Source: Gammaproteobacteria bacterium
GTDB taxonomy: Bacteria; Pseudomonadota; Gammaproteobacteria; SZUA-229
DNA length: 64,000 nucleotides
Assembly: GCA_029287435.1 (NCBI GenBank)
Contig: JARFRD010000022.1
Coordinates: 433 to 64,432 of the forward strand
Direction: 5' to 3'
In this document: in pieces, positions 1-64,000 of the stretch
How positions within the stretch are numbered: position 1 is the first letter of the stretch
How the letters are laid out: each line of letters opens with the position of its first letter
Made by a program: the position numbers and the translations under genes
Notes under the pieces: model-generated
What the model saw: only the letters and a program-made list of their open reading frames with translations
Database searches by the model: none
Told to the model about the DNA's origin: nothing

Positions 1-3
1 CGA

Positions 4-1032
4 GTGGTTCCAGTCGATTCGGCGATGTGGTGGATGTTTTTGCTGCGTGCCTACGTGGTAACGACCGGCGACTGGAAATACGCAGGATCGTCGGAGGTGC
101 AGGAATGCATGATGCAGATCCTGGACCTGTATTTAAGGGAGCGCTTCGAAAGTTCGCCGACTCTGCTGGTGCCGGACGGGTCATTCATGATTGACCGGCG
201 CATGGGGGTTTATGGCTACCCGCTGGAAATACAGGCGCTTTACTATGGCATGCTGGAGGCGGCGAAAGAGCTTATTTCGGGTACCAATGGACCACAGACC
301 GTTATTGAAAACCTGCAGGTTCGTGTCGAGGCGCTGCGGGCCTACGTGCGCTTACATTACTGGGTAGACCGCGACCGTTTGAACCAGATACACCGGTTCA
401 AGTCCGAGGAGTTCGGGCTTGGGATCGATAACGTGCTCAATGTTTATCCTGAAAGCATTCCGGGCTGGATGGACGGTTGGCTGGATAACCGCAGTGGTTA
501 CCTGGCGGGAAACCAGGGTCCGGGCCGGATCGATTTCCGTTTTTTTGCGCAGGGCAATCTTCTGTCCATCCTGTTCGGCCTTGCCACCACTGAAGAGTCC
601 CAGGGCATCATGAATCTTTTTGCCGCCCACTGGGGAGAATTGATCGGCGAGATGCCGGTCAAGATCGTGTATCCGGCCGTGCATGGCAAGGAATGGATGC
701 ATGTAACCGGCAGCGATCCCAAGAATGTCCCGTGGTCCTACCACAATGGCGGTAACTGGCCGGTGCTGATCTGGCCGTTTGTCGCCGCGGCCATGCGAAC
801 CGGGCGCGTTGAGCTGGCTGAAAATGCGCTTGAGACAATTACCGAAAGGCTCAAGCGTGATAACTGGCCGGAATACTACGATGGCAGAAAAGGTGGTCTT
901 ATTGGGCGGCGTGCTAATTTCTTTCAAACCTGGTCCGCGACCGGCTTGATCATCGCCCATCAGCTTTATGAGGATCCCGAGTTCCGTGTACTTTTAGACA
1001 GTTGCATGTATTGCGCTGAGGCTGATCAGTGA
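4..1032 (+). CDS. alkaline/neutral invertase (GH100 family), 5' end cut by window edge
   Basis: ORF is open to the window edge. Translated motifs are typical of GH100 invertases (DRRMGVYGYPLEIQALYY, WSYHNGGNWP). Confidence 0.8.
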   Translation: MVPVDSAMWWMFLLRAYVVTTGDWKYAGSSEVQECMMQILDLYLRERFESSPTLLVPDGSFMIDRRMGVYGYPLEIQALYYGMLEAAKELISGTNGPQTVIENLQVRVEALRAYVRLHYWVDRDRLNQIHRFKSEEFGLGIDNVLNVYPESIPGWMDGWLDNRSGYLAGNQGPGRIDFRFFAQGNLLSILFGLATTEESQGIMNLFAAHWGELIGEMPVKIVYPAVHGKEWMHVTGSDPKNVPWSYHNGGNWPVLIWPFVAAAMRTGRVELAENALETITERLKRDNWPEYYDGRKGGLIGRRANFFQTWSATGLIIAHQLYEDPEFRVLLDSCMYCAEADQ

Positions 1033-1070
1033 TCAAGGAGTGATCAAGGGGTCAGAGTACTTGAAAGCTG
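1031..1070 (+). repeat. family-A intergenic repeat (core GGGGTCAGAGTACTTGA with duplicated GATCAAGG head)
   Basis: Reads GATCAAGGAGTGATCAAGGGGTCAGAGTACTTGAAAGCTG. The invertase stop TGA (1030-1032) overlaps the element. Near-identical to the copy at 63861-63888, including the AAAGCTG tail. Confidence 0.85.
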
Positions 1071-1115
1071 CCCCCCTTTTTTCCGGTGAATGCACTGATT
1101 CATTAGCTGCAGCTG

Positions 1116-1541
1116 TCAGACATTGATAATCAGTGTTGCTGCAATAGCAAGCAACACAACCCCCTGAGCTGCATTGATCAACACACTCCACCGATGCAGG
1201 CGTCGAAAGCGCTCGGTAGCTCCCCGTGTGCCCAGTAACTCTTCATCGCGCATGTTATTGATCCTGGGCATCAAGGCCTGGCGTGAGAAGACAAACAACA
1301 TTGCAACCAGGAAGCAGGCCACACTGATTACCGGATGGGTATTGATCGCCAGCAAAGCGGCGACCATTGCGACGACCAGGCCCCACAGGTAATAGTGTGG
1401 AAAGAAGGCCCTGAGAAATCTGCCGGCATTTTCAGCAGGCAGCGTTTTGAACACCGTCGGCGCAACGGTAATCGCGAAGAACAGCATGCTTCCGATCAGG
1501 GCACCGACAAGGCAAATCACTAAAGCACTCACAGTAGTCAT
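1116..1541 (-). CDS. DUF4149-like (TMEM205-like) membrane protein
   Basis: Four hydrophobic helices and an FLRAFFPHYYLWG motif. Start moved to ATG 1541, which has GGAGAG 7 nt upstream; the ORF track starts at 1604. Confidence 0.55.
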   Translation of the reverse strand: MTTVSALVICLVGALIGSMLFFAITVAPTVFKTLPAENAGRFLRAFFPHYYLWGLVVAMVAALLAINTHPVISVACFLVAMLFVFSRQALMPRINNMRDEELLGTRGATERFRRLHRWSVLINAAQGVVLLAIAATLIINV

Positions 1542-1836
1542 AGGTTCTCTCCGTATTCGATTGGCAAGAGTGGTAATCCCAGGAAATTGCATAAATCCAA
1601 ACAAAGACTAGGACAATATATAGACATAAGTATATTTATATCATAATATAGCAGACAAATCATGAACATTATTTGAGAGGATATTGCCTTACAGGGGGTT
1701 CATTCAGTGAATATTGCTTGTAAGTGTATGTTATTTATATAAATAACCCGCGCGATGAACCCGACGAGCCCTACACGGGTATGTTCGACAAATACTGTTC
1801 AGGTTTAACTTTACTTACCATTCAGGAGATATTTTG

Positions 1837-2460
1837 ATGAAGACACTGACGAAAAGCGGCATGCTGGTAGCAGCATTGACGATCGCACCACTGAGCGCAC
1901 ACGCATTTATGTGCGGATCTGGCGGCAAAGGCTATGGCCCGGGGCCGGGCTATATGAAGCATGGCTACCATTCCAATCACGCTGGCTACGGCCATCCACG
2001 CATGATGCCAGGGCGTTACTATGGGGGTCAGCCCGGCTACGGACGCCCGGGCTACGCAAGGCATGGGCATCACGGCATGCAAGCGCAAAATCAGTATGGG
2101 GCCCCATATGGGCAGGCCGGCTACCCCGGTCAGCAAGCGTATCCGGCCGCAACTTATGCAGCAGCGACGAGTGCCTCGCCGGCTGTACAGTCAGATGCGC
2201 AAGGCGACACGGGTACGTCAGTGGCTATAAGTGGCATGCAATTTCAGCCCGCAACCATCAAGGTGAAGTCAGGCGAGAGCGTGACATGGTTCAACAATTC
2301 CAACATGCCGCACACGGTAACCGGTACGAGTGGAAGTGGACTGGCTTCTCAGACCATGGGTAACGGTGGCGCCTTTGCGCATACCTTCAGCGAGCCAGGC
2401 ACCTATACATATGTCTGCGCACTACACCCATCGATGACGGGCACAGTGATTGTCGAGTAG
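1837..2460 (+). CDS. secreted cupredoxin (plastocyanin/pseudoazurin-like) with G/Y/P/H-rich N-terminal region
   Basis: Signal peptide MKTLTKSGMLVAALTIAPLSAHA. C-terminal type-1 copper motif is YVCALHPSMTG (Cys-x2-His-x3-Met). AGGAG lies 8 nt before ATG 1837. Confidence 0.75.
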   Translation: MKTLTKSGMLVAALTIAPLSAHAFMCGSGGKGYGPGPGYMKHGYHSNHAGYGHPRMMPGRYYGGQPGYGRPGYARHGHHGMQAQNQYGAPYGQAGYPGQQAYPAATYAAATSASPAVQSDAQGDTGTSVAISGMQFQPATIKVKSGESVTWFNNSNMPHTVTGTSGSGLASQTMGNGGAFAHTFSEPGTYTYVCALHPSMTGTVIVE

Positions 2461-2470
2461 GTCAATCACA

Positions 2471-2505
2471 ACAGGCCCGGTCTCCCCGGGCCTGTCTTTG
2501 TTTAT
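2471..2505. terminator. bidirectional rho-independent terminator between convergent genes
   Basis: Perfect 10-bp stem ACAGGCCCGG/CCGGGCCTGT with loop TCTC, followed by a T-rich run (CTTTGTTTATCTTTT). Confidence 0.7.
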
Positions 2506-3473
2506 CTTTTAATATCGAGGTTTTCTGCTTCGATAACGATAGTGAGAGCGTTCTCGATCATGTGCCGTGCATGCGATGTCGTGTTGCTCAGGTATGCATG
2601 CAGTTCCGCGTCGCTGGTGTTGCGGCTCTCGCACTCATTACTGTACTGCTCGAAAGCAGCCAGGCTCGAGATAAGCTCGGCCAGGTGTTTCGGGCATTCG
2701 CAGTTTATCACTGGTGACATGCCTGCAAGCCTGGCCAGGGTTTCGTCGTCATAGCGACGCGCCGGGGCCGGCGAAATGAGTTTTGTGATGTCTGCTGCTT
2801 CGCTCGGCGGTTCTTGTCGCCTGGCAGACAAGGCAACACAATATTGCTGCAATGTCCGGGGCTCCACCGGCGCGCGCATGGCCGTGGTTTTGCCTTGAGG
2901 CAAGCGGTTCAGTGTTTCCTCGGATGCAAAGCGGTATATCACGATCGCGTGCACGGCGTTGAGCTTTGTCATCCAGTCGGCGATGCGAATTGCCGTTTCA
3001 GCCTGCAGGCTGGGTTGTTCGATGATGATGACATCGGCATCCTGTGACGTTTTTTCCTGTTCGAAGGCGTTGATGCTCGGATAGGCAGCGACCAGTTCGA
3101 GGCTGCCCAGTTCAGCCTCGGCTGACTGCATCTTGGTGGGCTGGGATTCTCCAACGACGACGACACGTACGGGGCCGCCGTGATCAATACTGATGCTGGC
3201 CTGGCTCGATTCAAGCAGGCGCGCCTCCAGCTCTGCCTGGGTCAGGCTGGCAATCGATCCGATAGCGTCGCCGGCATCGACCAGCTTTTTCATCAACGTC
3301 AGCCTGGCGATATCTTCGCTGGAGTATACACGGCCGCCATTGGGCGTACGCTGCGGCATGACGGTCTCGTAGCGCCGCTCCCAGACACGCAACGTGTCGG
3401 GGGAGATACCGGTCAGTTTGGAAACCTTGCCGATTCGGTATCCGCTCGCCGTGTTGTCACTGGATGCAGTCAT
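2502..3473 (-). CDS. MerR-family transcriptional regulator with long C-terminal Cys-containing domain
   Basis: N-terminal MerR HTH (YRIGKVSKLTGISPDTLRVWERRY). The C-terminal ~250 aa include CECPKH...C. Start placed at MTASS (ATG 3473), with ATG 3494 as an alternative. The 486-aa track ORF extends upstream through the promoter region. Confidence 0.8.
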   Translation of the reverse strand: MTASSDNTASGYRIGKVSKLTGISPDTLRVWERRYETVMPQRTPNGGRVYSSEDIARLTLMKKLVDAGDAIGSIASLTQAELEARLLESSQASISIDHGGPVRVVVVGESQPTKMQSAEAELGSLELVAAYPSINAFEQEKTSQDADVIIIEQPSLQAETAIRIADWMTKLNAVHAIVIYRFASEETLNRLPQGKTTAMRAPVEPRTLQQYCVALSARRQEPPSEAADITKLISPAPARRYDDETLARLAGMSPVINCECPKHLAELISSLAAFEQYSNECESRNTSDAELHAYLSNTTSHARHMIENALTIVIEAENLDIKR

Positions 3474-3532
3474 TTCTCGCTCCGTTCTTATCATAGCCGT
3501 TACATTGAAAATGAATTGTATTATACAAAACC

Positions 3533-3559
3533 TTGACAAATGGGTAAATAAGATATAAT
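3533..3559 (+). promoter_or_regulatory. candidate sigma70-type promoter for the small ORF at 3616
   Basis: TTGACA (3533-3538) and TATAAT (3554-3559) are separated by a short 15-bp spacer. Palindromes TTGTATTATACAA (3516-3528) and ATATCCA-N6-TGGATAT (3569-3588) flank it in the MerR-divergent intergenic region. Confidence 0.35.
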
Positions 3560-3615
3560 GTCTAAGACATATCCAGACAAATGGATATCCACTACCACTA
3601 AATGGAGAAGATATC

Positions 3616-3738
3616 ATGACTAAAGCACAAGCACTTGTACAGCAACAAGAAGACTGCAGAGTTTGTCGTACGCTAATAACTTTCCTTACTTTGCCACTGT
3701 TCGCACTGATGGCAGCGGGTGCCATAATCACTTTTTGA
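3616..3738 (+). CDS. unannotated 40-aa single-pass membrane peptide with CxxC motif
   Basis: Translation is MTKAQALVQQQEDCRVCRTLITFLTLPLFALMAAGAIITF. GGAG lies 8 nt upstream of the ATG. It is below the ORF-track size cutoff. A paralogue lies at 39734-39859. Confidence 0.45.
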   Translation: MTKAQALVQQQEDCRVCRTLITFLTLPLFALMAAGAIITF

Positions 3739-3893
3739 GCTCGCTCTGGATGACAAACCTTATAGCATGGACAAAAACTGGACATTACGTAGTTATTCTT
3801 GACCGAGCACTGCCCTGGATGCTGGGCAGAGGATCGATCGGGCAGCAGGGTTTTTGATAGGTGGTTTGCTTCCAGTAAATCAAGGTCAATAGA

Positions 3894-3928
3894 GGGTACG
3901 GAGGGATTAAACTTTAATCCCTCGTACC
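3894..3928. repeat. family-B-like hairpin variant
   Basis: GGGTACGGAGGGATTAAA / TTTAATCCCTCGTACC forms an imperfect 16-bp stem. It is preceded by an A-type head (AAATCAAGG). Confidence 0.6.
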
Positions 3929-4154
3929 ACTTTAATTCGTCTGTTCGACTGTAGCGCACCATAGATCAGCGAGCGCCATACCCATTCCAGTGGCCCCTTG
4001 CCTGAAATAGTGTAGCCAGCCAGTGGAGAAAAGCACCTATAGCAGCCAGACACCGGCTCAAAACTATAGAAAAGCTGGGAATGTTCCACGTTGCGAACAG
4101 TGCCAGGCCGATGCCGTAGAACAGGAATAGCGAGATCACGGTATGCAGGATGGA

Positions 4155-4194
4155 TATCAAGTACTCTGACCCCTTGATTTCACCCCTTGATTTC
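4155..4194 (-). repeat. family-A intergenic repeat
   Basis: The plus strand reads ATCAAGTACTCTGACCCCTTGATTTCACCCCTTGATTTC. This is the reverse complement of the A core plus a duplicated head. Confidence 0.85.
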
Positions 4195-4198
4195 TTTA

Positions 4199-5011
4199 TT
4201 AAAAAGAGCCGCAATCCGCGGCTTTTTTTTCTTGATCCTGGTTGAGTTCACTCACCATTTGATCATTGATCCAGCGCTGTAAATACCCCACGGCCTGCTG
4301 CGGCGTCTCCTGTTCGCTGAAATACTCCAGCAGCGCTGTGCATATATCCGCAAAGCTGCCTGCCGACAACGCAATCGTCAGTGCCACGCTTTCTGCCTGC
4401 TCCAGGGCGCGATACTGGCTAACCAGATCCTGGCGCCAGATTAACCAGGTTGTTTCATCTTCAGTTTTTTGCGGCGGTGCCTCCTCGTTGCTAAGTGCCC
4501 GCCAGATCTGGAAACTATTATATTGTTGCGGCAACAACTGTACGGCACCATGAAAACGCAGTGTCAGGGTCGCCCATGCTTCAGGATCCAGTTGAGCCAG
4601 TTGCTCAAGTGAAGCGCACTGGCAATCGGCTGCATCGAAGCTGTTGCCGAAGGCCAGCTCGATACGGGCAATCTCGGCGACTTCCGGTAACTGCCTGAAT
4701 GGTTCCTGCTGCTCGACCAGCTTGGCTATGTGCTGACCGAAATAGCGCAGGCTGGGATGGTGTGATGGGTAGCTTTCGATGTACTTCTCCATCAGTGTTT
4801 CAAACAGATCATCCCCGAGGTAACCGTGCAGGCATTCATAGTCGGTGGTGAGCGCTTCCTTCAAGCGCAGCTTATAGGCATTGCCATAAAACGCCATACG
4901 CTGCTCTGCTGAGCGGCGGGGGGTGGATTCAATGCGTTCGACGATGCCGACGACTGTATCATCCAGCAGGTATCCCAGAAAATCCTGCTGCAGTTTACGC
5001 AGTGCGTGCAT
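4199..5011 (-). CDS. bufC: DUF2063-family protein (BufC-type partner of the MNIO enzyme)
   Basis: 270 aa. It overlaps the upstream DUF692 gene by 17 nt. The position and family match the DUF2282-DUF692-DUF2063 operon architecture. Confidence 0.7.
   Translation of the reverse strand: MHALRKLQQDFLGYLLDDTVVGIVERIESTPRRSAEQRMAFYGNAYKLRLKEALTTDYECLHGYLGDDLFETLMEKYIESYPSHHPSLRYFGQHIAKLVEQQEPFRQLPEVAEIARIELAFGNSFDAADCQCASLEQLAQLDPEAWATLTLRFHGAVQLLPQQYNSFQIWRALSNEEAPPQKTEDETTWLIWRQDLVSQYRALEQAESVALTIALSAGSFADICTALLEYFSEQETPQQAVGYLQRWINDQMVSELNQDQEKKAADCGSF
4201..4230. terminator. bidirectional rho-independent terminator overlapping the 3' end of bufC
   Basis: A5-AGCCGC-AATCC-GCGGCT-T8. The hairpin sits inside the last codons of the 4199-5011 ORF. 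Confidence 0.6.
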
Positions 5012-5888
5012 AGTTCAACTCGGTGTGGGTTTGCTGCGGTGAGATATCGCTCAATACCAGGGCGTCCGCCTGCAGTGTCCTGACTGCAATGTCTTCAGCG
5101 ATAGACAGTTCTTGCCGCAGTTGCGGGAACTCAGGAATATCGTCATCACGTTCGATCATCGTGCTTACCGCGCCAAAGCGTTTCAGGGCAGTGGCATAGA
5201 GCGCCCAAACCGGATCACAGACGTCATGATCGTGTGTGTCGATTATCATTTCACCGTTGTAACTATGGCCGGCAAGGTGAAACTGCATCACTCGGTCACT
5301 GTCTATCCCGGCAAGATACGATTCAGGATCAAACTGGTGATTATGCGCACTGACAAAAATATTGTTTATGTCTAACAGTATATGGCAATCAGCACGGCGC
5401 GCGATTTCATTCACAAAATCCCATTCCGTCATCTCAGAATTTTTGTACGTGACATAACTGGAAAGGTTCTCCAGCAGAATACGCTGGCCCAGGTAATCCT
5501 GCACCTGTACGACCCGGTCTACGACATGGGTAATGGTGTCTTCATTGTAGGGTAGCGGCAAAAGGTCGTGGCTATTGGTGTTGTTGAGGCCAGTCCAGCA
5601 CAGGTGATCCGAAATCCACTGCGGCTGTACACGCCGCATGAGTTTTTTCAGGTTTTTCAGGTAGTCCGAATTCAGCGCATCTGTACTGCCGATGGAGAGT
5701 GAAACACCATGCATGACCATCGGGTAATCATTACGTATTTTGTCCAGGTAATCGAGCGGCTTGCCACCGGGCACCATATAGTTTTCAGAGAGTATTTCAA
5801 ACCAGTCTACCGCCGGCTTATGTTCAAGTATGTATGAGTAGTGCTCAGTACGAAGACCGAGACCAAAACCCAGAAAAGGACGCCTCAC
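4995..5888 (-). CDS. bufB: DUF692 / MNIO-family RiPP-modifying enzyme (BufB-type)
   Basis: N-terminus reads GFGLGLRTEHY. TIM-barrel UPF0276-like sequence throughout. GTG start with GGAG upstream. Confidence 0.8.
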   Translation of the reverse strand: MRRPFLGFGLGLRTEHYSYILEHKPAVDWFEILSENYMVPGGKPLDYLDKIRNDYPMVMHGVSLSIGSTDALNSDYLKNLKKLMRRVQPQWISDHLCWTGLNNTNSHDLLPLPYNEDTITHVVDRVVQVQDYLGQRILLENLSSYVTYKNSEMTEWDFVNEIARRADCHILLDINNIFVSAHNHQFDPESYLAGIDSDRVMQFHLAGHSYNGEMIIDTHDHDVCDPVWALYATALKRFGAVSTMIERDDDIPEFPQLRQELSIAEDIAVRTLQADALVLSDISPQQTHTELNYARTA

Positions 5889-6009
5889 TATACTGTTCTC
5901 CTGTCAATATTTGTATGAATATGCAAACGAGCCAGAGTGACGATCCATTGATGCAAATCACAAGCTGGCTCGCCGCATTTCTACAGGTACAAGTCTTGTT
6001 TAGCGACCA

Positions 6010-6273
6010 TTAATCACCGACTTTACCACCAAGGTGATCACAGGCCTTTTCAGATACGGATACAAAACCTTGTCCCTTGCAGGAGCCATGACCTTTACAG
6101 GCATTCTTGGCAGTTTTGCAATCATTGTGACCTTTGCATCTATTTACACCATAACAGTGGACGTTGGGCGCAGCGGCTTTATCGCTGGCGGCAAAAGAAG
6201 GTGTTGCAGTCGTCAACATACCGGCCGCAGCCACTGCCATAGCAATACCCATTGCTCTCTTTGATTTATCCAT
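6010..6273 (-). CDS. bufA: DUF2282-type bufferin precursor (secreted Cys-rich peptide)
   Basis: Sec signal [28 protein letters not shown], then the Cys-rich core [31 protein letters not shown]...ACD. AGGAG precedes ATG 6273. Confidence 0.8.
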
Positions 6274-6546
6274 TTGTAGATCTCCTAAATTGAAATTTAT
6301 GTTTTGAGCTAACCAGGCTGGCTGCCGCAATAGCGAGAGTGGCGCCTGCTTATTTAGTAATTAATCTCACTGCTTGAATTCAATGAAACATCATTAATTA
6401 CTGTAGTGAGTGACAGACTGAAATAGGTATAGTTCGAGGAAAACCGAGCGTTAAGCGCGATGTTATTGAATGGTTATCGTTTTGTTACAGAAAAGTGATA
6501 TTTGAAGCAGAACTAGACAAAACTAGCGCGGCCATAGAGAAACATT

Positions 6547-6597
6547 AAAGGGGTCGGAGTGATATAATTTTAATCACTCCGACCTATTTTTTTGGGC
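6547..6597. repeat. family-B hairpin repeat
   Basis: AAAGGGGTCGGAGTGATATAATTTTAATCACTCCGACCTATTTTTTT. The 12-bp stem is GGTCGGAGTGAT/ATCACTCCGACC. Confidence 0.9.
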
Positions 6598-6732
6598 CCC
6601 TTTTGCAGAATAAGATGCTGGATATGCTCAGGCAGGACATATCGGGGAAGACGTGCCATTTAGCACCTCCAGGTGCATAATAGGTTTACGAAGGTTTCTT
6701 CCTGCAGTGCTAGCAGGACAAGGACGCATGCC

Positions 6733-7860
6733 ATGAAAAACACTAACAGTAAAAGCTACCTGATTATCCCCCTCCTGCTATTGTCATTGAGTGCTTCGGT
6801 ATTGTGGGCACAGCAGGCCGGTGAAACAGTCATCCTGCGGGGCGTCGTCGAGGAAGACCTGTATGCCGCCGGGCGCGTCGTTGATATCCAGGCTGATGTG
6901 CGTGGCGATGTGGTGGTGGCGGGGCAGGATGTCAGTATCGATCATTCGGTTTGGGGTGATGTTATCGCCGCTGGTGAAAGCGTGGATATCCGTGCCAATG
7001 TCGCTGATGATGTGCGCGTGGCGGGTCGGCGCGTGACGATTAGTGGTGCCGTGCGTGACCATGTCGCAGCAGCAGGTGAAACTGTCCGTATTAATTCCAG
7101 CGCAACGATTGGCGGCAGGGCATGGTTTGCAGGGCAGCGTATTGATGTGACGGGCGACATTGGCGGCGAGTTGAAAGCGATCGGCGGCCATATTTCGGTG
7201 GCGGGCGAGGTAGGAGGCGATGCCGAACTGGTCGCAGAACACATCGAGATCCTGCCGGGTGCACATATTCGGGGGCGGTTGATCTTCCGCAGTCCGAACA
7301 AACCGCAGCTGTCTGACACGGCACGCATAGACGGCGAGCTGATTGAACGCCCGATGCCATCTGTTGTAGAAACGGGTGCCGAAGACCAGGCAGGCGTCGC
7401 CATTGTCTTTGGCATTAGCCTGATGGTGGCGGGATTAGCGTATTTTCTTGTGTTTCCGCAGTTTTCCGTCGCAGCAGCACGCACCATCGGCAGTGATCCG
7501 TGGAAGAGCCTAGCACTGGGTCTGGCGTTGCTGGTGACTGTGCCCTTTGTCATCTTCCTGTTATTGATTACCGTGGTCGGCCACCTGGTCGCGCTGGTAT
7601 TACTGGCGTCGTATCTGGTGTTCCTGCTGGCCGGATTCCTCAGTGCTGTTTTCTATGTGGCCGATCGCGGCTTGCACCTGATCGGCAAGCGCGAAGCGAT
7701 ATCAACAGGGCTGCGCAGTGCAGGCATCATCGTTACTCTTATCGTGCTGGGGATATTGCAGCTGATTCCCCTGCTCGGCGGCTTAATTAGCTTCCTGCTG
7801 TTGCTGTTTGGACTGGGTGCGTTGAGTCTCAACAGCTGGCGTGACTACAAGGCTGCATGA
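6733..7860 (+). CDS. membrane protein with bactofilin-like beta-helix repeats
   Basis: Signal-like N-terminus. Many degenerate GDVxxAGxxVxI repeats. Four C-terminal hydrophobic helices. Start moved to ATG 6733. Confidence 0.45.
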   Translation: MKNTNSKSYLIIPLLLLSLSASVLWAQQAGETVILRGVVEEDLYAAGRVVDIQADVRGDVVVAGQDVSIDHSVWGDVIAAGESVDIRANVADDVRVAGRRVTISGAVRDHVAAAGETVRINSSATIGGRAWFAGQRIDVTGDIGGELKAIGGHISVAGEVGGDAELVAEHIEILPGAHIRGRLIFRSPNKPQLSDTARIDGELIERPMPSVVETGAEDQAGVAIVFGISLMVAGLAYFLVFPQFSVAAARTIGSDPWKSLALGLALLVTVPFVIFLLLITVVGHLVALVLLASYLVFLLAGFLSAVFYVADRGLHLIGKREAISTGLRSAGIIVTLIVLGILQLIPLLGGLISFLLLLFGLGALSLNSWRDYKAA

Positions 7861-7960
7861 GGGAAAATCTAACGGTTAGAACCGATTGATCAACGGCTGC
7901 ACCCCTTTCATCATTCGATAATGCTATTCGTAGGGTAGAGCAAGAAGGAAGGAGATAATA

Positions 7961-9301
7961 ATGTTAATCATACTTCATGGATGGAGTGATACCTATACAT
8001 CATTTAAAAAACTGGCAAGCTGGATTTTAAAGCAGAATATTTACAATGATATTCATCATATATATCTAGGAAATTACGTCAGTTTAGATGACGATGTGAC
8101 GTTTAATGACCTGGTTGAAGCAATGCAGGCTGCCTGGATTAATGAGGACCTGCCAACTGAGCCACGAAGTGTTGATGTTATAGTGCATAGCTCTGGCGGA
8201 CTTGTCGTTCGTGACTGGATGACTTCGTACTATAAACACGATACAAACCCTGTTCATAGACTCCTCATGTTAGCGCCTGCTAATTTCGGTTCGCATCTTG
8301 CCCATAAAGGGAAGTCATTCATTGGTAGAGTATTCAAGGGTTATAAATCTGATAAACCATTTCAAACGGGCACTCAAATCCTTAATGGCCTTGAATTAGC
8401 CAGTCCTTATTCCTGGGAGCTGGCGAGAAGAGATTTATTCGGTGGGTCAACATGGTACGGGCCAGGCAAAGTGTTGTGTACTGTTCTTATAGGAACAGAG
8501 GGGTATAGTGGTATTTCATCGATAGGCAACCAGTCTGGTAGTGATGGAACAGTTCCAGTTTCCTGTGCAAATCTAAATGCCAGCAGGCTGGTTCTTGATT
8601 TTGCCACTGATCCACAGAATCCAACAGCGCGGCCAATGGGGGCTCGAGGGGTTACAGCTTTTACACGGATACCACTGGAAAATCATTCAACAATTGCATT
8701 TAAAGATAATGGCCCAAAAAATGAAAAGACATTTGAACTAATACTTAATGCCCTTACTGTGACTGATGATTCATTTGACAGCCATTGTGATGAGTTAGAT
8801 GCTTTTTCTTCAAATGCACGGTTAGATGGCGAAGCTGATCCGTATACCCATGGATACCAGAATACTGTTGTGCATCTTGTTGATAACTTGGAAACGGATG
8901 TTAAAGATTACTTTTTAGAGCTGTTCATTAAAGAGCAGAATAATTCAATAACGATTGATGATTCAATGACGAGCATACTTCAGGAAAATGTAGTTACTAA
9001 GGTTCATATCTATAAAGAAAACTCTGCATACCGTAGCTTAATGATTAACTGCAGCAGGCTAGATGAGTTATCACCAGCAATATCAGGTCCACTATGCATT
9101 GCTATTACTGCTCTTCCTGACATTAATCAGACTAAATCAGTGGGCTATGATACTTTTGCATGGGATGCTATTGATAGCTTGAAATTGGATTCAAATACAA
9201 GAAAACAGTTTTTTAAATCCGATCGCACTGTCTTAGTGGAATTTAGCATCAAACGAAAACAAACAGAAAAAGTGTTTAGTTTTAATAAGCATCCTAAATG
9301 A
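7961..9301 (+). CDS. alpha/beta-hydrolase (lipase/PGAP1-like) N-domain protein with unassigned C-terminal region
   Basis: ILHGW...HSSGG (GxSxG-type elbow) and LAPANFGSH motifs. AAGGAGA lies upstream. AT-rich: one sampled 60-nt line counts 32% G+C. Confidence 0.55.
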   Translation: MLIILHGWSDTYTSFKKLASWILKQNIYNDIHHIYLGNYVSLDDDVTFNDLVEAMQAAWINEDLPTEPRSVDVIVHSSGGLVVRDWMTSYYKHDTNPVHRLLMLAPANFGSHLAHKGKSFIGRVFKGYKSDKPFQTGTQILNGLELASPYSWELARRDLFGGSTWYGPGKVLCTVLIGTEGYSGISSIGNQSGSDGTVPVSCANLNASRLVLDFATDPQNPTARPMGARGVTAFTRIPLENHSTIAFKDNGPKNEKTFELILNALTVTDDSFDSHCDELDAFSSNARLDGEADPYTHGYQNTVVHLVDNLETDVKDYFLELFIKEQNNSITIDDSMTSILQENVVTKVHIYKENSAYRSLMINCSRLDELSPAISGPLCIAITALPDINQTKSVGYDTFAWDAIDSLKLDSNTRKQFFKSDRTVLVEFSIKRKQTEKVFSFNKHPK

Positions 9302-9307
9302 CAATGA

Positions 9308-9350
9308 GATCAAGGGGTCAGAGTACTTGATTTGAGTACTTGATTTTTTT
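9308..9350 (+). repeat. family-A intergenic repeat with duplicated tail
   Basis: GATCAAGGGGTCAGAGTACTTGATTTGAGTACTTGATTTTTTT. Confidence 0.9.
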
Positions 9351-9472
9351 AGATAGAAAATGCTGAAAACCTTTTACTGGAAAGACTATAAGTTTAAAAG
9401 CATAACAATACGTTCAGATTTATACCGATTTTGTATGTATCACTAACATGTCTAATAATTTGTGGAAATAAA

Positions 9473-10183
9473 ATGGATGAAACCAAACAGAGAATCGCAT
9501 TATTTATAGACGCTGATAATGCGCCCGCAGGAAAGTTCGAAGATGTACTCAGCGAAGTCGCAAACTATGGTGTGGTGACGATTCGCAAAGCCTATGGTAA
9601 TTGGAAGTCGCCTACACTAAAAGCCTGGGAAGATCTTTTACATGAATATGCTATTCAACCTATACAGCAATATGATTTGACTAAGGGAAAGAATGCTTCC
9701 GATATAGCCATGGTAATCGATGCTATGGACGTAATGTATACAAAACAAATCGATGTAATGTGCTTTGTATCATCTGATAGTGATTTTACGCCAATGGTCA
9801 CTAGAGCTTTAGCTGAAGGCAAGGTTGTATTAGGATTTGGAGAAAGGAAAACACCATTACCATTCGTCAATGCGTGTTCTAAATTTTTATACCTGGACAA
9901 AGAAAAAGAAGAAACTAAAGCAACAGTTAAATCTAAGAACATCAAATCAGATACTAAATTAATACATTTACTGCGTCAGGCAATCGAGGCAACAGAAGAC
10001 GAAAATGGATGGGCGCCACTGGGTCCTGTTGGGTCAAATATCTCTAATAAGACATCATTTGATACCAGAAATTATGGGTTTAAGAATCTAAGCAGCCTAT
10101 TTAAAGCGATAGATTTATTTGAGCTAAAACGTGGGCCTGGGAACTCTTTTTTAGTACGAGATTCTCGTAAGAAGACAGACTGA
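9473..10183 (+). CDS. NYN-domain (LabA/DUF88-like) protein with C-terminal OST-HTH/LOTUS domain
   Basis: RIALFIDADN...KAYGNW...FVSSDSDF motifs. The C-terminal region GWAPLGPVGSNI...FDTRNYGFKNLSSL is LOTUS-like. Start placed at ATG 9473. Confidence 0.75.
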   Translation: MDETKQRIALFIDADNAPAGKFEDVLSEVANYGVVTIRKAYGNWKSPTLKAWEDLLHEYAIQPIQQYDLTKGKNASDIAMVIDAMDVMYTKQIDVMCFVSSDSDFTPMVTRALAEGKVVLGFGERKTPLPFVNACSKFLYLDKEKEETKATVKSKNIKSDTKLIHLLRQAIEATEDENGWAPLGPVGSNISNKTSFDTRNYGFKNLSSLFKAIDLFELKRGPGNSFLVRDSRKKTD

Positions 10184-10304
10184 ACAAGTGGGTCAAGTCA
10201 ACGCATTCCACGGCGCTTCGCTCTGCCCCATGGGTCCGTAGATAACACTCTTCTTCAAACACCGCATGATATCGAACACAATCTGTATCTTGAATTAATA
10301 ATAT

Positions 10305-10323
10305 GGGTCAGAGTACTTGATTA
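10305..10323 (+). repeat. family-A repeat (core only)
   Basis: GGGTCAGAGTACTTGATTA. It abuts and overlaps the stop of the asparaginase-II gene. Confidence 0.75.
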
Positions 10324-11343
10324 ACTAGCATCGCGTCGCGACAACCAGAATGCCGCCGGGCGAATTTCTCCTACTTCAAGCCCCCTTGAGTTGACTATCG
10401 TTGGCGCGATATGCGCCTGAAGCTGATGCTTCTCGGCATCGGATAGAGCGCCCAGGTGATCAAGGATTGCCAGCAATGCAACTGAGCGTGCACGACTGCT
10501 GCCGTCTGCAATTTTCACGGCTATTCCCAGGCCCTCTCCAGGCAAGGCCGCGGTGACGATGCCCTCGGCGCCGGTTTTGGCCAGCACAGAACCCCTGGTG
10601 ACTTCGTTCAACTCGCTGACCACGCTTCCAGGCCCGGCAATATAGAGCGGCTCATTGCTTATGGCCCGGTGAAGACGGTAAATGGCCTGCGCACGCTCAT
10701 CTGGCAAACCCTCAGGCCTGGCAAAGCGGGCCATGGCGCGTCCAAGCTGTACCAGCGGCATGGTCGGTGCAGGTAATCCGCAACCGTCAATCCCCATTGG
10801 GTACTGCTTGAGGTCAATACCCGCCAGTTCGGAAAGTATCTCCAGCGATAACTGCTGCAATGGGTGCTCCAGCAGGTGGTATTTATCGAGTGGCAAACCC
10901 AGGTGCAGCGCGGTGGTTAAAAAACCGGTGTGCTTGCCCGAGCAGTTGTGATGAATGCGGCAGCCCTGTTGACCGGACGTCAGCAGCTGGTGGGCGCTCT
11001 CGGTATGTTCAGGGAGTACCGCGCCGCAGGCCAGGTGATCCTCGGTCAATCCCAGGCGGTTCAGCCAGGACTGCACCAGTGCCTGGTGCATGGGCTCTCC
11101 CTGGTGAGACGAACAGGCCAGGGATAATTCAGCATCGCTGAGGGCGTGGCGGTCAGCGGCGCCGCTCTCGACCAGCTGAATCGCCAGCATCGGTTTCAGG
11201 GCAGAGCGGGGGAATATCAGCTTGTTGATGTCTCCCCAGCTTTCCAGAACCGTACCCCTGGAATCACACACGACGGCAGCACCAAAATGCCGGCTTTCTA
11301 CGGTGCCATTACGGGTGACTTCTACCAATAGTTCTAAGGACAT
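10321..11343 (-). CDS. asparaginase-II family protein
   Basis: 340 aa. TRNGTVESRHFGAAVV...RSALKP, typical of the L-asparaginase II (PF06089-like) family. Confidence 0.75.
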   Translation of the reverse strand: MSLELLVEVTRNGTVESRHFGAAVVCDSRGTVLESWGDINKLIFPRSALKPMLAIQLVESGAADRHALSDAELSLACSSHQGEPMHQALVQSWLNRLGLTEDHLACGAVLPEHTESAHQLLTSGQQGCRIHHNCSGKHTGFLTTALHLGLPLDKYHLLEHPLQQLSLEILSELAGIDLKQYPMGIDGCGLPAPTMPLVQLGRAMARFARPEGLPDERAQAIYRLHRAISNEPLYIAGPGSVVSELNEVTRGSVLAKTGAEGIVTAALPGEGLGIAVKIADGSSRARSVALLAILDHLGALSDAEKHQLQAHIAPTIVNSRGLEVGEIRPAAFWLSRRDAS

Positions 11344-11371
11344 GCAACTGGAACTCGTCGAACAGTTTTCT

Positions 11372-12391
11372 TTATACGGTGGATGCTATCTTATCGCCTG
11401 CACCAGGGAAAATATTTGGCGGGACGGTCGAACTTGCCCTGGCAATTCCCCCGGCTAACAGCAGTTCCACCACTTTATCGTACGTCAGGCCATTTGCGAT
11501 CCTGCAGGCTTCCGGGAAATAACTGGAACCATAGGTCATACCGGGTACGAGGTTTGCTTCCATGAAGAAACATTCCCCACTCTTGCTCGTTTTAATATCG
11601 ATACGCCCGAAGTCCCTGGCCCCCAGGGCGTTGAATGCATTGATCGCAAGTGCAGTGATCCTGCTGCTGACCTCATTATCTTCAATCTTTACCAGTTCTT
11701 CCGAGTCATCCTTTTTTGCCTGTGCCCCTAAAATCCGCAGCCCATTGCCTGATAACGGTGCGATAGCTTCAACAGCAGAGACGGTTAATTTCTCATCAGG
11801 TGTTTTGATCACCGCAACGGTGTACTCGCGACCCTCCAGGTATTCTTCTGCCAGAACAGGCTGGTTGAATGCGCTATATAACGATGACAGTTTGCTTTCG
11901 TATTCCGTGAAGCTGGTGACAAATGACTGGTCATCAATGCCGTTGCCATTGGCTGCATCCAGCGGTTTTAAAAACAACGGGAACGGAAAGGGTAAATCAT
12001 TTTCTGTCTTAAACTGGCCGGGAATCGCGATAAAATAATTCGCGGTTCGGATGCCTTTATTTGATAGATGTGTTTTCGCAAGAACCTTGTTGGAATCATA
12101 TTTCAGCACGTTTCTTGATGAGCCGGTGAAATTGATTCCATGTTCGGTAAAATATTCAGATAGCCAGGTGTCGTCCTTGTAGGAAACGGGAATGTACTTT
12201 ACCGCCGGGATAACCAGGTCGGGTTTTCGTTTGACAACTTCATCGAGGTCTTTTTTTGTCTGGCAGATATTCAGTCTGACACTGTGGCCCATGCCCCGGA
12301 CGGCGTCAAAAACACTGTTGCAGGCGGTTAGTGATCCAAATCCACTCTCTTTCAGGGCTTCATTGGGGGTGGTGATGATTTCTATGTTCAT
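11372..12391 (-). CDS. ATP-grasp enzyme of the D-alanine--D-alanine ligase family
   Basis: ATP-grasp motifs (FLKP..., EEYLEGREYTV, FFMEANLVPGM). Start moved to ATG 12391 (MNIEIITT). Confidence 0.65.
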   Translation of the reverse strand: MNIEIITTPNEALKESGFGSLTACNSVFDAVRGMGHSVRLNICQTKKDLDEVVKRKPDLVIPAVKYIPVSYKDDTWLSEYFTEHGINFTGSSRNVLKYDSNKVLAKTHLSNKGIRTANYFIAIPGQFKTENDLPFPFPLFLKPLDAANGNGIDDQSFVTSFTEYESKLSSLYSAFNQPVLAEEYLEGREYTVAVIKTPDEKLTVSAVEAIAPLSGNGLRILGAQAKKDDSEELVKIEDNEVSSRITALAINAFNALGARDFGRIDIKTSKSGECFFMEANLVPGMTYGSSYFPEACRIANGLTYDKVVELLLAGGIARASSTVPPNIFPGAGDKIASTV

Positions 12392-12682
12392 TAGGGGGTT
12401 CCGACGAGAAAACAATGGCGTTGAATGAACAACAATAAGCCAGGCATTGAAATTCAGAAACGCATGACAGGTGACTGGACGCGAACAGTACATCGGGTCC
12501 ATGAACTACTGTGTATCGATGAAAAGATAGAAATTTTTCTGTGATCAGCAGGCAGTAGATGCCTGGCAAAATTAGATGAGCAAATGGAAAACGCCGCCCT
12601 GATATGCCGACTTGACCAGATTATCATATTTCAGCGGTAAATGATGGCTTTATTACCGAAACAGGCAAGCAAAAAAGGCAAT

Positions 12683-12700
12683 AAAGGGTCAGTACCCTTT
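12683..12700. repeat. mini hairpin related to family A
   Basis: AAAGGGTCAGTACCCTTT (stem AAGGGT/ACCCTT). Confidence 0.4.
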
Positions 12701-12949
12701 TCTTATTAGCCCCCCAACCGTCTGCATGACGGGAAACCTTACGCGATTTCCTGGCGTAAACGTTATTTCCATATAATCCTACTGCAGCGCTTGTATTCAA
12801 GGCCGAATTCAGGTGTAGTGGCGTTTCAGTATTGTTGCGGGTTAGCGACGGGTTTTCATAGCAATGCTGTTGGTGAATATCCGATATGCATTCAATTCTG
12901 GTGTTGGAAATTCTTTCTCACTTAATTCAACACCAGGAGAATTCTAAAA

Positions 12950-13453
12950 ATGAAGACTTTTCGTAAAATCCTGATCACCAGCACGTTGCTTGGTGGTTTA
13001 CTGGCAGCATCCGGTGCCAGCGCCTTTTGGGGCGGCAATATGTTTCCCTGGAGCGGCGGTAACAACTGGGGCGGTGGGCCGTGGAGTAATAACGGCTGGG
13101 GTGGCGGACCGTGGAGTAACGGCTGGGGCGGATCGCCCTACGGCGGTTACGGAGGTTATCCGGGCTACGGTGGTTATGGCGGCGGTCCAGGATACGGAGG
13201 CTACGGCGGTAATCCCGGCTACGGCGGTTTTGGCGGCGGTCCAGGATACGGCGGCTACGGCGGCTATCCAGGCTACGGCGGCTACGGCGGCGATCCAGGG
13301 TACGGCGGTTATGGCGGCGATCCAGGCTACGGCGGTTATGGCGGCGATCCAGGGTACGGCGGTTATGGCGGCGACCCAGGGTACGGCGGTTATGGCGGTA
13401 ATCCCGGTTACGGATATCCCCAACCTGGCGCTGGTCCGTCAAGAGTGGAGTAA
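12950..13453 (+). CDS. secreted Gly/Tyr/Pro-rich tandem-repeat protein
   Basis: Signal peptide MKTFRKILITSTLLGGLLAASGASA. About 10 tandem 9-aa units of PGYGGYGG(D/N/G/Y). AGGAG precedes the ATG. Confidence 0.7.
   Translation: MKTFRKILITSTLLGGLLAASGASAFWGGNMFPWSGGNNWGGGPWSNNGWGGGPWSNGWGGSPYGGYGGYPGYGGYGGGPGYGGYGGNPGYGGFGGGPGYGGYGGYPGYGGYGGDPGYGGYGGDPGYGGYGGDPGYGGYGGDPGYGGYGGNPGYGYPQPGAGPSRVE
13138..13412 (+). repeat. 27-bp coding tandem repeat (about 10 units)
   Basis: Unit is CCAGG(G/C)TACGGCGGTTATGGCGGCGAT, with four nearly perfect units near the 3' end. The region is stop-free in several frames. Confidence 0.85.
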
Positions 13454-13517
13454 GCTGATCGTTTACAGGCCTTTTAAAATCAGGTTGATCGTATGACCTG
13501 ATTTTATCTGGCTCTCT

Positions 13518-13543
13518 GATCAAGGGGTCAGAGTACTTGATTT
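13518..13543 (+). repeat. family-A intergenic repeat
   Basis: GATCAAGGGGTCAGAGTACTTGATTT. Confidence 0.9.
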
Positions 13544-13564
13544 AAAGGCAGCCCAATTGAAGAC

Positions 13565-13783
13565 TTGCTAGAGATAGCAACGAAATTACCATGGTGGGCC
13601 GGCCTTTTACTCGCGCTTATTTCCTATCTTCTTTTACACCAATTAACCGTGTCAGATACTGCTTCTATCAGTATGGAGGCGGGCAAGTTCAATATAGCGC
13701 CAACACTGTTCAAGACAATTGCAACATTTGGTCAATTCATAATAATTAAAGGGAACCGGAGTGATTTAAATTTAACCAGCTGA
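13565..13783 (+). pseudogene. possible 5' fragment of a membrane-anchored Mrr-type restriction endonuclease family gene
   Basis: LPWWAGLLLALISYLLLH...FKTIATFGQFII resembles the two-helix N-terminus I recall for that family. There is no catalytic domain. The ORF runs out into repeat B at 13747 and follows repeat A at 13518. Confidence 0.4.
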
Positions 13784-13790
13784 CCTTAAT
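13747..13790. repeat. family-B repeat (degenerate)
   Basis: AAAGGGAACCGGAGTGATTTAAATTTAACCAGCTGACC. Confidence 0.65.
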
Positions 13791-13811
13791 TTCCTTTTAT
13801 TTGAGAGATCA

Positions 13812-14168
13812 ATGAATATAACCAGATTGGGAACCGAACGCCGTCGCATGAGTAAGATTGTCATCCACAATGATACGGTTTATCTGTGTGGACAGGTGGC
13901 GGAAGATGCGAATGCGGACATCAGGGAACAGACGCGCACCATGCTGGCAAAGGTGGATAGCCTGCTGGAGCAGGCAGGCAGCGATCGGCAGCATATCCTC
14001 TCAGCCACGGTTTATATCAGGGACATGAAGGACTTTGCGCAAATGAACGAGGTGTGGGACGACTGGGTGATCGAAGGCTATTCCCCGGCCCGCGCCTGTG
14101 TCGAGGCCAGGCTGGCACGACCCGAACTACTGGTTGAGGTTTCCGTGATTGCGGCGGTGAAGGTGTAG
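13812..14168 (+). CDS. RidA/YjgF-family protein
   Basis: 118 aa. [18 protein letters not shown]...[17 protein letters not shown] is typical of this family. Confidence 0.8.
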
Positions 14169-14186
14169 TCAGCTGCTGTATAAATA

Positions 14187-14235
14187 AAGCGCTCGGAGTG
14201 AATATAATTTAATCACTGCGACACTTTATTTTATT
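14187..14235. repeat. family-B hairpin repeat
   Basis: AAAGCGCTCGGAGTGAATATAATTTAATCACTGCGACAC followed by a T-rich tail. Confidence 0.75.
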
Positions 14236-14387
14236 CGTTTTATTTCTTTTTAATCATAATAACTCGCCGAATACCTTGCTGCACCGGAAGCTGTTCGACT
14301 GGTATTTAGTCAAGGATTTTCAGCTTCATTTCAGCTTCGTTTTTTATACTGCATCGCAACTGTTCTATCGAATCATGAGGAATTGCG

Positions 14388-14978
14388 ATGAAAACTCAAA
14401 ACGAGATCAAGGTATGGGACATCTTCGTCCGCATCTTTCACTGGGGGCTGGTAACGGCCTTCGTTATAGCCTTCCTGACCGAAGAATTCATGAGTCTGCA
14501 TTCCACAGCAGGTTACGTTGTCATGGGGCTAATCACGCTGCGTCTTGCCTGGGGTTTTATCGGTCCGCTGCATGCGCGTTTCAGTGACTTTGCCTATAAA
14601 CCGGCAGTGATCAAGTCTTTTGTAAAGGAGACATTGCTGCTGAAGGCAAAGCGCTATATCGGCCATAACCCGGCAGGAGGCGCAATGATATTTCTGCTGA
14701 TCATCAGCCTGCTTCTGACCGGTATCAGCGGCATGGTCGTCTATGCAGGCGAGGACCAGGCCGGGCCACTGGCCGGTCTGCTGGCGGGGATGAGCCACGG
14801 TGTGACGGAGGTTTTCGAAGAAGTCCACGAGTTCTTTGCCAACTTTACACTGTTGCTGGTGTTTATCCACGTTGCCGGTGTCATCATCGAAAGCCTTGTT
14901 CATCATGAAAACCTGGTCAGGTCGATGATTACCGGGCGTAAACGTGCGCCTGAGACTGATACAGGTGAAGTGGCATGA
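14388..14978 (+). CDS. cytochrome b (Ni/Fe-hydrogenase b-type / b561-like) membrane protein
   Basis: VWDIFVRIFHWGLV start and four TM helices with conserved His residues. Confidence 0.75.
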   Translation: MKTQNEIKVWDIFVRIFHWGLVTAFVIAFLTEEFMSLHSTAGYVVMGLITLRLAWGFIGPLHARFSDFAYKPAVIKSFVKETLLLKAKRYIGHNPAGGAMIFLLIISLLLTGISGMVVYAGEDQAGPLAGLLAGMSHGVTEVFEEVHEFFANFTLLLVFIHVAGVIIESLVHHENLVRSMITGRKRAPETDTGEVA

Positions 14979-15322
14979 GAAGGCCGGCCGGGGTTCTTTG
15001 GTATGCACTGATTCTTGTTTTGCAGGTGCAAGTGGTGCAGGCAGATGCCGAGCGTGGGCGCCAGTTGTGGAACCAGCAGTTCGAGGTCGATGGGCAGCTG
15101 CGCAGCTGCCTCAGTTGTCATGGCGCTAACCCCAGGGAAACCGGAAAGCATCAGCGTACCGGCAAGCCCATCGAACCGATGTCTCCGGTTGTGAATCCGG
15201 ACCGGCTTACTGACCCGAAGAAAATGAAGAAGTGGTTCAGGCGCAACTGTAAATGGACTCTCGGCAGGGAGTGCACGGCCGCGGAGCAGGCCGATGTCAT
15301 TGATTATCTAAAGCATTCATAA
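14975..15322 (+). CDS. DUF1924-like monohaem cytochrome c
   Basis: Signal peptide and a CLSCH haem motif. ATGA overlap with the upstream gene. Confidence 0.65.
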   Translation: MRRPAGVLWYALILVLQVQVVQADAERGRQLWNQQFEVDGQLRSCLSCHGANPRETGKHQRTGKPIEPMSPVVNPDRLTDPKKMKKWFRRNCKWTLGRECTAAEQADVIDYLKHS

Positions 15323-15334
15323 AGGAGCCTTTTC

Positions 15335-15898
15335 ATGAAAACAACGATATTTTCGCTAATGGCAGTGATGATGATTGCCTACCTGCTCGGTAATGTACCC
15401 GGAGTGATGCACGTGGCATCCGGCGATGATGATCACGAAGAATACCGGCAACACATGGGTCAAAATCGAAATCCATTACCGGCTAATCCGGTTTACACTG
15501 AGGAATGCGGGAGTTGCCATGTTGCCTATCCGCCTGCCTTGCTTCCGCAGGCCTCCTGGAATGCCATCATGAACGGGCTGGCAGACCATTTCGGGGATAA
15601 TGCGGAGCTGGATGCGAAGACAGCAATGGAGATTTATGATTACCTGTACAACAATAGTGCCGAGAAGTCAGGCTCTGGTCGCATGGCCAGAATGGCCCGC
15701 AGTGCACAGGGTGTCCCGCTGCGGATAACCGACTTGCCGTATTTTAAAAGGGAGCACAGGGAGATATCTGCAAAGATTATAAACCTGCCGGAGGTAAAGA
15801 GCCTGAGCAACTGCGACGCCTGTCACCGCGATGCAGCGCGAGGTTATTTTGATGAAGACAGTGTTGAGATCAAGGGATACGGTCGCTGGCATGATTGA
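15335..15898 (+). CDS. dihaem cytochrome c (DHC family)
   Basis: Two CxxCH motifs (CGSCH, CDACH) and a signal peptide. Confidence 0.7.
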   Translation: MKTTIFSLMAVMMIAYLLGNVPGVMHVASGDDDHEEYRQHMGQNRNPLPANPVYTEECGSCHVAYPPALLPQASWNAIMNGLADHFGDNAELDAKTAMEIYDYLYNNSAEKSGSGRMARMARSAQGVPLRITDLPYFKREHREISAKIINLPEVKSLSNCDACHRDAARGYFDEDSVEIKGYGRWHD

Positions 15899-16199
15899 TC
15901 GCCGGCGAACCGGGCTGGTGCTGTTCTTCTGCATTACACTAGTTGCTGCGGCGGCAGCATCTGCGGACGAGGATTTTGAGCTGGCACGCAAGCTGGTCGA
16001 ATCCGGTCAAATCCTGTCGCTCGAAACGATCCTCGAAAAGTACAGTGACAGCGCACCGGGAAAGATTCTCGAAGTAGAATTCGAAGTAGAACATGGGGTT
16101 CCGGTATATGAAATCGAATGGCTTGCACCCGACGGGCATGTCAGCGAATGGTATATCGATGCAAAGAATGGCGAACGACTGGAGAAAGGGAAAGACTAG
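15891..16199 (+). CDS. PepSY-domain periplasmic protein
   Basis: Signal peptide counted from ATG 15891, which overlaps the upstream stop as ATGATTGA. PepSY-like ILEVEFEVEHGVPVYEIEW. ATG 15852 is an alternative start. Confidence 0.6.
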   Translation: MIDRRRTGLVLFFCITLVAAAAASADEDFELARKLVESGQILSLETILEKYSDSAPGKILEVEFEVEHGVPVYEIEWLAPDGHVSEWYIDAKNGERLEKGKD

Positions 16200-16202
16200 G
16201 CG

Positions 16203-16868
16203 ATGAGACTGCTGCTGGTTGAAGACGATGCTGACCTGGTGGGCAGTTTGAAGCCGGCCTTGCAAGCTGCCGGTTTTGCCGTTGATGTTGCCGGCGATGG
16301 AGTAGATGCCGAGTTTCTGGGCAATGAGCAGTTACACGATATTGTCGTGCTCGATCTTGGCCTGCCCGCCCGCAATGGTCTCGAGGTGCTACAGAACTGG
16401 CGCCAGGCAGGCAACTCAATCCCGGTAATAATCCTCACGGCCCGCGATGCCTGGCACGAGCGTATCGACGGCTTCAAGGCCGGTGCCGATGACTATCTCG
16501 GTAAACCTTTTCATGTCGAGGAGCTGGTCGCCCGCATCAACGCCGTATTGCACCGGTTCAACCGGCAGGCTGGCGGAATGCTCGAGGCCTGTGGCCTGGT
16601 GCTGGACGAAGAGCGCCAGGCATTGCGTACCCGGGATGGCAATGAAATCCAGCTCACGGGTACCGAGTTTCGCCTGTTGCGCTACATGATGCTGCACCCG
16701 AACAGGGTACTCTCAAAAACCCGGCTCAGCGAGCACATATACGAAGACGATGACGACCGCGACAGCAACGTGATCGAGGTCTATATCAAGCGCCTGCGTG
16801 ATTTGCTTGGCAAGGACTCGATTGAAACGCGCCGTGGACAGGGTTATGTGCTGAGGTGTGAACCCTGA
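16203..16868 (+). CDS. OmpR-family response regulator
   Basis: Receiver domain (MRLLLVEDD...DLGLP) plus a winged-helix domain (TGTEFRLLRYM...RRGQGY). Confidence 0.9.
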   Translation: MRLLLVEDDADLVGSLKPALQAAGFAVDVAGDGVDAEFLGNEQLHDIVVLDLGLPARNGLEVLQNWRQAGNSIPVIILTARDAWHERIDGFKAGADDYLGKPFHVEELVARINAVLHRFNRQAGGMLEACGLVLDEERQALRTRDGNEIQLTGTEFRLLRYMMLHPNRVLSKTRLSEHIYEDDDDRDSNVIEVYIKRLRDLLGKDSIETRRGQGYVLRCEP

Positions 16869-18223
16869 TGAATTCACTGCAACTGAGGTTGGTGGCTGGC
16901 CTCGTGGTCAGCCTGCTGGCCCTGTTTGCGCTGCTCGCGCTGCTGGCCGCTCCGGCGATCCGCAACCTAGCTGAAAACAACATGGCGAGCCGCCTGCAGC
17001 ATGACAGTGAAACACTGCTCGCGCTACTGCAGGTCAGCGGGGATGGTGATATCAAACTCGACCGGAGTGCGGTATCACAGGTCTACACTCGTCCTTATTC
17101 CGGGCATTATTTCCAGATACAAAGCGACGTAAAGCAGATCACTTCACGTTCATTATGGGATTCCCGGCTGTCGGTGCCAGGGCAGGTGCAGGCGTCTGAC
17201 GTGCTGCATGCAACAGGACCCCTGGACCAACCACTGCTGATGGCGGTGCACGATTACCGTAAAAACAGTATACCGGTGCAAGTAATCGTTGCTGAGGATC
17301 TCACCGCACTGGAGTCGGACATTCAGCAATTCAAACAGCGATTTGCACTGATTGCCGGCATGCTGCTGATCATCCTGGTGGTTATCCAGGTGCTGATTAT
17401 TCGTGGCGGTCTGCAGCCACTGAAGCGGCTGCGCCAGGAGCTGCGGCAGCTCGAGTCAGGTGAACTGGTGCGGCTGTCAGAAAAGGCGCCAGCGGAAATC
17501 CAGCCGATGATCCTGGAGATTAATCGGCTGATTGATGTCCTCGGCAAGCGTTTGCAGAGGTCACGCAATGCCCTCGGTGATCTTGCGCATGCATTGAAAA
17601 GGCCATTGACGGTATTGACCCGGCTGAGCGAGGAGACGGAAGTAGAAAAAGTGCCCGGACTGCAGAACAGCCTGCAGCGGCAGCTGCAATCAATGCGCAC
17701 GACCACTGACCATATTCTCAAGCGTGCACGGCTCGCCGGGGAGAGCCCGGTTGGTCCGGGATATGATGTGGTATCCGAGATCAATTCCCTGGTCGACACG
17801 CTGCAGAAAATGTACCCGCAGAGGAATCGCAAGATTGAAACCGATATTGGCGCAGGACTGCGTAGTCCACTCGACCGCGAGGACTTCCTTGAACTGCTCG
17901 GCAACCTGCTGGATAACGCTTTCAAGTGGGCTACTGGAACGATTCGGCTGGTAGTAAGGGGTGATGATTCCGTACTCAGGATCAGGGTGGAAGATGATGG
18001 GCCCGGTATTGCCGAGGATATGCTCGCCACACTGCGCCGGCGTGGCAGCCGGGCTGATGAGCAGGTCGACGGTCACGGGCTTGGGCTGGCTATCGTCCAT
18101 GACATTACGGATCTATATGGAGGCAGCCTGGAGCTTGGTCGCTCGGAGACTCTCGGCGGCCTGGCCGTAGAGGTCGTTCTCAATATTCATGAGAAGAGGA
18201 TATCAAGTACTCTGACCCCTTGA
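16868..18223 (+). CDS. sensor histidine kinase
   Basis: Two TM helices, a HisKA H-box (LGDLAHALKRPLT) and HATPase motifs (LGNLLDNAFKW, DDGPGI, GHGLGLAI). The last 8 codons and the stop lie in repeat A. Confidence 0.85.
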   Translation: MNSLQLRLVAGLVVSLLALFALLALLAAPAIRNLAENNMASRLQHDSETLLALLQVSGDGDIKLDRSAVSQVYTRPYSGHYFQIQSDVKQITSRSLWDSRLSVPGQVQASDVLHATGPLDQPLLMAVHDYRKNSIPVQVIVAEDLTALESDIQQFKQRFALIAGMLLIILVVIQVLIIRGGLQPLKRLRQELRQLESGELVRLSEKAPAEIQPMILEINRLIDVLGKRLQRSRNALGDLAHALKRPLTVLTRLSEETEVEKVPGLQNSLQRQLQSMRTTTDHILKRARLAGESPVGPGYDVVSEINSLVDTLQKMYPQRNRKIETDIGAGLRSPLDREDFLELLGNLLDNAFKWATGTIRLVVRGDDSVLRIRVEDDGPGIAEDMLATLRRRGSRADEQVDGHGLGLAIVHDITDLYGGSLELGRSETLGGLAVEVVLNIHEKRISSTLTP

Positions 18224-18240
18224 TTCGGACCCCTTGATTC
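18201..18240 (-). repeat. family-A intergenic repeat carrying the stop codons of two convergent genes
   Basis: The plus strand reads ATCAAGTACTCTGACCCCTTGATTCGGACCCCTTGATTC. TGA 18221-18223 ends the kinase gene and TCA 18203-18205 ends the minus-strand gene. Confidence 0.9.
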
Positions 18241-20374
18241 GCCGTAGATCAAGGCAGTAGTCACTAACGGCCTCGTCAGGCGGGTTGACGGCGTCAGGTG
18301 TCTGCTCAGGCGTGATTTCCTCGACCACGAAGCGCTCGGCGATGCGCCTTCGTGTTTCATCAAGATCTTCAGGCAGGCCGTCATAGGGTTCGCCTTCGGG
18401 CTGCCAGTCGTGCAGGGTGCAGCGCAGCCCGTTTCCGCCAGCGGGCGGCAGCAGGTAGAGCACGATTGGTGTTTGCGCGTCGAGTCCCGGGTGCAGGCCC
18501 ACCCAGGGTGTGAATGCTCTATAGCGCAGGCCGGTGATCAACACAGCGCCGCTTTCGTCCCGTTCACAGCGCAGCGGCACACGGTAGTTGCCTGCCAGTA
18601 GTCGCCAGCCATCGAGGTCCGCTTCATGCTCGCCGCAGCTCCGCAGCGTCAGTTGCAGGCGTCGGGTGCTGGCATCGACCAGCCGTGAACCACCTTCCTG
18701 TTCGGCAGCGTCGCCCAGCAGTGGCCAGAATTCTATTGCCAGGTCGACATCGAGGCGACAGCCCGCCAGCTCGGCATCACCGACATGTCGCCAGTTGTCG
18801 GCGCAGAGCCGCCGCGTGATCGGTTCGCCCAGACCGAGGCCGGCGTGTTGCAGATCATCAAATACGGTGTGCAGGTCCTGCAGCAGGTAGAACGGCAGTG
18901 AGAAGCGATCGTGTAGCTGGCTGCCCCATTCGATGAGGTCATGCTGTAGTTCCTGTCGGGACAGCATCACCGCCAGTGCGCGCAGCATCGCGGCGATGGC
19001 AGCCGCTGATTCCGCATCCATTGCCATGCGAAAGGCGCGGAATTCGACCAGGCCGAGACAGCCACGGCCAGGCAGATACGGGTTCCACAGCTTTTCGATG
19101 TTGATCTCGCTGCGATGAGCGTTGCCCGAGGTGTCGACCAGGAAAGGGCTCAGGCTGCGCCAGATGAATTCGGGTGCAGGCGCGGTGGTGGCAGCCAGCT
19201 GCTGCAACGCGACCTGCAGTTCGCTGAAGGATTCGCGCACATTCTCATCGGTACGCGGGGACTGGCTGTGGCTGCCGACGTATACCGGCGCGAACCAGTA
19301 CGATAATGACGGGTGATGATTCTGATACACGATCAGGCGTGACAGCAATTGCGGCGCGACGAAGAACGGACTGTGTTCACTATCGGGACCGCCGAGCGTG
19401 AACTGCCCGCCACCACCACTTTCCGAAATGTCGCCGTTATAGTTCAGGCGGTAGGGCGCCAGACCGCATGACTGCACCACATCGAACAGCTCGCGGCTCA
19501 TGTCGAGGAAGCCACTGATACTGGCGGCCGGCGCTTCATTGATTTCCAGCACTGCCGGGTCTGGCGTCAGCGTCATCCATGCGACGTTTGCATCCACCGG
19601 CGGTGGAAAACCTCGCCATAGCAGGCTGCTGAGTCCGGCGGCGCTGGCGGCGATGGCGACACGCTGCACGAAGTTGGTGAACAGTTCGACATCGGCGAAG
19701 CCCGGCAGCTCGATACAGGGCTGCAGGCTGTTTTCCGGCCCGCTCGCCGCACAGCCGATAGCAACCAGGTAGAGGCCGTCGGCGGCCAGCTCGTCTTCCA
19801 GACCTTCGGGCGGGATCGGCTGCGACTGCACTGGTGCGCGCAACAGGCGCGGCTCCGCCTGCGGGTCAACGCTTGGCTGCTGGGCATCTGCAGTAAACAG
19901 GATGCGCAGGCCCATTTCGGCGTCGGCCTGGAAAGCGGTGGCAGTCAGGCCGTTGCCGTTGAGCTGATCGGCCAGCGACTGCCAGAACGCGGTGATGTGC
20001 TGCTTTTCGCAAGCACATGCCTCGCTCAGCGGATCGGTCGGCAGATTGTCGGCCAGCGAGCGGCCGTCACGACGCCAGTACAGGCCCAGGCTCCAGCGCG
20101 GCTGTGATTCGCCTGCATACTGGCGTCCGAGGGTGCGCAGGATAATGGATCCGGGATGACGGTCGCGCAGTTGCCTGATGATGCGGCAGGCGTAATCCTG
20201 CTTGCTCTCGCCCAGCGCCTCGCTGAGCCATTCGGGCGTTTCGGAGTGTCGATTGGTGAAGGTCGGTTCCGCGCCTATCCAGACATCGATTCCACTGGCG
20301 GCCACGGCTTCATCGTGAGCGCGAATCGCCGCGTCAAAACTGTTATTGTCAGATTCCACGTAGCAAATCCGCAA
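18203..20374 (-). CDS. DUF2126-like (transglutaminase-associated, putative amidoligase-like) protein
   Basis: 723 aa. DVWIGAEPTFTN near the N-terminus matches what I recall of DUF2126. TTG start. No N-terminal transglutaminase domain. Confidence 0.5.
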   Translation of the reverse strand: MRICYVESDNNSFDAAIRAHDEAVAASGIDVWIGAEPTFTNRHSETPEWLSEALGESKQDYACRIIRQLRDRHPGSIILRTLGRQYAGESQPRWSLGLYWRRDGRSLADNLPTDPLSEACACEKQHITAFWQSLADQLNGNGLTATAFQADAEMGLRILFTADAQQPSVDPQAEPRLLRAPVQSQPIPPEGLEDELAADGLYLVAIGCAASGPENSLQPCIELPGFADVELFTNFVQRVAIAASAAGLSSLLWRGFPPPVDANVAWMTLTPDPAVLEINEAPAASISGFLDMSRELFDVVQSCGLAPYRLNYNGDISESGGGGQFTLGGPDSEHSPFFVAPQLLSRLIVYQNHHPSLSYWFAPVYVGSHSQSPRTDENVRESFSELQVALQQLAATTAPAPEFIWRSLSPFLVDTSGNAHRSEINIEKLWNPYLPGRGCLGLVEFRAFRMAMDAESAAAIAAMLRALAVMLSRQELQHDLIEWGSQLHDRFSLPFYLLQDLHTVFDDLQHAGLGLGEPITRRLCADNWRHVGDAELAGCRLDVDLAIEFWPLLGDAAEQEGGSRLVDASTRRLQLTLRSCGEHEADLDGWRLLAGNYRVPLRCERDESGAVLITGLRYRAFTPWVGLHPGLDAQTPIVLYLLPPAGGNGLRCTLHDWQPEGEPYDGLPEDLDETRRRIAERFVVEEITPEQTPDAVNPPDEAVSDYCLDLRRIKGSESRGQST

Positions 20375-20476
20375 GGCTGTCCCAAGTCGTTGACCATTAT
20401 GCCAGTGTTAAGCCGGTTTGCGAAAGTGTTATAGTCGCTGTACAAAACAACCGCTCTTACCCCTGGTATCAGTATT

Positions 20477-21340
20477 ATGCGACGACTTCAGATCCGTCAC
20501 CTGACACGCTACCAGTATGCTGAAACCGTCAAGCTGCTGCCGCATACCCTGCATCTGCGGCCACGCGACGGCCACGACATACGGGTGCAATCCTCGAAGC
20601 TGGATATCAGCCCGGAGTTTCATATCCACTGGAAGCGCGATGTCTATGGCAACTCAGTCGCGCTCGTTGACTTCCTGCAAACTGCAAAAGAACTCACCAT
20701 CGCCAGCGAAGTCATGGTGGAAAACTATGAAGAACAACCACTGGATTTTGTGCTGGAAGATTATGCCCGCTCATTCCCGTTCGACTACGATCCCGGGGAA
20801 CAGATCGACCTCGCACCGTACAAAAGCCCGATCTATGAACAGGACCAGGAAATGGTGAATGAATGGTTGGCAGATCTGTGTAATCCGGCGAACAGGGTCG
20901 ATACCATCACCATGCTGACCACGCTGAATACGAATATCGCCAACGGCCTTCGCTACATGGTGCGTGAAGAACCCGGCGTGCAACCACCGTCGCAGACCCT
21001 GTCATCGGGCACGGGCTCATGCCGGGACTTCGCCACGCTGTTCATCGAAAGCTGTCGTCATTGCGGTCTCGCCAGCCGCTTCATCAGCGGTTACGTGTGC
21101 AATGAAAGCGTGGATCCCTGGAGTACTGCAACCCATGCCTGGGCGGAAGTCTATCTGCCGGGTTCCGGCTGGCGTGGTTTCGATCCGACTAGCGGCCAGT
21201 TGGTCAGCGGCGAGCACATCGCGGTGGCAGTGCATCGTCACCCGGAAGCCATACCACCGGTATCAGGATCATTCGTCGGCACGGGAAATGCGCAGCCAAT
21301 ACTTACCGTGGAGGTCAATGTTGCACCTGTTGCGGAGTAA
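20477..21340 (+). CDS. transglutaminase-family protein
   Basis: Bact_transglu_N-like start (MRRLQIRHLTRYQY) and catalytic core GTGSCRDFA...HAWAEVYLPGSGWRGFDPT. Confidence 0.9.
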   Translation: MRRLQIRHLTRYQYAETVKLLPHTLHLRPRDGHDIRVQSSKLDISPEFHIHWKRDVYGNSVALVDFLQTAKELTIASEVMVENYEEQPLDFVLEDYARSFPFDYDPGEQIDLAPYKSPIYEQDQEMVNEWLADLCNPANRVDTITMLTTLNTNIANGLRYMVREEPGVQPPSQTLSSGTGSCRDFATLFIESCRHCGLASRFISGYVCNESVDPWSTATHAWAEVYLPGSGWRGFDPTSGQLVSGEHIAVAVHRHPEAIPPVSGSFVGTGNAQPILTVEVNVAPVAE

Positions 21341-21461
21341 TAATGAAAGGAAGGCAAACAAAATAAAAAAACCAGCAAAGGCTGGCAGGCCATCGAAGGT
21401 AGGTTAATCAAGGTTAATTGCGGCCTGTCTCTTATAAATCTAACTCTCCGATTCCTTTTAA

Positions 21462-22601
21462 CTAGAGATCCTTAACCGTCTCCTCAATCAGCATATCTAC
21501 GACGGCATGTAATGCCTCTATTGGGGCTTTGCCTGCTGCACAGGCTTGCTCATAGGTTTTGATTTGTTTATGTGCACTGGTACCGTGTTTGGTAATGTCG
21601 AGGGCCTGCTCCAGTTCCTTTTCACAGCCCAGTTGCTCGGCATCGCGATAGACGTTTTCCACGATACTGGACAACCAGTCATTCACCGGTATGATTTTTT
21701 CACTTTCAAGGTCAAGCAGTCCCTCGTCAACACCATAGCGAATGGCGCGCCAGCGGTTTTGGTCAACCAGAAAACGGGAATACACCGGGACGGTTTTGTG
21801 CTCGCGCTTCATACGATAGAGATGATGGAGTATTGATTGCGTCAAGGCGGCAAGGCTGATGGCATCATCGAGGCGGGTGCACATATCGGCAATGCGGCAT
21901 TCCAGTGTGGGGTAGCGCGCGCTGATGCGCATGTCCCACCAGATAAACGTGGGATCCTCTATCACTTCTGCATCTTGCAGAATCGTCATGTGTTGTTGAT
22001 AGTCGGCATAATCCTTGAACTGTTCCGGCAGCCCGGTGCGCGGAAAGTTATCAAACACGGTCAGGCGAAAGGATTTCAGGCCGGTATTCTCGGCTTGCCA
22101 GAACGGTGACGAGGTGCTTAAAGATAACAGCAGCGGCAGAAACTGGCTGAATTGATTGAGCAGTTCAAGCCTGAGTTCATCATCCTCGATACCGACGTGG
22201 ACATGTGTCCCGCAGATCAGCATGCGCCGGGCAATGGTTTGCATATCACGAAACAGGGAGTGATAGCGTTGCTTGTTTGTCGAGCGTTGTGCATGCCATT
22301 CTGCAAAGGGATGGGTAGAGGCGGCGATCGGTGCAATGTTGTATTGACGGCTGACGTCATGGGCAAGTTTGCGTAACTGGGCCAGTTCCTGGCGTGCTTC
22401 GGCGACCGTTTCACATACCCGTGTTTCCGTTTCGATCTGCGAGCGCAGTAACTCGTGATCCACCGCTCCATGTTCCGCCCGCTTGGCGCATTGCTCGAAG
22501 ATTTCCCGTGGCGGATCATTGACCACATCACGCGTGTCACGATCGACCAGCAGGTATTCTTCCTCGATGCCGAGAGTGAATGTTGGCTCAGGCGCTGTCA
22601 T
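21462..22601 (-). CDS. carboxylate-amine ligase (GCS2 / YbdK family)
   Basis: FTLGIEEEYLLVD start motif. Start set to ATG 22601, which overlaps the upstream stop (ATGA). Confidence 0.85.
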   Translation of the reverse strand: MTAPEPTFTLGIEEEYLLVDRDTRDVVNDPPREIFEQCAKRAEHGAVDHELLRSQIETETRVCETVAEARQELAQLRKLAHDVSRQYNIAPIAASTHPFAEWHAQRSTNKQRYHSLFRDMQTIARRMLICGTHVHVGIEDDELRLELLNQFSQFLPLLLSLSTSSPFWQAENTGLKSFRLTVFDNFPRTGLPEQFKDYADYQQHMTILQDAEVIEDPTFIWWDMRISARYPTLECRIADMCTRLDDAISLAALTQSILHHLYRMKREHKTVPVYSRFLVDQNRWRAIRYGVDEGLLDLESEKIIPVNDWLSSIVENVYRDAEQLGCEKELEQALDITKHGTSAHKQIKTYEQACAAGKAPIEALHAVVDMLIEETVKDL

Positions 22602-23434
22602 ACGGCATCCCACACCCGGTACAAATCCGGCTCGGCCAGGATCTCGGTCAATGCCTCGGCCAGGATGGTGGCCCATTTTTCTGCCCCTTCCTCGCTATTG
22701 ACCAGGTCCTGGCGCACCTCGATCGAGATATGCGGCAGGCCGGCTGCCTCGGCATGATGATCGATGGTGTAATCGGCAGGATGCTTGCCTGAATACGGTT
22801 CGTTGTCGCCGACATTGATGTCTTCAGGATGGGCGCGTAAGCGCTGCAGCAACGGCAGTGGAATGCGGGGATCCTTGTCCCACAACAGGCCAATATGCCA
22901 GGGACGTTCAAATCCGGCCATCTGCGGGGTGAAGCTGTGTATGGCAATCAGCGCCGGGACGATGCCACGCTGACGAAAACCCTGCAGCGCATGATCGATC
23001 GCCGCGCGGTACGGGGTATAAAAGGAATGGATGCGCCGATTACGATCCTCCGCGGATAAACCCTGGTTGCCGGGAATCGGGATATTGTCACTGACCTCCG
23101 GCATTACGCTCGGGTCCTCGAGACTGCGATTGAGATCGATCACCAGGCGCGAATAAGCCGCCATCACCGCCGGGGCATCGAGATGATCAACCAGGTGGGT
23201 CAGCAGTTTACGGGTGCCGATGTCGTAGGCGACATGTTGCTGCAGCACCCAGTCCTCCAGCCCCAGCTGCTCAAGTGACCGGGGAATGCGATTGCTGACA
23301 TGATCGCCGACCAGCAGGACCTTCGCCTGCCCCTGCTCATTCAGGGTACTGAAGGCAGCTGGTTCATCAGCGGCGATGAGGCTTTCAAGCTCGTGCTGTG
23401 GGTCTGATGTAGATGTCATCTTGCTGTGCGCCAT
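22598..23434 (-). CDS. N-formylglutamate amidohydrolase-family protein
   Basis: 278 aa. LLVGDHVSNRIP...AIHSFTP motifs of the FGase family. Confidence 0.7.
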   Translation of the reverse strand: MAHSKMTSTSDPQHELESLIAADEPAAFSTLNEQGQAKVLLVGDHVSNRIPRSLEQLGLEDWVLQQHVAYDIGTRKLLTHLVDHLDAPAVMAAYSRLVIDLNRSLEDPSVMPEVSDNIPIPGNQGLSAEDRNRRIHSFYTPYRAAIDHALQGFRQRGIVPALIAIHSFTPQMAGFERPWHIGLLWDKDPRIPLPLLQRLRAHPEDINVGDNEPYSGKHPADYTIDHHAEAAGLPHISIEVRQDLVNSEEGAEKWATILAEALTEILAEPDLYRVWDAV

Positions 23435-23523
23435 AAAAATGGATTAGGAAACAATTGTTATAATATAACGCGGAATGAATATTAGCGTTAATTCCTCTCT
23501 GGCCCCTTATTACCCTTAATACC

Positions 23524-23564
23524 GAGATCGACAAGCAGACAGGCTTTGTGCGTATTCAAATCCT
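23524..23564 (+). pseudogene. 41-bp fragment homologous to the ABM monooxygenase gene at 28087
   Basis: GAGATCGACAAGCAGACAGGCTTTGTGCGTATTCAAATCCT versus CAGATCGACAAGCAGTCTGGTTTTGTGCGTATGCAAATCCT (28168-28208). It encodes EIDKQTGFVRIQIL and abuts repeat A. Confidence 0.4.
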
Positions 23565-23570
23565 TAGATT

Positions 23571-23594
23571 TCAAGTACTCTGTCCCCTTGATTC
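23571..23594 (-). repeat. family-A repeat (one mismatch)
   Basis: TCAAGTACTCTGTCCCCTTGATTC. Confidence 0.75.
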
Positions 23595-23696
23595 ACAGGA
23601 ATTGAATAATGCTGATATATCTCTATGTATGCCTTTATGAGCATAGCTAGAGCACAATAACCAACCAAGAGAAACATCACCAAGGAGAGAAATACA

Positions 23697-24971
23697 ATGA
23701 AACTGGAATCTCTGGCACTGCACCATGGCTATAAATCTGAACCGACCACCAATGCGGCTGCGGTACCGATCTACCAGACAACATCCTATACCTTTGATGA
23801 TACACAGCATGGCGCAGACCTGTTTGATTTGAAAGTGCCTGGCAATATCTACACACGTATCATGAACCCGACCACGGATGTGCTTGAGCAGCGCCTGGCT
23901 GAAATGGAGGGGGGTATCGGGTCGCTGGTGGTGGCCTCTGGCATGGCGGCAATCACCTACGCCATTCAGTGTATTACCAGCAGTGGTGACAACATCATCA
24001 GTACCAGCCAGCTGTATGGCGGCACCTACAACCTGTTCGCCCACACCTTTCCACGCCAGGGCATTGATGTACGCATGGCATCTTTTGATGATTACGATGG
24101 CATGGAGAGTCTTATCGATGATCGAACGCGTGCCGTATTCTGTGAGTCGATCGGAAACCCGGCCGGGAATATCGTCGATCTCGAACGCCTGGCCGATATC
24201 GCGCACCGTCACGGTGTGCCACTGATCGTTGACAACACCGTTGCCACGCCCTACCTGTGCCGGCCATTTGATCACGGTGCAGATATCGTCATTCATTCAC
24301 TGACCAAGTATATCGGCGGTCATGGGACAACGATTGGCGGCGTCATCATTGATTCAGGAAAGTTTGACTGGGTAGCGAATAAGGAACGTTTTCCAATGCT
24401 TAACGAGCCCGATCCTTCCTACCACGGCGTCGTTTATACAGAAGCGCTGGGTCCTGCGGCGTACATAGGCCGGTGCCGGGTTGTTCCACTACGAAACACA
24501 GGTGCCGCACTGGCACCGCACAGTTCATTCCTGATTCTGCAGGGACTGGAGACCCTGGGCCTGCGCATTGAACGACATTGTGAGAATGCGCAGGCTGTCG
24601 CTGAATACCTTAGCAAGCATCCACAGGTTGAATGGGTACGCTACGCAGGATTGCCTGACAGCGAGTATCATGAAACCTGTCAAAAGATCACGGCTGGCAG
24701 GGCCTCGGGCATCCTCAGCTTCGGTATTAAAGGCGGTGCGGAAGCGGGTGCACGCTTCATTGATGCCCTGCAGATGATCCTGCGCCTGGTGAATATCGGT
24801 GATGCGAAATCACTGGCTTGCCATCCTGCTACCACAACACACCGCCAGCTTGGACCGGATGAACTGGCTAAAGCAGGTGTCTCTGAAGACATGGTCAGAC
24901 TCTCAATAGGTATCGAACATATTGACGATATCATTGCTGACATCGAGCAGGCACTGGAAGCTTCTGCGTGA
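23697..24971 (+). CDS. metY: O-acetylhomoserine sulfhydrylase (PLP-dependent)
   Basis: 424 aa. LALHHGY...PIYQTTSYTF...HSLTKYIGGHG (PLP lysine motif). Confidence 0.9.
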   Translation: MKLESLALHHGYKSEPTTNAAAVPIYQTTSYTFDDTQHGADLFDLKVPGNIYTRIMNPTTDVLEQRLAEMEGGIGSLVVASGMAAITYAIQCITSSGDNIISTSQLYGGTYNLFAHTFPRQGIDVRMASFDDYDGMESLIDDRTRAVFCESIGNPAGNIVDLERLADIAHRHGVPLIVDNTVATPYLCRPFDHGADIVIHSLTKYIGGHGTTIGGVIIDSGKFDWVANKERFPMLNEPDPSYHGVVYTEALGPAAYIGRCRVVPLRNTGAALAPHSSFLILQGLETLGLRIERHCENAQAVAEYLSKHPQVEWVRYAGLPDSEYHETCQKITAGRASGILSFGIKGGAEAGARFIDALQMILRLVNIGDAKSLACHPATTTHRQLGPDELAKAGVSEDMVRLSIGIEHIDDIIADIEQALEASA

Positions 24972-24988
24972 AGATCAAGTTCTGCTTT

Positions 24989-25030
24989 AAAGGGATCGGA
25001 GTGATTTAATTTTTAATCACTCCGACCCTT
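24989..25030. repeat. family-B hairpin repeat
   Basis: AAAGGGATCGGAGTGATTTAATTTTTAATCACTCCGACCCTT, 18 nt after the metY stop. Confidence 0.9.
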
Positions 25031-25052
25031 CAATCAGTTAGTCTTCAATCAG

Positions 25053-25373
25053 TTAGTCTTCGTCGTCAGCGATCACCTCAGGGTCCCAGCCCCTGGCTTT
25101 GGCCTGGGTGATGGCCTCGTCATAGATGGCTTTATGTCGTGCGCGTAAGTCTTCGGGTAATCTGCTCACCATACAGCCGTATTTGTCCCATTCATCATTG
25201 ACCTGCTGGTGTATAGCGTCGATGCGGGAGATCTCCCAGCCTTCACAGGTTTCTGTTTCCGGGAGTATTCCGAATACCCAGGCATCGCGGATTATTTTTC
25301 CGATCATGGTCATGCCGCCGTTGATATCATGGTCTAATCCGGCGTAGGTTTTGGGTGCATGCAGTCGTATCAT
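25053..25373 (-). CDS. hypothetical protein
   Basis: 106-aa ORF with an acidic C-terminus. No family recognised. Start uncertain. Confidence 0.4.
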   Translation of the reverse strand: MIRLHAPKTYAGLDHDINGGMTMIGKIIRDAWVFGILPETETCEGWEISRIDAIHQQVNDEWDKYGCMVSRLPEDLRARHKAIYDEAITQAKARGWDPEVIADDED

Positions 25374-25413
25374 CTGGTTGTTTTTCCTGTAAGTTATAGA
25401 AAAAGCGAGCTAA

Positions 25414-25455
25414 AAATAGGGGACAGACCTCAATTAAATGGACCTCAATTAAATG
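25414..25455 (+). repeat. family-C repeat with duplicated tail
   Basis: AAATAGGGGACAGACCTCAATTAAATGGACCTCAATTAAATG. Confidence 0.8.
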
Positions 25456-25741
25456 TATCTTAAATGTATCTTTTTTTAAATGTATCTTTTTATTCGGATA
25501 TCAGGGAACAGCGTGAGCGGATACAGAATTCGATTCATTACAGGGTTTGAAAAATACAAAATGCCCCCACATCTATTGTTATCGTCTATGCTTGTAAAGA
25601 TGAGTGAGACGATAAAGGTTTGCATTTCATAATGGTTTTCAAGAAGTCCAGAAGTAACCCCGGTTCCATCCCGAATTTCCTGTTTTACCTCTCGTGTTTT
25701 GCATTTATTAACTAAGTAATTATTATAAAGAGGTATGTATC

Positions 25742-25939
25742 ATGAATGGTACCGTTAAATGGTTTAACGACTCCAAGGGGTTTGGCTTTATTACTCCAGA
25801 CGATGGCAGCAGGGACGTGTTCGTGCATTTTTCTGTCATCCAGGCCGAAGGCTATAAGAGCCTGGCGGAAGGAAAGCAGGTCGAATATGATGTTGAAAAT
25901 GGTCCTAAAGGTCCACAGGCCAAACGCGTTACTTTCTAG
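25742..25939 (+). CDS. cold-shock protein (CspA family)
   Basis: [19 protein letters not shown]...VFVHFS (RNP1/RNP2 motifs). Confidence 0.95.
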
Positions 25940-26038
25940 ATTGATTTCTGGAATTACACGGCTCATGCCGTCTGGGGAGCAACCGGCGGTGAGTGCTGCC
26001 GGTTCTTCACCGTTTCAATTTTTACAAAAGGCAGCACT

Positions 26039-27223
26039 ATGAATATTTTAATGGACGGGTTACTCAACCTTTCTGTGTGGGGCTATATCGGCGCCACGTT
26101 ATTGTTAACACACATTACCATTGTCTCGGTGACCGTTTTTCTGCACCGCCACCAGGCCCACAATGCTCTTACATTACACCCGGCCGTCAGCCATTTTTTC
26201 CGTTTCTGGCTATGGCTGACGACAGGCATGGTTACCCGCCAGTGGGTAGCCGTGCACCGCAAACACCATGCCAAATGCGAATCCAGCGATGACCCCCATA
26301 GCCCACAGGTGCTCGGGCTGAAGAAAGTCCTGCTGCAGGGCAGTGAACTCTATCGCAAGGAAGCCGCCAATGCGGAAACCACCGACAAATATGGCCACGG
26401 CACGCCGGACGATGTTCTCGAGCGTCGCCTGTACAGTCGCTACCCGTTTATCGGCATCGGCCTTATGCTGGCCATCGATGTGCTGCTGTTCGGTGCCATT
26501 GGCATAACGATTTTCGCCATTCAGATGCTGTGGATTCCGTTCTGGGCCGCCGGCGTGATCAACGGTGTCGGCCACTTCTGGGGTTATCGCAATTTCGAGA
26601 CCGATGATGCATCACGCAATATTGTGCCGTGGGGCATTTTGATCGGTGGTGAAGAATTGCACAACAATCATCACAGCTACGGCTTCTCCGCGCGCTTGTC
26701 CAACAAGTGGTGGGAATTCGATATCGGCTGGTTCTATATACGTATCCTGGAATTGCTCGGCCTGGCAAAGGTCAAGAAGATTTCTCCGCGGGCAGTGATC
26801 GAACCCGATAAAAGCATCATCGATGTGGAAACCGTTCGCGCCGTGGTACGCAACCGATTCCATATTCTCAAGCTATACGGGCGCAAGGTCATCAAGCCGG
26901 TACTGAAACAGCAGCGCCGTATTGCGATCCCGTCATACAAACCTTATTTCCGCAGGGTCTCCAGGCTGCTGGTGCGCGAGGGAACCGTGCTGGATGCAGC
27001 GAAACGTGAACGTCTGGCCGAAGCGCTGAACCATAGCCAGACGCTGGAAACAGTCTATCGTTACAAACTGGCGCTGAAGGAAATCTGGCGCAAGACATCA
27101 CGTGACCAGGCAGATCGTGTACGACGCCTGCAGGAGTGGTGCAACCAGGCGGAAGCAAGCGGTATCCAGGCCCTGCAGGACTTTGCCTGTTACCTGCGCG
27201 GCTATACGCTGGATATTCGATAG
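26039..27223 (+). CDS. membrane fatty-acid (acyl-CoA/acyl-lipid delta-9-type) desaturase
   Basis: Three His boxes: HRHQAH, HRKHH and HNNHH. Confidence 0.85.
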   Translation: MNILMDGLLNLSVWGYIGATLLLTHITIVSVTVFLHRHQAHNALTLHPAVSHFFRFWLWLTTGMVTRQWVAVHRKHHAKCESSDDPHSPQVLGLKKVLLQGSELYRKEAANAETTDKYGHGTPDDVLERRLYSRYPFIGIGLMLAIDVLLFGAIGITIFAIQMLWIPFWAAGVINGVGHFWGYRNFETDDASRNIVPWGILIGGEELHNNHHSYGFSARLSNKWWEFDIGWFYIRILELLGLAKVKKISPRAVIEPDKSIIDVETVRAVVRNRFHILKLYGRKVIKPVLKQQRRIAIPSYKPYFRRVSRLLVREGTVLDAAKRERLAEALNHSQTLETVYRYKLALKEIWRKTSRDQADRVRRLQEWCNQAEASGIQALQDFACYLRGYTLDIR

Positions 27224-27232
27224 TCAGAAATT

Positions 27233-27892
27233 ATGAAACCCAAGTCGCCTTTTACGCAACCCTATGAAAATTTACCCCAAGAGCTACCGATATACCCGTT
27301 GGAAAATGCCCTGTTGCCTGGTGGTGAACTGCCATTAACCATTGATGAAGCCAATTATTTGGCCATGTTTCTGGATGTGTTAAAAACTGATCAATTGATT
27401 GGTATGGTGCAGCCGCAGGATAATAATCCGGATAATGATATTTATCAGACAGGTTGCGCCGGGCGAATCAGGCAATATCGGGAGAGAACAGACGGCAAGT
27501 TAAATATCATGCTGACGGGAATTTGCAGATATAAAATAATCAAAGAATTACCGATGAAAAATGGTTATCGAAGGGTCATGGCCGACTGGAGTGATTTCGA
27601 ACAGGATTATCAGACGGAAGAAGTCCCTGCGCAGAAAATAGATCATTTCAAGGCAAGTTTACGCAACTATTTTGACCGTCACATGATGCAGGTGGATTGG
27701 AAAGTTCTCGATGAACTGCCGATTGAACAAGTCGTTAATAATCTAGTCTTGATATTAAACTTGAGTATTGATAGTAAACAGCGACTGCTTGAGTCACCAA
27801 CAGTTGTTGATCGGCTACAGCTGTTTTCACAGTTGCTCGAGGAAATACCCGCTCCGATAACAGGGTCAAAACAAGGGAATCTTGTTAATTAG
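27233..27892 (+). CDS. LON substrate-binding (Lon N-terminal) domain protein
   Basis: LPIYPLENALLPGGELPLTI start. 219 aa with no ATPase or protease domain. Confidence 0.7.
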   Translation: MKPKSPFTQPYENLPQELPIYPLENALLPGGELPLTIDEANYLAMFLDVLKTDQLIGMVQPQDNNPDNDIYQTGCAGRIRQYRERTDGKLNIMLTGICRYKIIKELPMKNGYRRVMADWSDFEQDYQTEEVPAQKIDHFKASLRNYFDRHMMQVDWKVLDELPIEQVVNNLVLILNLSIDSKQRLLESPTVVDRLQLFSQLLEEIPAPITGSKQGNLVN

Positions 27893-28086
27893 TCGACCCT
27901 GAAAGACTAATAATTGATTAATATATTGATTACAGAATCAATGTAGTAACACCCTGTCGGCCGGAAATTGATGATAACAGTTAATTACTGGCGGATTGCC
28001 GCATCAATGCGCACAACGAAACGAAACACAGTGATATAGTTGTTGCCAGCTTTCTTAACTGACAAATCATTTGTGGAGTAATACTC

Positions 28087-28392
28087 ATGTTTATCGTCGC
28101 CAATCGGGTACCCGTTGCTTCCGGCTGGGAAGATACCTTTGAAGAACGCTTTCGACAGCGTGCAGGCCAGATCGACAAGCAGTCTGGTTTTGTGCGTATG
28201 CAAATCCTCAAGCCTGAAAGTAATGATACGCCTTATGTCGTGTTAACCACCTGGCAGGACAAGGCCTCATTTGAGGCCTGGGTGGGCAGTGAGGATTTCA
28301 AACTGGCTCATAGCAATCCAATGCCAAAGGAAGCGTTTGATGGAGAGGGCAAGATGGAAATACACGAGGTGATTATCGATGCCGAGCCATAG
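28087..28392 (+). CDS. ABM-domain monooxygenase (IsdG/HmoB-like haem-degrading type)
   Basis: MFIVANRVPVASGWEDTFEERFRQRAG...FVRMQILKP...WQDKASFEAW. Confidence 0.7.
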   Translation: MFIVANRVPVASGWEDTFEERFRQRAGQIDKQSGFVRMQILKPESNDTPYVVLTTWQDKASFEAWVGSEDFKLAHSNPMPKEAFDGEGKMEIHEVIIDAEP

Positions 28393-28417
28393 CCATGTAA
28401 GGATTTGGTAATGTGAT

Positions 28418-28444
28418 AAAGAGTCGGAGTGATTTAATTTTTTG
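28418..28444. repeat. family-B repeat, left arm only
   Basis: AAAGAGTCGGAGTGATTTAATTTTTTG. Confidence 0.7.
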
Positions 28445-28462
28445 CAAAACTATAACAATACG

Positions 28463-29107
28463 ATGACTATGAAACTTGTACAAAAAAGCCTTCTAGAAGG
28501 CACGAGGGAATACGAAATCATCGATGATGATACCTTATCGGTACGGATAAAGCGGCTGTTAAAAGAAGAGAAACTGACTGTCAGCCTGTCCATGCTTAAT
28601 CCTGAGCCGGTGCTGAATGGTTCAGAGCTGGAGTTTTATAGTGACTATAAAGGGCGTCCGATTCTTTCACTGTTATTAAATAAACCGAATGCAGCAGAAT
28701 TTGACACTTTTATCGATACATTGAAGAAAAAAATAATCGGCGAGGACGATATTCTTACCAGTGTTGATGATGATTCCCAAGATACTAAAGTGTCTGAAGC
28801 ACTGGCCAGGAATGTCTATGAGGAACCACCGTTGTTCTTCGAGGATTCTGCCGATAGGCGAGATATAACGAGCGTTCTGCCGGTTAATGCAGAAAGGCTA
28901 AGTGATGACATCAGCATGCTGAAAACCTATCTGGAAGAGGAGGACATCAGGCCCCTGATCGATTCTCTTGAAACACTTAAAGCGGGACCTGATAATGAAG
29001 CGGCCTATCAGAAAATGCTGGATGCCTACGACGTTCTGGGCATCAAACAAGGCGCTGTATTGACCTATGCGCCTTATCTCAAGGTTCTGCTATCTAAATC
29101 CATGTAA
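28463..29107 (+). CDS. hypothetical protein with a C-terminal module shared with the 35744-36016 gene
   Basis: The track ORF starts at a TTG inside repeat B, so I use ATG 28463. The C-terminal 66 aa are 32/66 identical (hand alignment) to the 90-aa protein in the MoxR cluster. Confidence 0.55.
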   Translation: MTMKLVQKSLLEGTREYEIIDDDTLSVRIKRLLKEEKLTVSLSMLNPEPVLNGSELEFYSDYKGRPILSLLLNKPNAAEFDTFIDTLKKKIIGEDDILTSVDDDSQDTKVSEALARNVYEEPPLFFEDSADRRDITSVLPVNAERLSDDISMLKTYLEEEDIRPLIDSLETLKAGPDNEAAYQKMLDAYDVLGIKQGAVLTYAPYLKVLLSKSM

Positions 29108-29120
29108 TATACAAATCAAT

Positions 29121-29165
29121 AAAGAGCTCGGAGTGATGCAAAATAATTCTCTCCGACCCTTTATT
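29121..29165. repeat. family-B hairpin repeat (diverged right arm)
   Basis: AAAGAGCTCGGAGTGATGCAAAATAATTCTCTCCGACCCTTTATT. Confidence 0.7.
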
Positions 29166-29173
29166 GCCAGCTA

Positions 29174-31237
29174 TTACCAGGTGAAATTGATGCCTGCATA
29201 CAAGCGCCGCTCAGCACCCGCTTCGTAGTAGCGCCCATTTCTGGCGTTGATGCGCAGATTGTCCAGATATTCTGAGTTGAACAGGTTTTCGATACCGATG
29301 ACCAGTTCGGTGTCATAACTGCTGCTTGTCATGGTACGACCAATACGCAGGTTGCTGACGGTTTGTGATGCAACGTCGATGGTGTTGGCATCATCCGCAT
29401 AACGCTTACCAATGTATTGCGCAGACAGGCCGGTATAATAACCATGCTGGAACTGGTATCTGGCATCAATGAACCCGGTCCAGTCGGGCAGGCCCGGCAG
29501 GTCGTTATTACTGGCGTCATCAAAGCGTGCATTCATGTAGGTTAGCGCGCCAGACATTTCCAGCTGTGGCAGGGCTTCTGGCCACCAGCGACCACCGAGC
29601 TCAAATCCTTCACGGCGGGTGCGATCGGCATTGCGGTAGAAGGTGCGCTCATCAGCTGGAGCTGCGCCCGGAGCATCATCAACGATAATCTCGTCTTCCA
29701 CCTGTACCGTAAACAGGCTGGCCTCTAGTTGCAGATTGATTAGAGCGCCACGTAGACCGATTTCCAGGCTGCGGCTGGTCTGAGGCTCCAGTCCCGGGCG
29801 AAAGCCGCTGCCCTGCGGATTGGCAAACTCGGTGAACGTTGGAGCTTCAAAGCTGGTGGCGTATTGGCCAAAGGCGCTCCACTGGCCATCAAGCATGTGG
29901 CTGTATCCGAGGCTGTAGTGCGTCTCGTCATAGACGCGTTCGCCGGAGTTGTCGATACCGCCCGCCTGCAGGTTATCATCGATGGCCATGCGGAGGTGGT
30001 CATGCCGCAAACCGATAATCCAGCGTCCATGTTCATTGACTAAAGGCCCGGCCAGTTGTAGTCCCAGGCCAGCATTACTCGCTTTCTCAAGTTGGTCCAG
30101 TGCCAGGTCATCGCTGATGCCGCTGCGGCAGATAAAGGGCTCGAGGTCGATATTCCGACAATAGCGTTGCCGGTCATCGCGCTGATCTTCAACACTGAGT
30201 TGCATATGCAGGATGACTTGGCCCAGTGGGCGTTGGTAATGGAGGGTGCCGCCGATGAGCTGCCGGTCGTAGCTGATCAGACTGTCGCCGGGAAATGGTA
30301 GTTGCTGCTGAAAGTCCCGCTTAGTCAGCCACGCTTGCGCACGCAGCAGATGATTATCACCACCGAGGCGCTGCACGACCCCCAGTGAGGCGATGTTCTG
30401 GCTGACCTCTTGTCCGGCATTCATGGCCCTGGCGAGCGGGGCGGCCTGGGATGGATCGTCCTGCAACTCTTCGTAAGTGAGCGCGCCGGGGTCTTCGGCC
30501 AGCGGAGTGTCGAGGTGGTTGAGAATCGCATACCAGTCGCGATTGCCCTGTTGGTGATCAAGCCGGAGTCCGACATTGAGTCGTTCCACCGAGCTTTGCT
30601 CGCGATAGCCCTGCTGTTCAAGCCGGGTAACGGCACCGCGAAACCCGAACTGATCGCGTTGTTTGCCTTGTTTGCTAAGCGCGCCGTGGATACGACGCAA
30701 TCCATAGCCGCCCAGCTGTGCCTCGACCCTGGCGAGCGGCGATTGGCGGGGGATAAAACTGCGGTAATCGAGCAGGCCGCCACTGCTATTGCCATGCAGC
30801 ACAGCATTGGCACCGCGCAGCACTTCGATGGTCTGGATGGAGCTGGGATCGATGGCATCAATTTGCGCCTGCCCATCCACCGTGGTCAGCGGTATGCCAT
30901 CCAGCCGCACCCGCACGCCGCGGATGCCAAACGGTGCGCGGGCTCCAAATCCCCTGATCGAAACGCGCGGGTTCTGTGCAAAGTTATTGCGGTTCTGCAC
31001 CAGTACGCCTGGCGCATGGTTCAACGCATCGGTTGGTTGCAAGGGAGCACGTCCATCTCCGATATCTTGATTGTCAATCAACGTGACCCCGCTTGGAGCC
31101 TCCTGCCAGCGGGTTTCAATCAATGGTGCTCTAATAATAATCTCCAACGGTACCTTTTCAGCAGGCTCCTGCGCAGTAGTCAGTGCGGGCCAGAGCGCCA
31201 TGGCGCTGAACATCATCAATAAGGGCAGTCGGGGCAT
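29174..31237 (-). CDS. TonB-dependent outer-membrane receptor
   Basis: Signal peptide, plug-domain motifs and a terminal aromatic residue (YAGINFTW). Confidence 0.9.
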   Translation of the reverse strand: MPRLPLLMMFSAMALWPALTTAQEPAEKVPLEIIIRAPLIETRWQEAPSGVTLIDNQDIGDGRAPLQPTDALNHAPGVLVQNRNNFAQNPRVSIRGFGARAPFGIRGVRVRLDGIPLTTVDGQAQIDAIDPSSIQTIEVLRGANAVLHGNSSGGLLDYRSFIPRQSPLARVEAQLGGYGLRRIHGALSKQGKQRDQFGFRGAVTRLEQQGYREQSSVERLNVGLRLDHQQGNRDWYAILNHLDTPLAEDPGALTYEELQDDPSQAAPLARAMNAGQEVSQNIASLGVVQRLGGDNHLLRAQAWLTKRDFQQQLPFPGDSLISYDRQLIGGTLHYQRPLGQVILHMQLSVEDQRDDRQRYCRNIDLEPFICRSGISDDLALDQLEKASNAGLGLQLAGPLVNEHGRWIIGLRHDHLRMAIDDNLQAGGIDNSGERVYDETHYSLGYSHMLDGQWSAFGQYATSFEAPTFTEFANPQGSGFRPGLEPQTSRSLEIGLRGALINLQLEASLFTVQVEDEIIVDDAPGAAPADERTFYRNADRTRREGFELGGRWWPEALPQLEMSGALTYMNARFDDASNNDLPGLPDWTGFIDARYQFQHGYYTGLSAQYIGKRYADDANTIDVASQTVSNLRIGRTMTSSSYDTELVIGIENLFNSEYLDNLRINARNGRYYEAGAERRLYAGINFTW

Positions 31238-31284
31238 CGCGTGCTGAGAGAATAATCTGGAGGTTCAGGTATCACCCGGGGCGA

Positions 31285-31325
31285 AATAATAGGGGTCTGA
31301 CCCCAATTAAAGTTCAATTAAAGTT
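31285..31325 (+). repeat. family-C repeat (palindromic-core variant) with duplicated tail
   Basis: AATAATAGGGGTCTGACCCCAATTAAAGTTCAATTAAAGTT. Confidence 0.8.
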
Positions 31326-31764
31326 ATATTAATTTCGCATTTAATGTAATAGGCACTGCTGACAATGCCATCGATACCGGGCAGTTCTCTTTGGCGATGG
31401 TTGCCAGTTCTACAAGCTTTTCTTCAGCTATGCCCTCTATCTGGGCTTCCAGGTTTAAATCAATACCCTCAAACGACCAATCATAACCTTCCTGTTTCAT
31501 ATGAATCACTGCTTCTGCCGCTAATCGAGTAGGCGTATATCCTGCAGCAACGATTTGGAAACTAAGGGCCATACAGAAGCACCCGGCATGGGCTGCGGCG
31601 ATGAGCTCTTCGGGATTGGTACCAGCTACACCATTTTCATTCTCAAATCGGTTGGATACATTGTAGGGAGTTTCGTTTAATACCCCGCTGGGAGAGCTAA
31701 GTTCTCCGCTACCTTCCAGTCCTGTTCCAAACCACTCAGCAGTTCCTTTTCTTATAAGACTCAT
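31324..31764 (-). CDS. osmC: OsmC-family peroxiredoxin
   Basis: Close resemblance to E. coli OsmC (KGTAEWFG...NPEELIAAAHAGCF...CPVS). Confidence 0.9.
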   Translation of the reverse strand: MSLIRKGTAEWFGTGLEGSGELSSPSGVLNETPYNVSNRFENENGVAGTNPEELIAAAHAGCFCMALSFQIVAAGYTPTRLAAEAVIHMKQEGYDWSFEGIDLNLEAQIEGIAEEKLVELATIAKENCPVSMALSAVPITLNAKLI

Positions 31765-31796
31765 GTTTTACCTTAAACTAATGGGTAATAGTAATA

Positions 31797-31881
31797 GGGG
31801 ACAGACCACGATTAATCAGAGTGCTGTCTACCTTATCATATTTTTAAAGACATCATATTTTTAAAAACGTGGTCTGTCCCC
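31797..31881. repeat. MITE-like 85-bp element bounded by family-C inverted repeats
   Basis: GGGGACAGACCACG (31797-31810) and CGTGGTCTGTCCCC (31868-31881). Internal ATCATATTTTTAAA x2. Followed by CGTTTACTC x3. Confidence 0.85.
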
Positions 31882-32115
31882 GTTTACTCCTCCGTTTACT
31901 CGTTTACTCCAGTCACCAGCATTGAAGCGCGGCAATCACTAGACAGCGCCACGTCATTGCGGCGAAAGCCGGAATCAAGATTTTGATTTCCCGTAATACA
32001 TAACCCATAAAACATAAAACGGTTGTTACCTCTCCGCTTCGCCGTGTTATTAAGTTGCATCGGGTTTTCAGCATGTGATAATAGACTTCGATTTTTATTC
32101 TCAAAGCGACTGATC

Positions 32116-33747
32116 ATGACCGATAATCCCGTTTGGCGCTGGTTCGACAATACATTTCTAGATCTCGGACGCCAGTTACGCTGGTCATACCTGCCGCCGC
32201 TAATGATTTACCTGGCCGCGGGCGTACAGGGATTGACTGCGATCGTCGGTACCTTTTTCATCAAAGAGTATCTGGACCTTTCCGCCGCTTTTCTCGCCGG
32301 CCTGGCATTCTGGGCGGGGATCCCGTGGACGCTAAAAATGCCGCTGGGGCACCTGGTCGACCTGATCTGGCGCCGCAAGGCACTGCTGGTCTATATCGGC
32401 GCCGGTCTGATTACGCTGAGCATCCTGATCATGTACGGCGTTATCGCGCATACGCAGGCGATGGCCGAAATCATGAAGGTCGAAATCTGGTTCGTCATCG
32501 CGACGTTGCTGGCGCCAACCGGTTACGTGGTACAGGACGTGGTGGCGGATGCGATGACGGTCGAGGCGGTGCCCACCATCAACGAACATGGCGATCCTTA
32601 TTCGGATAAGGAAATCAAGGTCATGCATACGACCATGCAGACCCTGGGGCGCTTCGCCATAATCGGCGGACTGGCCGCGGTCGCCGCGCTCAATATCACG
32701 ATGTTCAGCGGCGTCGAAGACATGTCCGAGGAAGTAAAGGTCGCGATCTACGCCGATATCTACCTGCTGGCACTGGTGATCCCGGTACTATCGATATCCG
32801 GCGTTATTCTGGGCGGGGTGATGCTAAGGCGACGCGCGCGGCGCATGCGCGAGCAGGGCCAGGATCACGCGGCCATCGACAAACTGTTATTCGCGCCCGC
32901 CGCTGAAATCCACCCCAACTGGTGGATCCTCGGTGGCAGCCTGGTATTTGTCATTTTTACGCTGAGCATGGGGATCAGCCAGGTGCCGCTGGCGCAGGAA
33001 ATCATTTTCATCGGCTCGATGTCGATCGTCCTGTTCCTGATGTATCGGCTGATGCTCGAACTCGAGCCGGATATGCGCAATACGCTGATCGGCACCGCGG
33101 TCATCATTTTCGTCTTTCGCGCCACCCCGCTGCCCGGCCCCGGCGCAACCTGGTTTGAAATCGACGTGCTCGAATTCGACCAGCAGTTTCTGTCGGTGCT
33201 GTCGCTGATTGCTTCACTGCTGACTCTGGCAGGCATGGTCATACTGCGGCCAATGATGGCGAAACGTTCAATCGCCTTTGTCATTGTGGTGCTGACGATC
33301 GCCGCCGCTATTCTGGCGTTACCGAACATCGGACTTTACTATGGCCTGCACGAATGGACCGCAGCGCGCACCGGTGGTGTTGTCGACGCGCGTTTTATCG
33401 CAATCATCGACACCATGATGGAATCACCGCTGGGCCAGATCTCGATGATCCCGATGCTGGCATGGATTGCGAAGAATGCACCGCCGCATTTGAAGGCGAC
33501 ATTCTTCGCGGTGATGGCGTCATTCACCAACCTCGCACTATCGGCCTCCAGCCTGGGCACCCGCTACCTGAATGAAATCTTCACGGTAACACGTGAGGTC
33601 CGCGACCGCGTCGAGGACGTCGTCACGACCGCTGCCGACTACAGCGAGTTGGGCTGGCTATTGATCACGGTCATGCTGATCGGGCTGCTGGTGCCGTTGC
33701 TGACCGTTTTCGTCGTGCAGCGTTCACGTCTGCAAACCCAGCAATAG
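32116..33747 (+). CDS. multi-pass transporter, probably BT1 (folate-biopterin transporter)/MFS-like
   Basis: About 12 hydrophobic helices. The N-terminal region resembles BT1 proteins as I recall them. Start set at ATG 32116. Confidence 0.5.
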   Translation: MTDNPVWRWFDNTFLDLGRQLRWSYLPPLMIYLAAGVQGLTAIVGTFFIKEYLDLSAAFLAGLAFWAGIPWTLKMPLGHLVDLIWRRKALLVYIGAGLITLSILIMYGVIAHTQAMAEIMKVEIWFVIATLLAPTGYVVQDVVADAMTVEAVPTINEHGDPYSDKEIKVMHTTMQTLGRFAIIGGLAAVAALNITMFSGVEDMSEEVKVAIYADIYLLALVIPVLSISGVILGGVMLRRRARRMREQGQDHAAIDKLLFAPAAEIHPNWWILGGSLVFVIFTLSMGISQVPLAQEIIFIGSMSIVLFLMYRLMLELEPDMRNTLIGTAVIIFVFRATPLPGPGATWFEIDVLEFDQQFLSVLSLIASLLTLAGMVILRPMMAKRSIAFVIVVLTIAAAILALPNIGLYYGLHEWTAARTGGVVDARFIAIIDTMMESPLGQISMIPMLAWIAKNAPPHLKATFFAVMASFTNLALSASSLGTRYLNEIFTVTREVRDRVEDVVTTAADYSELGWLLITVMLIGLLVPLLTVFVVQRSRLQTQQ

Positions 33748-33803
33748 CGACTCGTTCGTCGGCCCTCAATTGTATTTGTGATCTGACTCTTAAATTTAAA
33801 AAT

Positions 33804-34490
33804 TTAATACCTTAACTCCAGTGCATTGCACAGAAACCGCATATACTGATCTCCTGCATGAAAACGATTAATCACAGTTTTCATCAATGCTGGTGACAGT
33901 ACCTCATTGTCTTCAAGGGGGGTGATGGCGATGAAATCTTTTCGTTTAAGATCTGCGAGCAGGGGATGTGTTTTGTCATAGCCGCGAGGTGGTCGGCTTA
34001 GGGATTCACCCCTTAAATCAAAATTTCTTGAAAATGTGCTGTCGTTGATTGCGTTGAGCCAGTGTTCCCGTTTTTCATCAATGCGTTGACGAATTTTACT
34101 GAGCGCGTCTGAATCTGGACGCCAGATTCCGACACCAACGAAACATTCACCGGGTTCGATGTGCATATAAAAGCCGGGCGCATGGACATCTTTACCCGCT
34201 TCGTGTCGAAACTGTATACCAATATTGGTTTTATATGGTCGTTTGTCTTTGCCAAAGCGTGTATCGCGATACACCCGCATCAGTGAGCCACCTACCTTTT
34301 TCGGCAGAGCCAGGAAATGGGGTGAAATCAGCGCAAGATCGCCTGCTATATCCTCGATAAATTGCAACGCTGGTGTACGAGCAACTGATTCATACATGGT
34401 TTTGTGATCATTAAACCAGTCACGGTTGTTATTGTTGGCGAGCTCGCTTAAAAACGACAGGGTTTCCCTGGTAAAATATTGATTTGACAT
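33804..34490 (-). CDS. DUF2461 (TIGR02453) family protein
   Basis: FTRETLSFLSELANNNNRDWF...YRDTRF motifs. Confidence 0.8.
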   Translation of the reverse strand: MSNQYFTRETLSFLSELANNNNRDWFNDHKTMYESVARTPALQFIEDIAGDLALISPHFLALPKKVGGSLMRVYRDTRFGKDKRPYKTNIGIQFRHEAGKDVHAPGFYMHIEPGECFVGVGIWRPDSDALSKIRQRIDEKREHWLNAINDSTFSRNFDLRGESLSRPPRGYDKTHPLLADLKRKDFIAITPLEDNEVLSPALMKTVINRFHAGDQYMRFLCNALELRY

Positions 34491-34596
34491 AATCGCATTC
34501 CCTGGTATGTAGCGTGAGAATAATTAGCATAGCAGTCGCATGTCAACAATAATCAAGAATCAGCAACAAACCACATTTTTTACACCCGTATACGAT

Positions 34597-34657
34597 AAAA
34601 GGGGTTGAGGGATCAAGGTGGCGGAGTGATATGACATTAATCACTCCAACCTCTTTT
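34597..34657. repeat. composite repeat: A-type head fused to a family-B hairpin
   Basis: AAAAGGGGTTGAGGGATCAAGGTGGCGGAGTGATATGACATTAATCACTCCAACC. Confidence 0.75.
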
Positions 34658-34788
34658 CTTTTTTTGATTTCATCTTGCTCATCCCCGCTTCAGTTGCCCT
34701 GCAAATTATGGGCACCCCTTAATTGGTAGTGATGCGACGACGAACTAATGATAATCGATGTGAGTTTCAGCCAGGATATGCTTTGCGG

Positions 34789-35685
34789 CTACAGGTAAAG
34801 GATTCCGTCTCTGCGCTTCTGGATCGATGGCTCATTTTCCGTTGAGCCTCTAAGTCGTGCTTCCACGCGCATAGCATTCATTAGTTTCTTATCCGCTACA
34901 TATGGATATAAAGGATAGAATCTCTGCACTTCAAGAACGTTGGGTTTTGCTGCCAGCTCAAGACGCCTTCGATCCTCATGTGACAGCCAATGCAGCATCA
35001 GCAGGCGTGGTGCCTGTCTTGCTAAATAACGTTGACACAACTGATACTGAGACTCTTCCTGCCAGTCTTCCCTTACCAACAAGGCGGGAAAACTTTCAGT
35101 TTCATGGCTACGACGCGTGAACCAGCGGGCACGTGGATTATAACCAGCCCGTTTGGCGACCAACTTTTCCAGCTGGTAATTGACCGGGGGGGTACCTCGC
35201 TCTTTCTCGTCTTCCGTAGTGTCAACAGGAAGGACTGCAGCCGGCAGGGCCGTCCACTCCGGGCGCTCTGGAAATGATGCCATCTGCTCCGCTTCCGTAC
35301 AGGAGAAAATCAGCGCCAGCGGCGACTGGTCTTCTTTATCGAGTAGCCAGTATTCATAGATATCTGCAGCAGGGAATGGCAGGCTTGCCTGTGTGAGGAA
35401 ATGGATCAGTTCCATTATGCGGTCATCAATTTCTTCACTTTCTAATGTTGATTGCTGCGCAATCGTCTGCAGTTGACTGTGGTTGACCACGGCGGCCCGT
35501 CTGAAGCTGTGCTGAGGTCTGTAGCCGTAGTAGTTTTCTCGCCCACTGATGGCATGAAGAAAATGTATCTCCCAGGTTTCACAGTCCATGGATACGGCGC
35601 GGGCGCGTTCTGACTCGGCAATCTGTATCTGGCCGGAGTACGGGGGAGTTAGACGCTGTGAGTAGGCTCTAATCTTGCTTGTCAT
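34789..35685 (-). CDS. hypothetical protein (last gene of the MoxR-VWA cluster)
   Basis: 298 aa counted from ATG 35685. No family recognised. Confidence 0.55.
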   Translation of the reverse strand: MTSKIRAYSQRLTPPYSGQIQIAESERARAVSMDCETWEIHFLHAISGRENYYGYRPQHSFRRAAVVNHSQLQTIAQQSTLESEEIDDRIMELIHFLTQASLPFPAADIYEYWLLDKEDQSPLALIFSCTEAEQMASFPERPEWTALPAAVLPVDTTEDEKERGTPPVNYQLEKLVAKRAGYNPRARWFTRRSHETESFPALLVREDWQEESQYQLCQRYLARQAPRLLMLHWLSHEDRRRLELAAKPNVLEVQRFYPLYPYVADKKLMNAMRVEARLRGSTENEPSIQKRRDGILYL

Positions 35686-35743
35686 TGTAACTGGAATCCA
35701 ATATTGCTGTGTTTGCAGGAAAGTCGAAGAAAAAAATAGATAC

Positions 35744-36016
35744 TCAATGCTTGTTCCGCGTGTCGTTAGTATACGGGTCATCTGAGATCAGGACTATCAG
35801 GTAGGGCGCGTATGTCAGCACGGCGCCCTGGGCGATACCAGGATTATTGAAAGCCTCATTAGTATCTGCAAGACGTGGAGCACTATCAGGATCTTCCTTT
35901 AGTGCTTCCAGTGCCGAGATCAAGGGCTCGATTTCAGCACCATCCAGGTATGTTCTTAACTGTTGTATAGAGGAGGTAATCCCTTCAGTATCTATTTTTT
36001 TTTGAAGACTGGTCAT
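35744..36016 (-). CDS. hypothetical 90-aa protein with conserved GI-QGAVLTYAPYL-VL-S module
   Basis: ORF in the MoxR-VWA cluster. Paralogous to the C-terminus of the 28463-29107 product. Confidence 0.6.
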   Translation of the reverse strand: MTSLQKKIDTEGITSSIQQLRTYLDGAEIEPLISALEALKEDPDSAPRLADTNEAFNNPGIAQGAVLTYAPYLIVLISDDPYTNDTRNKH

Positions 36017-36140
36017 TATCTGTATGCTGTTTATATCTGTATTTCAAACATGGATGAAGCGGATTGCTATGTTTGTAGACAAGGTGGATAGTGTTCTCAA
36101 TATTTTCTCTGCGTTCAATGTAATGGTCGTTGATGTTTTC

Positions 36141-37457
36141 TCAATTCAGTTGCACGCGTTGACCAAATGGTACTGTTGCCTGGCCCTTGACCAGCCACAG
36201 TACGGGATACATCGGTTCTGCCTGGGGAAATATGCCCCTGGCATCAGTGAAGTATACTAACAGGTCGGGGGCGCGGTCCTGGTTTTCGATCCATTCAAAC
36301 GGCGGCCTGAAGTTGGTGCCACCGCCGCCATGTATTTCAATATCCCGGGAGAATTCATCCCATGGCTCGAAATACCACGGGCAGCCGTGATTAAGCTCCG
36401 AGTCGCAGGTTAGTAATGTGATGCGTGCCCTTACATGGCCCTTGATCGCATCGATTTCGGACATGAACTCTCCGATCTCTTCCTCTGATATCGAGCCGCT
36501 GGTATCAATTACCACCAGGACGTTGGTTTCGGAACTGCGCAGGCTTGGGTAGACGGCCGGGTTACCGCGTCGTGATGATGGCCTGGAATAACTGTAATCA
36601 TCACGTGCGGTCATCGCCATATAGCGTTGTAGCAGCATGCGCCAGGGCAGCCGTGGCTGCAGCAGAAAATCAACCAGGCGTGCCATCTCGCCTTCCAGCT
36701 GGCCCCTCTGGTGAGCAGTCTGCGCGGCTGCGGCCAGGCGTTGTTGCCACTGCGTATTGAGATCTTCCAGTTGCTGTGCTGACATCGGCTGCGGTTCTGC
36801 TGCGGCACCAGCGCCGCTGCCCCCCCCGTTTTCATTCTGCTCGTTGCCTTGCCCCTGTGAATGGTCTTCCTGCTCGTTGCCTTGTCCCTGTGAGCCGTCA
36901 TCCTGCTCGCGTTCCCTGTTAGGTTCATCGTTACCAGCATCACTATGATTCTCGCTGTCGCGGTCATCGTTGTTGTCACTACCACTGTTTTGTTCGTTGT
37001 CGTCTGTATCGCTGTCATGTTCCTGGTCCTCATCTTCATCATCGAGGCAGGGATAGATTTCCTCCGCCGTCATGCCCTCGTATTCTTTCAGGTAAATGGC
37101 ACCCGGCGTCGGTTTGAGACCATCATTGATCAGCATTGGATTAACCGCATAGTCGCAGGCAAGATCCCATCGTGTCTTGATACGGTGCCCCCTGCGATAG
37201 AAATGTGATAGTGCACAATGCAGCGCTTCATGTGAAAGTGCGAATTGTGTCTGGTCGAGGTCAAGCGTGGCGATGTACTCGGCATTGTAATAAAATGTCC
37301 TGCCATCGCTGAATGTCGTCTTACACCATGACGGGTCACCCTCCGTCATTGGAAGCCGCAGCACCAGGGCGCCGAGAAACGGCTTGTCAAGTATCAGGCG
37401 TGTGCGGGCTGAAACGAGTTTGTGTTCTATATCTTGTTTGTTTTCTATATCTTGCAT
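36141..37457 (-). CDS. metallopeptidase-like (HExxH) + VWA-like domain protein (DUF2201-type), with acidic low-complexity insert
   Basis: HEALHCALSH motif in the N-domain. The C-terminal VVIDTSGSIS is a MIDAS-like DxSxS. The ~100-aa D/E/N/Q/G-rich linker contains a duplicated SQGQGNEQ. Confidence 0.75.
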   Translation of the reverse strand: MQDIENKQDIEHKLVSARTRLILDKPFLGALVLRLPMTEGDPSWCKTTFSDGRTFYYNAEYIATLDLDQTQFALSHEALHCALSHFYRRGHRIKTRWDLACDYAVNPMLINDGLKPTPGAIYLKEYEGMTAEEIYPCLDDEDEDQEHDSDTDDNEQNSGSDNNDDRDSENHSDAGNDEPNREREQDDGSQGQGNEQEDHSQGQGNEQNENGGGSGAGAAAEPQPMSAQQLEDLNTQWQQRLAAAAQTAHQRGQLEGEMARLVDFLLQPRLPWRMLLQRYMAMTARDDYSYSRPSSRRGNPAVYPSLRSSETNVLVVIDTSGSISEEEIGEFMSEIDAIKGHVRARITLLTCDSELNHGCPWYFEPWDEFSRDIEIHGGGGTNFRPPFEWIENQDRAPDLLVYFTDARGIFPQAEPMYPVLWLVKGQATVPFGQRVQLN

Positions 37458-37475
37458 TTACGCGCCACTGGATGT

Positions 37476-38522
37476 TCAAGATAACATGACATCCGCAATC
37501 TTGTCGGCCCAGTCTGCGAATTCAGGTACGGCGAAGATATCCTCGCCTACCGCTCTATGCATATCGGACACCATCATTACACCCATGTCGCGTTGCGGGA
37601 ACTTGCTGGCATAGCCGAGTATATTACCGTGGATTTTTACTGCTTCGCCATTGGCGCTGTCCTTTGCGCGAATGGCGCGGGCAACGAGGGCTGAAGCGAC
37701 AGCGTATTGCAGATCGAGCTCCGCCGGTGCCGGAACGTCTTCGCCACTGACGATGGCATCCAGGTCAGGCATCTGGTGCAGGCTCTCGACGAAGGCATTC
37801 AGTTCCACACCAGCGGCTTTGCCGACACATGCCTGCAGGGAGTTGACCAGCAAATCAGGATTGTCATCGAATTTTTGCAACGCCCGATGAGCGAACTCCC
37901 AGGAGCGTGGTGATGGAAATGCAACGGGGTTGTATGATGGATCGAAGTCGAACACGAGGTCCGGACGGAAGCGCAGGAAGCCGATGACACGTTCATCGAT
38001 GCCATTTGCATAGGCCCAGGCCACCCAGTCGTCGAGGTTCACATCGACCTCGTAATGCGAAAAGCGGTTCGCCAGTGGTGCCGGCATGGTATAGGTGACA
38101 CCCCGATCACCCTGGCGATTCCCTGCAGCGATAATTGCCCATTGATTGGGCACTTCGTATTCACCGAGCCTGCGATCCAGAATCAGTTGGTAGGCGGCAG
38201 CGGAAACACTCGGCGGTGCCGAGGTGATTTCGTCCAGGAACAGAATGCCTTTAGTCCCATGGCGTTTTACATCGGGCAGCATCGCCGGAACAGCCCAATC
38301 GACAATTTCATCTTTCAGGAAGGGGATGCCGCGCAGGTCGCTGGGCTCCATCTGTGACAGGCGGATGTCGATTAGTGGTGCCTCGTGACGTGCTGCAACT
38401 TGTGCAACCATCTGCGATTTCCCGACACCCGGAGGGCCCCATAACATGACCGGCGTGTGGTGGCCATGCTGAGTACTCTGGAATTCTTTCTCTATAACGG
38501 TGAGTAATTGTAGCGGGCGCAT
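37476..38522 (-). CDS. MoxR-type AAA+ ATPase (AAA_5-like)
   Basis: Walker A GPPGVGKS, Walker B ILFLDE, and a sensor/arginine-finger region AAGNRQGDRG. Only 18 nt upstream of the VWA gene. Confidence 0.85.
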   Translation of the reverse strand: MRPLQLLTVIEKEFQSTQHGHHTPVMLWGPPGVGKSQMVAQVAARHEAPLIDIRLSQMEPSDLRGIPFLKDEIVDWAVPAMLPDVKRHGTKGILFLDEITSAPPSVSAAAYQLILDRRLGEYEVPNQWAIIAAGNRQGDRGVTYTMPAPLANRFSHYEVDVNLDDWVAWAYANGIDERVIGFLRFRPDLVFDFDPSYNPVAFPSPRSWEFAHRALQKFDDNPDLLVNSLQACVGKAAGVELNAFVESLHQMPDLDAIVSGEDVPAPAELDLQYAVASALVARAIRAKDSANGEAVKIHGNILGYASKFPQRDMGVMMVSDMHRAVGEDIFAVPEFADWADKIADVMLS

Positions 38523-38822
38523 AGAACCTTTCCTAATTAGTGGTTTAAAGCAAACTCCAGATAATTAGTTGGAACTGTTCGATACAGTTGCTTCACTTTC
38601 CGGCCGCTCCCCATTGAGCGATTGATAACACCCGTGGTGAACCTGCTTAGCTCCTTATCCCATCATGTGAAGCGATAATTTTTTGGAGTGTATATAGTTA
38701 TTCTTATCTTGGCATCATTTTGCAGCTTAATACACCTCGGCATCGCATGGGTAACCAGCTGCGGTGGCGGGTAGCCCCGGTTTGTGGTGATGCGGGTGGA
38801 ATGCCCGGCTATACTTTCAATG

Positions 38823-39590
38823 CTAGTGGGGAGGTTTGCTCGCCCACTTTTCTGCATGCCGGTTCATCACCGCGCTGACAGCTTCGGGTACGTTCTGCAC
38901 AGCCATCTGCCTTTTGCCGTCGGCAAAGAAGCCAGGCATGTCATACGGCAGGCGCCGGCCCAGTTTCTCGAAAGTGCGCTCCATCAGCTCCGGATCCAGC
39001 GAGCGGGTCGCTGCAATGCCTGAATTAAGGTTGATGACGCGCCACGGGCGCCATGTATCACTCCTGTCCTCGTCCATTTGCAATTTCTCGGATGCTGCTT
39101 CAATGACTTCATCCATGATCTGGCATGCCTCGGCGAGATCCTGCGGTTCGCTCAGTCCGTTTACAATCATGCCGAAACCATCAGCTGCGCCTGCAAGGTT
39201 GTCGATGATCGCATCATGGCGCGCGAGCCACACTGCCAGTGACGGGAGTACACGCGAAACGTTATCCCTTTGATCCATGATCTCAAGCTTGCGCACCAGA
39301 AAATCGAGCCTGTCCAGCAGGTCGAGACCGTAAGAACCGAATTCGGTCAAATCATCTGAGTCCATATAGCACTCATCAGATTCCAGTGCAGCGGTGATCT
39401 GAAAAAAGTCGGACAGGGCGGAAGCCAGGGCGAGTGGGCCAGAATCGTCACCCATGATTTTTTGCGCTTCCGTCTCCCGGGCCAGTACTGCCTGCATGAT
39501 CTCCAGTGCCAATTGGGAAATGGCATCTATTTCAATTACGAGCTTGTTCATAGGCTGTGAAGTATATCTGAGTTGGAGCACATGAGACAT
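38823..39590 (-). CDS. hypothetical helical protein (first gene of the MoxR-VWA cluster)
   Basis: 255-aa ORF with no family recognised. Start ambiguous (ATG 39590 or 39551). No clear SD. Confidence 0.5.
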   Translation of the reverse strand: MSHVLQLRYTSQPMNKLVIEIDAISQLALEIMQAVLARETEAQKIMGDDSGPLALASALSDFFQITAALESDECYMDSDDLTEFGSYGLDLLDRLDFLVRKLEIMDQRDNVSRVLPSLAVWLARHDAIIDNLAGAADGFGMIVNGLSEPQDLAEACQIMDEVIEAASEKLQMDEDRSDTWRPWRVINLNSGIAATRSLDPELMERTFEKLGRRLPYDMPGFFADGKRQMAVQNVPEAVSAVMNRHAEKWASKPPH

Positions 39591-39733
39591 GGTGATAGAT
39601 ACGGGTATTCGAATGCTGATGTCATTCAGCTGTTTGATACTATCTTGATGGTGCCTTCACGATTTATTGATGCGTTTAGTCCTATTCTGTAGTCGTGATA
39701 GTAAGCAACTGAGACCAGAACAGGAGAATACAG

Positions 39734-39859
39734 ATGATTAGTGTAATCAAATCTAGCGCTAAAGACACAGAAGATCGTTTTGTCGGTATGGCTCTCTTTT
39801 CATTCCTCACAGCCCCACTGTTTCTACTGACAATTGCGGCTGGGATCAGTGCGCTTTAA
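39734..39859 (+). CDS. unannotated 41-aa single-pass membrane peptide, paralogue of the 3616-3738 ORF
   Basis: Translation is MISVIKSSAKDTEDRFVGMALFSFLTAPLFLLTIAAGISAL. AGGAGA lies 7 nt before the ATG. Shares the pattern ED-x2-V-x3-L-x2-FLT-x-PLF-x-L-x2-AAG with the other peptide. Confidence 0.45.
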   Translation: MISVIKSSAKDTEDRFVGMALFSFLTAPLFLLTIAAGISAL

Positions 39860-39937
39860 GACACGCAACTGGGCGACGCATCAGGTTTAACGCCTGCGCG
39901 TCGTATCACCGGGTGCCGATTCATAGCTGCAGAAAAC

Positions 39938-40014
39938 AGGGGGTCAGACCCCGGTTTGCCCCTCAGTTAAATCACACCGACCCTTGTTGAATTAAATTAC
40001 TTCGACCCCTTAAA
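39938..40014. repeat. stacked repeat fragments (C-type palindromic core plus two B-type right arms)
   Basis: AGGGGGTCAGACCCCGGTTT, then TTAAATCACACCGACCCTT, then AATTAAATTACTTCGACCCCTTAAA. Confidence 0.7.
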
Positions 40015-40087
40015 CTCTTATGCTTTCCTTGACGCTTAACCAGTCCTCTGACAGAGTCGAATACCTGTAACGAGGAATGAAGGAACC

Positions 40088-40642
40088 ATGCCAATGAAAC
40101 CTGCTGAACTGTATAAGCAACTGATTGCCAGCGCCGGTGAGGATGTTACGCGCGACGGTCTATTGAAAACCCCGCAGCGTGCTTCCAATGCCTTTGCTTT
40201 TTTGACCGGGGGATATCAGCAGTCGCTGGACGAACTGTTAAACGATGCAGTATTTGAGTCTGACAATGACGAAATGGTGATTGTTAAAGACATTGAATTC
40301 TATTCCATGTGTGAACACCACCTGTTACCTTTCGTTGGCAAGGCACATGTCGCCTACCTGCCCCGGGGCAAGGTCATCGGCCTTTCCAAGATTGCCCGGA
40401 TTACAGATATGTATGCTCGTCGCTTGCAGATACAGGAACAGATGACCAAACAAATCGCCGATGCAGTGATGCAGGCGACCAATGCCGCCGGTGTTGGGGT
40501 AGTGATAGAGGCGCAGCATTTCTGCATGATGATGCGTGGCGTGCAGAAGCAGAATTCATGGACCGTTTCCTCCATGATGCTTGGATCTTTCCGTGACAAT
40601 GATCGTACACGGCATGAATTTCTGCAATTGATCAGTAAATAG
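40088..40642 (+). CDS. folE: GTP cyclohydrolase I
   Basis: 184 aa. GLLKTPQRA...[12 protein letters not shown]...QERLT-type motifs. Confidence 0.95.
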
Positions 40643-40690
40643 CTATCTATATGTTCTACTGCCATTGCAAAGATATGAAAGGTTGATCCA

Positions 40691-41374
40691 ATGCTCGAAG
40701 AGTTCGCACCCTCTCTTTATATTGCCGACGGACCGGAAGTACAGTTTTATGGTTTTCCGTACCCCACTCGCATGGTGGTTGTACAGCTCTCGGATGGGAA
40801 TGTGTGGGTGTGGTCTCCGGTAGCACTGACCGACGAACTGGTCATTGCAGTAGACGCCATCGGACCGGTTCGCTATATCATTTCGCCAAACAAGATCCAT
40901 CATCTTTTCCTTTCCGAATGGGTGGAACACTGGCCTGAAGCCAGTCTCTTTGCGCCGCCCGGTCTCGCAAGCAAGAAGCCCGAACTAAACTTTGTTGCAG
41001 AACTTGGTGACGAACCTCACCCAGGTTGGGCAACAGACATCGACCAGGTGATCTTTCATGGCTCACTGGCGATGGAAGAAGTCGTTTTCTTTCATCGTGC
41101 ATCGCGAACAGCGATTATTTGCGATCTTATTCAGCGACACCCGGAATCAAAGATGACAGGCTGGAAGGGGATGTTGATGCGACTTGATAGTCTGGTTGGT
41201 GAGCGAGGCAGCACACCACGCGAGTGGCGTGCAACTTTCCTCCGGCGCGGACCAGCGCGTGCTGCACGTGAAGAGGTACTAAGCTGGAAACCCGAGCGGC
41301 TGGTTATCGCACATGGCGAGTGTGTTCAGCACGGAGCGTCACCGATTATCGCCGATGCACTGAGCTGGATCTAG
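40691..41374 (+). CDS. DUF4336-family protein
   Basis: TRMVVVQLSDGNVWVWSPV...GPVRYIISPNKIHHLF pattern recalled for DUF4336. Confidence 0.7.
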   Translation: MLEEFAPSLYIADGPEVQFYGFPYPTRMVVVQLSDGNVWVWSPVALTDELVIAVDAIGPVRYIISPNKIHHLFLSEWVEHWPEASLFAPPGLASKKPELNFVAELGDEPHPGWATDIDQVIFHGSLAMEEVVFFHRASRTAIICDLIQRHPESKMTGWKGMLMRLDSLVGERGSTPREWRATFLRRGPARAAREEVLSWKPERLVIAHGECVQHGASPIIADALSWI

Positions 41375-41392
41375 GAAGGTGGAATAGAGTGT

Positions 41393-41428
41393 GATAGTAG
41401 ACAGACCACGATTTAAAATATCGATATG
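41393..41428 (+). repeat. family-C repeat
   Basis: GATAGTAGACAGACCACGATTTAAAATATCGATATG. Confidence 0.8.
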
Positions 41429-41629
41429 CTGCAGAAGTCTGGACAAATAATGAACGATAATTGAGTATCGCTGGTCCAGCTATCGTTACCACTAAGATGC
41501 TGACCAGCCTGAGTCCTGTCTATTTGCAGGATTGATTGAAGAGTGATGAATATAATTAAACCGAAGCGCCAGCATTTGTTCTCCCGAAGCAGGTATTACT
41601 ATAGCCTGTTAATTAAATATACTGCTGTT

Positions 41630-43165
41630 ATGTCAACGAATATTTCAACATTAATCAAACGGCGTAGTTACAAAGGGCTTGTCCTCTTCGGTGTTATACT
41701 GATTGCAGGGTGCGGATCACTGCGGCCGATAGAGTTGCCGAGTGAATACAGCACGGCACCGGCGCAGACGGCGCTATGGCGGGAGGTCGGCAATATTCGT
41801 GACGACGACTGGTTTCATCTGCTCAATACCGGTGATGAAGCCATAGAATGGCGGCAGCGCCTGATCGATAGCGCCTCCCAGTCGCTCGACCTGCAGACTT
41901 TCCTGTGGAAGCATGACCGGACCGGCCTCAAGATTCTGCGTCACATATACGAAGCCGCCGACCGCGGCGTGCGGGTGCGCATTCTGCTTGATGATACCTT
42001 TACCGCCAATCTTGACGAGGCCATCTGGGAGATTGACCATCACCCGAATATCGAGTTTCGCGTCTATAATCCATTTGCCCGCCGAAGCAGCAGCATTGCG
42101 ATTCGGCAATTGCTCAATCTGGGTGATTTTAGCCGCGTCGATCATCGTATGCACAACAAGCTGATGGTGGCTGACAATAATGCCGCTATCGTTGGCGGGC
42201 GCAATCTTGCCGACGAATACTTCGGCGCGCACGATGCTGCCAACTTCCGCGATCTCGAAGTGCTCACTGCCGGTCCTGCGGTGCAGTCGCTAAGTCGGCA
42301 ATTCGACGAGTACTGGAACAGCGACTGGTCATTTCCCGTTGCGAACCTGGTCAGTAAACCACCATCGATGACTCCACAGGAATTTGAGGCAAGGATACTG
42401 GCGACAGTTGAGCAAGGCCTTGATGAAGGCAGTGCAGCGCGCGAGCAGGCATGGAAAGTGACTGCCATGGCTGGCGTGGCAGGCGAGGTGGTCGTGTTTG
42501 CCGACCATCCTGCAACAGATAACCCGGCTGATGCTGATGAACTTCCGACACAGCTGGCTGAAGAACTCATTGGCTGGATGGAAACGGCACAGGACGAGCT
42601 GATACTGGTTTCAGCCTACCTGATTCCTACAGCTGAGCTTGAGCAGGCCATCGAGCAGGCAGAGAAGCGGGGTGTGCGGGTGCGGATCCTGACAAACTCT
42701 CTGCGCTCGAATAATCACGTAGCGGCACACAGTGCCTACAGGCATCATGTCAAACGCCTGATCGGCCATGGTGCGGAAGTTCATGAAGTACGGGTTTTTG
42801 CCAAGGACCGGGGTCTTTACATGGAGCAGCCTGTCATCGACAAGCACCTCGCCCTGCATGGCAAAATGCTGCTGATCGATGACCACCTCAGCTATATCGG
42901 CAGTGCCAACCTGGATCCACGTTCGCTGCGCCTTAATACGGAAATGGGGCTACTGATCAAAAGCAGGGACTTCAACAGGCTGGTGCGTGAAGTTGTGGCA
43001 CTCGATTTTCACCAGCGCAATGCCTGGCAGCTGCAGGAGAAAGGTGATGAGGGCCTGGTCTGGGTGGCGGATGACAAAGTGCTCCACGAACAGCCGGCGG
43101 AATCAGACATGCAGCGCCTGGAAGACTGGTTTCTTAGCATATTGCCGATTGAAAGAGAGATGTAG
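41630..43165 (+). CDS. phospholipase D-family lipoprotein (two HKD motifs)
   Basis: HNKLMVADNNAAIVGGRN and HGKMLLIDDHLSYIGSAN. Lipobox LIAGC. Start moved to ATG 41630 because the track N-terminus reads through a B-like fragment. Confidence 0.85.
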   Translation: MSTNISTLIKRRSYKGLVLFGVILIAGCGSLRPIELPSEYSTAPAQTALWREVGNIRDDDWFHLLNTGDEAIEWRQRLIDSASQSLDLQTFLWKHDRTGLKILRHIYEAADRGVRVRILLDDTFTANLDEAIWEIDHHPNIEFRVYNPFARRSSSIAIRQLLNLGDFSRVDHRMHNKLMVADNNAAIVGGRNLADEYFGAHDAANFRDLEVLTAGPAVQSLSRQFDEYWNSDWSFPVANLVSKPPSMTPQEFEARILATVEQGLDEGSAAREQAWKVTAMAGVAGEVVVFADHPATDNPADADELPTQLAEELIGWMETAQDELILVSAYLIPTAELEQAIEQAEKRGVRVRILTNSLRSNNHVAAHSAYRHHVKRLIGHGAEVHEVRVFAKDRGLYMEQPVIDKHLALHGKMLLIDDHLSYIGSANLDPRSLRLNTEMGLLIKSRDFNRLVREVVALDFHQRNAWQLQEKGDEGLVWVADDKVLHEQPAESDMQRLEDWFLSILPIEREM

Positions 43166-43286
43166 GGTGGCGCGTTTTACCGGAAAATCCTGTTGTAACA
43201 ATGGATCCAGGGTTCGTTCTGTTTGCTTTCTACTGTTGTAAGTAGCGGGATCAGGTCCCGCCTGGCGGGGACAGTAGCCTGACAGA

Positions 43287-43472
43287 CTAATTGCACTGCA
43301 ACTCTTTCTCTAACTGTTCTTTCAGCTCCTCGAGTGTTTTCATCGATGAAGCTGGTTTTCCCTGATCCAATTTTAGTTCCTCACCCGCTCTGATTCTTCC
43401 TTTTTCTTCACCGTTCACAACCAGAACATGGTCGCCAGTTGTTTCATCGAGTATCCAGATACATTTACTCAT
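43287..43472 (-). CDS. hypothetical small protein
   Basis: 61-aa ORF, AT-rich. No family recognised. Confidence 0.35.
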   Translation of the reverse strand: MSKCIWILDETTGDHVLVVNGEEKGRIRAGEELKLDQGKPASSMKTLEELKEQLEKELQCN

Positions 43473-43488
43473 TATCGTTTCCTTTACG

Positions 43489-43604
43489 GGATCAAGAGGT
43501 GGATCAAGGTGTCAGAGTACTTGAATTTAATTATAGAGATCAAGGGGTCAGAGTACTTGATTTTGAGTACTTGATTTTTAGATCAAGGGATCAGAATATT
43601 TAAC
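43489..43604 (+). repeat. cluster of three family-A copies
   Basis: GGATCAAGAGGTGGATCAAGGTGTCAGAGTACTTGA, then GATCAAGGGGTCAGAGTACTTGATTTTGAGTACTTGATTTTTA, then GATCAAGGGATCAGAATATTTAAC. Confidence 0.9.
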
Positions 43605-43735
43605 GGGCCTCATGCAACCCTATAGCCAACAGTTTTTCGTGTGGCTATTGATTGAACACTGATTGAACGAAAACTTGTAAAAGTAATCAAATACCAGGTA
43701 ACACTTCAATTTATTATTAATTGAAACGTGATGTC

Positions 43736-44671
43736 ATGAAAAAAAATATTCTACTACCGGCATTACTCGGTATTTTGCTTTACTTCGTCAATGTAAGAGT
43801 ATTGATGGCGATAACCATGAATGGTTTTGATCTCGATGAGCCCCTGGTCGCAGAAGAGCTGATAAAAAGGGGTGGTCCGCCTCGTGACGGCATACCATCA
43901 ATTGATGAGCCCAGATTTATAGCGGCAGCCGAGGCTCATTTTCTGAAAGCTGATGATCGGGTGCTGGGGTTGGTTATCAAAAACGAGGCACGTGCTTACC
44001 CTTTAGCTATTCTAAACTGGCATGAAATTGTTAACGACGAGTTTACTGGTTTGACCGTCATTATCTCATTTTGTCCTCTATGTGGAACAGGGATGGCTTT
44101 TGAGCCGGAGCCGCCGGTAAGAGAATTCGGTGTTTCAGGCCTACTGTATAATAGTGACGTACTTTTATATGACAGAGAGACTGGATCGCTTTGGTCACAG
44201 ATTATGGCAAAGGCGATAAATGGTCCGCTAAAAGGACGGAGTCTGAAGCAACTTCCGCTTACCCACACCAGCTGGCAAGACTGGAAAACACAATACCCGG
44301 ACAGTCGTGTTCTGTCTACAAACACTGGTTTTAAAAGAGATTATTCAAAAAGTCCATATGGTGGTTATGAGAAGAGTAATCAGATTTTTTTCCCTGTTTC
44401 CGCCAGCGATCAACGTTTTCATAATAAGGAATGGGTGCTTGGTGTCAATATAGGCGGGATCTACAAGGCCTATCCTTTTTCTGAACTGGAGAAAACAACC
44501 CATCCTGTAAAAGAGTATGTTTCAGGCCAGCTGATAGAAGTCATTTTTGACAGGGAAAACAAGACTGCAAGAGTCCTGGATGAACAGGGCAGGGACATCA
44601 ACAGTGTAATGGCCTACTGGTTTGCGTGGTATGCCTTTCACCCCGATACCGAGGTGTTTCAGGCTCCCTGA
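43736..44671 (+). CDS. DUF3179-family protein
   Basis: Signal/anchor N-terminus. DGIPSIDEPRF and LAILNWHEIVND motifs. Confidence 0.8.
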   Translation: MKKNILLPALLGILLYFVNVRVLMAITMNGFDLDEPLVAEELIKRGGPPRDGIPSIDEPRFIAAAEAHFLKADDRVLGLVIKNEARAYPLAILNWHEIVNDEFTGLTVIISFCPLCGTGMAFEPEPPVREFGVSGLLYNSDVLLYDRETGSLWSQIMAKAINGPLKGRSLKQLPLTHTSWQDWKTQYPDSRVLSTNTGFKRDYSKSPYGGYEKSNQIFFPVSASDQRFHNKEWVLGVNIGGIYKAYPFSELEKTTHPVKEYVSGQLIEVIFDRENKTARVLDEQGRDINSVMAYWFAWYAFHPDTEVFQAP

Positions 44672-44712
44672 AAACGCGGAAAGTAAAAAACGGAGACGGG
44701 GGGATTAAATTT

Positions 44713-44749
44713 AATAGTCATAGAGGACAGGCAACGTTTTGCGATATTG
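44713..44749 (+). repeat. family-C repeat (degenerate)
   Basis: AATAGTCATAGAGGACAGGCAACGTTTTGCGATATTG, compared with AATAATAGGGGACAGACCACGTTTTACGATATCG at 63962. Confidence 0.6.
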
Positions 44750-44874
44750 TTATGCAGCAGAAGGCTGGGTAAATGAAGCAAGATAATCATGGTGTGTCCA
44801 CTATTGTTGCCTATTGTTTGTTCTCTACTGTTATCCTATTGTTATTGTTTATTCGCGCTAGAGGAAACTGAAGA

Positions 44875-46515
44875 ATGAAAGCATCTGATCTGTTCGTTAA
44901 GGCACTGGAAGCCGAAGGCGTCGAATATATCTTCGGTATACCCGGCGAAGAAAATCTCGATTTTCTCAACTCGCTTAAAGATTCGTCGATCAGGTTAATC
45001 CTGACGCGCCATGAGCAGGCGGCCGGATTCATGGCTGCCACCTATGGTCGTCTTACCGGCAAGGCAGGTGTTTGTCTTTCTACGCTCGGGCCAGGCGCAA
45101 CCAACCTGGTGACCGCGGCTGCCTATGCCCAGCTTGGTGCCATGCCAATGTTGATGATTACCGGGCAGAAACCCATCAAGACCAGCAAGCAGGGGCAGTT
45201 CCAGATTGTTGATGTGGTCGATATGATGCGGCCGCTGACCAAATTTACCCATCAAATCAGCAGTGGTCATAACATCCCTGCCAGGGTGCGTGAGGCCATA
45301 CGCAAGGCGGAGGATGAACGGCCGGGTGCTGTGCATCTTGAGCTGCCTGAAGACATTGCCTGTGAGGAAACCGATGCAAAGGTTATTACCCGAAGCCGCT
45401 TTGACATTCCGCAGGCAACGAATCATTCCATTGCTGCCGCTGTCGAGATGATTGAATCGGCCAGGCACCCCCTGATGCTGATTGGTGCAGGGGCAAACAG
45501 GAAACGCATCACCGCCAGCCGTGGCGTATTCATCAGGAAAACGGGCATTCCATTCTTCACAACGCAGATGGGCAAAGGCGTCGTTGATGAACGCAATCCG
45601 CTATTCCTGGGCAACGCCGCGCTTTCTTCCAGTGATTTTTTACATCGTGCGATTGAAGCAACCGATCTCATCATTAATGTTGGGCATGACGTCGTTGAAA
45701 AACCCCCATTCTTCATGGAACAGGGAGGATTCAAGGTCATCCACGTCAACTATATTACCGCCACCATCGATCCTGTTTACTACCCGCAGCAGGGGGTGAT
45801 TGGTGATATTGCCAGCAGCATGGAACGGATGACTGAACGAATAACGCCACAAGCAAGCTGGGACTTCTCTCGATTTATGGAGGTTAAGTCACACCTTGAT
45901 AAACATCTACTGATAGGGGCAGAAGACGAACGATTTCCTGTCTATCCGCAACGCCTGGTTGCCGATGTCCGCCAGGTGATGCCTGATGACGGCATCATCG
46001 CTCTTGATAACGGGATCTACAAGATCTGGTTCGCCCGCAACTACAGGGCCCATGGACCGAATACTGTGCTGCTCGATAATGCCCTGGCAACCATGGGTGC
46101 CGGCCTGCCATCGGCAATGGCCGCCAAGATCGTTTATCCGCAACGTCGGGTCATGGCGATCTGCGGTGACGGTGGCTTCATGATGAATTCACAGGAGATG
46201 GAGACGGCAGTACGTCTGGGTCTGGACCTTGTTGTGTTGATCCTCAAGGACGATAGCTACGGTATGATAAAATGGAAACAGGCCAATATGGGCTTCGATG
46301 ATTTTGGCCTTGATTACGGCAACCCGGATTTCGTCCAGTATGCTACCAGCTATGGTGCAACCGGCCATCGCCTCGAATCAGCAGCGTCGCTGATTCCTAT
46401 GGTCGAAGAGTGTTTCAATGCTGGTGGCGTACACCTGATTGAGGTGCCTGTCGACTATTCAGAGAATGACCGCATACTCAATTCGGAGATCAGGGAACAG
46501 AGTCAACGGATATAG
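44875..46515 (+). CDS. ThDP-dependent acetolactate synthase-like enzyme (AlsS/large-subunit type)
   Basis: 546 aa. GVEYIFGIPGEE...RHEQAAGFMA...GPGATN and a C-terminal ThDP motif GDGGFMMN. Confidence 0.8.
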   Translation: MKASDLFVKALEAEGVEYIFGIPGEENLDFLNSLKDSSIRLILTRHEQAAGFMAATYGRLTGKAGVCLSTLGPGATNLVTAAAYAQLGAMPMLMITGQKPIKTSKQGQFQIVDVVDMMRPLTKFTHQISSGHNIPARVREAIRKAEDERPGAVHLELPEDIACEETDAKVITRSRFDIPQATNHSIAAAVEMIESARHPLMLIGAGANRKRITASRGVFIRKTGIPFFTTQMGKGVVDERNPLFLGNAALSSSDFLHRAIEATDLIINVGHDVVEKPPFFMEQGGFKVIHVNYITATIDPVYYPQQGVIGDIASSMERMTERITPQASWDFSRFMEVKSHLDKHLLIGAEDERFPVYPQRLVADVRQVMPDDGIIALDNGIYKIWFARNYRAHGPNTVLLDNALATMGAGLPSAMAAKIVYPQRRVMAICGDGGFMMNSQEMETAVRLGLDLVVLILKDDSYGMIKWKQANMGFDDFGLDYGNPDFVQYATSYGATGHRLESAASLIPMVEECFNAGGVHLIEVPVDYSENDRILNSEIREQSQRI

Positions 46516-46537
46516 AATCACTTGGCCCCCCTTTTTT

Positions 46538-47455
46538 TTACAATGCGGGTTGTTCTGCCTGTTCTCTTGCCTGCCGGCGTACATAGCCTGGTCCAATACC
46601 AAATTGTTTCTTGAAAGCTTTTCGAAAGGCGGGTTCGCTATGGTAACCGCATTCCTCGGAAAGTTGGGTGATGGATTTATTATCTGAAACCAGGGCGTCA
46701 TGGGCATGTTGCATGCGCCAGCCTGTTACATAGGCCATCGGCGACATACCAACCATGTGTTTGAACTGATCGGCAAATGCCGAACGTGACATGGCAGCTT
46801 TTTCAGATAGCGTTTGCACGCTCCAGTTCTTTTCAGGCGCTTTGTGAAAGCTGGTTAGTGCCTTGCAAAGTCTTGGATCTTTAAGTGCTGCAAGAAATCC
46901 CCGATTGTCCTCGTCTAATAGTGTGTAGGTGCGAATCGCTTCAATCAGCAGTATATCCGATAAACGATCGATGACTGCGCTGGTGTTGGTGTGATTATTA
47001 TCGGCTTCGGCGATCATCAGTTTAATGATGGTGTCGAGGTTGGTATTAATCGAGTCCCTGGTGGGGATCACCATGATGTTCTGACAGGCTTCCAGTATTG
47101 GGTTCCAGTAGTACTGTAGAAATTCACATTTGCCGCATATCAATGTGGTTGATTCCCCTTCAATATCACCTTCTGCTGGAGTATTGCGTGGTGTGTCATC
47201 GGCGGGATATTGCGAATCCGGGGTTACGAAATGAGGTGGATTGCGCAAACAAATGACCAGGTCGCCTTCATGCAGTTCCCGGGCGGTGGGGGAATCTGGT
47301 TCGCGTAACCAGCAATTGCCGTGAGCAATGACGTGAAAGCTTACCTGCAGGTCCAATGGTTCAATATTAACAACCCACTGGTTACAAAATCTGGCGTGCA
47401 GGAACACCTGCGAGTGCAGGCGCAGGGTCTGTAGAACATCGTTAAGGATATCCAT
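46538..47455 (-). CDS. AraC-family transcriptional regulator (cupin-type N-domain)
   Basis: C-terminal double HTH (SRSAFADQFKHMVGMSPMAY...GYHSEPAFRKAFKKQFG). Confidence 0.85.
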   Translation of the reverse strand: MDILNDVLQTLRLHSQVFLHARFCNQWVVNIEPLDLQVSFHVIAHGNCWLREPDSPTARELHEGDLVICLRNPPHFVTPDSQYPADDTPRNTPAEGDIEGESTTLICGKCEFLQYYWNPILEACQNIMVIPTRDSINTNLDTIIKLMIAEADNNHTNTSAVIDRLSDILLIEAIRTYTLLDEDNRGFLAALKDPRLCKALTSFHKAPEKNWSVQTLSEKAAMSRSAFADQFKHMVGMSPMAYVTGWRMQHAHDALVSDNKSITQLSEECGYHSEPAFRKAFKKQFGIGPGYVRRQAREQAEQPAL

Positions 47456-47612
47456 GACAGGACAGTATATAGCAGTTTTTGTTTAAACGGACATAAATTG
47501 TGGTTAACCAGACATATTTCCCCAACTGCTTTATCTCTATGATTTATCTCAACCAGTGGTCCAACATGTCTGTTGGTGCTGGCAACCGATTAATCAATCA
47601 AGGGGAAATGTC

Positions 47613-48371
47613 ATGAGAATATCGAAAAACCATATAAAACAATTACTTGTTTTGAGTGTCCTGGTGAGTGTTCCAGCGCTTGTATTTGCTGCACTACCCA
47701 ATCCAGGTATGCAGTTTGATCCGGTGCGTACGGCAATTGTGATCACAGACCCACAAAATGACTTTTTAAGCGAAAAAGGCGTAACCTGGGGTGTTGTTGG
47801 CAAGAGTGTGGTCGAGAACAACACGGTGCAAAACATAGAAAGTTTGTTCAAGGCCGGAAAGAAGTATGATGTGCCGGTTTTTGTTTCGCCACATTATTAC
47901 TATCCCACAGATCATGGCTGGAACTTTGAAGGTGCGCTGGAGGCCTTGATGCACCAAATCAAGATGTTCGATCGTAAAGATGCCCTGAGCCTGGATGGTT
48001 TTGATAAATCCGGTGCGGACTGGCTTGCTCAGTATTACCCGTATATAAAAGACGGTAAGACTGTCGTCACCAGCCCGCATAAAGTCTATGGCCCGGATAC
48101 CAATGATCTGGTGCTGCAGCTGCGCAAGCGCGGGATCGATAAGGTCATCCTGGCCGGCATGTCTGCAAACCTGTGTGTTGAATCACATATGCGCGAACTA
48201 CTCGAACAGGGGTTTGAAGTAACAGTAGTTAAAGATGCAACGGCAGGCGCCCAGGTACCTGAAGGTGACGGTTATCAGGCCGCCCTGGTGAATTTCAGGT
48301 ATATGGCGAATGCAGTGGTTACAACAGATGATGCTGTGAAGGCCATTTCTACAAAGTCTGATCTCAAATAA
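47613..48371 (+). CDS. secreted isochorismatase-family cysteine hydrolase
   Basis: TAIVITDPQNDFL and AGMSANLCVESH motifs. Signal peptide. AAGGGGA precedes ATG 47613. Confidence 0.85.
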   Translation: MRISKNHIKQLLVLSVLVSVPALVFAALPNPGMQFDPVRTAIVITDPQNDFLSEKGVTWGVVGKSVVENNTVQNIESLFKAGKKYDVPVFVSPHYYYPTDHGWNFEGALEALMHQIKMFDRKDALSLDGFDKSGADWLAQYYPYIKDGKTVVTSPHKVYGPDTNDLVLQLRKRGIDKVILAGMSANLCVESHMRELLEQGFEVTVVKDATAGAQVPEGDGYQAALVNFRYMANAVVTTDDAVKAISTKSDLK

Positions 48372-48390
48372 GACCTCAACACAATAATTA

Positions 48391-48446
48391 GCGGACAGAC
48401 CACGTTTACTGATATTGAGATGTAGCTGAGATATCGTGGTCTGCCC
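48391..48446. repeat. family-C inverted-repeat pair (56-bp hairpin element)
   Basis: GCGGACAGACCACG (48391-48404) and CGTGGTCTGCCC (48435-48446), followed by TTTTTG, 20 nt after the stop codon. Confidence 0.85.
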
Positions 48447-48577
48447 TTTTTGTTAATATCCAGAACTATCTTTCATGTACCTTCATGTAACATTCACATG
48501 CTGTTAACTCTTTATTGATCTGTATTGTGAGAATCTATACACAGATTCAATATCAATTTAAACAACAGGAGTTAACA

Positions 48578-49228
48578 ATGGGTAAAACTAAAATCGCAGC
48601 AGCAATGCTAACGTTTGCTGCAATGAGTGTGTCCGCCAATGCCATCGCTGCGGACAGCAATTACGTCGGTATCCACGGCATGTGGACTGATCTGAAAGAT
48701 CTGGACTTTAATGTGGCCCCGGGCACGATCGACACGGAAATCGACTCTGGCACTGGATTTGGCATTACCTTCGGTCGTACTTTTGGTCAGATTCGTGGCG
48801 AAGTCGAATACACGGCACGCATGAATGATGTGAAATCACATTCTCTCAATGGCGGGGAGGCACTGCCCGGGAGTACCGGTGAAGTGAAAAGTGACGCATT
48901 CATGGTCAATGGTTACTATGATATAGATACCGGAAGCATGTTTATACCCTACATCGGTGCTGGGCTTGGTATGGCAAAGGTCAAGTTCGATAACTTCGGT
49001 GTTGCACCGATCCCGGATGTACTCAATGAAGATGATACCCAGTTCGCCTACCAGTTTATGGCGGGTGGTGATTTCATGGTCACTGACAAAGTCCGTTTAT
49101 TTGCTGAATACCGTTACTTCACCACCAGTGATGTCGATGTTACAACTTCCGCGGCAACTGGTAGTGTCGGCAACAGCATATCGTACAAAACCAATAATGT
49201 GCTTCTTGGTGCACGCTTCATGTTCTGA
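48578..49228 (+). CDS. outer-membrane beta-barrel protein (OmpA-like/OMP_b-brl family)
   Basis: Signal peptide ending ANA-IA, alternating beta-strand pattern, and a C-terminal ...GARFMF. Confidence 0.75.
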   Translation: MGKTKIAAAMLTFAAMSVSANAIAADSNYVGIHGMWTDLKDLDFNVAPGTIDTEIDSGTGFGITFGRTFGQIRGEVEYTARMNDVKSHSLNGGEALPGSTGEVKSDAFMVNGYYDIDTGSMFIPYIGAGLGMAKVKFDNFGVAPIPDVLNEDDTQFAYQFMAGGDFMVTDKVRLFAEYRYFTTSDVDVTTSAATGSVGNSISYKTNNVLLGARFMF

Positions 49229-49241
49229 TTAAACAGGTCGA

Positions 49242-49288
49242 TTAAGGGGGCCGGAGTGATTAAATTAAATCACACCGGCTCTTTTATT
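49242..49288. repeat. family-B hairpin repeat
   Basis: TTAAGGGGGCCGGAGTGATTAAATTAAATCACACCGGCTCTTTTATT. Confidence 0.85.
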
Positions 49289-49341
49289 CATTTTTATTCT
49301 CATAGAACTGCTAAAATAAATTTCTATTTTTTGCATTATAA

Positions 49342-50238
49342 ATGAGGTTCATGATGCCAGGACGTTTACCAGCAACGCGTAAAACCAGGCTCAGTCTGCT
49401 GCTTGCAGGGTTGTCTCTGGCTGCAGCTGTCGCTCAAGCCCAGGCATTTGAGCTTACTTTTGAGGCGCATTCTGCGCAGACGTTTTCACAACCCCACGAC
49501 ATCACCTTGTCACCAGATCAACGCTATCTTTATGTAGCGGATAACAATAACGATCGCATCGCGGTGCTGGATTCCTCAACACTCACGCTGCTGGGCAGTT
49601 TTGCAGATGGTGAAGTCAGCGAGCCGCATGATGTGGTGTTTGATACAGACGGCAGGTTGCTGGTAGCCGACACGGGGAATAGCCGCGTTGCAATCTATCA
49701 AGTGTCGGGTATAAAAGGGCGTTTCGTCGGTGAAGTTACAGGCAACTTCTCACGCCCGGAGGGAGTGGCCGTTCACCCTAACGGTCGACTCTATGTGACG
49801 GGGGCCGGCTCCGGAAATATTGTGGCGATCAAAAATAACCGCACTATAGCCAGTGCCAGTGATTTATCGTCTCCGCATGATGTGGTGGTTGCAGCGGATG
49901 GTTCAGTGTGGATAGCTGATGCCGGCAATGATCGACTGGTACGTATGAGTGAAGACTTGCAAACGCTCAGCGTTATTAAAGGCAAACCGTTTGGCTTCAA
50001 TGGCCCGCGCTACCTGGCTATTGATAGCAAAGGACGTTTGTATGTGGCTGACAAGTATGCCCACCAGATCAAGCTTATTACGCCGGACCATAAACTGTTT
50101 TACACCCTGGGACAGGATCGCGCTGGTAAAGGCCCAGGTTTGTTTGACCGGCCTGAAGGAGTCGTTATCCATAATGATCTGGTCTGGTTCTCTGACACAT
50201 ACAATAATCGCATTGTTCGTTATCGCATCAGTGAATGA
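49342..50238 (+). CDS. secreted NHL-repeat beta-propeller protein
   Basis: Signal peptide. Repeated PHDV..D..G...VAD.GN.R motifs. The start may instead be ATG 49351 behind GAGG. Confidence 0.75.
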   Translation: MRFMMPGRLPATRKTRLSLLLAGLSLAAAVAQAQAFELTFEAHSAQTFSQPHDITLSPDQRYLYVADNNNDRIAVLDSSTLTLLGSFADGEVSEPHDVVFDTDGRLLVADTGNSRVAIYQVSGIKGRFVGEVTGNFSRPEGVAVHPNGRLYVTGAGSGNIVAIKNNRTIASASDLSSPHDVVVAADGSVWIADAGNDRLVRMSEDLQTLSVIKGKPFGFNGPRYLAIDSKGRLYVADKYAHQIKLITPDHKLFYTLGQDRAGKGPGLFDRPEGVVIHNDLVWFSDTYNNRIVRYRISE

Positions 50239-50271
50239 AGAGCTAAAGCTATAGTAATAAAGTCAAAGAGT

Positions 50272-50301
50272 AATGAAGGTCAGACCCCGATTTTCGCGAC
50301 C
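50272..50301 (+). repeat. family-C repeat (GGTCAGACCCCGATTT variant)
   Basis: AATGAAGGTCAGACCCCGATTTTCGCGACC. Confidence 0.7.
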
Positions 50302-50338
50302 TACCGGCCGATGAAATAATTCCCTCGTCCTAACTCTG

Positions 50339-51100
50339 TTACAGCGCGAGAGGGGATTGTAAACCAGTTTCAGGCTCCTGTTTTTTAGTCAGAATGGTTG
50401 GTTCGGGTACAAGTTCAAATTTGAATTGCGTCACCAGCCTGCCTTCAAACCAGGTATCCAGATACAGATGCTGTTTGCCCCTGGTGACCGTGAAACCCTT
50501 TTGCTCGACGGGTTCAATGGCAACGAAGCTGAGATTGGCAGGCAACTGGATATCGATGGATACCCGCATCGGGAAATAGCCATCAAGAAACTTTCTCATG
50601 AACGGGCCGTTCTGCATAACAAAGCTGCCATCATCCTGTGCGATCAATGCCCGGCTTTCGGCCTCGATGCATAAACGGGCATGCTTCTTTACATCGGTTA
50701 ATTGCACAGTATGACCCTCCACCCGGGCCTCGCCGATATTGTTATGCTCGGTAATACGCAGATTACGGATCTTGCCCTCTTTATAGACAATCTGCACACG
50801 AGGAAATATGTCCAGGTTGTCATGACATTGCTGAAGCTTAATCCAGCCCGTTTTGATACTACTTTTGAGCACGGTTATTTTGTTATGGTGGTGATGGACC
50901 GGTTTATCTATTGGTTTGTCGAGGAAATTCAGTTCGCCCTCGTTAATAGCATCGATGACCTCGTCATCGTCACCAGGCCAGTAGGTGTCCCAATCTATAT
51001 CTGCCCGTGAGCTGGCCACTGCGCTGGCGAATAGCGAGACCAGCAGCAGTAAGGTCATACTGACTAATAAATGCACCGGAGGCTTTTCTTTTGCACACAT
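50339..51100 (-). CDS. secreted protein of unknown function, paralogue 1
   Basis: 253 aa with a signal peptide. About 80% identical by eye to the 52343-53053 product. Contains a PVHHHHN motif. Confidence 0.65.
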   Translation of the reverse strand: MCAKEKPPVHLLVSMTLLLLVSLFASAVASSRADIDWDTYWPGDDDEVIDAINEGELNFLDKPIDKPVHHHHNKITVLKSSIKTGWIKLQQCHDNLDIFPRVQIVYKEGKIRNLRITEHNNIGEARVEGHTVQLTDVKKHARLCIEAESRALIAQDDGSFVMQNGPFMRKFLDGYFPMRVSIDIQLPANLSFVAIEPVEQKGFTVTRGKQHLYLDTWFEGRLVTQFKFELVPEPTILTKKQEPETGLQSPLAL

Positions 51101-51159
51101 GTTGCTAGTTTTAACCTATTTGAGGCAATGTGCAAGATGCAATAGGTACGGAATTTAGA

Positions 51160-51185
51160 TTAATAGGGGACAGACCACGATTTCC
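51160..51185 (+). repeat. family-C repeat
   Basis: TTAATAGGGGACAGACCACGATTTCC. Confidence 0.9.
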
Positions 51186-51277
51186 AGAAAACTGCTAGAC
51201 TAGATTTTCTACCTTTATATGAACAAGGAGGTTCATGATGCCCAGGACGTGTACGGTTATCATTGCCAAATATTCCC

Positions 51278-52255
51278 ATGCAGGACCTACCTGAGTCACA
51301 GCGCACTGAACTATTTTCACAGCTCTCGACACTGGAAGGTGCGGGTGTTCCAGCCGATCGTGCACTGAAAACGATAGCCGCATCCAGCACCGGGCAGCTC
51401 GCGTTGCGTGCCGGGCAGGCCGCTATCGCTATCGGCAATGGGCATAGTGTTGCAGCAGCGGGCAAGCATGTTGGTTTATTCACTGCGTTTGAAACAAATC
51501 TATTGCAGGCAGTCATGCATGCGGGTAGCCCGGAGTCTGTCTATCGACGCCTGGCTCGCTATTATGATCGACGCGTGCAGCATAGACGAAAAGTAAAAAC
51601 GAAACTGATATTACCTGTGCTGCTGCTGGTAATGGCCATTTTCATTTCTCCTTTGCCGCAGCTGGTAGTTGGGAAAATCTCCGCCGAGGTCTATCTAATT
51701 AGAACCCTGGGCGTCTGCCTGCTATTAGCTTTCATACCGTATGGGTTGAAGCAGTTGCCAATATGGTTGCGTGAAAGCCGGCTGCAACGCAATGACGCTG
51801 GCGACTGGATTGCCCGCCTGATCATGCATCTGCCACTGTTCGGTGCCGCCAGCATAAGGCGTAATCGGACACAGTTCCTACAGGTGTTATGCCTGCTGCT
51901 GCAAGCGGGTATTCCGGTGTTTGATGCCGTGCCGCTGGCAGCAAGCACAGTGCCAGACAACAGAATAAGAAAAGACTTTGAAGCAATTCTTGAACGGCTG
52001 CAGTCAGGTCTCTCGCTGAGCGATGCGTTGTCCCAGTCGGTCTATTTTGATGGCAGTGCGGTGCTGGTTACCGCCGCAGGGGAGGCAACGGGTGATGCGG
52101 GAGAAGTCATTTGTCGCTATGCCGAGTCCGAATACCAGCATCTGCAGAAGTTCGATGACGAATTTGCCACCTGGCTGCCCCGGTTGCTGTACTTTGCAGT
52201 GCTGTTGCTGATGGCATGGGGGATCGTGAGCAGCATGCCTGGTCCGTCCGCCTGA
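51278..52255 (+). CDS. type II secretion system F (GspF/PilC)-family membrane protein, orphan
   Basis: Two T2SSF-like helical domains (LSTLEGAGVPADRAL..., LLLQAGIPVFDAV...) and three TM segments. The start is uncertain (see frameshift finding). Confidence 0.65.
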   Translation: MQDLPESQRTELFSQLSTLEGAGVPADRALKTIAASSTGQLALRAGQAAIAIGNGHSVAAAGKHVGLFTAFETNLLQAVMHAGSPESVYRRLARYYDRRVQHRRKVKTKLILPVLLLVMAIFISPLPQLVVGKISAEVYLIRTLGVCLLLAFIPYGLKQLPIWLRESRLQRNDAGDWIARLIMHLPLFGAASIRRNRTQFLQVLCLLLQAGIPVFDAVPLAASTVPDNRIRKDFEAILERLQSGLSLSDALSQSVYFDGSAVLVTAAGEATGDAGEVICRYAESEYQHLQKFDDEFATWLPRLLYFAVLLLMAWGIVSSMPGPSA

Positions 52256-52342
52256 ATCCCATCATTGGTCAACCAGCAGAAATATAAAATTGAGTATTCA
52301 TCGTTGCAGGATTCCTGTTTAACCCGTCGATCGTTTGCTTTG

Positions 52343-53053
52343 CTACTGGATTGCTGTTTCGGGAACACGTTTAAATCTGATTCGTGTTATCAGCCTGCCT
52401 TCAAACCAGCTATCCAGCTGCAGACTCTGTCTGCCCGTGGTGACGGTGAACCCCTGTTGCTCGACGGGTTCAATAGCAACGAAGCTGAGATTGGCAGGCC
52501 ATTGGATATCGATAGATACACGCATCGGGAAATAGCCATCAAGAAACTTTCTCATGAACGGGCCGTTCTGCAAAACAAAGCTGCCATCATCCTGCGCGAT
52601 CAATGCGCGGCTTTCAGCTTCGATACATAGGCGGGCATGATTTTTTACATCGGTTAATTGCACAGTATGACCCTCCACGCGGGCCTCGACGATGTTGATA
52701 TGTTCGGTAATACGCAGATTGCGGATCCTGCCCTCGTTATAGACAATCTGGGCACGGCCAAATGTATCCAGGTTTTCATGGCATTGCAGCAGCTTGATCC
52801 AGCCCGTTTCGATACTGTTTTGCTGGATGATGAATGTGTTGTGGTGGTGATGGACCGGTTTATCGGGAGGCCTGTCGAGGAAATTCAGTTCGCCCTCGTT
52901 AATGGCATCGATGACCTCGTCATCGTCACCAGGCCAGTAGGTCTCCCAATCTATATCTGCCCGTGAGCTGGCCACTGCGCCGACGAATAGCGAGACCAGC
53001 AGTACTGCCGTACTGACGAATAAATGCATCGGAATCTTTTGTTTTATGCGCAT
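52343..53053 (-). CDS. secreted protein of unknown function, paralogue 2
   Basis: 236 aa. Nucleotide-level similarity to 50339-51100 is visible over about 700 bp. Confidence 0.65.
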   Translation of the reverse strand: MRIKQKIPMHLFVSTAVLLVSLFVGAVASSRADIDWETYWPGDDDEVIDAINEGELNFLDRPPDKPVHHHHNTFIIQQNSIETGWIKLLQCHENLDTFGRAQIVYNEGRIRNLRITEHINIVEARVEGHTVQLTDVKNHARLCIEAESRALIAQDDGSFVLQNGPFMRKFLDGYFPMRVSIDIQWPANLSFVAIEPVEQQGFTVTTGRQSLQLDSWFEGRLITRIRFKRVPETAIQ

Positions 53054-53192
53054 AGCGACAGTTTTTATCCATTTGTTGCAGAGTGCAAGGAGGAGTTCGG
53101 ATCGCTGTTATCTACACGGTGCTCACCGACCCGGGTCTACAGGTTGAGCTGGAGGCAGTCAAAAAGACTGGGACTACCATGAGGAAAAGATT

Positions 53193-53209
53193 TCAAGTAC
53201 CCTGATCCG
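53193..53209 (-). repeat. family-A repeat (degenerate core)
   Basis: TCAAGTACCCTGATCCG. Confidence 0.5.
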
Positions 53210-53241
53210 TCCACACAAATATGCTGCAGGGAGCCATTGAT

Positions 53242-54366
53242 ATGAGAAAAACGTTCATAAACCTGTCTATTTTAGTTCCGATAATACTATTGTCGGCATG
53301 TGATTCGAATGAAGTATCTGAAAACAGCACGCCTGCGAATACTGAAGAAAAGGCCGCTGTGCAGACGACAGACCAGCAGCAAGTTGCTGCTCCTGTAGAG
53401 TCAGAGACCAGGGCAGAGTCAGAGTCTAAGGTAGAACCAGAGATTATGGCTGCTGCACCAGCTCTTAGCGGTGAAGCCTTATATACCAGTGACAAGGCAC
53501 CGGACTCGATGCTTTATGACAAACCGCAAAAGGTCATTGATGGCGTCTGGTCTGCTATCGGTGCTACGGCACCGGCCAGGTATGAAAACTCGGGACATAA
53601 CAATAACCTGTCCTTTGTTATTACCACTGAGGGCGTTCTGGTCGTCAATGCCGGCGGCAGTTACCTGCTGGCAGAGGCTTTGCATACAGAAATAAAAAAA
53701 ATCACCGACCAGCCCGTCAAGTATGTAGTGCTGGAAAATGGACAGGGCCATGCGATGCTCGGTTCAGGTTATTGGAAAGAGCAGGGCGCGACAGTGATCG
53801 CGCATAAAGATGCAGCACACGAGATTGAAGAGAAATCGCTTGATATTCTTGAGCAGCAAAAAGAAGTTCTGAAGGACAAGGCTGACGGCACAAAAGTTGT
53901 GATGCCCGATGAGACCTTTGAAGATAAAAAGATAATTGAAATGGGCGGCGAGCGTATAGAACTGCTTAACCTGGGCCCAGCACACAGTCCGGGAGATATC
54001 ATTGTCTGGCTGCCGCAAAAACAGCTGGTGATTTCCGGAGATATGGCTTTTCATCAACGTATGTTGCCATTGTTTGAAGAAACAGATACCGCCGCCTGGA
54101 TAGAAAGCTGGGACAACTTTGCTGCCCTGGACGCGAAATATGTCATTCCGGGACATGGTGAGCCAACTGATATGGCAGAGGTTACGCGTTACACAAAGGA
54201 CTACCTGGTTTTTCTTCGCGAGAAGGTGGGTGCAGTCCTCGAAGATGGCGGATCACTGCTGGAAGCCTATGAAATTGATCAGTCTGATTTTATGCATTTA
54301 CCAACAGCCGAATTTTTGTCCAAACGCAATGCCGGGCAAGTCTTTCAGTCGATGGAGTTTGAATAA
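53242..54366 (+). CDS. MBL-fold lipoprotein with degenerate metal-binding motif
   Basis: Lipobox LLSAC. MBL-like LGPAHSPGD and IPGHGEP are present, but the HxHxDH position reads ENGQGH. Confidence 0.6.
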   Translation: MRKTFINLSILVPIILLSACDSNEVSENSTPANTEEKAAVQTTDQQQVAAPVESETRAESESKVEPEIMAAAPALSGEALYTSDKAPDSMLYDKPQKVIDGVWSAIGATAPARYENSGHNNNLSFVITTEGVLVVNAGGSYLLAEALHTEIKKITDQPVKYVVLENGQGHAMLGSGYWKEQGATVIAHKDAAHEIEEKSLDILEQQKEVLKDKADGTKVVMPDETFEDKKIIEMGGERIELLNLGPAHSPGDIIVWLPQKQLVISGDMAFHQRMLPLFEETDTAAWIESWDNFAALDAKYVIPGHGEPTDMAEVTRYTKDYLVFLREKVGAVLEDGGSLLEAYEIDQSDFMHLPTAEFLSKRNAGQVFQSMEFE

Positions 54367-54370
54367 ATAT

Positions 54371-54404
54371 AATAGTAATAATAGGGGACAGACCACGATT
54401 ACAC
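54371..54404 (+). repeat. family-C repeat
   Basis: AATAGTAATAATAGGGGACAGACCACGATTACAC. Confidence 0.9.
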
Positions 54405-54520
54405 TTTAAGCGGTCTTTTTTAAATAGTGAGGCAAGACTTGCGCAGCAGGATTTTCACCTGCTTTTCACATCCCTTCGGCTAAGCTTCATTATTCGAAGT
54501 TTGCCAATGGGGATATAACG

Positions 54521-54910
54521 ATGACGGACAAGACAGCGATGAGCCGGCCGATTGTGTTTTATGATGGTGGTTGCCCGTTGTGCCGTCGCGAGATTGCACA
54601 TTACCAGCGCATTGACCGCGAGCGGCGCATTCAGTGGACGGATATCCAGCAGCAGCCGGACACCTTGCAGGCACATGGTCTGAGTTGGCAGCAGGCCATG
54701 CAGCGTATGCATGTCCGCGACAGCGATGGCCAGATGGTCAGCGGCGCGGCCGCGTTTGTCGCGTTGTGGCGTCATATTCCGCGCTACCACTTGCTGGCAG
54801 TTTTTGTTTCGCTGCCGGGTATTCACTGGCTGGCGGAACAGGTGTATAGCGTATTTGCCCGCAGGCGCTATCGCTCGCGCTGCAGCGATCAAGTCTGTGC
54901 TGAACAGTAA
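54521..54910 (+). CDS. thiol-disulfide oxidoreductase DCC (DUF393) family protein
   Basis: IVFYDGGCPLCRREIAHY motif. Confidence 0.85.
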   Translation: MTDKTAMSRPIVFYDGGCPLCRREIAHYQRIDRERRIQWTDIQQQPDTLQAHGLSWQQAMQRMHVRDSDGQMVSGAAAFVALWRHIPRYHLLAVFVSLPGIHWLAEQVYSVFARRRYRSRCSDQVCAEQ

Positions 54911-54968
54911 TTGTTTAGCTGGCAAGCGTATGACAGTTGATCGAACAAGGTAGAACTGAGTGTCATCC

Positions 54969-55481
54969 ATGTGGCAATACCGGGGACAGAAACGCCCGCC
55001 TTTTGCTGACCAGCCACAGGCAGGACAGGAGTCAGTCTGGGACTATCCCCGGCCGCCCAAACTCGAACCTTTTTCAGCTACTGTCGAAGTGTTCGCGAAT
55101 GACACCCTGGTGGCGCGCTCAGTAGATACCCTGCGGGTACTGGAAACGGCAAGTCCACCGACCGTTTATATTCAACCGCAAGACATCGATATGTCACTGC
55201 TCAGCCGCACAGCAGGCAGTTCCTTCTGTGAGTGGAAAGGCAGTGCCAGCTACTGGAAGCTGGTGCATGATGCGGCAGGCATCCCGGTCGCATGGAGCTA
55301 CAGCGAACCGTTTCCAGCTTTCGAGAAAATACGCGACTATCTGTGTTTTTATCCCGCACGCATTACCTGTTATGTCGATGGTGAACGCGTACAGGCGCAG
55401 CCTGGTGAATTCTATGGCGGCTGGATAACAGCTGCTATTATTGGGCCATTCAAGGGCGACCCGGGCTCAGGACACTGGTAG
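54969..55481 (+). CDS. DUF427-family protein
   Basis: VWDYPRPP...CEWKGSASYW motifs. ATG 54969 is preferred to GTG 54960. Confidence 0.8.
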   Translation: MWQYRGQKRPPFADQPQAGQESVWDYPRPPKLEPFSATVEVFANDTLVARSVDTLRVLETASPPTVYIQPQDIDMSLLSRTAGSSFCEWKGSASYWKLVHDAAGIPVAWSYSEPFPAFEKIRDYLCFYPARITCYVDGERVQAQPGEFYGGWITAAIIGPFKGDPGSGHW

Positions 55482-56509
55482 TGATTCAGTCAAGCTCGCA
55501 ATGCAGTAGCATTAGCCGCCCTGCTATAACACGATCCCGGCGTCTCACAGGTCTGCTGTTGACAGGCCTGCTGGCGTTGTTGACAGGCTGCGTGTCGCCG
55601 CCCTCTGTTGATGCAGTTGATGCTGACGGACTGCTGTATTCCGATCATCCACTGGTCGATAGAATCTACCAGGTAAAGTCTGCATCCTTCATTGACCGGC
55701 AGCGGCTGAGACAACGCATCGTTGAAGCCGACTATCTGTTACTCGGTGAACTGCATGACAACCGCGTTCATCACCGCCACCAGGCATGGGTGATCAGACA
55801 ACTGGCACTAGCCGGACGTGATGCCGGCATCGCCTACGAGATGATCTACAAGGAGCAGGGCAAGCGGCTGGAAGGCGTGGAGATAACCTCTGCCGATCAG
55901 CTGATCGAAATATTGAACCAGACGCAGACCGGCTGGGACTATGAATACCAGTACCGCCCGCTGTTCGTTGAAACCCTGGCTGCCGGCTACCCGATCGTAG
56001 CGGCAAACCTGGATCGGAAAAAGCTGATGGAAGTGTTGAAGCAGGGCGAAGACAGGCTGCCGGCAGACTATCGGCGCATCCTTGACAATACCCCGTTTAG
56101 CGATGCGCAGCGCAGCGATCTACTGCAAGAAATCAATACCTCGCACTGCAACCTGCTCGATGCACAGACCGGCAGCATGATGATGCAGGCACAGCGTATA
56201 CGTGACGCGGCGCTGACGGAAACCCTGCTCAGTATCAATGAGCCGGTAAAAGTTCTGATTACCGGGCTTGGCCACGCGCGCAACGACCGCGGCCTGCCGC
56301 TTTATCTTGAAAACAACCTGCAGACAGCGGCAGATATTGTTGCTATCGGCATGATCGAAGTTGATCCTGAAAAGACCGAGCCGGCGGCCTATGCAGAAGC
56401 CTGGAACCGCGACTCCCTGCCGTTTGATATCGTCATCTTCACCCCGACCGTGGACCATGGCGACCTGTGCGGAGAGCTCGAGCAGCACTTCAACAGGAAA
56501 AAAGAATGA
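55481..56509 (+). CDS. ChaN-family (haem-binding/Tiki-like) lipoprotein
   Basis: Lipobox LLTGC and DYLLLGELHDNRVHH motif. The GTG start overlaps the upstream stop by 1 nt. Confidence 0.65.
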   Translation: MIQSSSQCSSISRPAITRSRRLTGLLLTGLLALLTGCVSPPSVDAVDADGLLYSDHPLVDRIYQVKSASFIDRQRLRQRIVEADYLLLGELHDNRVHHRHQAWVIRQLALAGRDAGIAYEMIYKEQGKRLEGVEITSADQLIEILNQTQTGWDYEYQYRPLFVETLAAGYPIVAANLDRKKLMEVLKQGEDRLPADYRRILDNTPFSDAQRSDLLQEINTSHCNLLDAQTGSMMMQAQRIRDAALTETLLSINEPVKVLITGLGHARNDRGLPLYLENNLQTAADIVAIGMIEVDPEKTEPAAYAEAWNRDSLPFDIVIFTPTVDHGDLCGELEQHFNRKKE

Positions 56510-56540
56510 CCAATCAGGGGTTGCGTTCAGCTCTCAGCTA

Positions 56541-57041
56541 TTAGGACTTGCCAGGTAATACCCAGCCGGGCCGTGGAAAATGACAGGTGTAACCGTTTGG
56601 AATACGTTCAAGATAATCCTGGTGCTCGGGTTCGGCCTCCCAGAATTCACTCGCCCTTGAGACTTTCGTCACCACGGGGCCCGGCCATAAGTCACAAGCA
56701 TTGACATCTTCAATCGTTTGTTCGGCAACAGCCCGCTGTTCTTCTGTCAGGTAAAAGATTTCAGAACGGTATGAAGGTCCCCTGTCATTACCTTGCCGGT
56801 CGAGGGTTGTGGGATCATGAATCTGAAAAAAATACGCCAGTATGTCCCGGTAGCTTATGATCTCATTATCAAACTCAATTTCGATCGCTTCAGCGTGGGT
56901 ACCGTGGTTACGATATGTTGCATTGGCTACATCACCACCGGTATACCCTACACGCGTTGACTGCACACCGGGTAATTTCCGAATCAGGTCCTGCATGCCC
57001 CAGAAACATCCACCGGCTAGAATTGCACGTTCTACTGACAT
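56541..57041 (-). CDS. msrA: peptide-methionine (S)-S-oxide reductase
   Basis: [13 protein letters not shown] catalytic motif. 166 aa. Confidence 0.95.
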
Positions 57042-57060
57042 TTAGCTAACTCTTCTCAAC

Positions 57061-57098
57061 TTGATTGATATAGTTTGATTGATATGTTTGATTGATAC
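57061..57098. repeat. three tandem ~13-bp units upstream of msrA
   Basis: TTGATTGATATAG / TTTGATTGATATG / TTTGATTGATACAG. Confidence 0.8.
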
Positions 57099-57134
57099 AG
57101 CCACCATAACTTTCCGTCTCCATCTTTTCAACTA

Positions 57135-57170
57135 GATCAACTACTCTGACCCCTTGATTACCTTGATTAC
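57135..57170 (-). repeat. family-A intergenic repeat
   Basis: GATCAACTACTCTGACCCCTTGATTACCTTGATTAC. Confidence 0.8.
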
Positions 57171-57189
57171 TTCATAATTTTCCCTTTAT

Positions 57190-58281
57190 CTACTTCTTTA
57201 TTACGTAGTAATCATTCTGGAAATCATGCTCCAGCTGATGGATTACGATGTCGGTAAAACCAGCTTCAGTTAACAGTTCCTGCGCCTTCTCCTGTCCCCA
57301 CATGGTACCGAGGCCATCACCCCCCTGGGCAAGTGAAACGGTCATGCAATGAGTGGTTGAGAGCGTGTACAGCAGCGGGCCAACCGGGTGGTCCATGTTG
57401 TTCTGTACTTCACTGGAACCATGAATGTCCTGCATCAGGTAAATCCCGTCATCCGTTAACGTACGATTAATACCCTTAAGAACATTCAATGGTTTTGCCT
57501 GGTCGTGAACGGCGTCGAATGTTGTTATAAAGTCATAGCGTGCGTGACTGTCCTGCTGGTCGAAATCGGTCACGTCTCTGATCTGAAAGTCGACATTGCG
57601 CAGACCTTTTTTTGTTGCTTCCCGGGTGGCATATTCAATGGCTTCTGCAGACAGGTCGACACCAACAAAAGTGCTGTGTGGATACAACTCGGCGAGCAGG
57701 GTTATTGCACGGCCACGGCCGCAGCCAACATCGAGCACCTTAATGCCCTGCTCAAGCTTCTCTTCCAGTCCAGGTATCAGTGGCAGGATGTGCTCTGTCA
57801 ACGACGCTAGCACGGTCTGGCCGCTATCTTCGGCCATCACTTCGTGGAAGCGCGGGAACTTTTCATACGGCACGCCGCCGCCATTCCTGAAACAATCGAT
57901 GATGTCATCTTCAACTGTTCCCATCATCGGTATGTATTGGGCGAACACCGAGATGTTGCCTTCAGTTGAACCGCGGGTAAGCCACGATGCGTGTTCATCA
58001 GGCAGGGAATAGGTTCTGTCGTGCGGGTGATAGTCGATGACCTTGCTGACAACCAGTGCGTTCAGCCATTCGCGAACATAGCGTTCATTGAGACCTGCAC
58101 CATCAGCGAGTTCTGCGCTGCTCACGCGACCAAGCTTTTCAAGATGGTCAAACAGTTGTGTTCGGTGGCCGATAGACAACATGACACATAATGCCCCTTC
58201 ATTGAGTGCATTGACCAGGCGGTCAGCAAAGCTGTCAGATTTTTCGTGATCAAACTGGGGTAACTGGCAATTTAGACACAT
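57190..58281 (-). CDS. class I SAM-dependent methyltransferase with N-terminal winged-helix-like domain
   Basis: VLDVGCGRGRA (motif I) and a downstream acidic motif. Confidence 0.8.
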   Translation of the reverse strand: MCLNCQLPQFDHEKSDSFADRLVNALNEGALCVMLSIGHRTQLFDHLEKLGRVSSAELADGAGLNERYVREWLNALVVSKVIDYHPHDRTYSLPDEHASWLTRGSTEGNISVFAQYIPMMGTVEDDIIDCFRNGGGVPYEKFPRFHEVMAEDSGQTVLASLTEHILPLIPGLEEKLEQGIKVLDVGCGRGRAITLLAELYPHSTFVGVDLSAEAIEYATREATKKGLRNVDFQIRDVTDFDQQDSHARYDFITTFDAVHDQAKPLNVLKGINRTLTDDGIYLMQDIHGSSEVQNNMDHPVGPLLYTLSTTHCMTVSLAQGGDGLGTMWGQEKAQELLTEAGFTDIVIHQLEHDFQNDYYVIKK

Positions 58282-58451
58282 GGCTTTCTCCTCTTCATTA
58301 TTAATATCAATATCTGTGCTGTTGATAAAAAGTTTACGGCCATTGGCGGTAAAAAGCAGTGGACGAACAGTACGGACTTTCGAATTTAATTTATATTTAT
58401 TAATCAGTTAGTTACATGGATCAGCATGCAACTGGACGTGGTTCGGACAGA

Positions 58452-58476
58452 AAAACTATACTGACGGTATAGTTTT
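58452..58476. promoter_or_regulatory. candidate TetR operator (perfect 10-bp inverted repeat)
   Basis: AAAACTATAC-TGACG-GTATAGTTTT, 22 nt upstream of the TetR start in the divergent methyltransferase/TetR intergenic region. Confidence 0.55.
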
Positions 58477-58497
58477 CATGACACGGAGCAGGTGGAA

Positions 58498-59112
58498 ATG
58501 GGTGAAAAAGCCAGTAATACCAAACATCGCATCATGACGACAGCAGAACAGATCATCCTGCAAAAAGGCTTTGCCGGCACGTCGATTGACGAAGTGATCC
58601 AGCAGTCGCATATCACCAAGGGCGGGTTCTTCTACCATTTCAAGGGCAAAAACGACCTGGCGCTGGGGTTATTGAAGCGCTACCTCGATGCCGATGATGT
58701 CTTCTTCAATGAGTTGCTCGGGCGGGCCAGGGAGCTGACCGATGACCCGCTGCAGCAGATGCTGGTGTTTCTGAAACTACTTGCCGAGGCAATGGCGGAA
58801 CTTAAAGTTCATCACCCCGGCTGCCTGGTCGCAGCCTTTACCTATGAAAGCCAGCAGTTTGATGATGACGTGATCAAGATGATTAAAGACGGCACGCTGT
58901 CATGGCGTAAGTTGTTTTCAGAGCAACTGCGACTCGTCGAAGAAAAATACCAGCCACGGTTTGAAACTGATATCGATGACCTTGCCGATATGCTTTCAGC
59001 CTGCATGGAAGGCGGCATCATCCTGTCTCGCATACTGAAAAATCCTGTAGCCTTGAGCAAACAGATCATTCATTATCGGAATTATCTTCGTTTGCTTTAC
59101 GACAATGAATAG
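58498..59112 (+). CDS. TetR-family transcriptional regulator
   Basis: HTH IMTTAEQIILQKGFAGTSIDEVIQQSHITKGGFFYHF. GGAG lies 9 nt before ATG 58498. Confidence 0.9.
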   Translation: MGEKASNTKHRIMTTAEQIILQKGFAGTSIDEVIQQSHITKGGFFYHFKGKNDLALGLLKRYLDADDVFFNELLGRARELTDDPLQQMLVFLKLLAEAMAELKVHHPGCLVAAFTYESQQFDDDVIKMIKDGTLSWRKLFSEQLRLVEEKYQPRFETDIDDLADMLSACMEGGIILSRILKNPVALSKQIIHYRNYLRLLYDNE

Positions 59113-59187
59113 CAAGAAGCTAAGTTCTATTCGCGTGATCGGACACACACCTCGTTTACGGTATTGAGAAACCATAGAAAAGCAGTG

Positions 59188-59217
59188 AAAATTATCGTAG
59201 TCTGACCCCTACTATTG
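59188..59217 (-). repeat. family-C repeat (reverse orientation)
   Basis: The reverse complement reads CAATAGTAGGGGTCAGACTACGATAATTTT. Confidence 0.75.
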
Positions 59218-59230
59218 TTAATATGGAATT

Positions 59231-60178
59231 ATGAAAACTTATTCAATCCTGTTACTGGCAATTTTTTGCTTTAGTACTCAGCAGGCCTCTGCACTTCAGT
59301 GGCCACACTTAGAGCCTAAAAAAATCGGCCCACATACCTATGTCATAGAACATGGGCCGCATGATGAAGACCCGAAAGTGAGCCATGGGTTTCACAATAA
59401 TCCGGGTTTTGTTGTGACCGATGACGGTGTTGTCGTTATTGATACCGGCAGCAGTTATGAAATCGGCAAAATGATCCTGCGAAAAATTAAAACGGTAACC
59501 TCCAAGCCCATTACTCATATTTTTACAACGCATTTCCATGGCGATCACTGGCTGTCAAATCAGGCGCTGGTCGAGGCATACCCTGATGCGCTCACCGTTG
59601 CACATCCCGAACTGATTACCTTGTTAAAAAATGGAGAAGATAAATTCTGGCTGGATCGCTTTGCCGAACGGCTGGGTGATGAGGCCTTTGCAGGAACCAA
59701 AGCGGTTATACCGAATACGCCGGCAGAAAATAAAGCCTACCAGATTGGTGGTGTGACGTTTCAGGTTGTGTTATTTGATCAAGCGCATACGACGACTGAC
59801 TTGATGGTTTATGTTGAAGATGAGGGTGTGCTGTTTACCGGTGATATTGTCAACAACGAACATTTCTCATTTATGGGGCATGGTAATTTCAAAGGCGCCT
59901 ATGAAGCGACTCAAAAAGCACTGACCTTCAATGCAAATCACGTTGTCGTGGGTCATGGAAAAAGCGGTAATCAAGATCTGATTAAAACATTTGGGGCGAT
60001 TTACCAGAAGCTACAGGCAATAATCAGGAAATTTTATGAACAGGACATGATGGATTATGAAATGAAACCCAAAGTCATTGCCGAGTTTGAAGAATACAAA
60101 CAGTGGAGTGGTTTTGACAATCAGATTGGGCCGTACATCAGCCAGATAGTTCTGGAACTGGAAAAAGAATCGTTCTAA
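59231..60178 (+). CDS. secreted MBL-fold metallo-hydrolase
   Basis: Canonical THFHGDHW motif and a signal peptide. Confidence 0.8.
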   Translation: MKTYSILLLAIFCFSTQQASALQWPHLEPKKIGPHTYVIEHGPHDEDPKVSHGFHNNPGFVVTDDGVVVIDTGSSYEIGKMILRKIKTVTSKPITHIFTTHFHGDHWLSNQALVEAYPDALTVAHPELITLLKNGEDKFWLDRFAERLGDEAFAGTKAVIPNTPAENKAYQIGGVTFQVVLFDQAHTTTDLMVYVEDEGVLFTGDIVNNEHFSFMGHGNFKGAYEATQKALTFNANHVVVGHGKSGNQDLIKTFGAIYQKLQAIIRKFYEQDMMDYEMKPKVIAEFEEYKQWSGFDNQIGPYISQIVLELEKESF

Positions 60179-60233
60179 CAATAGTGGACAGGGTATGATT
60201 AGAGGTAATCGGGGACAGATCACGATTATATTT
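60179..60233 (+). repeat. family-C repeat (two partial cores)
   Basis: AATAGTGGACAGGG...AATCGGGGACAGATCACGATTATATTT. Confidence 0.7.
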
Positions 60234-60353
60234 TTGCTGCCATGTGGGGCTTGTTATCGCCCCCACCGTATCAAGAAGAAAATAAGATAATTCATTTTTA
60301 AAAAAAGTGCAGTTAGCTGCAGACTGTTCAACCCATTATTCAAGGATAGTTTT

Positions 60354-60800
60354 ATGATCAATATTTTACTCATGCTTCATGTTGTGGCGGTTGTCATCTG
60401 GGTTGGTGGTATGTTGTTTGCGCACATGCAATTACGACCAATTGCTGCCAGTCAGCTGGAACCCCCGGAACGTTTGCGGCTGTGGGTCGGGGTGTTTGGC
60501 CGGTTCTTTCCGTGGGTATGGGCGTCCATTATTACCATCCTCGTTACCGGCTTCTGGATTATAAATATTTATGGTGGCTTCAAGGTCCTGGGTATGCATA
60601 TCAATGTTATGATGGTAATCGGTTTTCTGATGATGCTGATTTTCTTCCATGTATTTTTTGCACCCTATAGAAGATTAAAACAGGCCGTTGCTGCTGAAGA
60701 CTGGCCAGCCGCTGGCGCCAAGCTGGCACAGATACGAACACTGATTGGTATCAATATGACACTTGGTGTGCTGACCATAGCCATTCGCTATATCATTTAG
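60354..60800 (+). CDS. CopD-like small membrane protein
   Basis: 148 aa with four TM helices. LHVVAVVIWVGGMLF start resembles the CopD/DUF2269-type family. Assignment is tentative. Confidence 0.45.
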   Translation: MINILLMLHVVAVVIWVGGMLFAHMQLRPIAASQLEPPERLRLWVGVFGRFFPWVWASIITILVTGFWIINIYGGFKVLGMHINVMMVIGFLMMLIFFHVFFAPYRRLKQAVAAEDWPAAGAKLAQIRTLIGINMTLGVLTIAIRYII

Positions 60801-60880
60801 GGTTAGCAAAACGTTGGGCACTAGCGCGAAGATAGGTGCATGCGACAAATCAAGTTCTTTTTTAAACAGTGAGTGACACG

Positions 60881-61201
60881 ATGGATGACAAAACACGAAC
60901 CGAGCTGGAAGCCGCGGCGTTCCGCGGGCTGGTCGAACACCTTCAACAGCGCACGGATGTGCAAAATATCGACCTGATGAATCTGGCCGGCTTCTGCCGC
61001 AATTGTCTATCGAAATGGTATCTGGCAGCTGCCCAGGAGCGCGGGCTGGATATCAGTGACGGTGACGCAAGAGAGGCCGTATATGGCATGCCTTACAGCG
61101 AATGGAAGGAAAGGTTTCAGCATAAGGCCACCGACGAACAGTTGCAGAAATACGAGGAAACCAAACCGCTGCACGCAAAGATTAGTGGCCACAATAGCTG
61201 A
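60881..61201 (+). CDS. DUF1244-family protein
   Basis: AAFRGLVEHLQQRTDVQNIDLMNLAGFCRNCLSKWY. Confidence 0.85.
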   Translation: MDDKTRTELEAAAFRGLVEHLQQRTDVQNIDLMNLAGFCRNCLSKWYLAAAQERGLDISDGDAREAVYGMPYSEWKERFQHKATDEQLQKYEETKPLHAKISGHNS

Positions 61202-61259
61202 GCAGTTTTTCCTCATGTAATGGCCCCCGCGCTAATGCGGGGACCTGGTATTGCCTACT

Positions 61260-61844
61260 TCAGGCAACTGCACGCATGTGCTTAACGCGCTCAACAGTTA
61301 CCGGTACCGGTTTGCACACCGTGCTACAAACTGGCGAATGATCCCTGGCAAACGATAGTAAATCATCCAGTTCCTCATCACTGCAGTCCGCCTCAATATC
61401 CATGGCAATACGAATCGACTCGTAACCTACCGCTACTGAATCGTCCAATGCCAGCAGGCCCTGCACATCGATAGTGCCAGTCAGTTCTGTCGAAAGCTTC
61501 CGAATCTCGATACCTCGAGCAGCGGCATGTAAAACCGTGGTGGTGGTAACGCAACCGGCAAGCGCATGTAGAAGGAACTCAACCGGGTTGGCGCCTTCGT
61601 TGTCGCCCAGCAGCACCGGCGGCTCACCATTGGTATAAACAAAGGGTTCAGTGCGTGACTCATCCTCGGCACCGGCACCGTAAAACCCCTGAATGGTGGA
61701 ATAGTTTTCACCACCGCTAACCCACTGGTTGCGGGCACGAAACTCGAATTGAGCCAGCGATGGATCACTTTTCAGTGCATCGATGGTGCCTGTCATCTGC
61801 GCCAGGTTAAGGCCGTTACGTGTTTGTTTATCCTGTGTGTTCAT
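61260..61844 (-). CDS. OsmC/Ohr-superfamily protein
   Basis: NPVEFLLHALAGCVT and DHSPVCSTV Cys motifs. Start moved to ATG 61844. Confidence 0.7.
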   Translation of the reverse strand: MNTQDKQTRNGLNLAQMTGTIDALKSDPSLAQFEFRARNQWVSGGENYSTIQGFYGAGAEDESRTEPFVYTNGEPPVLLGDNEGANPVEFLLHALAGCVTTTTVLHAAARGIEIRKLSTELTGTIDVQGLLALDDSVAVGYESIRIAMDIEADCSDEELDDLLSFARDHSPVCSTVCKPVPVTVERVKHMRAVA

Positions 61845-61991
61845 TGTCGTCTCCTGTTCAAGTGTTGTTGAAAGGCCGTTGTGTGACGGCTTGCGATAAC
61901 AATAAGTCTTGACATCAGCTGTTATAAGATGGAAATTAGACAAAAACAGGGCATTTGTGCCACTCTTTGCAGAATTCAGAGGATAACTACC

Positions 61992-63032
61992 GTGACACAA
62001 CAAAAACCCGTAGAGGTTCTCATCGTTGCTGTACCCGAAACCGCCGGCTCCGCACTATACGGCATGCTGGATGTGCTGATGGCTGCCGGCAATATCTGGC
62101 AGACACTGGTCCGATCGAACACCGTACAACAGTTGTTCAGCGTGCGCATCGTATCGCCAGAAAAGGACGCCTTCAGCTGTGGTAATAACATCCCGGTAAG
62201 GCCAGACTGCAGCATTAGCGAAAGCCCGGCAGCAAGTATCATCATCCTGCCGGAACTCTGGCTCGGGCCCGATGAAGACATCAAAGGCCGTTACCCCGAA
62301 TTGATGCAATGGATACGCCAGCAATACAAAGCCGGCGTCACACTATATTCCGCCTGTTCCGGCGCCATCATGCTCGCCGAGTCTGGACTACTGGATGGTT
62401 GCCCCGCGACTTCCCACTGGGGTTACAAAGAGCTGTTTCGAAAAAAATACCCCAAAGTACATTTCCAGCCTGAGCCGAACCTGGTGTTTGCTGATGCCGC
62501 CGGACGTATCGTCACCGCGGGCGGCACCACATCATGGCACGACCTCGCCGTACACATCATTTCGCGCCATGCCAGTGCGGGAGAAGCATTGCGTATCGCC
62601 AAAGTATATTTACTCAAATGGCATTCAGAAGGGCAGCTGCCTTATGCATCACTGGTCACCCGCGCACCGCATGCAGATTCCGTTGTTCGACAATGCGAAG
62701 ACTGGTTAAAGCAGTACTACAAAAAACCTGATGCGCTGCAACAGGTCATCGAACAGGCCAACATCCCTCAACGTACTTTGAAAAGACGTTTCAAGGCTGC
62801 TACTGGTTCTACCTTCATCGAGTATGTGCAAAACCTTCGTATCGAAGAGGCCAAACGATTATTAGAAGCAGGGCAAATGCCGGTTGATAGCATTAGCCTG
62901 CAAGCCGGATACGAAGATGCGTCCTTTTTCAGAAGACTGTTCAAACGCCTCACCGGACTAACGCCCAGCCAATATAGAAGAATGTTTCAGCCGGTGATTG
63001 AAAAGCTGGGATCAGATCCCGCTTTTTTATAA
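61992..63032 (+). CDS. GlxA-family regulator (DJ-1/PfpI domain + AraC HTH)
   Basis: LYSACSGAIMLAESG nucleophile-elbow-like motif and a C-terminal AraC HTH. GTG 61992 start is tentative (the track ORF starts at 61929). Confidence 0.8.
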   Translation: MTQQKPVEVLIVAVPETAGSALYGMLDVLMAAGNIWQTLVRSNTVQQLFSVRIVSPEKDAFSCGNNIPVRPDCSISESPAASIIILPELWLGPDEDIKGRYPELMQWIRQQYKAGVTLYSACSGAIMLAESGLLDGCPATSHWGYKELFRKKYPKVHFQPEPNLVFADAAGRIVTAGGTTSWHDLAVHIISRHASAGEALRIAKVYLLKWHSEGQLPYASLVTRAPHADSVVRQCEDWLKQYYKKPDALQQVIEQANIPQRTLKRRFKAATGSTFIEYVQNLRIEEAKRLLEAGQMPVDSISLQAGYEDASFFRRLFKRLTGLTPSQYRRMFQPVIEKLGSDPAFL

Positions 63033-63764
63033 GGCCCATGCCTTCCATAGCAAGGACCCGCCGCTGCCAAGCAGCAGTACACCAATTACAGCTAGCATTT
63101 GGCGGCGGCTAATTCCCAGGTGTACCCGGTTCCCTAAATAAAGACCAAGGCCCAACAGTGGTAGGGCCAGCAGTATCGAGCTCAGCATATCAGTCTGCAG
63201 CAGCAAACCCATGACCAGGAAGGTGACGATGCGCAGTGCGCCATCCAGCATGAAGAGGCCGGACAAGGTCCCGCGCAACTGTGTTTTATCGTGCAGGCGG
63301 TGCGAGAGATAGACCACGAAGGGCGGTCCGCCAGTACCAAACATGGCGCCGATCAAACCACCACTGAGGCCGGTCGGTAGCGACCACCAGCGGCTTGTCG
63401 GCTTTTCGCTGTGTACATTAAACAGGTAACGCAATCCGAAGAATATGACGAACAAGCCCAGGCCAATCAGCAACGGTTCACGTGGAAGATTAACCAGCAA
63501 CAATGCTCCGATCAGAATACCGGCAATACTAGCAGGCAAAAGGCTGCGGATCTCATCCCAGCGCACCTGCAGGTGCGTATGACGACTAAGCACTACCGAT
63601 GCAATGAAATCCAGCACCAGCACCAGCGGCACGACAAAAGTCAAAGGCAGGAAATGTGCGAGCAGGGGAATCGCAATCAGGCCCGAGCCGAAACCGGTAA
63701 TACCGCGTATGAAGTAGGCAAGCAGCAGAATAAAAAAGGCGGCAAGATAAATATCAGGCGTCAT
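63027..63764 (-). CDS. TauE/SafE-family sulfite/anion exporter
   Basis: 245 aa with 7-8 TM helices and GFGSGLIAIPLL and GTGGPPF motifs. Confidence 0.85.
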   Translation of the reverse strand: MTPDIYLAAFFILLLAYFIRGITGFGSGLIAIPLLAHFLPLTFVVPLVLVLDFIASVVLSRHTHLQVRWDEIRSLLPASIAGILIGALLLVNLPREPLLIGLGLFVIFFGLRYLFNVHSEKPTSRWWSLPTGLSGGLIGAMFGTGGPPFVVYLSHRLHDKTQLRGTLSGLFMLDGALRIVTFLVMGLLLQTDMLSSILLALPLLGLGLYLGNRVHLGISRRQMLAVIGVLLLGSGGSLLWKAWAL

Positions 63765-63860
63765 ATAAAAAGTTCAGCTTTGGCGGGATAGTGTTGAAAC
63801 AGATTACTTTGGCCCCCGATGATAAGCGATTTTATCGGCATGGTGTATTTGGAAAAAGAA

Positions 63861-63888
63861 TCAAGGGGTCAGAGTACTTGAAAGCTGT
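63861..63888 (+). repeat. family-A intergenic repeat
   Basis: TCAAGGGGTCAGAGTACTTGAAAGCTGT. Confidence 0.9.
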
Positions 63889-63916
63889 CCAGTCTTTTTC
63901 ATAGATTAAGTATCAA

Positions 63917-63961
63917 TTAAAGGGGTCGGAGTGATTTAATTTTTAGCAGCCGCCCTTTAAG
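63917..63961. repeat. family-B repeat (left arm intact, right arm diverged)
   Basis: TTAAAGGGGTCGGAGTGATTTAATTTTTAGCAGCCGCCCTTTAAG. Confidence 0.8.
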
Positions 63962-64000
63962 AATAATAGGGGACAGACCACGTTTTACGATATCGAGATA
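63961..64000 (+). repeat. family-C repeat, runs to the window edge
   Basis: GAATAATAGGGGACAGACCACGTTTTACGATATCGAGATA. Confidence 0.9.

Follow-up and report, generated by a model that had tools for sequence, protein, structure and literature searches.

Short interspersed repeats of three families, A, B, and C, punctuate the 64,000-nucleotide stretch of DNA analyzed here (the window), which raises the question of what kind of element they are and which system they belong to. The reading most consistent with the evidence, to which we give a probability of roughly 0.8, is that the solo, tandem, and hairpin copies of all three families are TIRYT or "TIRtron" terminal inverted repeats, each family being cognate to its own TIRYT paralogue.

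Repeat families with a common core

The motif GGGGWCRGA occurs 22 times in the window against 1.61 expected matches, a number reached in none of 100 shuffles; the proposal of a preliminary description that three short-repeat families have a common core is therefore confirmed. One match, at 54982, lies within an ORF without family context and is probably a chance occurrence. The family A 21-mer TCAAGGGGTCAGAGTACTTGA has 10 copies at no more than one mismatch (0 expected), besides partial heads and tails. The family B arm GGGGTCGGAGTGATT gives 10 matches at about 8 loci (0.15 expected), and family C numbers 11 copies (0.03 expected), or about 13 with the GGGGTCAGACCCC variants at 31292 to 31304 and 39940 to 39952. 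Overall, the window carries ∼1 element per 1.8 kb. Arms of family B outside the window also start with TCAAGGGG (L103). The same contigs carry at least two more families with the shared core, a ATGGGGTCAGAGGGCAAT doublet at the end of C62 and CTGGGGTCAGATCCCAGTTT doublets on C86. By the ORF map all copies are intergenic, with one special case in family A, and the enrichment between genes and at 3' ends that had been described is upheld.

In the window, families A and C are represented mostly by singlets. Solo ends of family A on the plus strand lie at 1044 to 1064 (11 nt past the stop of the ORF at 4 to 1032, plus strand), at 9310 to 9330 (8 nt past the stop of the ORF at 7961 to 9301, plus strand), and in the intergenic region at 13520 to 13540. 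Those at 4157 to 4177 and 57137 to 57157 are on the minus strand, 21 nt and 32 nt past the stops of the minus-strand ORFs at 4199 to 5011 and 57190 to 58281, in the same orientation as these genes. The copy at 1044 shows an 11-nt head duplication (GTGATCAAGGA/GTGATCAAGGG) that includes the host stop codon; the copies at 4157 and 57137 have head duplications of 13 and 9 nt, and at 9310 the tail GAGTACTTGATTT occurs twice, with a T run after it. These "stutter" duplications span element junctions. A tandem pair with a tail duplication occupies 43504 to 43560 (43504 to 43524 and 43540 to 43560, plus strand), and a GGGGACAG variant is found at 23571 to 23591 (minus strand), upstream of metY in a divergent region. 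The special case is the solo end at 18203 to 18223 (minus strand), which is located at the stop codon of a 723-amino-acid gene and whose palindromic TGA ends form the stop codons of both convergent ORFs. Orthologues of this gene in four relatives end with ATC TGA and the element is absent; in the window, ATC is followed by AAGGGGTC CGAATC AAGGGGTCAGAGTACT TGA. By comparison with these orthologues, the copy is an insertion at the stop codon.

Four plus-strand solo ends of family C follow plus-strand ORFs: 41395 to 41413 (20 nt past the stop of 40691 to 41374), 48389 to 48407 (17 nt past 47556 to 48371), 54382 to 54400 (15 nt past 53221 to 54366), and 60209 to 60227 (30 nt past 59231 to 60178). 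Two further plus-strand copies are placed in divergent regions, one at 51164 to 51182 and one with a duplicated tail at 25417 to 25435, upstream of cspA. On the minus strand, a solo end with 3 mismatches (44785 to 44803) and a C-like solo end, GGGGTCAGACTACGA (59193 to 59211), lie 113 nt and 80 nt past plus-strand genes in the opposite orientation, and the GGGGTCAGACCCC variant at 31292 to 31304 lies 19 nt past the stop of the minus-strand ORF at 31324 to 31764. An inverted doublet at 31795 to 31883 (31795 to 31813, plus strand; 31865 to 31883, minus strand) forms a long hairpin (−21.4 kcal/mol; z, −6.7). The last C end, at 63967 to 63985 (plus strand), is the third member of a cluster of A, B, and C left ends at the right end of the contig.

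Family B is found as hairpins at 6550 to 6586 (two GGTCGGAGTGAT arms as an inverted doublet; −14 kcal/mol; z, −5.8; with T7 after it), 24992 to 25029 (−15 kcal/mol; z, −6.5; 20 nt past the metY stop, with convergent genes on either side), and 49247 to 49281 (18 nt past the stop of the plus-strand ORF at 48515 to 49228); the last has a T-rich tail and looks like a terminator. A single arm lies at 28420 to 28434 (plus strand), 27 nt past the stop of the plus-strand ORF at 28087 to 28392. At 39940 to 40009, the palindromic GGGGTCAGACCCC variant is followed by two minus-strand B-like arms (39970 to 39984 and 39995 to 40009). The elements at 34597 to 34657 and 3880 to 3928, previously regarded as hybrids of an A head and a B hairpin, are instead hairpins of the B type whose TCAAGG head is either complete or duplicated. 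The first is a degenerate hairpin with an A-like ATCAAGG head (34605 to 34655, minus strand), and the second is a diverged, B-like hairpin with GGGTACGGAGGGATT arms and a partial AAATCAAGG head before it (3895 to 3928; −13 kcal/mol).

Folding and host RNA signals

A single A or C unit has a weak fold of −1.5 to −3 kcal/mol (−3 kcal/mol for A, with a z of about −0.4), and an A doublet in a metagenome contig (L022) reaches a z of −11.2. The single A and C units are solo ends, and strong hairpins are formed by B copies and doublets. The layout of REPINs, with inverted units, a short spacer, and a long hairpin, is seen in the C doublet at 31795 to 31883, the B hairpins, and the L022 doublet. The stem-loop with a 6-bp stem ascribed to family A is replaced by a weakly folding palindromic end pair of 5 to 6 bp. 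Past the sixth pair, 150 copies on other contigs pair at close to chance frequency. A conserved loop in a covarying stem was likewise rejected, as a covariance model of 100 loci keeps nothing beyond the invariant TCAAG/CTTGA pairs and, in part, the sixth pair (UA, 70; AU, 37; unpaired, 41), with the outer pairs at chance. Rfam at gathering thresholds returns only cspA (25618 to 26007) in the window, so no known RNA family matches the repeats.

The elements could still be mainly host RNA signals, 3'-untranslated-region stabilizers or intrinsic terminators, with an incidental link to a transposase. Nine clear A and C copies lie 8 to 32 nt past a stop in the orientation of that gene, and T runs follow the B hairpins at 6550 and 49247. 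A terminator scan of the region from 22 to 42 kb flagged only the GGGGTCAGACCCC variants, which score as terminator-like, and not the B hairpin after metY, which has no T run. This interpretation is quite improbable: single A and C units have no stable fold, copies occur in divergent promoter regions (23571, 25417, 31795/31865, 51164, and 6550), an A copy on C90 lies 12 nt past a stop in the opposite orientation, and transposase genes in many unrelated assemblies are flanked on both sides by these sequences. Compared with intrinsic terminators and the BIME-type REP clusters of Escherichia coli, the repeats share the position just past stop codons and, in some B copies, a hairpin with a T run; most copies differ in having no T run or stable stem, and the sequences are repeated, common to transposase flanks, and also present in promoter regions.

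Probable relationship to TIRYT transposases

TIRYT genes encode RAYT-like tyrosine transposases of the Y1/HUH type. Their inverted repeats share the sequence GGGGWSAS, and some form moderately abundant families, dimers, or clusters (Di Nocera, De Gregorio & Rocco 2013, PMC3733652). The TIRYTs correspond to subclass 2.1 of the TnpA-Y1 transposases (Quentin et al. 2018, PMC6006769) and to the group 1 RAYTs of Bertels (PMC5581495). Family A contains GGGGTCAG and family C GGGGACAG at the position of this tag; the B core GGGGTCGG departs from it once, at position 7, which speaks against the assignment. The gene-less single copies, dimers, and clusters of the window are what the TIRtron class predicts. 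The preliminary description recognized no named REP or MITE family; the class was named in 2013 (PMC3733652), and the match to it refutes the claim of novelty. The exact 13-mers gave nothing relevant in the literature and are absent from the text and searched supplements of PMC3733652 and PMC6006769.

The assignment is carried by genes bracketed by the same repeats in other genomes. Among 120 metagenome contigs chosen solely for carrying the A 19-mer, tblastn finds TIRYT homologues in 14, full-length in 5, and family A brackets the gene in five metagenome contigs; in L074, L021, and L128, an inverted A pair encloses it. In a reference genome (G216), a TIRYT gene likewise lies between inverted A copies. 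An intact, 230-amino-acid TIRYT of another gammaproteobacterium (G321:C11) has C-type repeats on both sides, as a truncated one (G295:C41) has B-type repeats. Family A is present in 17 of 401 sampled Gammaproteobacteria (0 for the reversed control), and 9 of 10 A-bearing genomes have TIRYT homologues. Gene-less dispersed copies also occur elsewhere, 45 in G391 and 25 in G141. The signature of subclass 2.1 comprises a length of about 238 amino acids, an HuH motif NHVH, W[EQ], and the Y motif YIELNP (PMC6006769). The TIRYT proteins carry it: the L017 ORF has 238 amino acids with NHVHLL, LWEGRY, and YRYIELNPV, and the G321 ORF has 230 with NHVHLL, LWEGRF, and YRYIEFNPV. Their match to Pfam Y1_Tnp is 57 bits.

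The earlier statement that the window contains no transposase holds for intact genes only. The PF01797 profile and tblastn detect no Y1 transposase in the bin, which is 77% complete, and neither the bin nor the window has an intact TIRYT gene; this counts against the assignment, as the enzymes cognate to the window copies are not seen. A TIRYT remnant of 24 N-terminal codons (MARLPRYVLPEHIQHLILQKG..., compare MARLPRIVVPGQALHIVQRGN of L017) is found at 6588 to 6659 on the minus strand and runs directly into the B hairpin at 6550 to 6586. At 63861 to 63920 (plus strand), an A left end is joined to ∼40 nt homologous to the 5' leader before the TIRYT start of L049, with no gene after it. A B left end with the leader-like gatttaatttttagcagccgcc follows at 63922 to 63965 (plus strand) and resembles the left end seen at the TIRYT that B repeats flank in G295:C41. 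The segment from 63861 to 64000 thus holds TIRYT left-end and leader remnants.

The idea of one recognition system acting on three element types survives in part: the core marks one kind of element, the GGGGWSAS of TIRYT repeats, but a single system is probably wrong. A single TIRYT enzyme that reads the GGGGWCRGA core and mobilizes A, B, and C would account for the outer 8 to 10 nt common to all families, the difference of only about 4 of 19 positions between B arms and A, and the A, B, and C left ends side by side at 63861 to 63985. The A 19-mer is also identical across TIRYTs that are 50 to 61% identical, so recognition seems tolerant of protein divergence. These A TIRYTs are as far from each other as from the C-type TIRYT (52%), which counts against the main reading, because the link from protein to repeat type is not simple. 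A single enzyme nevertheless appears unlikely, given that in other genomes each family flanks a TIRYT gene of its own, that multifamily genomes have several paralogues (11 matches in G321 and 9 in G295), and that RAYTs, by the published rule, have a single cognate repeat family for each gene. Three lineages of cognate paralogues are therefore more likely than one enzyme.

Canonical REPs or REPINs of a classical RAYT, or MITEs of a DDE transposase, resemble the elements in their layout (extragenic, in inverted doublets, flanking a Y1 gene), and the NCBIfam model for REP-associated tyrosine transposases scores close to its cutoff (74.5, 80.6, and 81.0 bits; cutoff, 80). Such an origin is highly improbable, as the A, B, and C consensus sequences lack both the GT[AG]G and the CGTC tag as well as a stable, GC-rich stem, the transposase signature is NHVH/YIELNP (subclass 2.1) and not DHLH/YIHYNP (subclass 2.2), and the copies have neither fixed-length target-site duplications beside them nor, in any case examined, a neighboring DDE transposase. 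With REP/REPIN-RAYT systems (Nunvar 2010; Bertels & Rainey 2011, PMC3116915; E. coli TnpA-REP structure, PMC3479197) the repeats have in common that short extragenic sequences flank a single-copy Y1 gene, that inverted doublets form long hairpins, and that there is one cognate family per gene and several families per genome. They differ in the missing GT[AG]G guide tetranucleotide and stable GC-rich single-unit hairpin, in the transposase subclass, and in being nearly invariant across distant hosts, whereas REPs are lineage specific. IS200/IS605 elements and their gene-less palindromic derivatives share the HUH/Tyr catalytic domain, a presumed single-stranded DNA chemistry, and the lack of a fixed target-site duplication; here, however, the Y motif is Y---NP and not Y---Q, tnpB is missing, and the ends are terminal inverted repeats and not subterminal hairpins. 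Membership in IS200/IS605 was rejected, with 22 to 26 bits for NF033573 against a cutoff of 55; PDB matches to IS200-type TnpA have E values of 0.012 to 0.13. Integron attC sites, uptake sequences, Tn3-type ends, and ribozymes were also weighed and were set aside after the Y1 genes had been identified.

With the TIRtrons described previously (PMC3733652, PMC6006769, PMC5581495), the repeats share GGGGWSAS at the outer end, the bracketing of a Y1/HUH gene of ∼230 to 240 amino acids with NHVH, WE, and YIELNP, the gene-less singles, dimers, and clusters, and a patchy taxon distribution. Different are the orphan state of the window copies, which have no intact gene, the density of ∼1 per 1.8 kb against an average of 12 flanking-16-mer occurrences per replicon for group 1, and the presence of at least five related families in the contig set of the window. 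The window is thus an unusually dense, multifamily case of a known TIRYT repeat class with no intact transposase nearby.

Spread, persistence, and meaning of the repeats

Only five contigs of the 2.6-Mb bin carry the repeats, and these probably represent a second population that was co-binned. An alternative for the confinement to C62, that copies cluster locally near a transposase gene, is less likely than co-binning, since in a genome of the same genus (G004) the cognate variant that flanks its TIRYT is spread over the whole chromosome, with 45 copies over 2.5 Mb.

Two points weigh against the assignment: the literature on the class, which comprises only two works, reports biochemical mobilization, binding, or cleavage of the terminal inverted repeat for no TIRYT, and Quentin et al. 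found genes of subclass 2.1 to have no REP-like sequences around them (PMC6006769). In the proposed mechanism, TIRYT enzymes would act on single-stranded DNA, nicking it at these ends and joining it again, and gene-less copies would be spread in trans, as is thought for RAYTs acting on REPs and REPINs. Copies would persist only between genes, mostly just beyond stop codons, while transposase genes decay to remnants such as those at 6588 to 6659 and 63861 to 64000; some B hairpins with T runs now probably double as terminators.

The nine clear A and C copies just past stop codons share the orientation of the upstream gene. A tentative and rather doubtful extension is that TIRYT end-repeats form true REPIN-like populations with a distinct insertion pathway, which combines transcription-directed landing with stutter duplications. 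Here, landing may occur ∼30 nt or less past stops, along the transcription of the upstream gene and not the direction of replication, and events may leave a variable 9- to 16-nt stutter over the host flank and the GGGG head, or over the tail. If true, such footprints would suggest that single-stranded DNA exposed by transcription is the target and that repair by template switching follows an HUH nick.

Within the Y1 transposase family, only one branch is larger than the TIRYTs, which occur in about 15% of sampled strains but are little studied. Because the repeats differ sharply among closely related genomes, they expose chimeric bins and break short-read assemblies. As this contig set shows, TIRYT end-repeats can build dense, multifamily, gene-less populations like those of classical REPINs and can outlive their transposase genes; the set thus offers a natural example that is useful for studying how short repeats are seeded and maintained by HUH enzymes.

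Repeat families and their folding

The window carries three interspersed short-repeat families, A, B and C, with the common core GGGGWCRGA, as the preliminary description had claimed. The core gives 22 matches in the window compared to 1.61 expected, a number reached by none of the shuffles. The family A 21-mer TCAAGGGGTCAGAGTACTTGA is found in 10 copies at no more than one mismatch, with none expected; the family B arm GGGGTCGGAGTGATT gives 10 matches at 8 places (0.15 expected), and family C, TAGGGGACAGACCACGATT, gives 11 matches (0.03 expected), with two GGGGTCAGACCCC variants in addition. Comparison with the ORF map places every family copy between genes. The preliminary description is accurate. 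The sole special case is the family A copy at 18203-18223, which overlaps the stops of two convergent ORFs, its palindromic ends providing TGA for both. The core match at 54982, located within an ORF and without family context, is probably due to chance.

Single A and C units show weak single-strand folding (-1.5 to -3.1 kcal/mol; z of -0.4 to -2.7). The B copies in the window form strong hairpins (-13 to -15 kcal/mol; z of -4.7 to -6.5), as does the C pair 31795/31865 (-21.4 kcal/mol; z of -6.7). In B, the arm AAGGGGTCGGAGTGATT is present as an inverted doublet; some four positions distinguish this arm from the A unit. A covariance model of A and its flanks retrieves 186 copies in 100 other contigs; the only pairs kept are the invariant TCAAG/CTTGA and, in part, a sixth pair (UA in 70, AU in 37, unpaired in 41), and the outer positions are ∼50% paired. 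Because of this weak folding and limited outer pairing, A is better described as a repeat that has short palindromic ends; the initial proposal was a 6-bp stem with a conserved loop. In the supposed hybrid elements at 34597-34657 and 3880-3928, a B hairpin carries a TCAAGG head that is complete or duplicated.

The associated tyrosine transposases

In two A-bearing metagenome contigs, an ORF starting with MARLPRIVV lies ∼70 nt after an A copy. The full ORF, found in contig L017, encodes 238 amino acids and matches Pfam Y1_Tnp with 57 bits, and three homologues score 74.5 to 81 bits with the NCBIfam model "REP-associated tyrosine transposase" (cutoff of 80). Of the 120 A-bearing contigs listed, 14 have homologues by tblastn, full-length in five. 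Two A copies in inverted orientation flank the gene in three contigs (L074, L021, and L128) and likewise in the reference genome G216, and 9 of 10 A-bearing genomes hold homologues.

Quentin et al. 2018 (PMC6006769) list this protein length and these motifs, NHVH, WE, and YIELNP, for TnpA-Y1 subclass 2.1. They treat the subclass, which corresponds to Bertels group 1, as equivalent to the TIRYTs of Di Nocera et al. 2013, tyrosine transposase genes with terminal inverted repeats on both sides. Di Nocera et al. 2013 (PMC3733652) describe the flanking repeats as having a common GGGGWSAS and mention "moderately abundant families of TIRs," these being "organized as REPs in dimers or clusters." For group 1 genes, Bertels et al. 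(PMC5581495) report flanking 16-mers that are modestly abundant, with a mean of 12 per replicon. The common core is the GGGGWSAS tag, present as GGGGTCAG in A, GGGGACAG in C, and GGGGTCGG in B. The repeats had not been recognized as a named REP/MITE family, and the claim of novelty falls on its own terms since both the tag and the TIRYT class are already published (PMC3733652). Mobilization of the repeats by TIRYTs would fit the association of gene and repeat and the RAYT precedent.

The other families have TIRYT genes of their own in other genomes. C-type repeats bracket an intact 230-amino-acid TIRYT in a contig of genome G321 (G321:C11), with the left repeat ∼50 nt upstream of the ATG and the right repeat 7 nt downstream of the stop. 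In G295:C41, a TIRYT truncated after 89 codons lies between B-type repeats. The single-contig genome G004, congeneric with the bin, contains a TIRYT at 1.994 Mb flanked by the variant TCAAAAGGGTCAGAGTCGNTTGAAA, which occurs 45 times from 0.22 to 2.74 Mb. A single enzyme acting on all three families is less likely, as each family brackets a separate TIRYT gene elsewhere; this makes three cognate paralogue lineages the more likely arrangement.

Insertion sites and neighboring genes

Orthologues of a 723-amino-acid gene end with ...CGN ATC TGA in four relatives, and the window reads CGA ATC AAGGGGTC CGAATC AAGGGGTCAGAGTACT TGA at this position, which shows that an A element was inserted at the stop codon. 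Host-derived CGAATC forms part of the duplicated head; partial duplications thus arise in place. Similar junction duplications of 9 to 16 nt are found at 1044, 4157, 57137, 9310, and 43540, with further examples in many metagenome copies. These "stutter" tandem duplications of variable length span the junction between the host flank and the element head or tail (1023-1047, 4174-4198, 18224-18240, 57158-57175, 9331-9345, and 43561-43575). The unit duplicated at 1030-1047 holds the host stop codon, and that at 18203 holds the last two host codons.

The 3' end of the O-acetylhomoserine sulfhydrylase gene metY (23697-24971, + strand) carries a B hairpin in the window and a C doublet with an inverted A-like unit in G004, so that this site was occupied independently. 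The terminator scan did not call this B hairpin, which is not terminator-like; those with T runs at 6550 and 49247 look like terminators.

Nine clear A or C copies in the window lie 8 to 32 nt after a stop codon, all nine in the orientation of that gene and on both strands, with a uniformly positive GC skew. The opposite orientation is seen for one A copy on the bin contig C90 (L138:790-815) and for two C copies farther from stops. The ratio of 9/10 corresponds to a one-sided P of ∼0.01 for hand-picked cases, which leaves the orientation bias towards the upstream gene as a lead only. A family C copy also lies ∼180 nt upstream of an Rfam cspA thermoregulator match (25618-26007, + strand; 88.7 bits with a gathering score of 78), comprising a cold-shock gene and its leader.

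Distribution and decay of the transposase genes

The A 19-mer is found in at least 120 public metagenome contigs, which vary in G+C content and stem from soils and sediments, and an inverted pair with 10- to 50-nt spacing is the commonest arrangement among the matches listed. Family A is present in 17 of 401 sampled genomes of the class, from 14 genera, mostly with 1 to 5 copies and with 45 in one; the reversed control gave none. In many reference genomes, repeat copies are often found no more than 150 nt from a contig start (e.g., G391:C7:5-19, G295:C41:13-31, G185:C23:133-151, and G141:C16:41-55), which suggests that short-read assemblies are broken by these repeats.

The window's bin (G000) comprises 2.62 Mb in 218 contigs, with 77% completeness and 4.5% contamination. 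The window's contig C62 holds 25 of the 54 core matches in the bin; the remainder are at chance level except on the small contigs C86, C90, C96, and C125, and RGGGTCAGAGT is confined to these five contigs. Together they span ∼124 kb (4.7% of the bin), compared to the contamination estimate of 4.5%. In G004, the cognate family is evenly spread along the chromosome. metY is single copy in four genomes of the genus, and the bin contains two copies with 83% identity, the second at G000:C134:1810-3075 (- strand). This doubling suggests that the bin mixes two related populations, and the repeat-rich contigs probably represent a second, related population co-binned with the main one. Less likely, the repeats form a local cluster of 64 kb around the site of a TIRYT that has been lost. 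Two further families with the same core comprise CTGGGGTCAGATCCCAGTTT doublets on C86 (L137:250-312 and 2360-2425) and a ATGGGGTCAGAGGGCAAT...ATTGTTCTCTGACCCCAT doublet at the C62 end (G000:C62:64440-64510).

At the right end of the window, an A left end (63861-63920, leader included) carries a leader homologous to that before the TIRYT start in the metagenome contig L049. Next come a B left end whose leader resembles the one in G295:C41, a C end, and a further doublet type, after which C62 stops at CTGTCTCTTATACACATCT (G000:C62:64521-64539, 107 nt past the window; L135:322-340). This sequence is that of the Nextera transposase adapter and represents contamination at the assembly end.

The window had been described as lacking a transposase. 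This holds for an intact gene, with no full TIRYT homologue found in the bin, but not for remnants: an ORF at 6588-6659 (- strand), reading MARLPRYVLPEHIQHLILQKG..., matches the TIRYT N terminus and is directly joined to the B hairpin at 6550-6586. In the related contigs L049, L017, and L097, A repeats likewise truncate TIRYT genes or are fused to them. In these contigs from related sediment samples, the gene is cut by A after ∼20 to 33 codons or persists as internal fragments between two A ends (L049:286-470, L017:12921-13030, and L097:4029-4441). TIRYT genes decay, and their ends persist. The repeats of the window are a new, dense, multifamily, orphan example of the known but barely studied TIRYT kind.

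Follow-up and report, generated by a model that had tools for sequence, protein, structure and literature searches.

The window, the whole 64-kb stretch of DNA that was analysed, carries on its minus strand a run of five genes, here called A, AAA348, VWA438, B and C in the order in which they are read. The ORF list confirmed the coordinates given for all five in the initial annotation; the intergenic gaps are 300 nt (A to AAA348), 18 nt (AAA348 to VWA438, as had been annotated), 124 nt (VWA438 to B) and 58 nt (B to C). The features of the locus are listed below.

28442-29107, plus strand: full-length F209-family paralogue of B, ~212 aa, 5.7 kb from C
34622-34657, no strand assigned: hairpin (GGAGTGAT...ATCACTCC) with a T-run on the plus strand, downstream of C, read from the sequence
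34789-35685, minus strand: gene C, 298-aa predicted soluble alpha/beta protein of an unnamed family
35744-36016, minus strand: gene B (B90), 90-aa acidic protein similar to the F209 C-terminal domain
36141-37457, minus strand: VWA438, zincin-like peptidase plus VWA protein, 438 aa (DUF2201_N and DUF2201, phrog_1314)
36832-36897, minus strand: in-frame 33-nt tandem repeat (11-aa unit SQGxGNEQEDH), two copies, within the acidic linker of VWA438
37476-38522, minus strand: AAA348, MoxR-class AAA+ ATPase, 348 aa (Pfam AAA_5, phrog_1297)
38523-38822, minus strand: conserved 300-nt spacer or leader between A and the ATPase gene
38823-39551, minus strand: gene A, encoding a predicted soluble and acidic protein of all-alpha fold (255 aa if the whole ORF, to 39590, is counted)

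A MoxR-class AAA+ ATPase paired with a zincin-VWA (DUF2201) protein had been proposed as the core of the cluster, and a Pfam profile search bore out both assignments. AAA348 matches AAA_5 over residues 24-154 (E 1.6e-11, 44.8 bits against a cutoff of 22) and phrog_1297 over its full length (E 3e-95), and contains a Walker A motif (GPPGVGKS, aa 29-36, positions 38415-38438) and a Walker B motif (ILFLDE, aa 93-98, positions 38229-38246). Membership of this class predicts that it acts as a hexameric chaperone or remodelling ATPase. Its closest relatives of solved structure are Midasin, NorQ and CbbQ, and its orthologues at three of the loci discussed below (L097, L102 and L103, loci being numbered with the prefix L) are 81-86% identical. 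Assignment to the CbbQ/NorQ/GvpN subfamily was rejected, as the protein has no CbbQ_C match and is 348 aa long against ~270 aa, and its similarity to NorQ and CbbQ is distant.

The gene that follows 18 nt downstream encodes a DUF2201 (VWA-like) domain with a MIDAS motif. We defined the DUF2201 zincin-VWA family by Pfam PF13203 and PF09967, and VWA438 has both above gathering score in N-to-C order: DUF2201_N at residues 11-297 (E 1.8e-45, 156.1 bits) and DUF2201 at residues 314-437 (E 1.8e-25, 89.9 bits). It also matches phrog_1314 (E 1.6e-88), and more than 5377 relatives were found. The HExxHxxxxH motif reads HEALHCALSH (aa 76-85, positions 37203-37232; HEALH, aa 76-80); among 13 diverse members H76 and E77 are kept in at least 90%, and H80 and H85 are invariant, as are the MIDAS residues D318, S320, S322, T347 and D405 (DTSGS, aa 318-322, positions 36492-36506). 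This motif suggests that VWA438 may be a peptidase. The acidic insert between the two domains, put at ~100 aa in the initial annotation, does exist but measures ~86 aa (aa 139-224, positions 36786-37043; 83% D/E/N/Q/G/S). It is found family-wide yet is variable, and the copy number of its tandem repeat is polymorphic, with 2-6 units among proteins more than 90% identical; members of the 90% cluster of VWA438 are 438, 449, 471 and 482 aa long. A sequence search retrieved no solved structure for the DUF2201 family, and our literature search found mentions in passing and no published function or biochemical report, in agreement with the earlier remark that the role of this subgroup is not established.

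The other three genes had been described as unassignable. It is correct that A, B and C belong to no named family, with no match in Pfam, NCBIfam, PADLOC or PHROGs, but they are not orphans, as each falls in a conserved unnamed family. Gene A has 418 homologues, and since most of these are 242-244 aa long, its likely start is Met14 at 39551 and its product ~242 aa, although the ORF does reach 39590 as annotated. The AF2 model of A (pLDDT 91.2, pTM 0.87) has 12 helices and finds no PDB match by fold, nor does the protein by sequence. The spacer between A and the ATPase gene shows 80% mean column identity with its counterparts at L010 and L092, with near-invariant blocks preceding the ATPase start. 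It has no Rfam match, its folding z-score of -0.55 indicates that it is not unusually stable, and a few compensatory pairs were seen, from three sequences only.

Gene B corresponds to the C-terminal domain, here on its own, of a ~210-aa family that we call F209; it is 48% identical to the C-terminal part of the F209-family protein at positions 9709-10338 of L001. Standalone versions of 84-110 aa adjoin C in Chromatiaceae and in Thiobacillus/Hydrogenophilales. The full-length paralogue in the window is 41% identical to the L001 protein (L001_209) over its full length and 44.6% identical to B90, has no Pfam family, and belongs to the same accessory set as C, A and B. For gene C the annotated start at 35685 and length of 298 aa are backed by homologues of ~295 aa. 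It has 1218 homologues (620 representative clusters at 50% identity, single-domain) with relatives in 205 species and no Pfam model for the family; its AF2 model (pLDDT 78.6, pTM 0.76) gave no fold match in PDB or BFVD, and its sequence gave none either.

To place C in context, the best 80 of its 205 species-level loci were examined, 42 of them with full flanks. The genes aprBA were present in 37 of the 42 fully flanked loci at a median distance of 2.3 kb, the neighbours being aprM-like, aprB and aprA, which encode dissimilatory APS reductase. This linkage spans Chromatiaceae, Ectothiorhodospiraceae, Thiohalobacteraceae, Granulosicoccaceae and Hydrogenophilales, in varied gene orders. We define the apr-locus accessory set as those homologues that lie a few kb from aprM-aprB-aprA in several sulfur-oxidiser families; recurring with C are A, B/F209, a SlyD-like chaperone (s179, E 5e-16), a TPR protein (x369), a HIT protein and small unknowns, and a further accessory protein, M282, has five TM segments, like AprM. 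Elsewhere, C is linked to A and to B independently: of the 80 C-centred loci, 24 contain A and 51 contain B or F209. Within 1 kb of C, A occurs in 13 survey loci with no ATPase/VWA pair, and B or F209 in 43 of the 80. Homologues of C, A and B are linked to apr loci in sulfur-oxidising Gamma- and Betaproteobacteria. Since the 64 kb of the window hold no homologue of aprA, aprB, aprM-like, s116, s179 or s53, a connection with APS reductase is, for this organism, putative.

The ATPase/VWA pair itself lies within 10 kb of C at 2 of the 80 loci, and at none of the 42 fully flanked ones, so it is not generally needed beside apr. The proposal that A, B and C are partners specific to the pair therefore fails, their families living beside aprM-aprBA. 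Orthologous pairs (81-86% ATPase identity) at L097-L100 and L102 have other conserved neighbours, namely a Sel1-like 150-aa protein, a 370-aa protein and a 180-aa protein, none of which is detectably homologous to A, B or C (hhalign probability below 1%). The layout in this alternative clade is again of five genes: the Sel1-like protein, which is helical, precedes the pair, and two unknowns follow it. The initial annotation would have regarded the adjacency as fortuitous if homologues of the three genes never adjoined the pair in other genomes, and the survey comes close to that outcome. It does, however, reveal recurrence: the order AAA-VWA-C is found amid two sets of flanks that are unrelated to each other. 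The three genes are contiguous in eight loci of one lineage, the window and seven relatives, with a VWA-C gap usually of 25-28 nt, and the block stays intact within this lineage while its flanks vary by indels; B stands between VWA and C, among close relatives, only in the window and L095. The three are contiguous again in L103 (VWA 67% and C 63% identical), a diverged organism with unrelated flanks and no A.

Two further arrangements bring a MoxR-type ATPase to apr genes. In L079, a MAG of the Granulosicoccaceae, the pair stands at the front of the apr genes, all on one strand, in the order AAA-VWA-aprM-aprB-aprA-s116-s179-x369-C. One further clade has, in 11 loci, a CbbQ-type MoxR ATPase directly beside the apr/C cluster; this ATPase, which differs from that of the pair, keeps its linkage to the cluster in L038 after a rearrangement. 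There are thus three separate juxtapositions of MoxR-type ATPases with the apr accessory set, the locus counts behind them being inflated by shared ancestry since each is confined to one clade. We conclude that the cluster is a composite and not a dedicated five-gene system, that pure accident is an unlikely cause of the adjacency, and that the block of the pair with A, B and C hints at an undescribed helper system for APS reductase.

Our leading interpretation, in which we place a little less than even confidence, is that a MoxR/VWA remodeller has been co-opted at this locus to work on accessory proteins of APS reductase. The assembly or chaperone character of other accessory genes counts in favour of this reading, as do the conserved catalytic motifs of the pair, the apr linkage of C, A and B/F209, the recurrence of AAA-VWA-C, the MoxR-type ATPases beside apr clusters in other clades and the integrity of the block amid changing flanks. 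The scarcity of the pair at C loci, the other neighbours of its orthologues, the size and spread of its family, the lack of apr genes in the window and the restriction of each juxtaposition to one clade count against it. The core is a strongly conserved two-gene module, predicted to act in remodelling, of the MoxR-class ATPase and an adaptor or effector that combines a zincin HExxH, an acidic flexible linker and a MIDAS-intact VWA domain. Lying between A on one side and B and C on the other in this lineage, the pair is probably co-expressed with them. By analogy with NorQ/NorD, CbbQ/CbbO and CoxD/CoxE, the VWA MIDAS site would dock onto an acidic residue of the client, the ATPase hexamer would pull or twist the adaptor so that the client is remodelled, and the zincin domain may clip the client. 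The most likely client is protein C with its companions A and B, through which an APS-reductase-related assembly may be the target.

Several characterised systems offer comparisons. NorQ/NorD is described in PMC9976466 and PMC13036017 as a MoxR AAA+/VWA chaperone responsible for FeB insertion into cytochrome c nitric oxide reductase. The locus resembles it in having an AAA_5 ATPase beside a VWA gene, with NorQ one of the top matches of AAA348 among solved structures (E 3.9e-06), and in that the module adjoins the genes of a client enzyme, as in L079; it differs in that NorD is without the zincin-like N-domain, AAA348 is ~80 aa longer than NorQ and has no CbbQ_C match, and the client of the window pair is putative. 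In the CbbQ/CbbO Rubisco activase, a MoxR ATPase works with a VWA adaptor whose MIDAS engages the client, and in chemoautotrophs both are encoded beside the enzyme that they serve (PMC4660213). The CbbQ-type ATPase adjoining the apr/C cluster in the 11 loci recalls this arrangement, whereas the window ATPase is distant from CbbQ (E 3.4e-04). CbbO is a much larger VWA protein and is not known to carry an HExxH motif. RavA/ViaA acts on Frd and Nuo (PMC10585395, PMC3893208), and CoxD/CoxE, as cited in PMC7159879, on CO dehydrogenase. Both are MoxR/VWA pairs acting on respiratory or redox enzyme complexes, but they belong to other subfamilies with no zincin domain, and the client of the window pair is suggested by gene neighbourhood only. 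The same two domains, at full length and in the same gene pairing, are shared with the DUF2201 family itself ('predicted metal-dependent peptidase / VWA-like domain-containing protein') and the AAA_5 genes adjoining it, the versions of N4-like phages (phrog_1297 and phrog_1314) among them; the window version differs in being chromosomal and embedded among apr-linked accessory genes.

A bolder form of this interpretation, which we regard as doubtful, is that the pair with C, A and B serves dissimilatory APS reductase (AprBA-AprM) of sulfur-oxidising bacteria as a maturation or activase system that had so far gone unrecognised. Were this so, it would be, with the same reservation, an 'Apr' counterpart of CbbQO for Rubisco, NorQD for NO reductase and CoxDE for CO dehydrogenase.

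The alternative that survives best, though we judge it somewhat unlikely, is that an autonomous, general-purpose pair was inserted into the gap between A and C, which together with B would work with APS reductase and have no tie to the pair. The direct adjacency of A and C in many genomes that lack the pair (for example L062, L063 and L070, with gaps of 102-119 nt) makes such an insertion parsimonious. The rarity of the pair at C loci and the unrelated neighbours of its orthologues point the same way, as does the occurrence of the huge DUF2201/ATPase family as a bare pair or a single gene in N4-like phages and on plasmids. Against accident stand the recurrence of AAA-VWA-C in L103 amid unrelated flanks and without A, the separate juxtaposition in L079, and the shared strand and tight spacing of the genes. 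If genomes of several Mb are assumed, chance would hardly account for two or three independent landings beside one and the same gene set of 10-15 kb.

We consider it decidedly unlikely that the five genes form a self-contained system unrelated to sulfur metabolism, with A, B and C as lineage-specific adaptors or substrates and proximity to apr as incidental synteny. The five-gene layout of the alternative clade suggests that the pair habitually recruits flanking partners, the modelled A has the helical-repeat-like shape typical of adaptors, and the window contains no apr genes; yet the apr linkage of C across five groups of bacteria in varied gene orders is too broad for incidental synteny, and A, B and C occur far more often without the pair than with it.

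The elements flanking the cluster had been read as bracketing repeats. They consist of just the hairpin, with a second copy at 6555-6590 (86% identical), which is possibly a bidirectional terminator or REP-like element, and a dispersed 20-nt motif at 34703, 39994 and 63918 (three copies where 0.03 would be expected); neither resembles the end of a mobile element. The divergent 41-codon ORF does exist and is conserved, with 80% identity in L010; there, however, it lies ~7.4 kb away from A, and it is not a cluster member. MoxR-vWA pairs form the core of ternary conflict systems with VMAP, iSTAND, FtsH or beta-propeller components, some of them with a peptidase domain joined to the vWA protein (Kaur et al. 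2020, PMC7159879), and the window likewise has a MoxR-vWA core with additional linked genes. Despite this precedent, the strong PHROG matches of both core genes and weak, P-loop-level PADLOC matches of the ATPase (IetA 5e-05, DolB 8.5e-05), an anti-phage or other conflict system, or a phage or mobile-element remnant, is highly improbable, because VWA438, A, B and C have no PADLOC match, AAA348 falls under the bpMoxR cutoff (19.9 against 27 bits), none of those third components is present, the contexts are sulfur oxidisers and not multicellular bacteria, phage and plasmid relatives are less than 40% identical, the ORFs annotated around the cluster are ordinary chromosomal genes with no integrase or phage gene among them, the neighbourhood is stable and recurs across relatives, and composition is unremarkable (GC 45-58%, like the surroundings).

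Sulfite oxidation via APS reductase is a major route in the marine and sediment sulfur cycle. To our knowledge, little beyond Sat, AprBA, and AprM or Qmo is known to take part in this route in sulfur oxidisers. Our survey ties to aprMBA a group of recurrent unnamed proteins, comprising C (at least 205 species), A, B/F209, the SlyD-like chaperone, the TPR protein and several small proteins, and the confidently modelled A and C have no structural relative in PDB. Even if their link to the pair is not functional, the three 'unassignable' genes become members of a defined, testable gene neighbourhood. If the co-opted remodeller proposed here is functionally linked to them, it would provide the first client for the very large, uncharacterised DUF2201 zincin-VWA family and would add assembly or regulation factors to the textbook pathway; and if a dedicated system for APS reductase exists, the sulfite-to-sulfate branch of sulfur oxidation would gain in C, A and B new components of novel structure.

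The five genes follow one another head to tail on the minus strand at the coordinates of the initial annotation, with gaps of 300, 18, 124 and 58 nt along the block, so that the claimed 18 nt between the ATPase and VWA genes and 300 nt after gene A were both confirmed:

38823-39590, minus strand: gene A, open reading frame, no family in Pfam, NCBIfam, PADLOC or PHROGs
37476-38522, minus strand: AAA348, the MoxR-class ATPase gene, Pfam AAA_5 (E 1.6e-11)
36141-37457, minus strand: VWA438, the zincin/VWA partner, DUF2201_N (E 1.8e-45) and DUF2201 (E 1.8e-25)
35744-36016, minus strand: B90, no family in the same four databases
34789-35685, minus strand: gene C, no family in these databases; open reading frame extendable back to 35781

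The lengths of homologues fix C at 298 aa. The 255-aa frame annotated for A does exist, but homologue lengths suggest a true start at Met14 and thus a product of 242 aa.

The AAA_5 match and the Walker A and B motifs, both at the positions first noted, bear out the MoxR-type assignment of the ATPase, whose nearest solved relatives are Midasin, NorQ and CbbQ. The DUF2201_N and DUF2201 matches, with HEALH and DTSGS where they had been placed, likewise uphold a peptidase-like N-domain and a VWA-like C-domain in VWA438, for which sequence searches returned no relative of solved structure. Comparison of 13 diverse family members showed near-invariance of HExxH, and full invariance of the His that follows it and of the MIDAS residues D318, S320, S322, T347 and D405. 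The DUF2201 zincin-VWA family is a very large one (over 5377 hits among the matches listed). Its role had been described as not established, in agreement with our literature search on DUF2201 and COG3864/APE2220, which returned no assigned function and only passing mentions of DUF2201. The duplicated unit reported in the acidic linker is a 33-nt in-frame tandem repeat at 36832-36897 (unit SQGxGNEQEDH, 11 aa), present in 2-6 copies among more than 90% identical proteins of 438, 449, 471 and 482 aa; its behaviour is that of a VNTR within a flexible linker.

A, B and C had been called unassignable. This holds for the four databases, and remote members of the C family likewise lack a Pfam model, but all three are conserved families with a home at loci of dissimilatory APS reductase (apr). 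For C we found 1218 relatives in 620 representative clusters at 50% identity; an exhaustive profile search revealed no domain fusions, the clusters all being single-domain proteins of ~290-330 aa. For A the relatives number 418, and identity is still 64-68% at rank 120. Around diverged homologues of C and A, the first gene neighbourhoods inspected contained aprB (Fer4 and APS-reductase_C) and aprA (FAD_binding_2 and Succ_DH_flav_C) and lacked the ATPase/VWA pair. B90 resembles the C-terminal domain of a ~210-aa protein, F209, in those apr-containing loci, and also matches a full-length paralogue in the window:

28442-29107, plus strand: F209 paralogue (~212 aa; N-terminal domain plus B domain), without Pfam family, 5.7 kb from C

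Since standalone B-type frames of 84-110 aa adjoin C in Chromatiaceae and Hydrogenophilales, B90 represents a real gene type. All three proteins are acidic, soluble and Cys-poor, which makes Fe-S clusters unlikely. The AF2 model of A (pLDDT 91.2, pTM 0.87) has 12 helices in a helical-repeat-like arrangement; Foldseek gave no significant PDB match, the best being designed repeat proteins and TPR adaptors (E at least 0.018, TM at most 0.34). The C model (pLDDT 78.6, pTM 0.76) is an alpha/beta fold with nothing below E 0.03 in PDB or BFVD and query-normalised TM below 0.2. Profile searches of PDB sequences with C, A and F209 were empty.

A metagenome scan with VWA438 alone reached only 5 close loci, so breadth came from protein searches and contig look-ups. 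When one genome per species was then pattern-scanned, C relatives turned up in 205 species, and the best 80 of the 205 loci were typed by tblastn, using a set of locus genes as queries. Those taxa that carry a name are sulfur oxidisers: Thiocapsa, Halochromatium, Lamprobacter, Thiohalocapsa, Thiogranum, Thiohalobacteraceae, Ectothiorhodospiraceae, Thioalkalispiraceae, Granulosicoccaceae, Thiobacillus and other Hydrogenophilales. At least 8 kb flanked C on both sides in 42 of the 80 loci; aprB and aprA lay near C in 37 of these 42 (median distance 2.3 kb), and the ATPase/VWA pair in none. Across all 80 the pair occurred at only two, so that A, B and C did not prove to be its specific partners. 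Gene A was present in 24 of the 80 (within 1 kb of C in 13) and B or F209 in 51 (within 1 kb in 43).

Recurring in C loci is an accessory set comprising an AprM-like protein with 5 TM segments, s116, s179 (a SlyD-type FKBP chaperone, E 5e-16), x369 (a TPR protein), s106, s108 (YCII-like) and s53, together with a HIT protein. The set surrounds aprM-aprBA, for example at 2389-10754 in L001 and 9001-16248 in L007 (L-numbers denote loci of other genomes) and in survey loci L013-L088, and also takes in F209/F209N, A and C. Literature searches on aprBA with SlyD and on apr accessory genes found no description of it, and it is apparently undescribed. Besides the canonical aprMBA, several loci have a second AprB/AprA-like pair next to A or C, divergent from the main AprBA (37-47% identity). 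It lies upstream of A/C in L015, L043, L046, L053, L057, L058 and L065, and occurs at 1-944 in L009; the hosts are Chromatiaceae-type and unclassified gammaproteobacterial MAGs.

Loci closely related to the window, with VWA 74-93% identical, have the order A-AAA-VWA-C-x142 (DUF4124); only in L095, as in the window, does B intervene between VWA and C. In L097-L100 and L102 (ATPase 81-86%, VWA 63-70%) the pair instead stands between a Sel1-like 150-aa gene and genes of 370 and 180 aa. Neither BLAST nor hhalign shows any of these alternative partners to be homologous to A, B or C, and remote homology of the Sel1-like and 370-aa families to A and C was rejected (hhalign probabilities all below 1%); the pair thus forms a conserved core of two genes, and its neighbours are specific to each lineage. 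A 127-aa PDDEXK_3 gene lies between the ATPase and VWA genes in L097 (9558-9941) and L102 (7565-7948), so the pair tolerates a gene between its members.

Between A and the ATPase gene, the 300-nt spacer (38523-38822) has 80% mean column identity; compared with L010 and L092 it is conserved at the level of coding sequence, and among its invariant blocks is a 7-bp stem, GCTTCAC/GTGAAGC. A structured RNA was set aside for now: Rfam gave no match, the folding z-score (-0.55) indicates unremarkable stability, and the three sequences make too small a set for covariation. The spacer may be a promoter, operator or leader. The repeats said to bracket the block are merely a hairpin and a dispersed 20-nt motif, AAATTAYNNNSACCCCTTAA, with three copies against 0.03 expected (34703-34722, 39994-40013, 63918-63937), which may be a short REP-like intergenic element. 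A repeat-bracketed island was rejected, and the block is not mobile, since its general neighbourhood is common to members of the lineage. At 34524-34670 on the plus strand, in an intergenic region without a plus-strand gene, a promoter-like site (34524-34553) is followed ~70 nt on by a hairpin (34622-34657) with a plus-strand T-run; a similar hairpin lies at 6555-6590. The site may correspond to a small transcript or act as a terminator in both directions. The divergent membrane-peptide frame facing the block is real and conserved:

39734-39859, plus strand: pep41, 41 codons, one predicted TM segment, 80% identity in L010

It is not a component of the cluster, however: in L010 it lies beside LON_substr_bdg/ABM genes, ~7.4 kb from A.

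Elsewhere in the window, on the minus strand, a gene of the MbnB/TglH/ChrH family (E 1.3e-111) and a DUF2063 gene overlap (4199-5888), a pairing typical of RiPP-type peptide modification or related DUF692/DUF2063 systems. A DUF2126 putative amidoligase gene (723 aa) lies ~1.1 kb from a GCS2 glutamate-cysteine-ligase-family gene (404 aa; 18203-22676, minus strand); with the D-Ala-D-Ala-ligase-like and asparaginase II genes at 10321-12502 these may form a peptide-ligase cluster.

Several arrangements bear on whether the pair and C adjoin by accident. L103 (ATPase 86%, VWA 67%, C 63%) carries AAA-VWA-C consecutively, without A, amid unrelated flanks (a two-component system, a PDZ/haem-binding protein and an M1 peptidase). 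L079 (Granulosicoccaceae) reads AAA-VWA-aprM-aprB-aprA-s116-s179-x369-C-s53 on a single strand. In 11 loci of another clade, a CbbQ-type MoxR ATPase (AAA_5 and CbbQ_C), unlike that of the window, borders the apr/C cluster:

L001 989-1801, minus strand: CbbQ-type ATPase, 270 aa, 88-92% identical

No VWA gene adjoins it in L001; it also occurs in L025, L026, L030, L031, L034, L037, L038 (at the opposite end of the cluster), L044, L047, L048 and L060. Indels and rearrangements mark the flanks in the window's lineage, and the block is contiguous throughout. On these four observations, the adjacency is probably more than chance. On the other side, every juxtaposition is limited to one clade, the great majority of apr/C loci lack such an ATPase nearby, and the 64-kb window contains no apr genes. 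The main rival, a fortuitous insertion of the pair between A and C, appears rather unlikely. The best-supported reading, which we hold tentatively and at somewhat less than an even chance, is that the window's lineage co-opted a MoxR/zincin-VWA remodeller whose target is C, together with A and B; just as tentatively, A, B and C would otherwise serve the APS reductase locus. By analogy, the remodelling mechanism would follow that of NorQD, CbbQO and CoxDE. A defence or phage role is highly improbable: the ATPase and VWA protein match phage families over their full length (phrog_1297, 3e-95; phrog_1314, 1.6e-88), but actual phage relatives are mostly N4-like and, like plasmid relatives, below 40% identity, on which ground a phage or plasmid origin was rejected, and the pair does not fit the MoxR-vWA ternary conflict systems (bpMoxR below cutoff, third signature component absent). 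What makes the block most interesting is the accessory gene set linked to apr, with its possible connection to MoxR.

Follow-up and report, generated by a model that had tools for sequence, protein, structure and literature searches.

A probable local duplication in an uncultured Arenicellales gammaproteobacterium sets the 5' region of an NHL beta-propeller gene before a stand-alone T2SSF-like gene

Introduction

Adjacent chromosomal units that share a head and a tail can arise by segmental (tandem) duplication with promoter or 5'-end capture and differential gene loss. Integron-like arrays, by comparison, combine several units with a shared site and a nearby recombinase, and their cargo varies among strains or close relatives. 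Among envelope proteins, the periplasmic NHL-repeat or YncE-like beta-propellers (PF01436) form one group and the GspF/PilC platform proteins another. The platforms have an N-domain of ~55-60 residues, which is non-essential in PulF, and a polar residue beside an invariant proline in TMS1 (Tyr-Pro) and TMS3 (Glu-Pro) is reported to be conserved in all GspF/PilC homologues (PMC10790770).

Here we describe a locus in which an NHL gene and a GspF-like gene head two adjacent units, each closed by a convergent gene for a secreted paralogue. It lies in the window, the whole 64,000-nucleotide stretch of gammaproteobacterial DNA that was analysed, and the host lineage, Arenicellales, is one group of uncultured marine sulfur-type bacteria. 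Our main reading, to which we assign a probability of roughly 0.7, is that both units are the product of a lineage-specific local (segmental) duplication and do not constitute a mobile or modular cassette.

Results and discussion

Two units with a common architecture

The genes and duplicated blocks of the two units are as follows.

49351 to 50238, plus strand: secreted NHL-repeat beta-propeller gene, 295 aa from ATG 49351 (PF01436)
50339 to 51100, minus strand: paralogue 1, 253 aa, signal peptide and beta-sandwich domain (BLASTP, family alignment, AF2 model)
51278 to 52255, plus strand: stand-alone short T2SSF (GspF/PilC-fold) inner-membrane protein, 325 aa (PF00482, alignment, AF2, Foldseek)
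52343 to 53053, minus strand: paralogue 2, 236 aa, family-typical C-terminus VPETAIQ-stop (BLASTP, family alignment)
50399 to 51136: duplicated block B1 (blastn)
52355 to 53089: duplicated block B2, partner of B1 (blastn)

Pairwise alignment bore out the architecture given in a preliminary description of this DNA, in which a leader, an unrelated gene and a convergent paralogue occur twice, and the likeness is statistically sound. The paralogues are 80% identical as proteins (188/236, E 5e-145, BLASTP), and the DNA of B1 and B2, judged beforehand to be 80-90% alike over ~700 bp, is 85.6% identical over 738 bp (blastn), with the repeat families D1 and D2 of a repeat search spaced 1956 and 1953 bp apart. 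The similar stretch takes in 36 bp ahead of the start codons and, at its other end, breaks off at the paralogue 2 stop codon. A novel 17-aa C-terminal tail on paralogue 1 is absent from the rest of the family, and the terminus VPET.IQ-stop is common to paralogue 2 and the outgroups. The unrelated middles of the two units are similar in length (1030 and 1101 bp by the blastn block limits), and in the blastn comparison of the units the NHL and T2SSF gene bodies had no mutual similarity.

The gene of unit 1 is an ordinary ~290-aa NHL propeller. Its product matches PF01436 at 5.3e-37, has five recognised NHL repeats and a signal peptide, and belongs to a large, well-conserved family of ~290 aa (1326 homologues, many of them 60-83% identical); a partial match to ScyF (NF035926) scores 79.9 bits, far under the cut-off of 350. 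Its relatives have His_Phos_1 and UPF0270 genes downstream, whereas here the paralogue occupies that place. The start had been set at 49342 but is most likely ATG 49351 or 49354, with gene callers giving 295 or 294 aa and orthologues beginning MM, as does every NHL orthologue in unlinked contexts.

The shared leaders

Two leaders head the units.

49296 to 49369, plus strand: leader 1, apparent native 5' region of the NHL gene (blastn block, four-way alignment, MM-starting NHL orthologues)
51180 to 51254, plus strand: leader 2, apparent duplicate of the NHL 5' region, fused upstream of the T2SSF gene (blastn, alignment, pattern search)

Leader 1 contains a conserved box (GATT.CCA.AAACTGCTA), a GAGG Shine-Dalgarno sequence, ATGATG and the first ~6-9 NHL codons; leader 2 contains the box, AAGGAGG, ATGATG and ~6-9 NHL-type codons. 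The ~65-bp likeness reported earlier is significant, since 49306-49369 and 51190-51254 align at 77% identity over 66 bp with identical spacing (blastn), at E = 1.9e-6 pairwise and 5.1e-5 against the whole 2.62-Mb assembly. The similarity does include the Shine-Dalgarno sequence and start codons, as had been stated, but it does not end there and runs ~9 codons further, with a 1-nt indel. For the string AACTGCTARA, 0.16 occurrences are expected in the window and two are present, and the pattern AACTGCTARA-N-GAGGTTCATGATG occurs genome-wide only at the two leaders, each match being exactly 51 nt (reversed control, 0). No additional leader copy was found in the 2.62-Mb assembly, and a search of the genome for further window-type paralogues, as the preliminary description had proposed, likewise returned none. 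A sigma-70 scan recognised no promoter.

Because the similarity enters the NHL gene by ~9 codons, NHL orthologues start MM and the T2SSF gene natively starts at ATG 51278 (see below), the shared leader reads as a property of the NHL gene (upstream box, ribosome-binding site, ATGATG and first ~9 codons), a copy of which would be fused before T2SSF.

The junction between the units

Between the NHL and T2SSF genes lie two further features.

50399 to 51254: contiguous duplicated junction piece, ~0.86 kb (blastn blocks, order from sequence)
51161 to 51182, plus strand: dispersed REP-like intergenic repeat, one copy inside the spacer, core GGGGACAGACCACGATT (repeat family D3)

In order, the junction piece consists of the paralogue block B1 (50399-51136), a 53-bp spacer and the leader copy A2 (51190-51254). 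Neither parental flank matches the spacer, which consists in part of the REP-like insertion; this repeat has 13 copies in the window against 0.18 expected, and the positions of its copies do not account for the duplication breakpoints.

Conservation and age

The four-gene layout is present in six same-species assemblies and in a sister species (83-91% amino-acid identity), with identical gene content and order, and all four genes are conserved across the species split; the NHL protein is 89% identical to its sister-species orthologue. Positional orthologues of the paralogues are 87% (paralogue 1) and 83% (paralogue 2) identical between the species, and the two paralogues are 80% identical to each other in the window and 74% within the sister species. 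Because orthologues are thus more alike than paralogues, the duplication evidently predates the species split. Both units have been retained through speciation, and the pairing could also be functional.

The short T2SSF protein of unit 2

Structurally, the GspF-like protein has two T2SSF repeats (PF00482, E 2.3e-35) and three long hydrophobic helices, which its AF2 model (pLDDT 82.8) places at 86-123, 136-166 and 274-319. Foldseek matched this model to the PilC model 3jc8 at E 1.3e-7, and the cytoplasmic domains of EpsF, OutF, PilC and TcpE superpose on it with a TM-score on target of 0.75-0.88 and an rmsd of 1.2-2.4 Å. Compared with the GspF/PilC/PulF platforms, the protein has a shorter periplasmic loop and no N-domain: it aligns to positions 59-374 of 401 in TIGR02120, the first ~58 GspF residues being missing, and the domain is likewise lacking when the protein is aligned with the genome's own PilC-/GspF-like proteins. 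The polar pair has also gone, with Leu at the positions of PulF Tyr168 and Glu370; the TMS1 and TMS3 prolines are kept, within Leu-Pro (KLILPV) and Leu-Pro-Arg (TWLPRL) in place of YP and EP. In the genome's own PilC-/GspF-like proteins, TMS1 carries Tyr-Pro and TMS3 either Glu-Pro or Met-Pro. The loss of the pair is common to most of the short subfamily, where a conserved W-[LIMVF]-P-R motif is found instead. The best NCBIfam score, to GspF, is 108.8 bits against a cut-off of 424, and none of the curated equivalog cut-offs (GspF, HofC, XpsF, PilC, ComGB) is reached by this protein or by ten other members of the short subfamily.

Taxonomically, short T2SSF genes are sporadic, occurring in 8 of 400 sampled genomes of the class. 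The 325-aa form gives end-to-end alignments with 147 cluster representatives (E < 1e-30, 310-340 aa), which makes ATG 51278 the native start. The orphan status noted beforehand stands: the 64.5-kb contig C62 has no PF00437 match and thus no T2SSE ATPase, the genome's ATPases being on C43, C170, C82 and C92, and no ATPase, pilin or secretin gene lies beside a short T2SSF gene in the eight contexts examined, seven of which are other loci. The gene is a member of a sporadic, always stand-alone short T2SSF subfamily.

The copied start codons open a further reading frame.

51235 to 51294, plus strand: 19-codon ORF from the copied ATGATG (sequence)

An extra C (CCC 51241-51243) puts this ORF one base out of frame with the T2SSF ORF. 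The base is the same in six assemblies and missing in the sister species, in which the copied start is in frame with T2SSF and yields a 339-aa protein. No obvious Shine-Dalgarno sequence precedes ATG 51278. Between the window and the sister species, the T2SSF proteins are 91% identical, 70 of 978 nt differ, and a rough hand estimate of dN/dS is about 0.25.

The paralogue family

The preliminary description did not recognise the paralogue family, and Pfam, NCBIfam and PDB sequence searches indeed gave no match. The family comprises at least 437 database proteins, is present in at least 283 species genomes, mostly of sulfur-oxidising Gamma- and Betaproteobacteria, and is strongly conserved (mean column identity 52%). 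Its hallmark is an N-terminal signal-like helix followed by NEGEL.FL, PVHHH(H)N, QCH, a second Cys and a GPFMRKFLDGYFPMRV block, and paralogue 1 has NEGEL.FL, PVHHHHN, QCH and GPFMRKFLDGYFPMRV. We defined 29 invariant columns from 34 sequences; both window paralogues keep 29/29, and all invariant residues are present in a third family copy on contig C139. The AF2 model of paralogue 1 (pLDDT 83.7) is a single domain with about 165 structured residues, for which the best Foldseek match is the N-terminal beta-sandwich of M1 zinc aminopeptidases (6koz, 1z1w; E 3.5e-4, probability 1.00). Both are all-beta sandwiches, but the TM-score is low (0.37, TMq) and identity is 8-14%, and the paralogue has its own conserved HHHH, QCH, Cys and GPFMRKFLDGYFPMRV motifs and no counterpart of the catalytic (HEXXH) domain of M1 aminopeptidases. 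We therefore rejected membership in the M1 N-domain group, the resemblance being one of fold alone, with no Pfam or PDB sequence relation. The paralogues belong to a periplasmic beta-sandwich family that has no name and is marked by an HHHH motif and two Cys; a metal or redox site might be built from this His4 motif and the two invariant cysteines.

The family gene is single in 79 other species and has no T2SSF or NHL gene within 6 kb there; its usual neighbours are a HAD hydrolase on one side and NUDIX/CysQ-like genes on the other. NHL and short-T2SSF relatives elsewhere are in unrelated contexts, with no such linkage. The preliminary description had named lack of linkage to T2SSF-like genes in other genomes as evidence against itself, and on this part the evidence goes against it, because T2SSF and NHL genes are absent near the family elsewhere.

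Proposed history

Mechanistically, the simplest anatomy would be one contiguous 0.86-kb piece (a paralogue copy, a short spacer and a copy of the NHL 5' end) set between the NHL and T2SSF genes. An equivalent account would have an NHL-T2SSF-paralogue segment duplicated in tandem, followed by reciprocal loss of T2SSF from copy 1 and of the NHL body from copy 2. Each junction would bear a scar: paralogue 1 would have lost its native stop and come to read into its new 17-aa tail, and T2SSF would have gained NHL expression signals together with, in the sister species, a 14-codon NHL-derived N-terminal extension. Two diverging copies of the periplasmic HHHH/Cys beta-sandwich protein would then be made from different upstream regions, and the NHL propeller and the T2SSF-like protein are probably co-regulated, because their promoter and ribosome-binding regions are near-identical. 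The sequences show directly where the homology blocks begin and end, how many copies exist, that the genes are conserved between species, what the native N-termini of both gene families are and that linkage is lacking elsewhere; the order of events, co-regulation and all biochemical roles we infer, and the order is not demonstrated, because no genome was found with the predicted single-copy ancestor (NHL-T2SSF-paralogue).

Segmental duplication with 5'-end capture fits the contiguous junction piece, the marks left at each junction (an added C-terminal tail on one gene, and on the other a uORF or an N-terminal extension of foreign origin) and copies that are fixed and diverging in step with speciation. 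The locus differs from a plain segmental duplication in that no ancestral single-copy state was found and in the REP-like element of the junction spacer. The duplication would be a tidy, ordinary case of a bacterial gene gaining another gene's expression signals locally, a product of ordinary genome evolution with no pointer to a new mobile or modular system.

Alternative explanations

A pair of neighbouring units alike at head and tail, with unrelated middles of like length, would also suit a genuine system of exchangeable cassettes, be it integron-like or otherwise driven by recombination, with the leader as the recombination or expression site and the cargo swapped, and the preliminary description had indeed spoken of a cassette with cargo. 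Such a reusable module is contradicted by there being just two units and two leader copies in the genome, by the same cargo in all six assemblies and the sister species where that of integron-like arrays varies, and by a family that is unlinked in other species. No recombinase or integrase families were found among the ORFs between 46 and 57 kb, the neighbourhood of the AACTGCTA-box leaders, nor was any structured repeat, known RNA/DNA element or compositional anomaly, and the unit head is merely the 5' end of a conserved chromosomal gene (NHL). We consider this reading largely refuted already and give it next to no credence. Convergence on a shared regulatory site (a transcription-factor operator) and a strong ribosome-binding site, in place of duplication of the NHL 5' end, would agree with conservation being strongest at the box AAACTGCTAGA and the Shine-Dalgarno/start region across all four leaders (both of the window and both of the sister species), and with a CTAG-A-CTAG palindrome inside the leader 2 box. 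It is highly improbable nonetheless: the likeness holds along the entire 66 bp with the same spacing and carries on for ~9 codons inside the gene with just a 1-nt indel; the codons copied are NHL-type (MMPGR) and foreign to the T2SSF family; and no regulon exists, the box being confined to these places in the genome.

Turning from leaders to genes, the GspF-like gene could be a decaying remnant, a truncated and frameshifted platform from a lost T2SS or pilus cluster that would make unit 2 debris. The missing ~58 residues of GspF, an ORF one base off the frame of the strong copied start, the absence of nearby ATPase or pilin partners and a score far under the GspF equivalog cut-off (108.8 versus 424 bits) all point that way. 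Yet nothing is missing from the 325-aa form by the standard of its own, distinct subfamily (147 representatives). The ORF is unbroken in six assemblies and its product shares 91% identity with the sister-species protein, at a nonsynonymous/synonymous ratio of ~0.25 by hand count; the confident AF2 model matches PilC/EpsF/OutF folds, and the absent N-domain is dispensable in PulF (PMC10790770), so that we find decay very unlikely. The units might instead be functional two-gene modules in which each periplasmic paralogue serves the facing gene alone, as its chaperone, receptor or cofactor carrier, one copy having specialised after duplication for the NHL protein and the other for the T2SSF-like protein, with selection, and not just history, preserving the architecture. 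This would be in keeping with both units being intact across the species split, with every product being an envelope protein, with paralogues that diverged to 80% yet keep all invariant family residues, and with a distant short-T2SSF locus (G352) that also faces a convergent gene for a beta-propeller-domain protein. But the family gene does without a T2SSF or NHL neighbour in 79 other species, one MAG has its NHL and paralogue-family genes on different contigs, convergent genes are not co-transcribed, and short T2SSF genes elsewhere have no such neighbour; we judge dedicated partnership unlikely.

Possible meaning of the short T2SSF protein

Joining the local duplication with the features of the T2SSF protein, one may further propose, as an outside chance, that short stand-alone T2SSF proteins are an undescribed PilC/GspF-derived class and that this Arenicellales lineage has a new co-regulated envelope module. 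The class, with no N-domain, a Tyr/Glu constriction pair replaced by Leu and a WLPR motif, may need no ATPase or pilins of its own and could serve, for instance, as a gated channel or to anchor periplasmic partners at the membrane; in the module, the NHL-propeller promoter would have come to drive T2SSF, next to a periplasmic HHHH/Cys protein whose gene was duplicated. The short T2SSF proteins are always orphans and have lost a polar channel pair reported as universal in GspF/PilC, and, if they work alone, they could offer a natural test of whether platform proteins are ion channels.

Homology between the two adjacent units

The preliminary description had proposed that two adjacent units share one architecture, each with a common leader, a gene of its own and a convergent secreted paralogue, and pairwise BLAST and pattern counts show this likeness to be real and not a product of chance. 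The search covered the 2.62-Mb MAG (77% complete) whose contig C62 contains the window. The two paralogues are:

50339-51100, minus strand: paralogue 1, 253 aa
52343-53053, minus strand: paralogue 2, 236 aa

Their proteins are 80% identical (E 5e-145), and their DNA likeness, put by eye at about 80-90% over about 700 bp, came to 85.6% over 738 bp on alignment (50399-51136 versus 52355-53089). The leaders, described as shared over about 65 bp, are 77% identical over 66 bp (49306-49369 versus 51190-51254; E 1.9e-6 pairwise, 5.1e-5 against the whole assembly). A composite pattern, AACTGCTARA...GAGGTTCATGATG, occurred at two genome sites only, which are the two leaders, with each match exactly 51 nt long, and its reversed control had no matches in the genome. 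Leader similarity also passes the start codon, as ATGATGCC(C)AGGACGT(T/G)TAC is present in both units of the window and of its sister species, a related species with the same four-gene layout. The genes enclosed by these homologous heads and tails are unrelated to one another: unit 1 encodes a secreted NHL beta-propeller (PF01436, 5.3e-37), and unit 2 a protein with two T2SSF repeats (PF00482, 2.3e-35).

The paralogue homology block ends on one side 36 bp upstream of the start codons and on the other at the stop codon of paralogue 2, which terminates in VPETAIQ*, as is typical of the family. Past that end, paralogue 1 runs into unrelated sequence and gains a 17-aa extra tail that is kept in the sister species and missing from all outgroups. 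Paralogue 1 is joined to leader 2 by a 53-bp spacer, and the three form one contiguous piece (50399-51254).

A fixed, lineage-specific duplication

The same layout had also been described as a duplicated cassette with different cargo genes, and the evidence argues against a cassette system. The genome holds just the two leaders, with no further copies of the leader or of window-type paralogues found elsewhere in it; the gene order of both units is the same in six assemblies of the species and in the sister species; and no recombinase families are encoded between 46 and 57 kb of the window. Within the region, an Rfam search returned no matches, composition showed no break or anomaly, and a sigma-70 and terminator scan had no hits at the leaders and did not exceed shuffled expectation. 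Linkage of the paralogue to T2SSF genes elsewhere did not materialize either: none of 79 other species loci had a T2SSF or NHL gene within 6 kb of the paralogue-family gene, and no linkage was seen among eight short-T2SSF contexts and two NHL contexts. Relatives of the NHL gene elsewhere are followed by His_Phos_1 and UPF0270 genes, and in one MAG the NHL gene and the paralogue-family gene lie on separate contigs, while close outgroups of the paralogue clade (60-71% identity) are solitary and occupy very different neighbourhoods. Unknown ORFs beside distant short T2SSF genes were considered as paralogue relatives and ruled out (hhalign probability ≤0.2%). The structure is a duplication that is fixed and lineage-specific and has captured the 5′ end of the NHL gene; it is not a cassette system.

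Evolutionarily, the duplication is older than the species split, since orthologue identities to the sister species (87% for paralogue 1 and 83% for paralogue 2) exceed the identities between the paralogues themselves (80% in the window, 74% in the sister species); the NHL and T2SSF genes are 89% and 91% identical to their sister copies, respectively. One other gene of the paralogue family was found in the genome, on contig C139 (locus L004, 7145-7804), where it is 42% identical and sits beside a divergent MlaC-like gene. In the same genus, all ten genomes have the C139-type member alone (34-44% identity to the window copies), and thus the window-type pair represents an extra clade in this species and its sister. 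In an empty-site comparison, the flanking MBL and isochorismatase genes were not conserved in the same-genus genomes.

Leader 2 is a captured NHL 5′ end

NHL orthologues in unlinked contexts (72-92% identity) all start 'MM', so the ATGATG start is native to the NHL gene. For the T2SSF gene, an exhaustive HMMER search with its protein as query gave 147 cluster representatives at E < 1e-30, all of 310-340 aa and all aligning from residue 1-10 through the end of the 325-aa T2SSF form, and this end-to-end alignment places the native start of the family at ATG 51278. Given these two native starts, leader 2 is the NHL 5′ end, copied and fused ahead of a foreign gene. The sister species has the copied ATG in frame with the T2SSF gene, which lengthens the gene by 14 codons, to give 339 aa. 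The window's species has an extra C (CCC at 51241-51243), the same in six independent assemblies, which shifts the copied start one base out of the T2SSF frame, and the result is a short overlapping frame:

51235-51294, plus strand: 19-codon ORF from the copied start AAGGAGG-N3-ATGATG, overlapping ATG 51278

This ORF is read as ATG ATG CCC AGG A, and, going by sequence, if the proline tRNA slipped by +1 at CCC, before AGG, the in-frame product of the sister species (MMPGRVRLSLPNIPMQ...) would be exactly restored. The extra C may be a mutation that is tolerated, or the T2SSF gene may be translated by coupling to the 19-codon ORF or by programmed frameshifting.

We posit that an NHL-T2SSF-paralogue block would have been duplicated in tandem, creating a junction piece made of a paralogue copy, a spacer and the NHL 5′ end, and that the two copies would then have undergone reciprocal loss, copy 1 shedding the T2SSF gene and copy 2 the NHL body, which would have left the present order. 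Tandem duplication with reciprocal loss would explain both the non-native tail of paralogue 1 and the NHL-derived head of the T2SSF gene. The single-copy ancestral arrangement (NHL-T2SSF-paralogue) was not found, and the order of events therefore stays a model. Functionally, the near-identical upstream, RBS and start regions of the NHL and T2SSF genes suggest that these two are probably co-regulated, and the paralogues, which share just 36 bp upstream, have promoters that differ. What is new here is confined to two poorly known gene families that the duplication exposes.

A short stand-alone T2SSF protein

The T2SSF protein is predicted from its AF2 model (pLDDT 82.8) to have a genuine GspF/PilC fold, with Foldseek matching it to the PilC model 3jc8 (E 1.3e-7) as well as to the cytoplasmic domains of EpsF, OutF, PilC and TcpE at TM-scores on target of 0.75-0.88. 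It is a member of a distinct short subfamily without the N-domain, which is dispensable in PulF (PMC10790770). Compared to PulF, the prolines of TMS1 and TMS3 are kept, but Leu stands in place of both Tyr168 and Glu370, a polar pair said to be conserved in all GspF/PilC homologues (PMC10790770). Across the short subfamily (alignment A7), TMS3 has a conserved W-[LIMVF]-P-R motif and TMS1 mostly Leu-Pro, whereas canonical platform proteins have Glu-Pro and Tyr-Pro at these respective positions; the TMS1-TMS2 loop is also 6 residues shorter than in the canonical proteins.

Members of the subfamily turn up sporadically (in 8 of the 400 genomes sampled from the class), and in all eight contexts covered the gene stands alone amid unrelated housekeeping genes, its neighbours being glutaminase, PPK2, PAP2, queC, TauE/rpoH, bioB, and an acyltransferase plus a large unknown protein. 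As first noticed, the GspF-like gene has no ATPase nearby: T2SSE is absent from the window's contig, and the ATPases of the genome are on contigs C43, C170, C82 and C92. The gene and its sister copy differ at 70 of 978 nt, and their proteins at about 30 amino acids, with nonsynonymous/synonymous change of ~0.25 (a rough hand count rather than a formal model), and the gene is under constraint. The literature yielded nothing specific on orphan T2SSF proteins.

The window's genome encodes a second short T2SSF gene on contig C135 (locus L029, 1354-2262; ~302 aa, two repeats, PF00482, 6.5e-49), which is 27% identical to the first and adjoins a rhomboid-family gene. At locus L130 of another genome (G352, contig C104; 2899-10659), a distant short T2SSF gene and a 1353-aa ORF without a Pfam match share 11 nt at the end of the latter. 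The same T2SSF gene is convergent with the gene of an 878-aa protein that carries a beta-propeller domain (PF09826), a layout that loosely echoes the propeller/T2SSF neighbourhood of the window.

The paralogue family

The paralogues had been set down as an unknown family, and they still have no match in Pfam (single sequences and all 34 alignment members), NCBIfam or PDB profiles. There are at least 437 database homologues, all 'hypothetical' except two labelled 'alpha/beta hydrolase', and the family is present in at least 283 species genomes, mainly of Arenicellales, Thiohalophilus, Thioalkalispiraceae, Thiobacillus, Chromatiales, Sulfuriflexus and Hydrogenophilales. The 34-member alignment (mean column identity 52%) reveals conserved NEGEL.FL, PVHHH(H)N, an invariant Q-C(-H), a second invariant Cys, and GPFMRKFLDGYFPMRV. 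The AF2 model (pLDDT 83.7) begins with a signal-type helix, followed by a disordered acidic stretch and then an all-beta domain (residues 66-230), whose best structural match, the N-terminal beta domain of M1 aminopeptidase, is weak (Foldseek E 3.5e-4, TMq 0.37) and is a resemblance of fold, not function. In roughly half of the 80 species loci, the gene of this family is divergent from a HAD-type (YrfG-like) hydrolase gene, and a NUDIX gene follows it within 3-35 bp, with a CysQ-like phosphatase gene next (e.g., locus L026, 6222-8245). The arrangement resembles an operon, in sulfur oxidisers, that joins an exported protein with cytoplasmic nucleotide phosphatases. Our working guess is that the paralogue could act in the periplasm as a binding protein or enzyme that depends on a metal or a thiol.

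Flanking genes and a dispersed repeat

The genes flanking the block (47556-48371 and 53221-54366) likewise encode exported proteins. One product is of the isochorismatase family and has an N-terminus resembling a signal peptide, another is an OMP barrel of the 8-strand type, and a third has an MBL fold and a lipobox-like LSAC. Because these genes lack close orthologues in most genomes of the genus, this entire stretch appears to be a variable region encoding envelope proteins.

A REP-like dispersed intergenic repeat, GGGGACAGACCACGATT, has 13 copies (≤3 mismatches) in the 64 kb, versus 0.18 expected:

25419, 31288, 31797, 31865, 39940, 41397, 44785, 48391, 51166, 54384, 59193, 60211, 63969: 17-nt REP-like cores

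One copy lies inside the 53-bp spacer of the junction piece. The repeats were considered as duplication breakpoints and rejected, as the copies are not placed where the units begin and end. Certain copies are arranged as inverted pairs just 3′ of genes, e.g., 31797/31865, and 48391 with 48430-48446.
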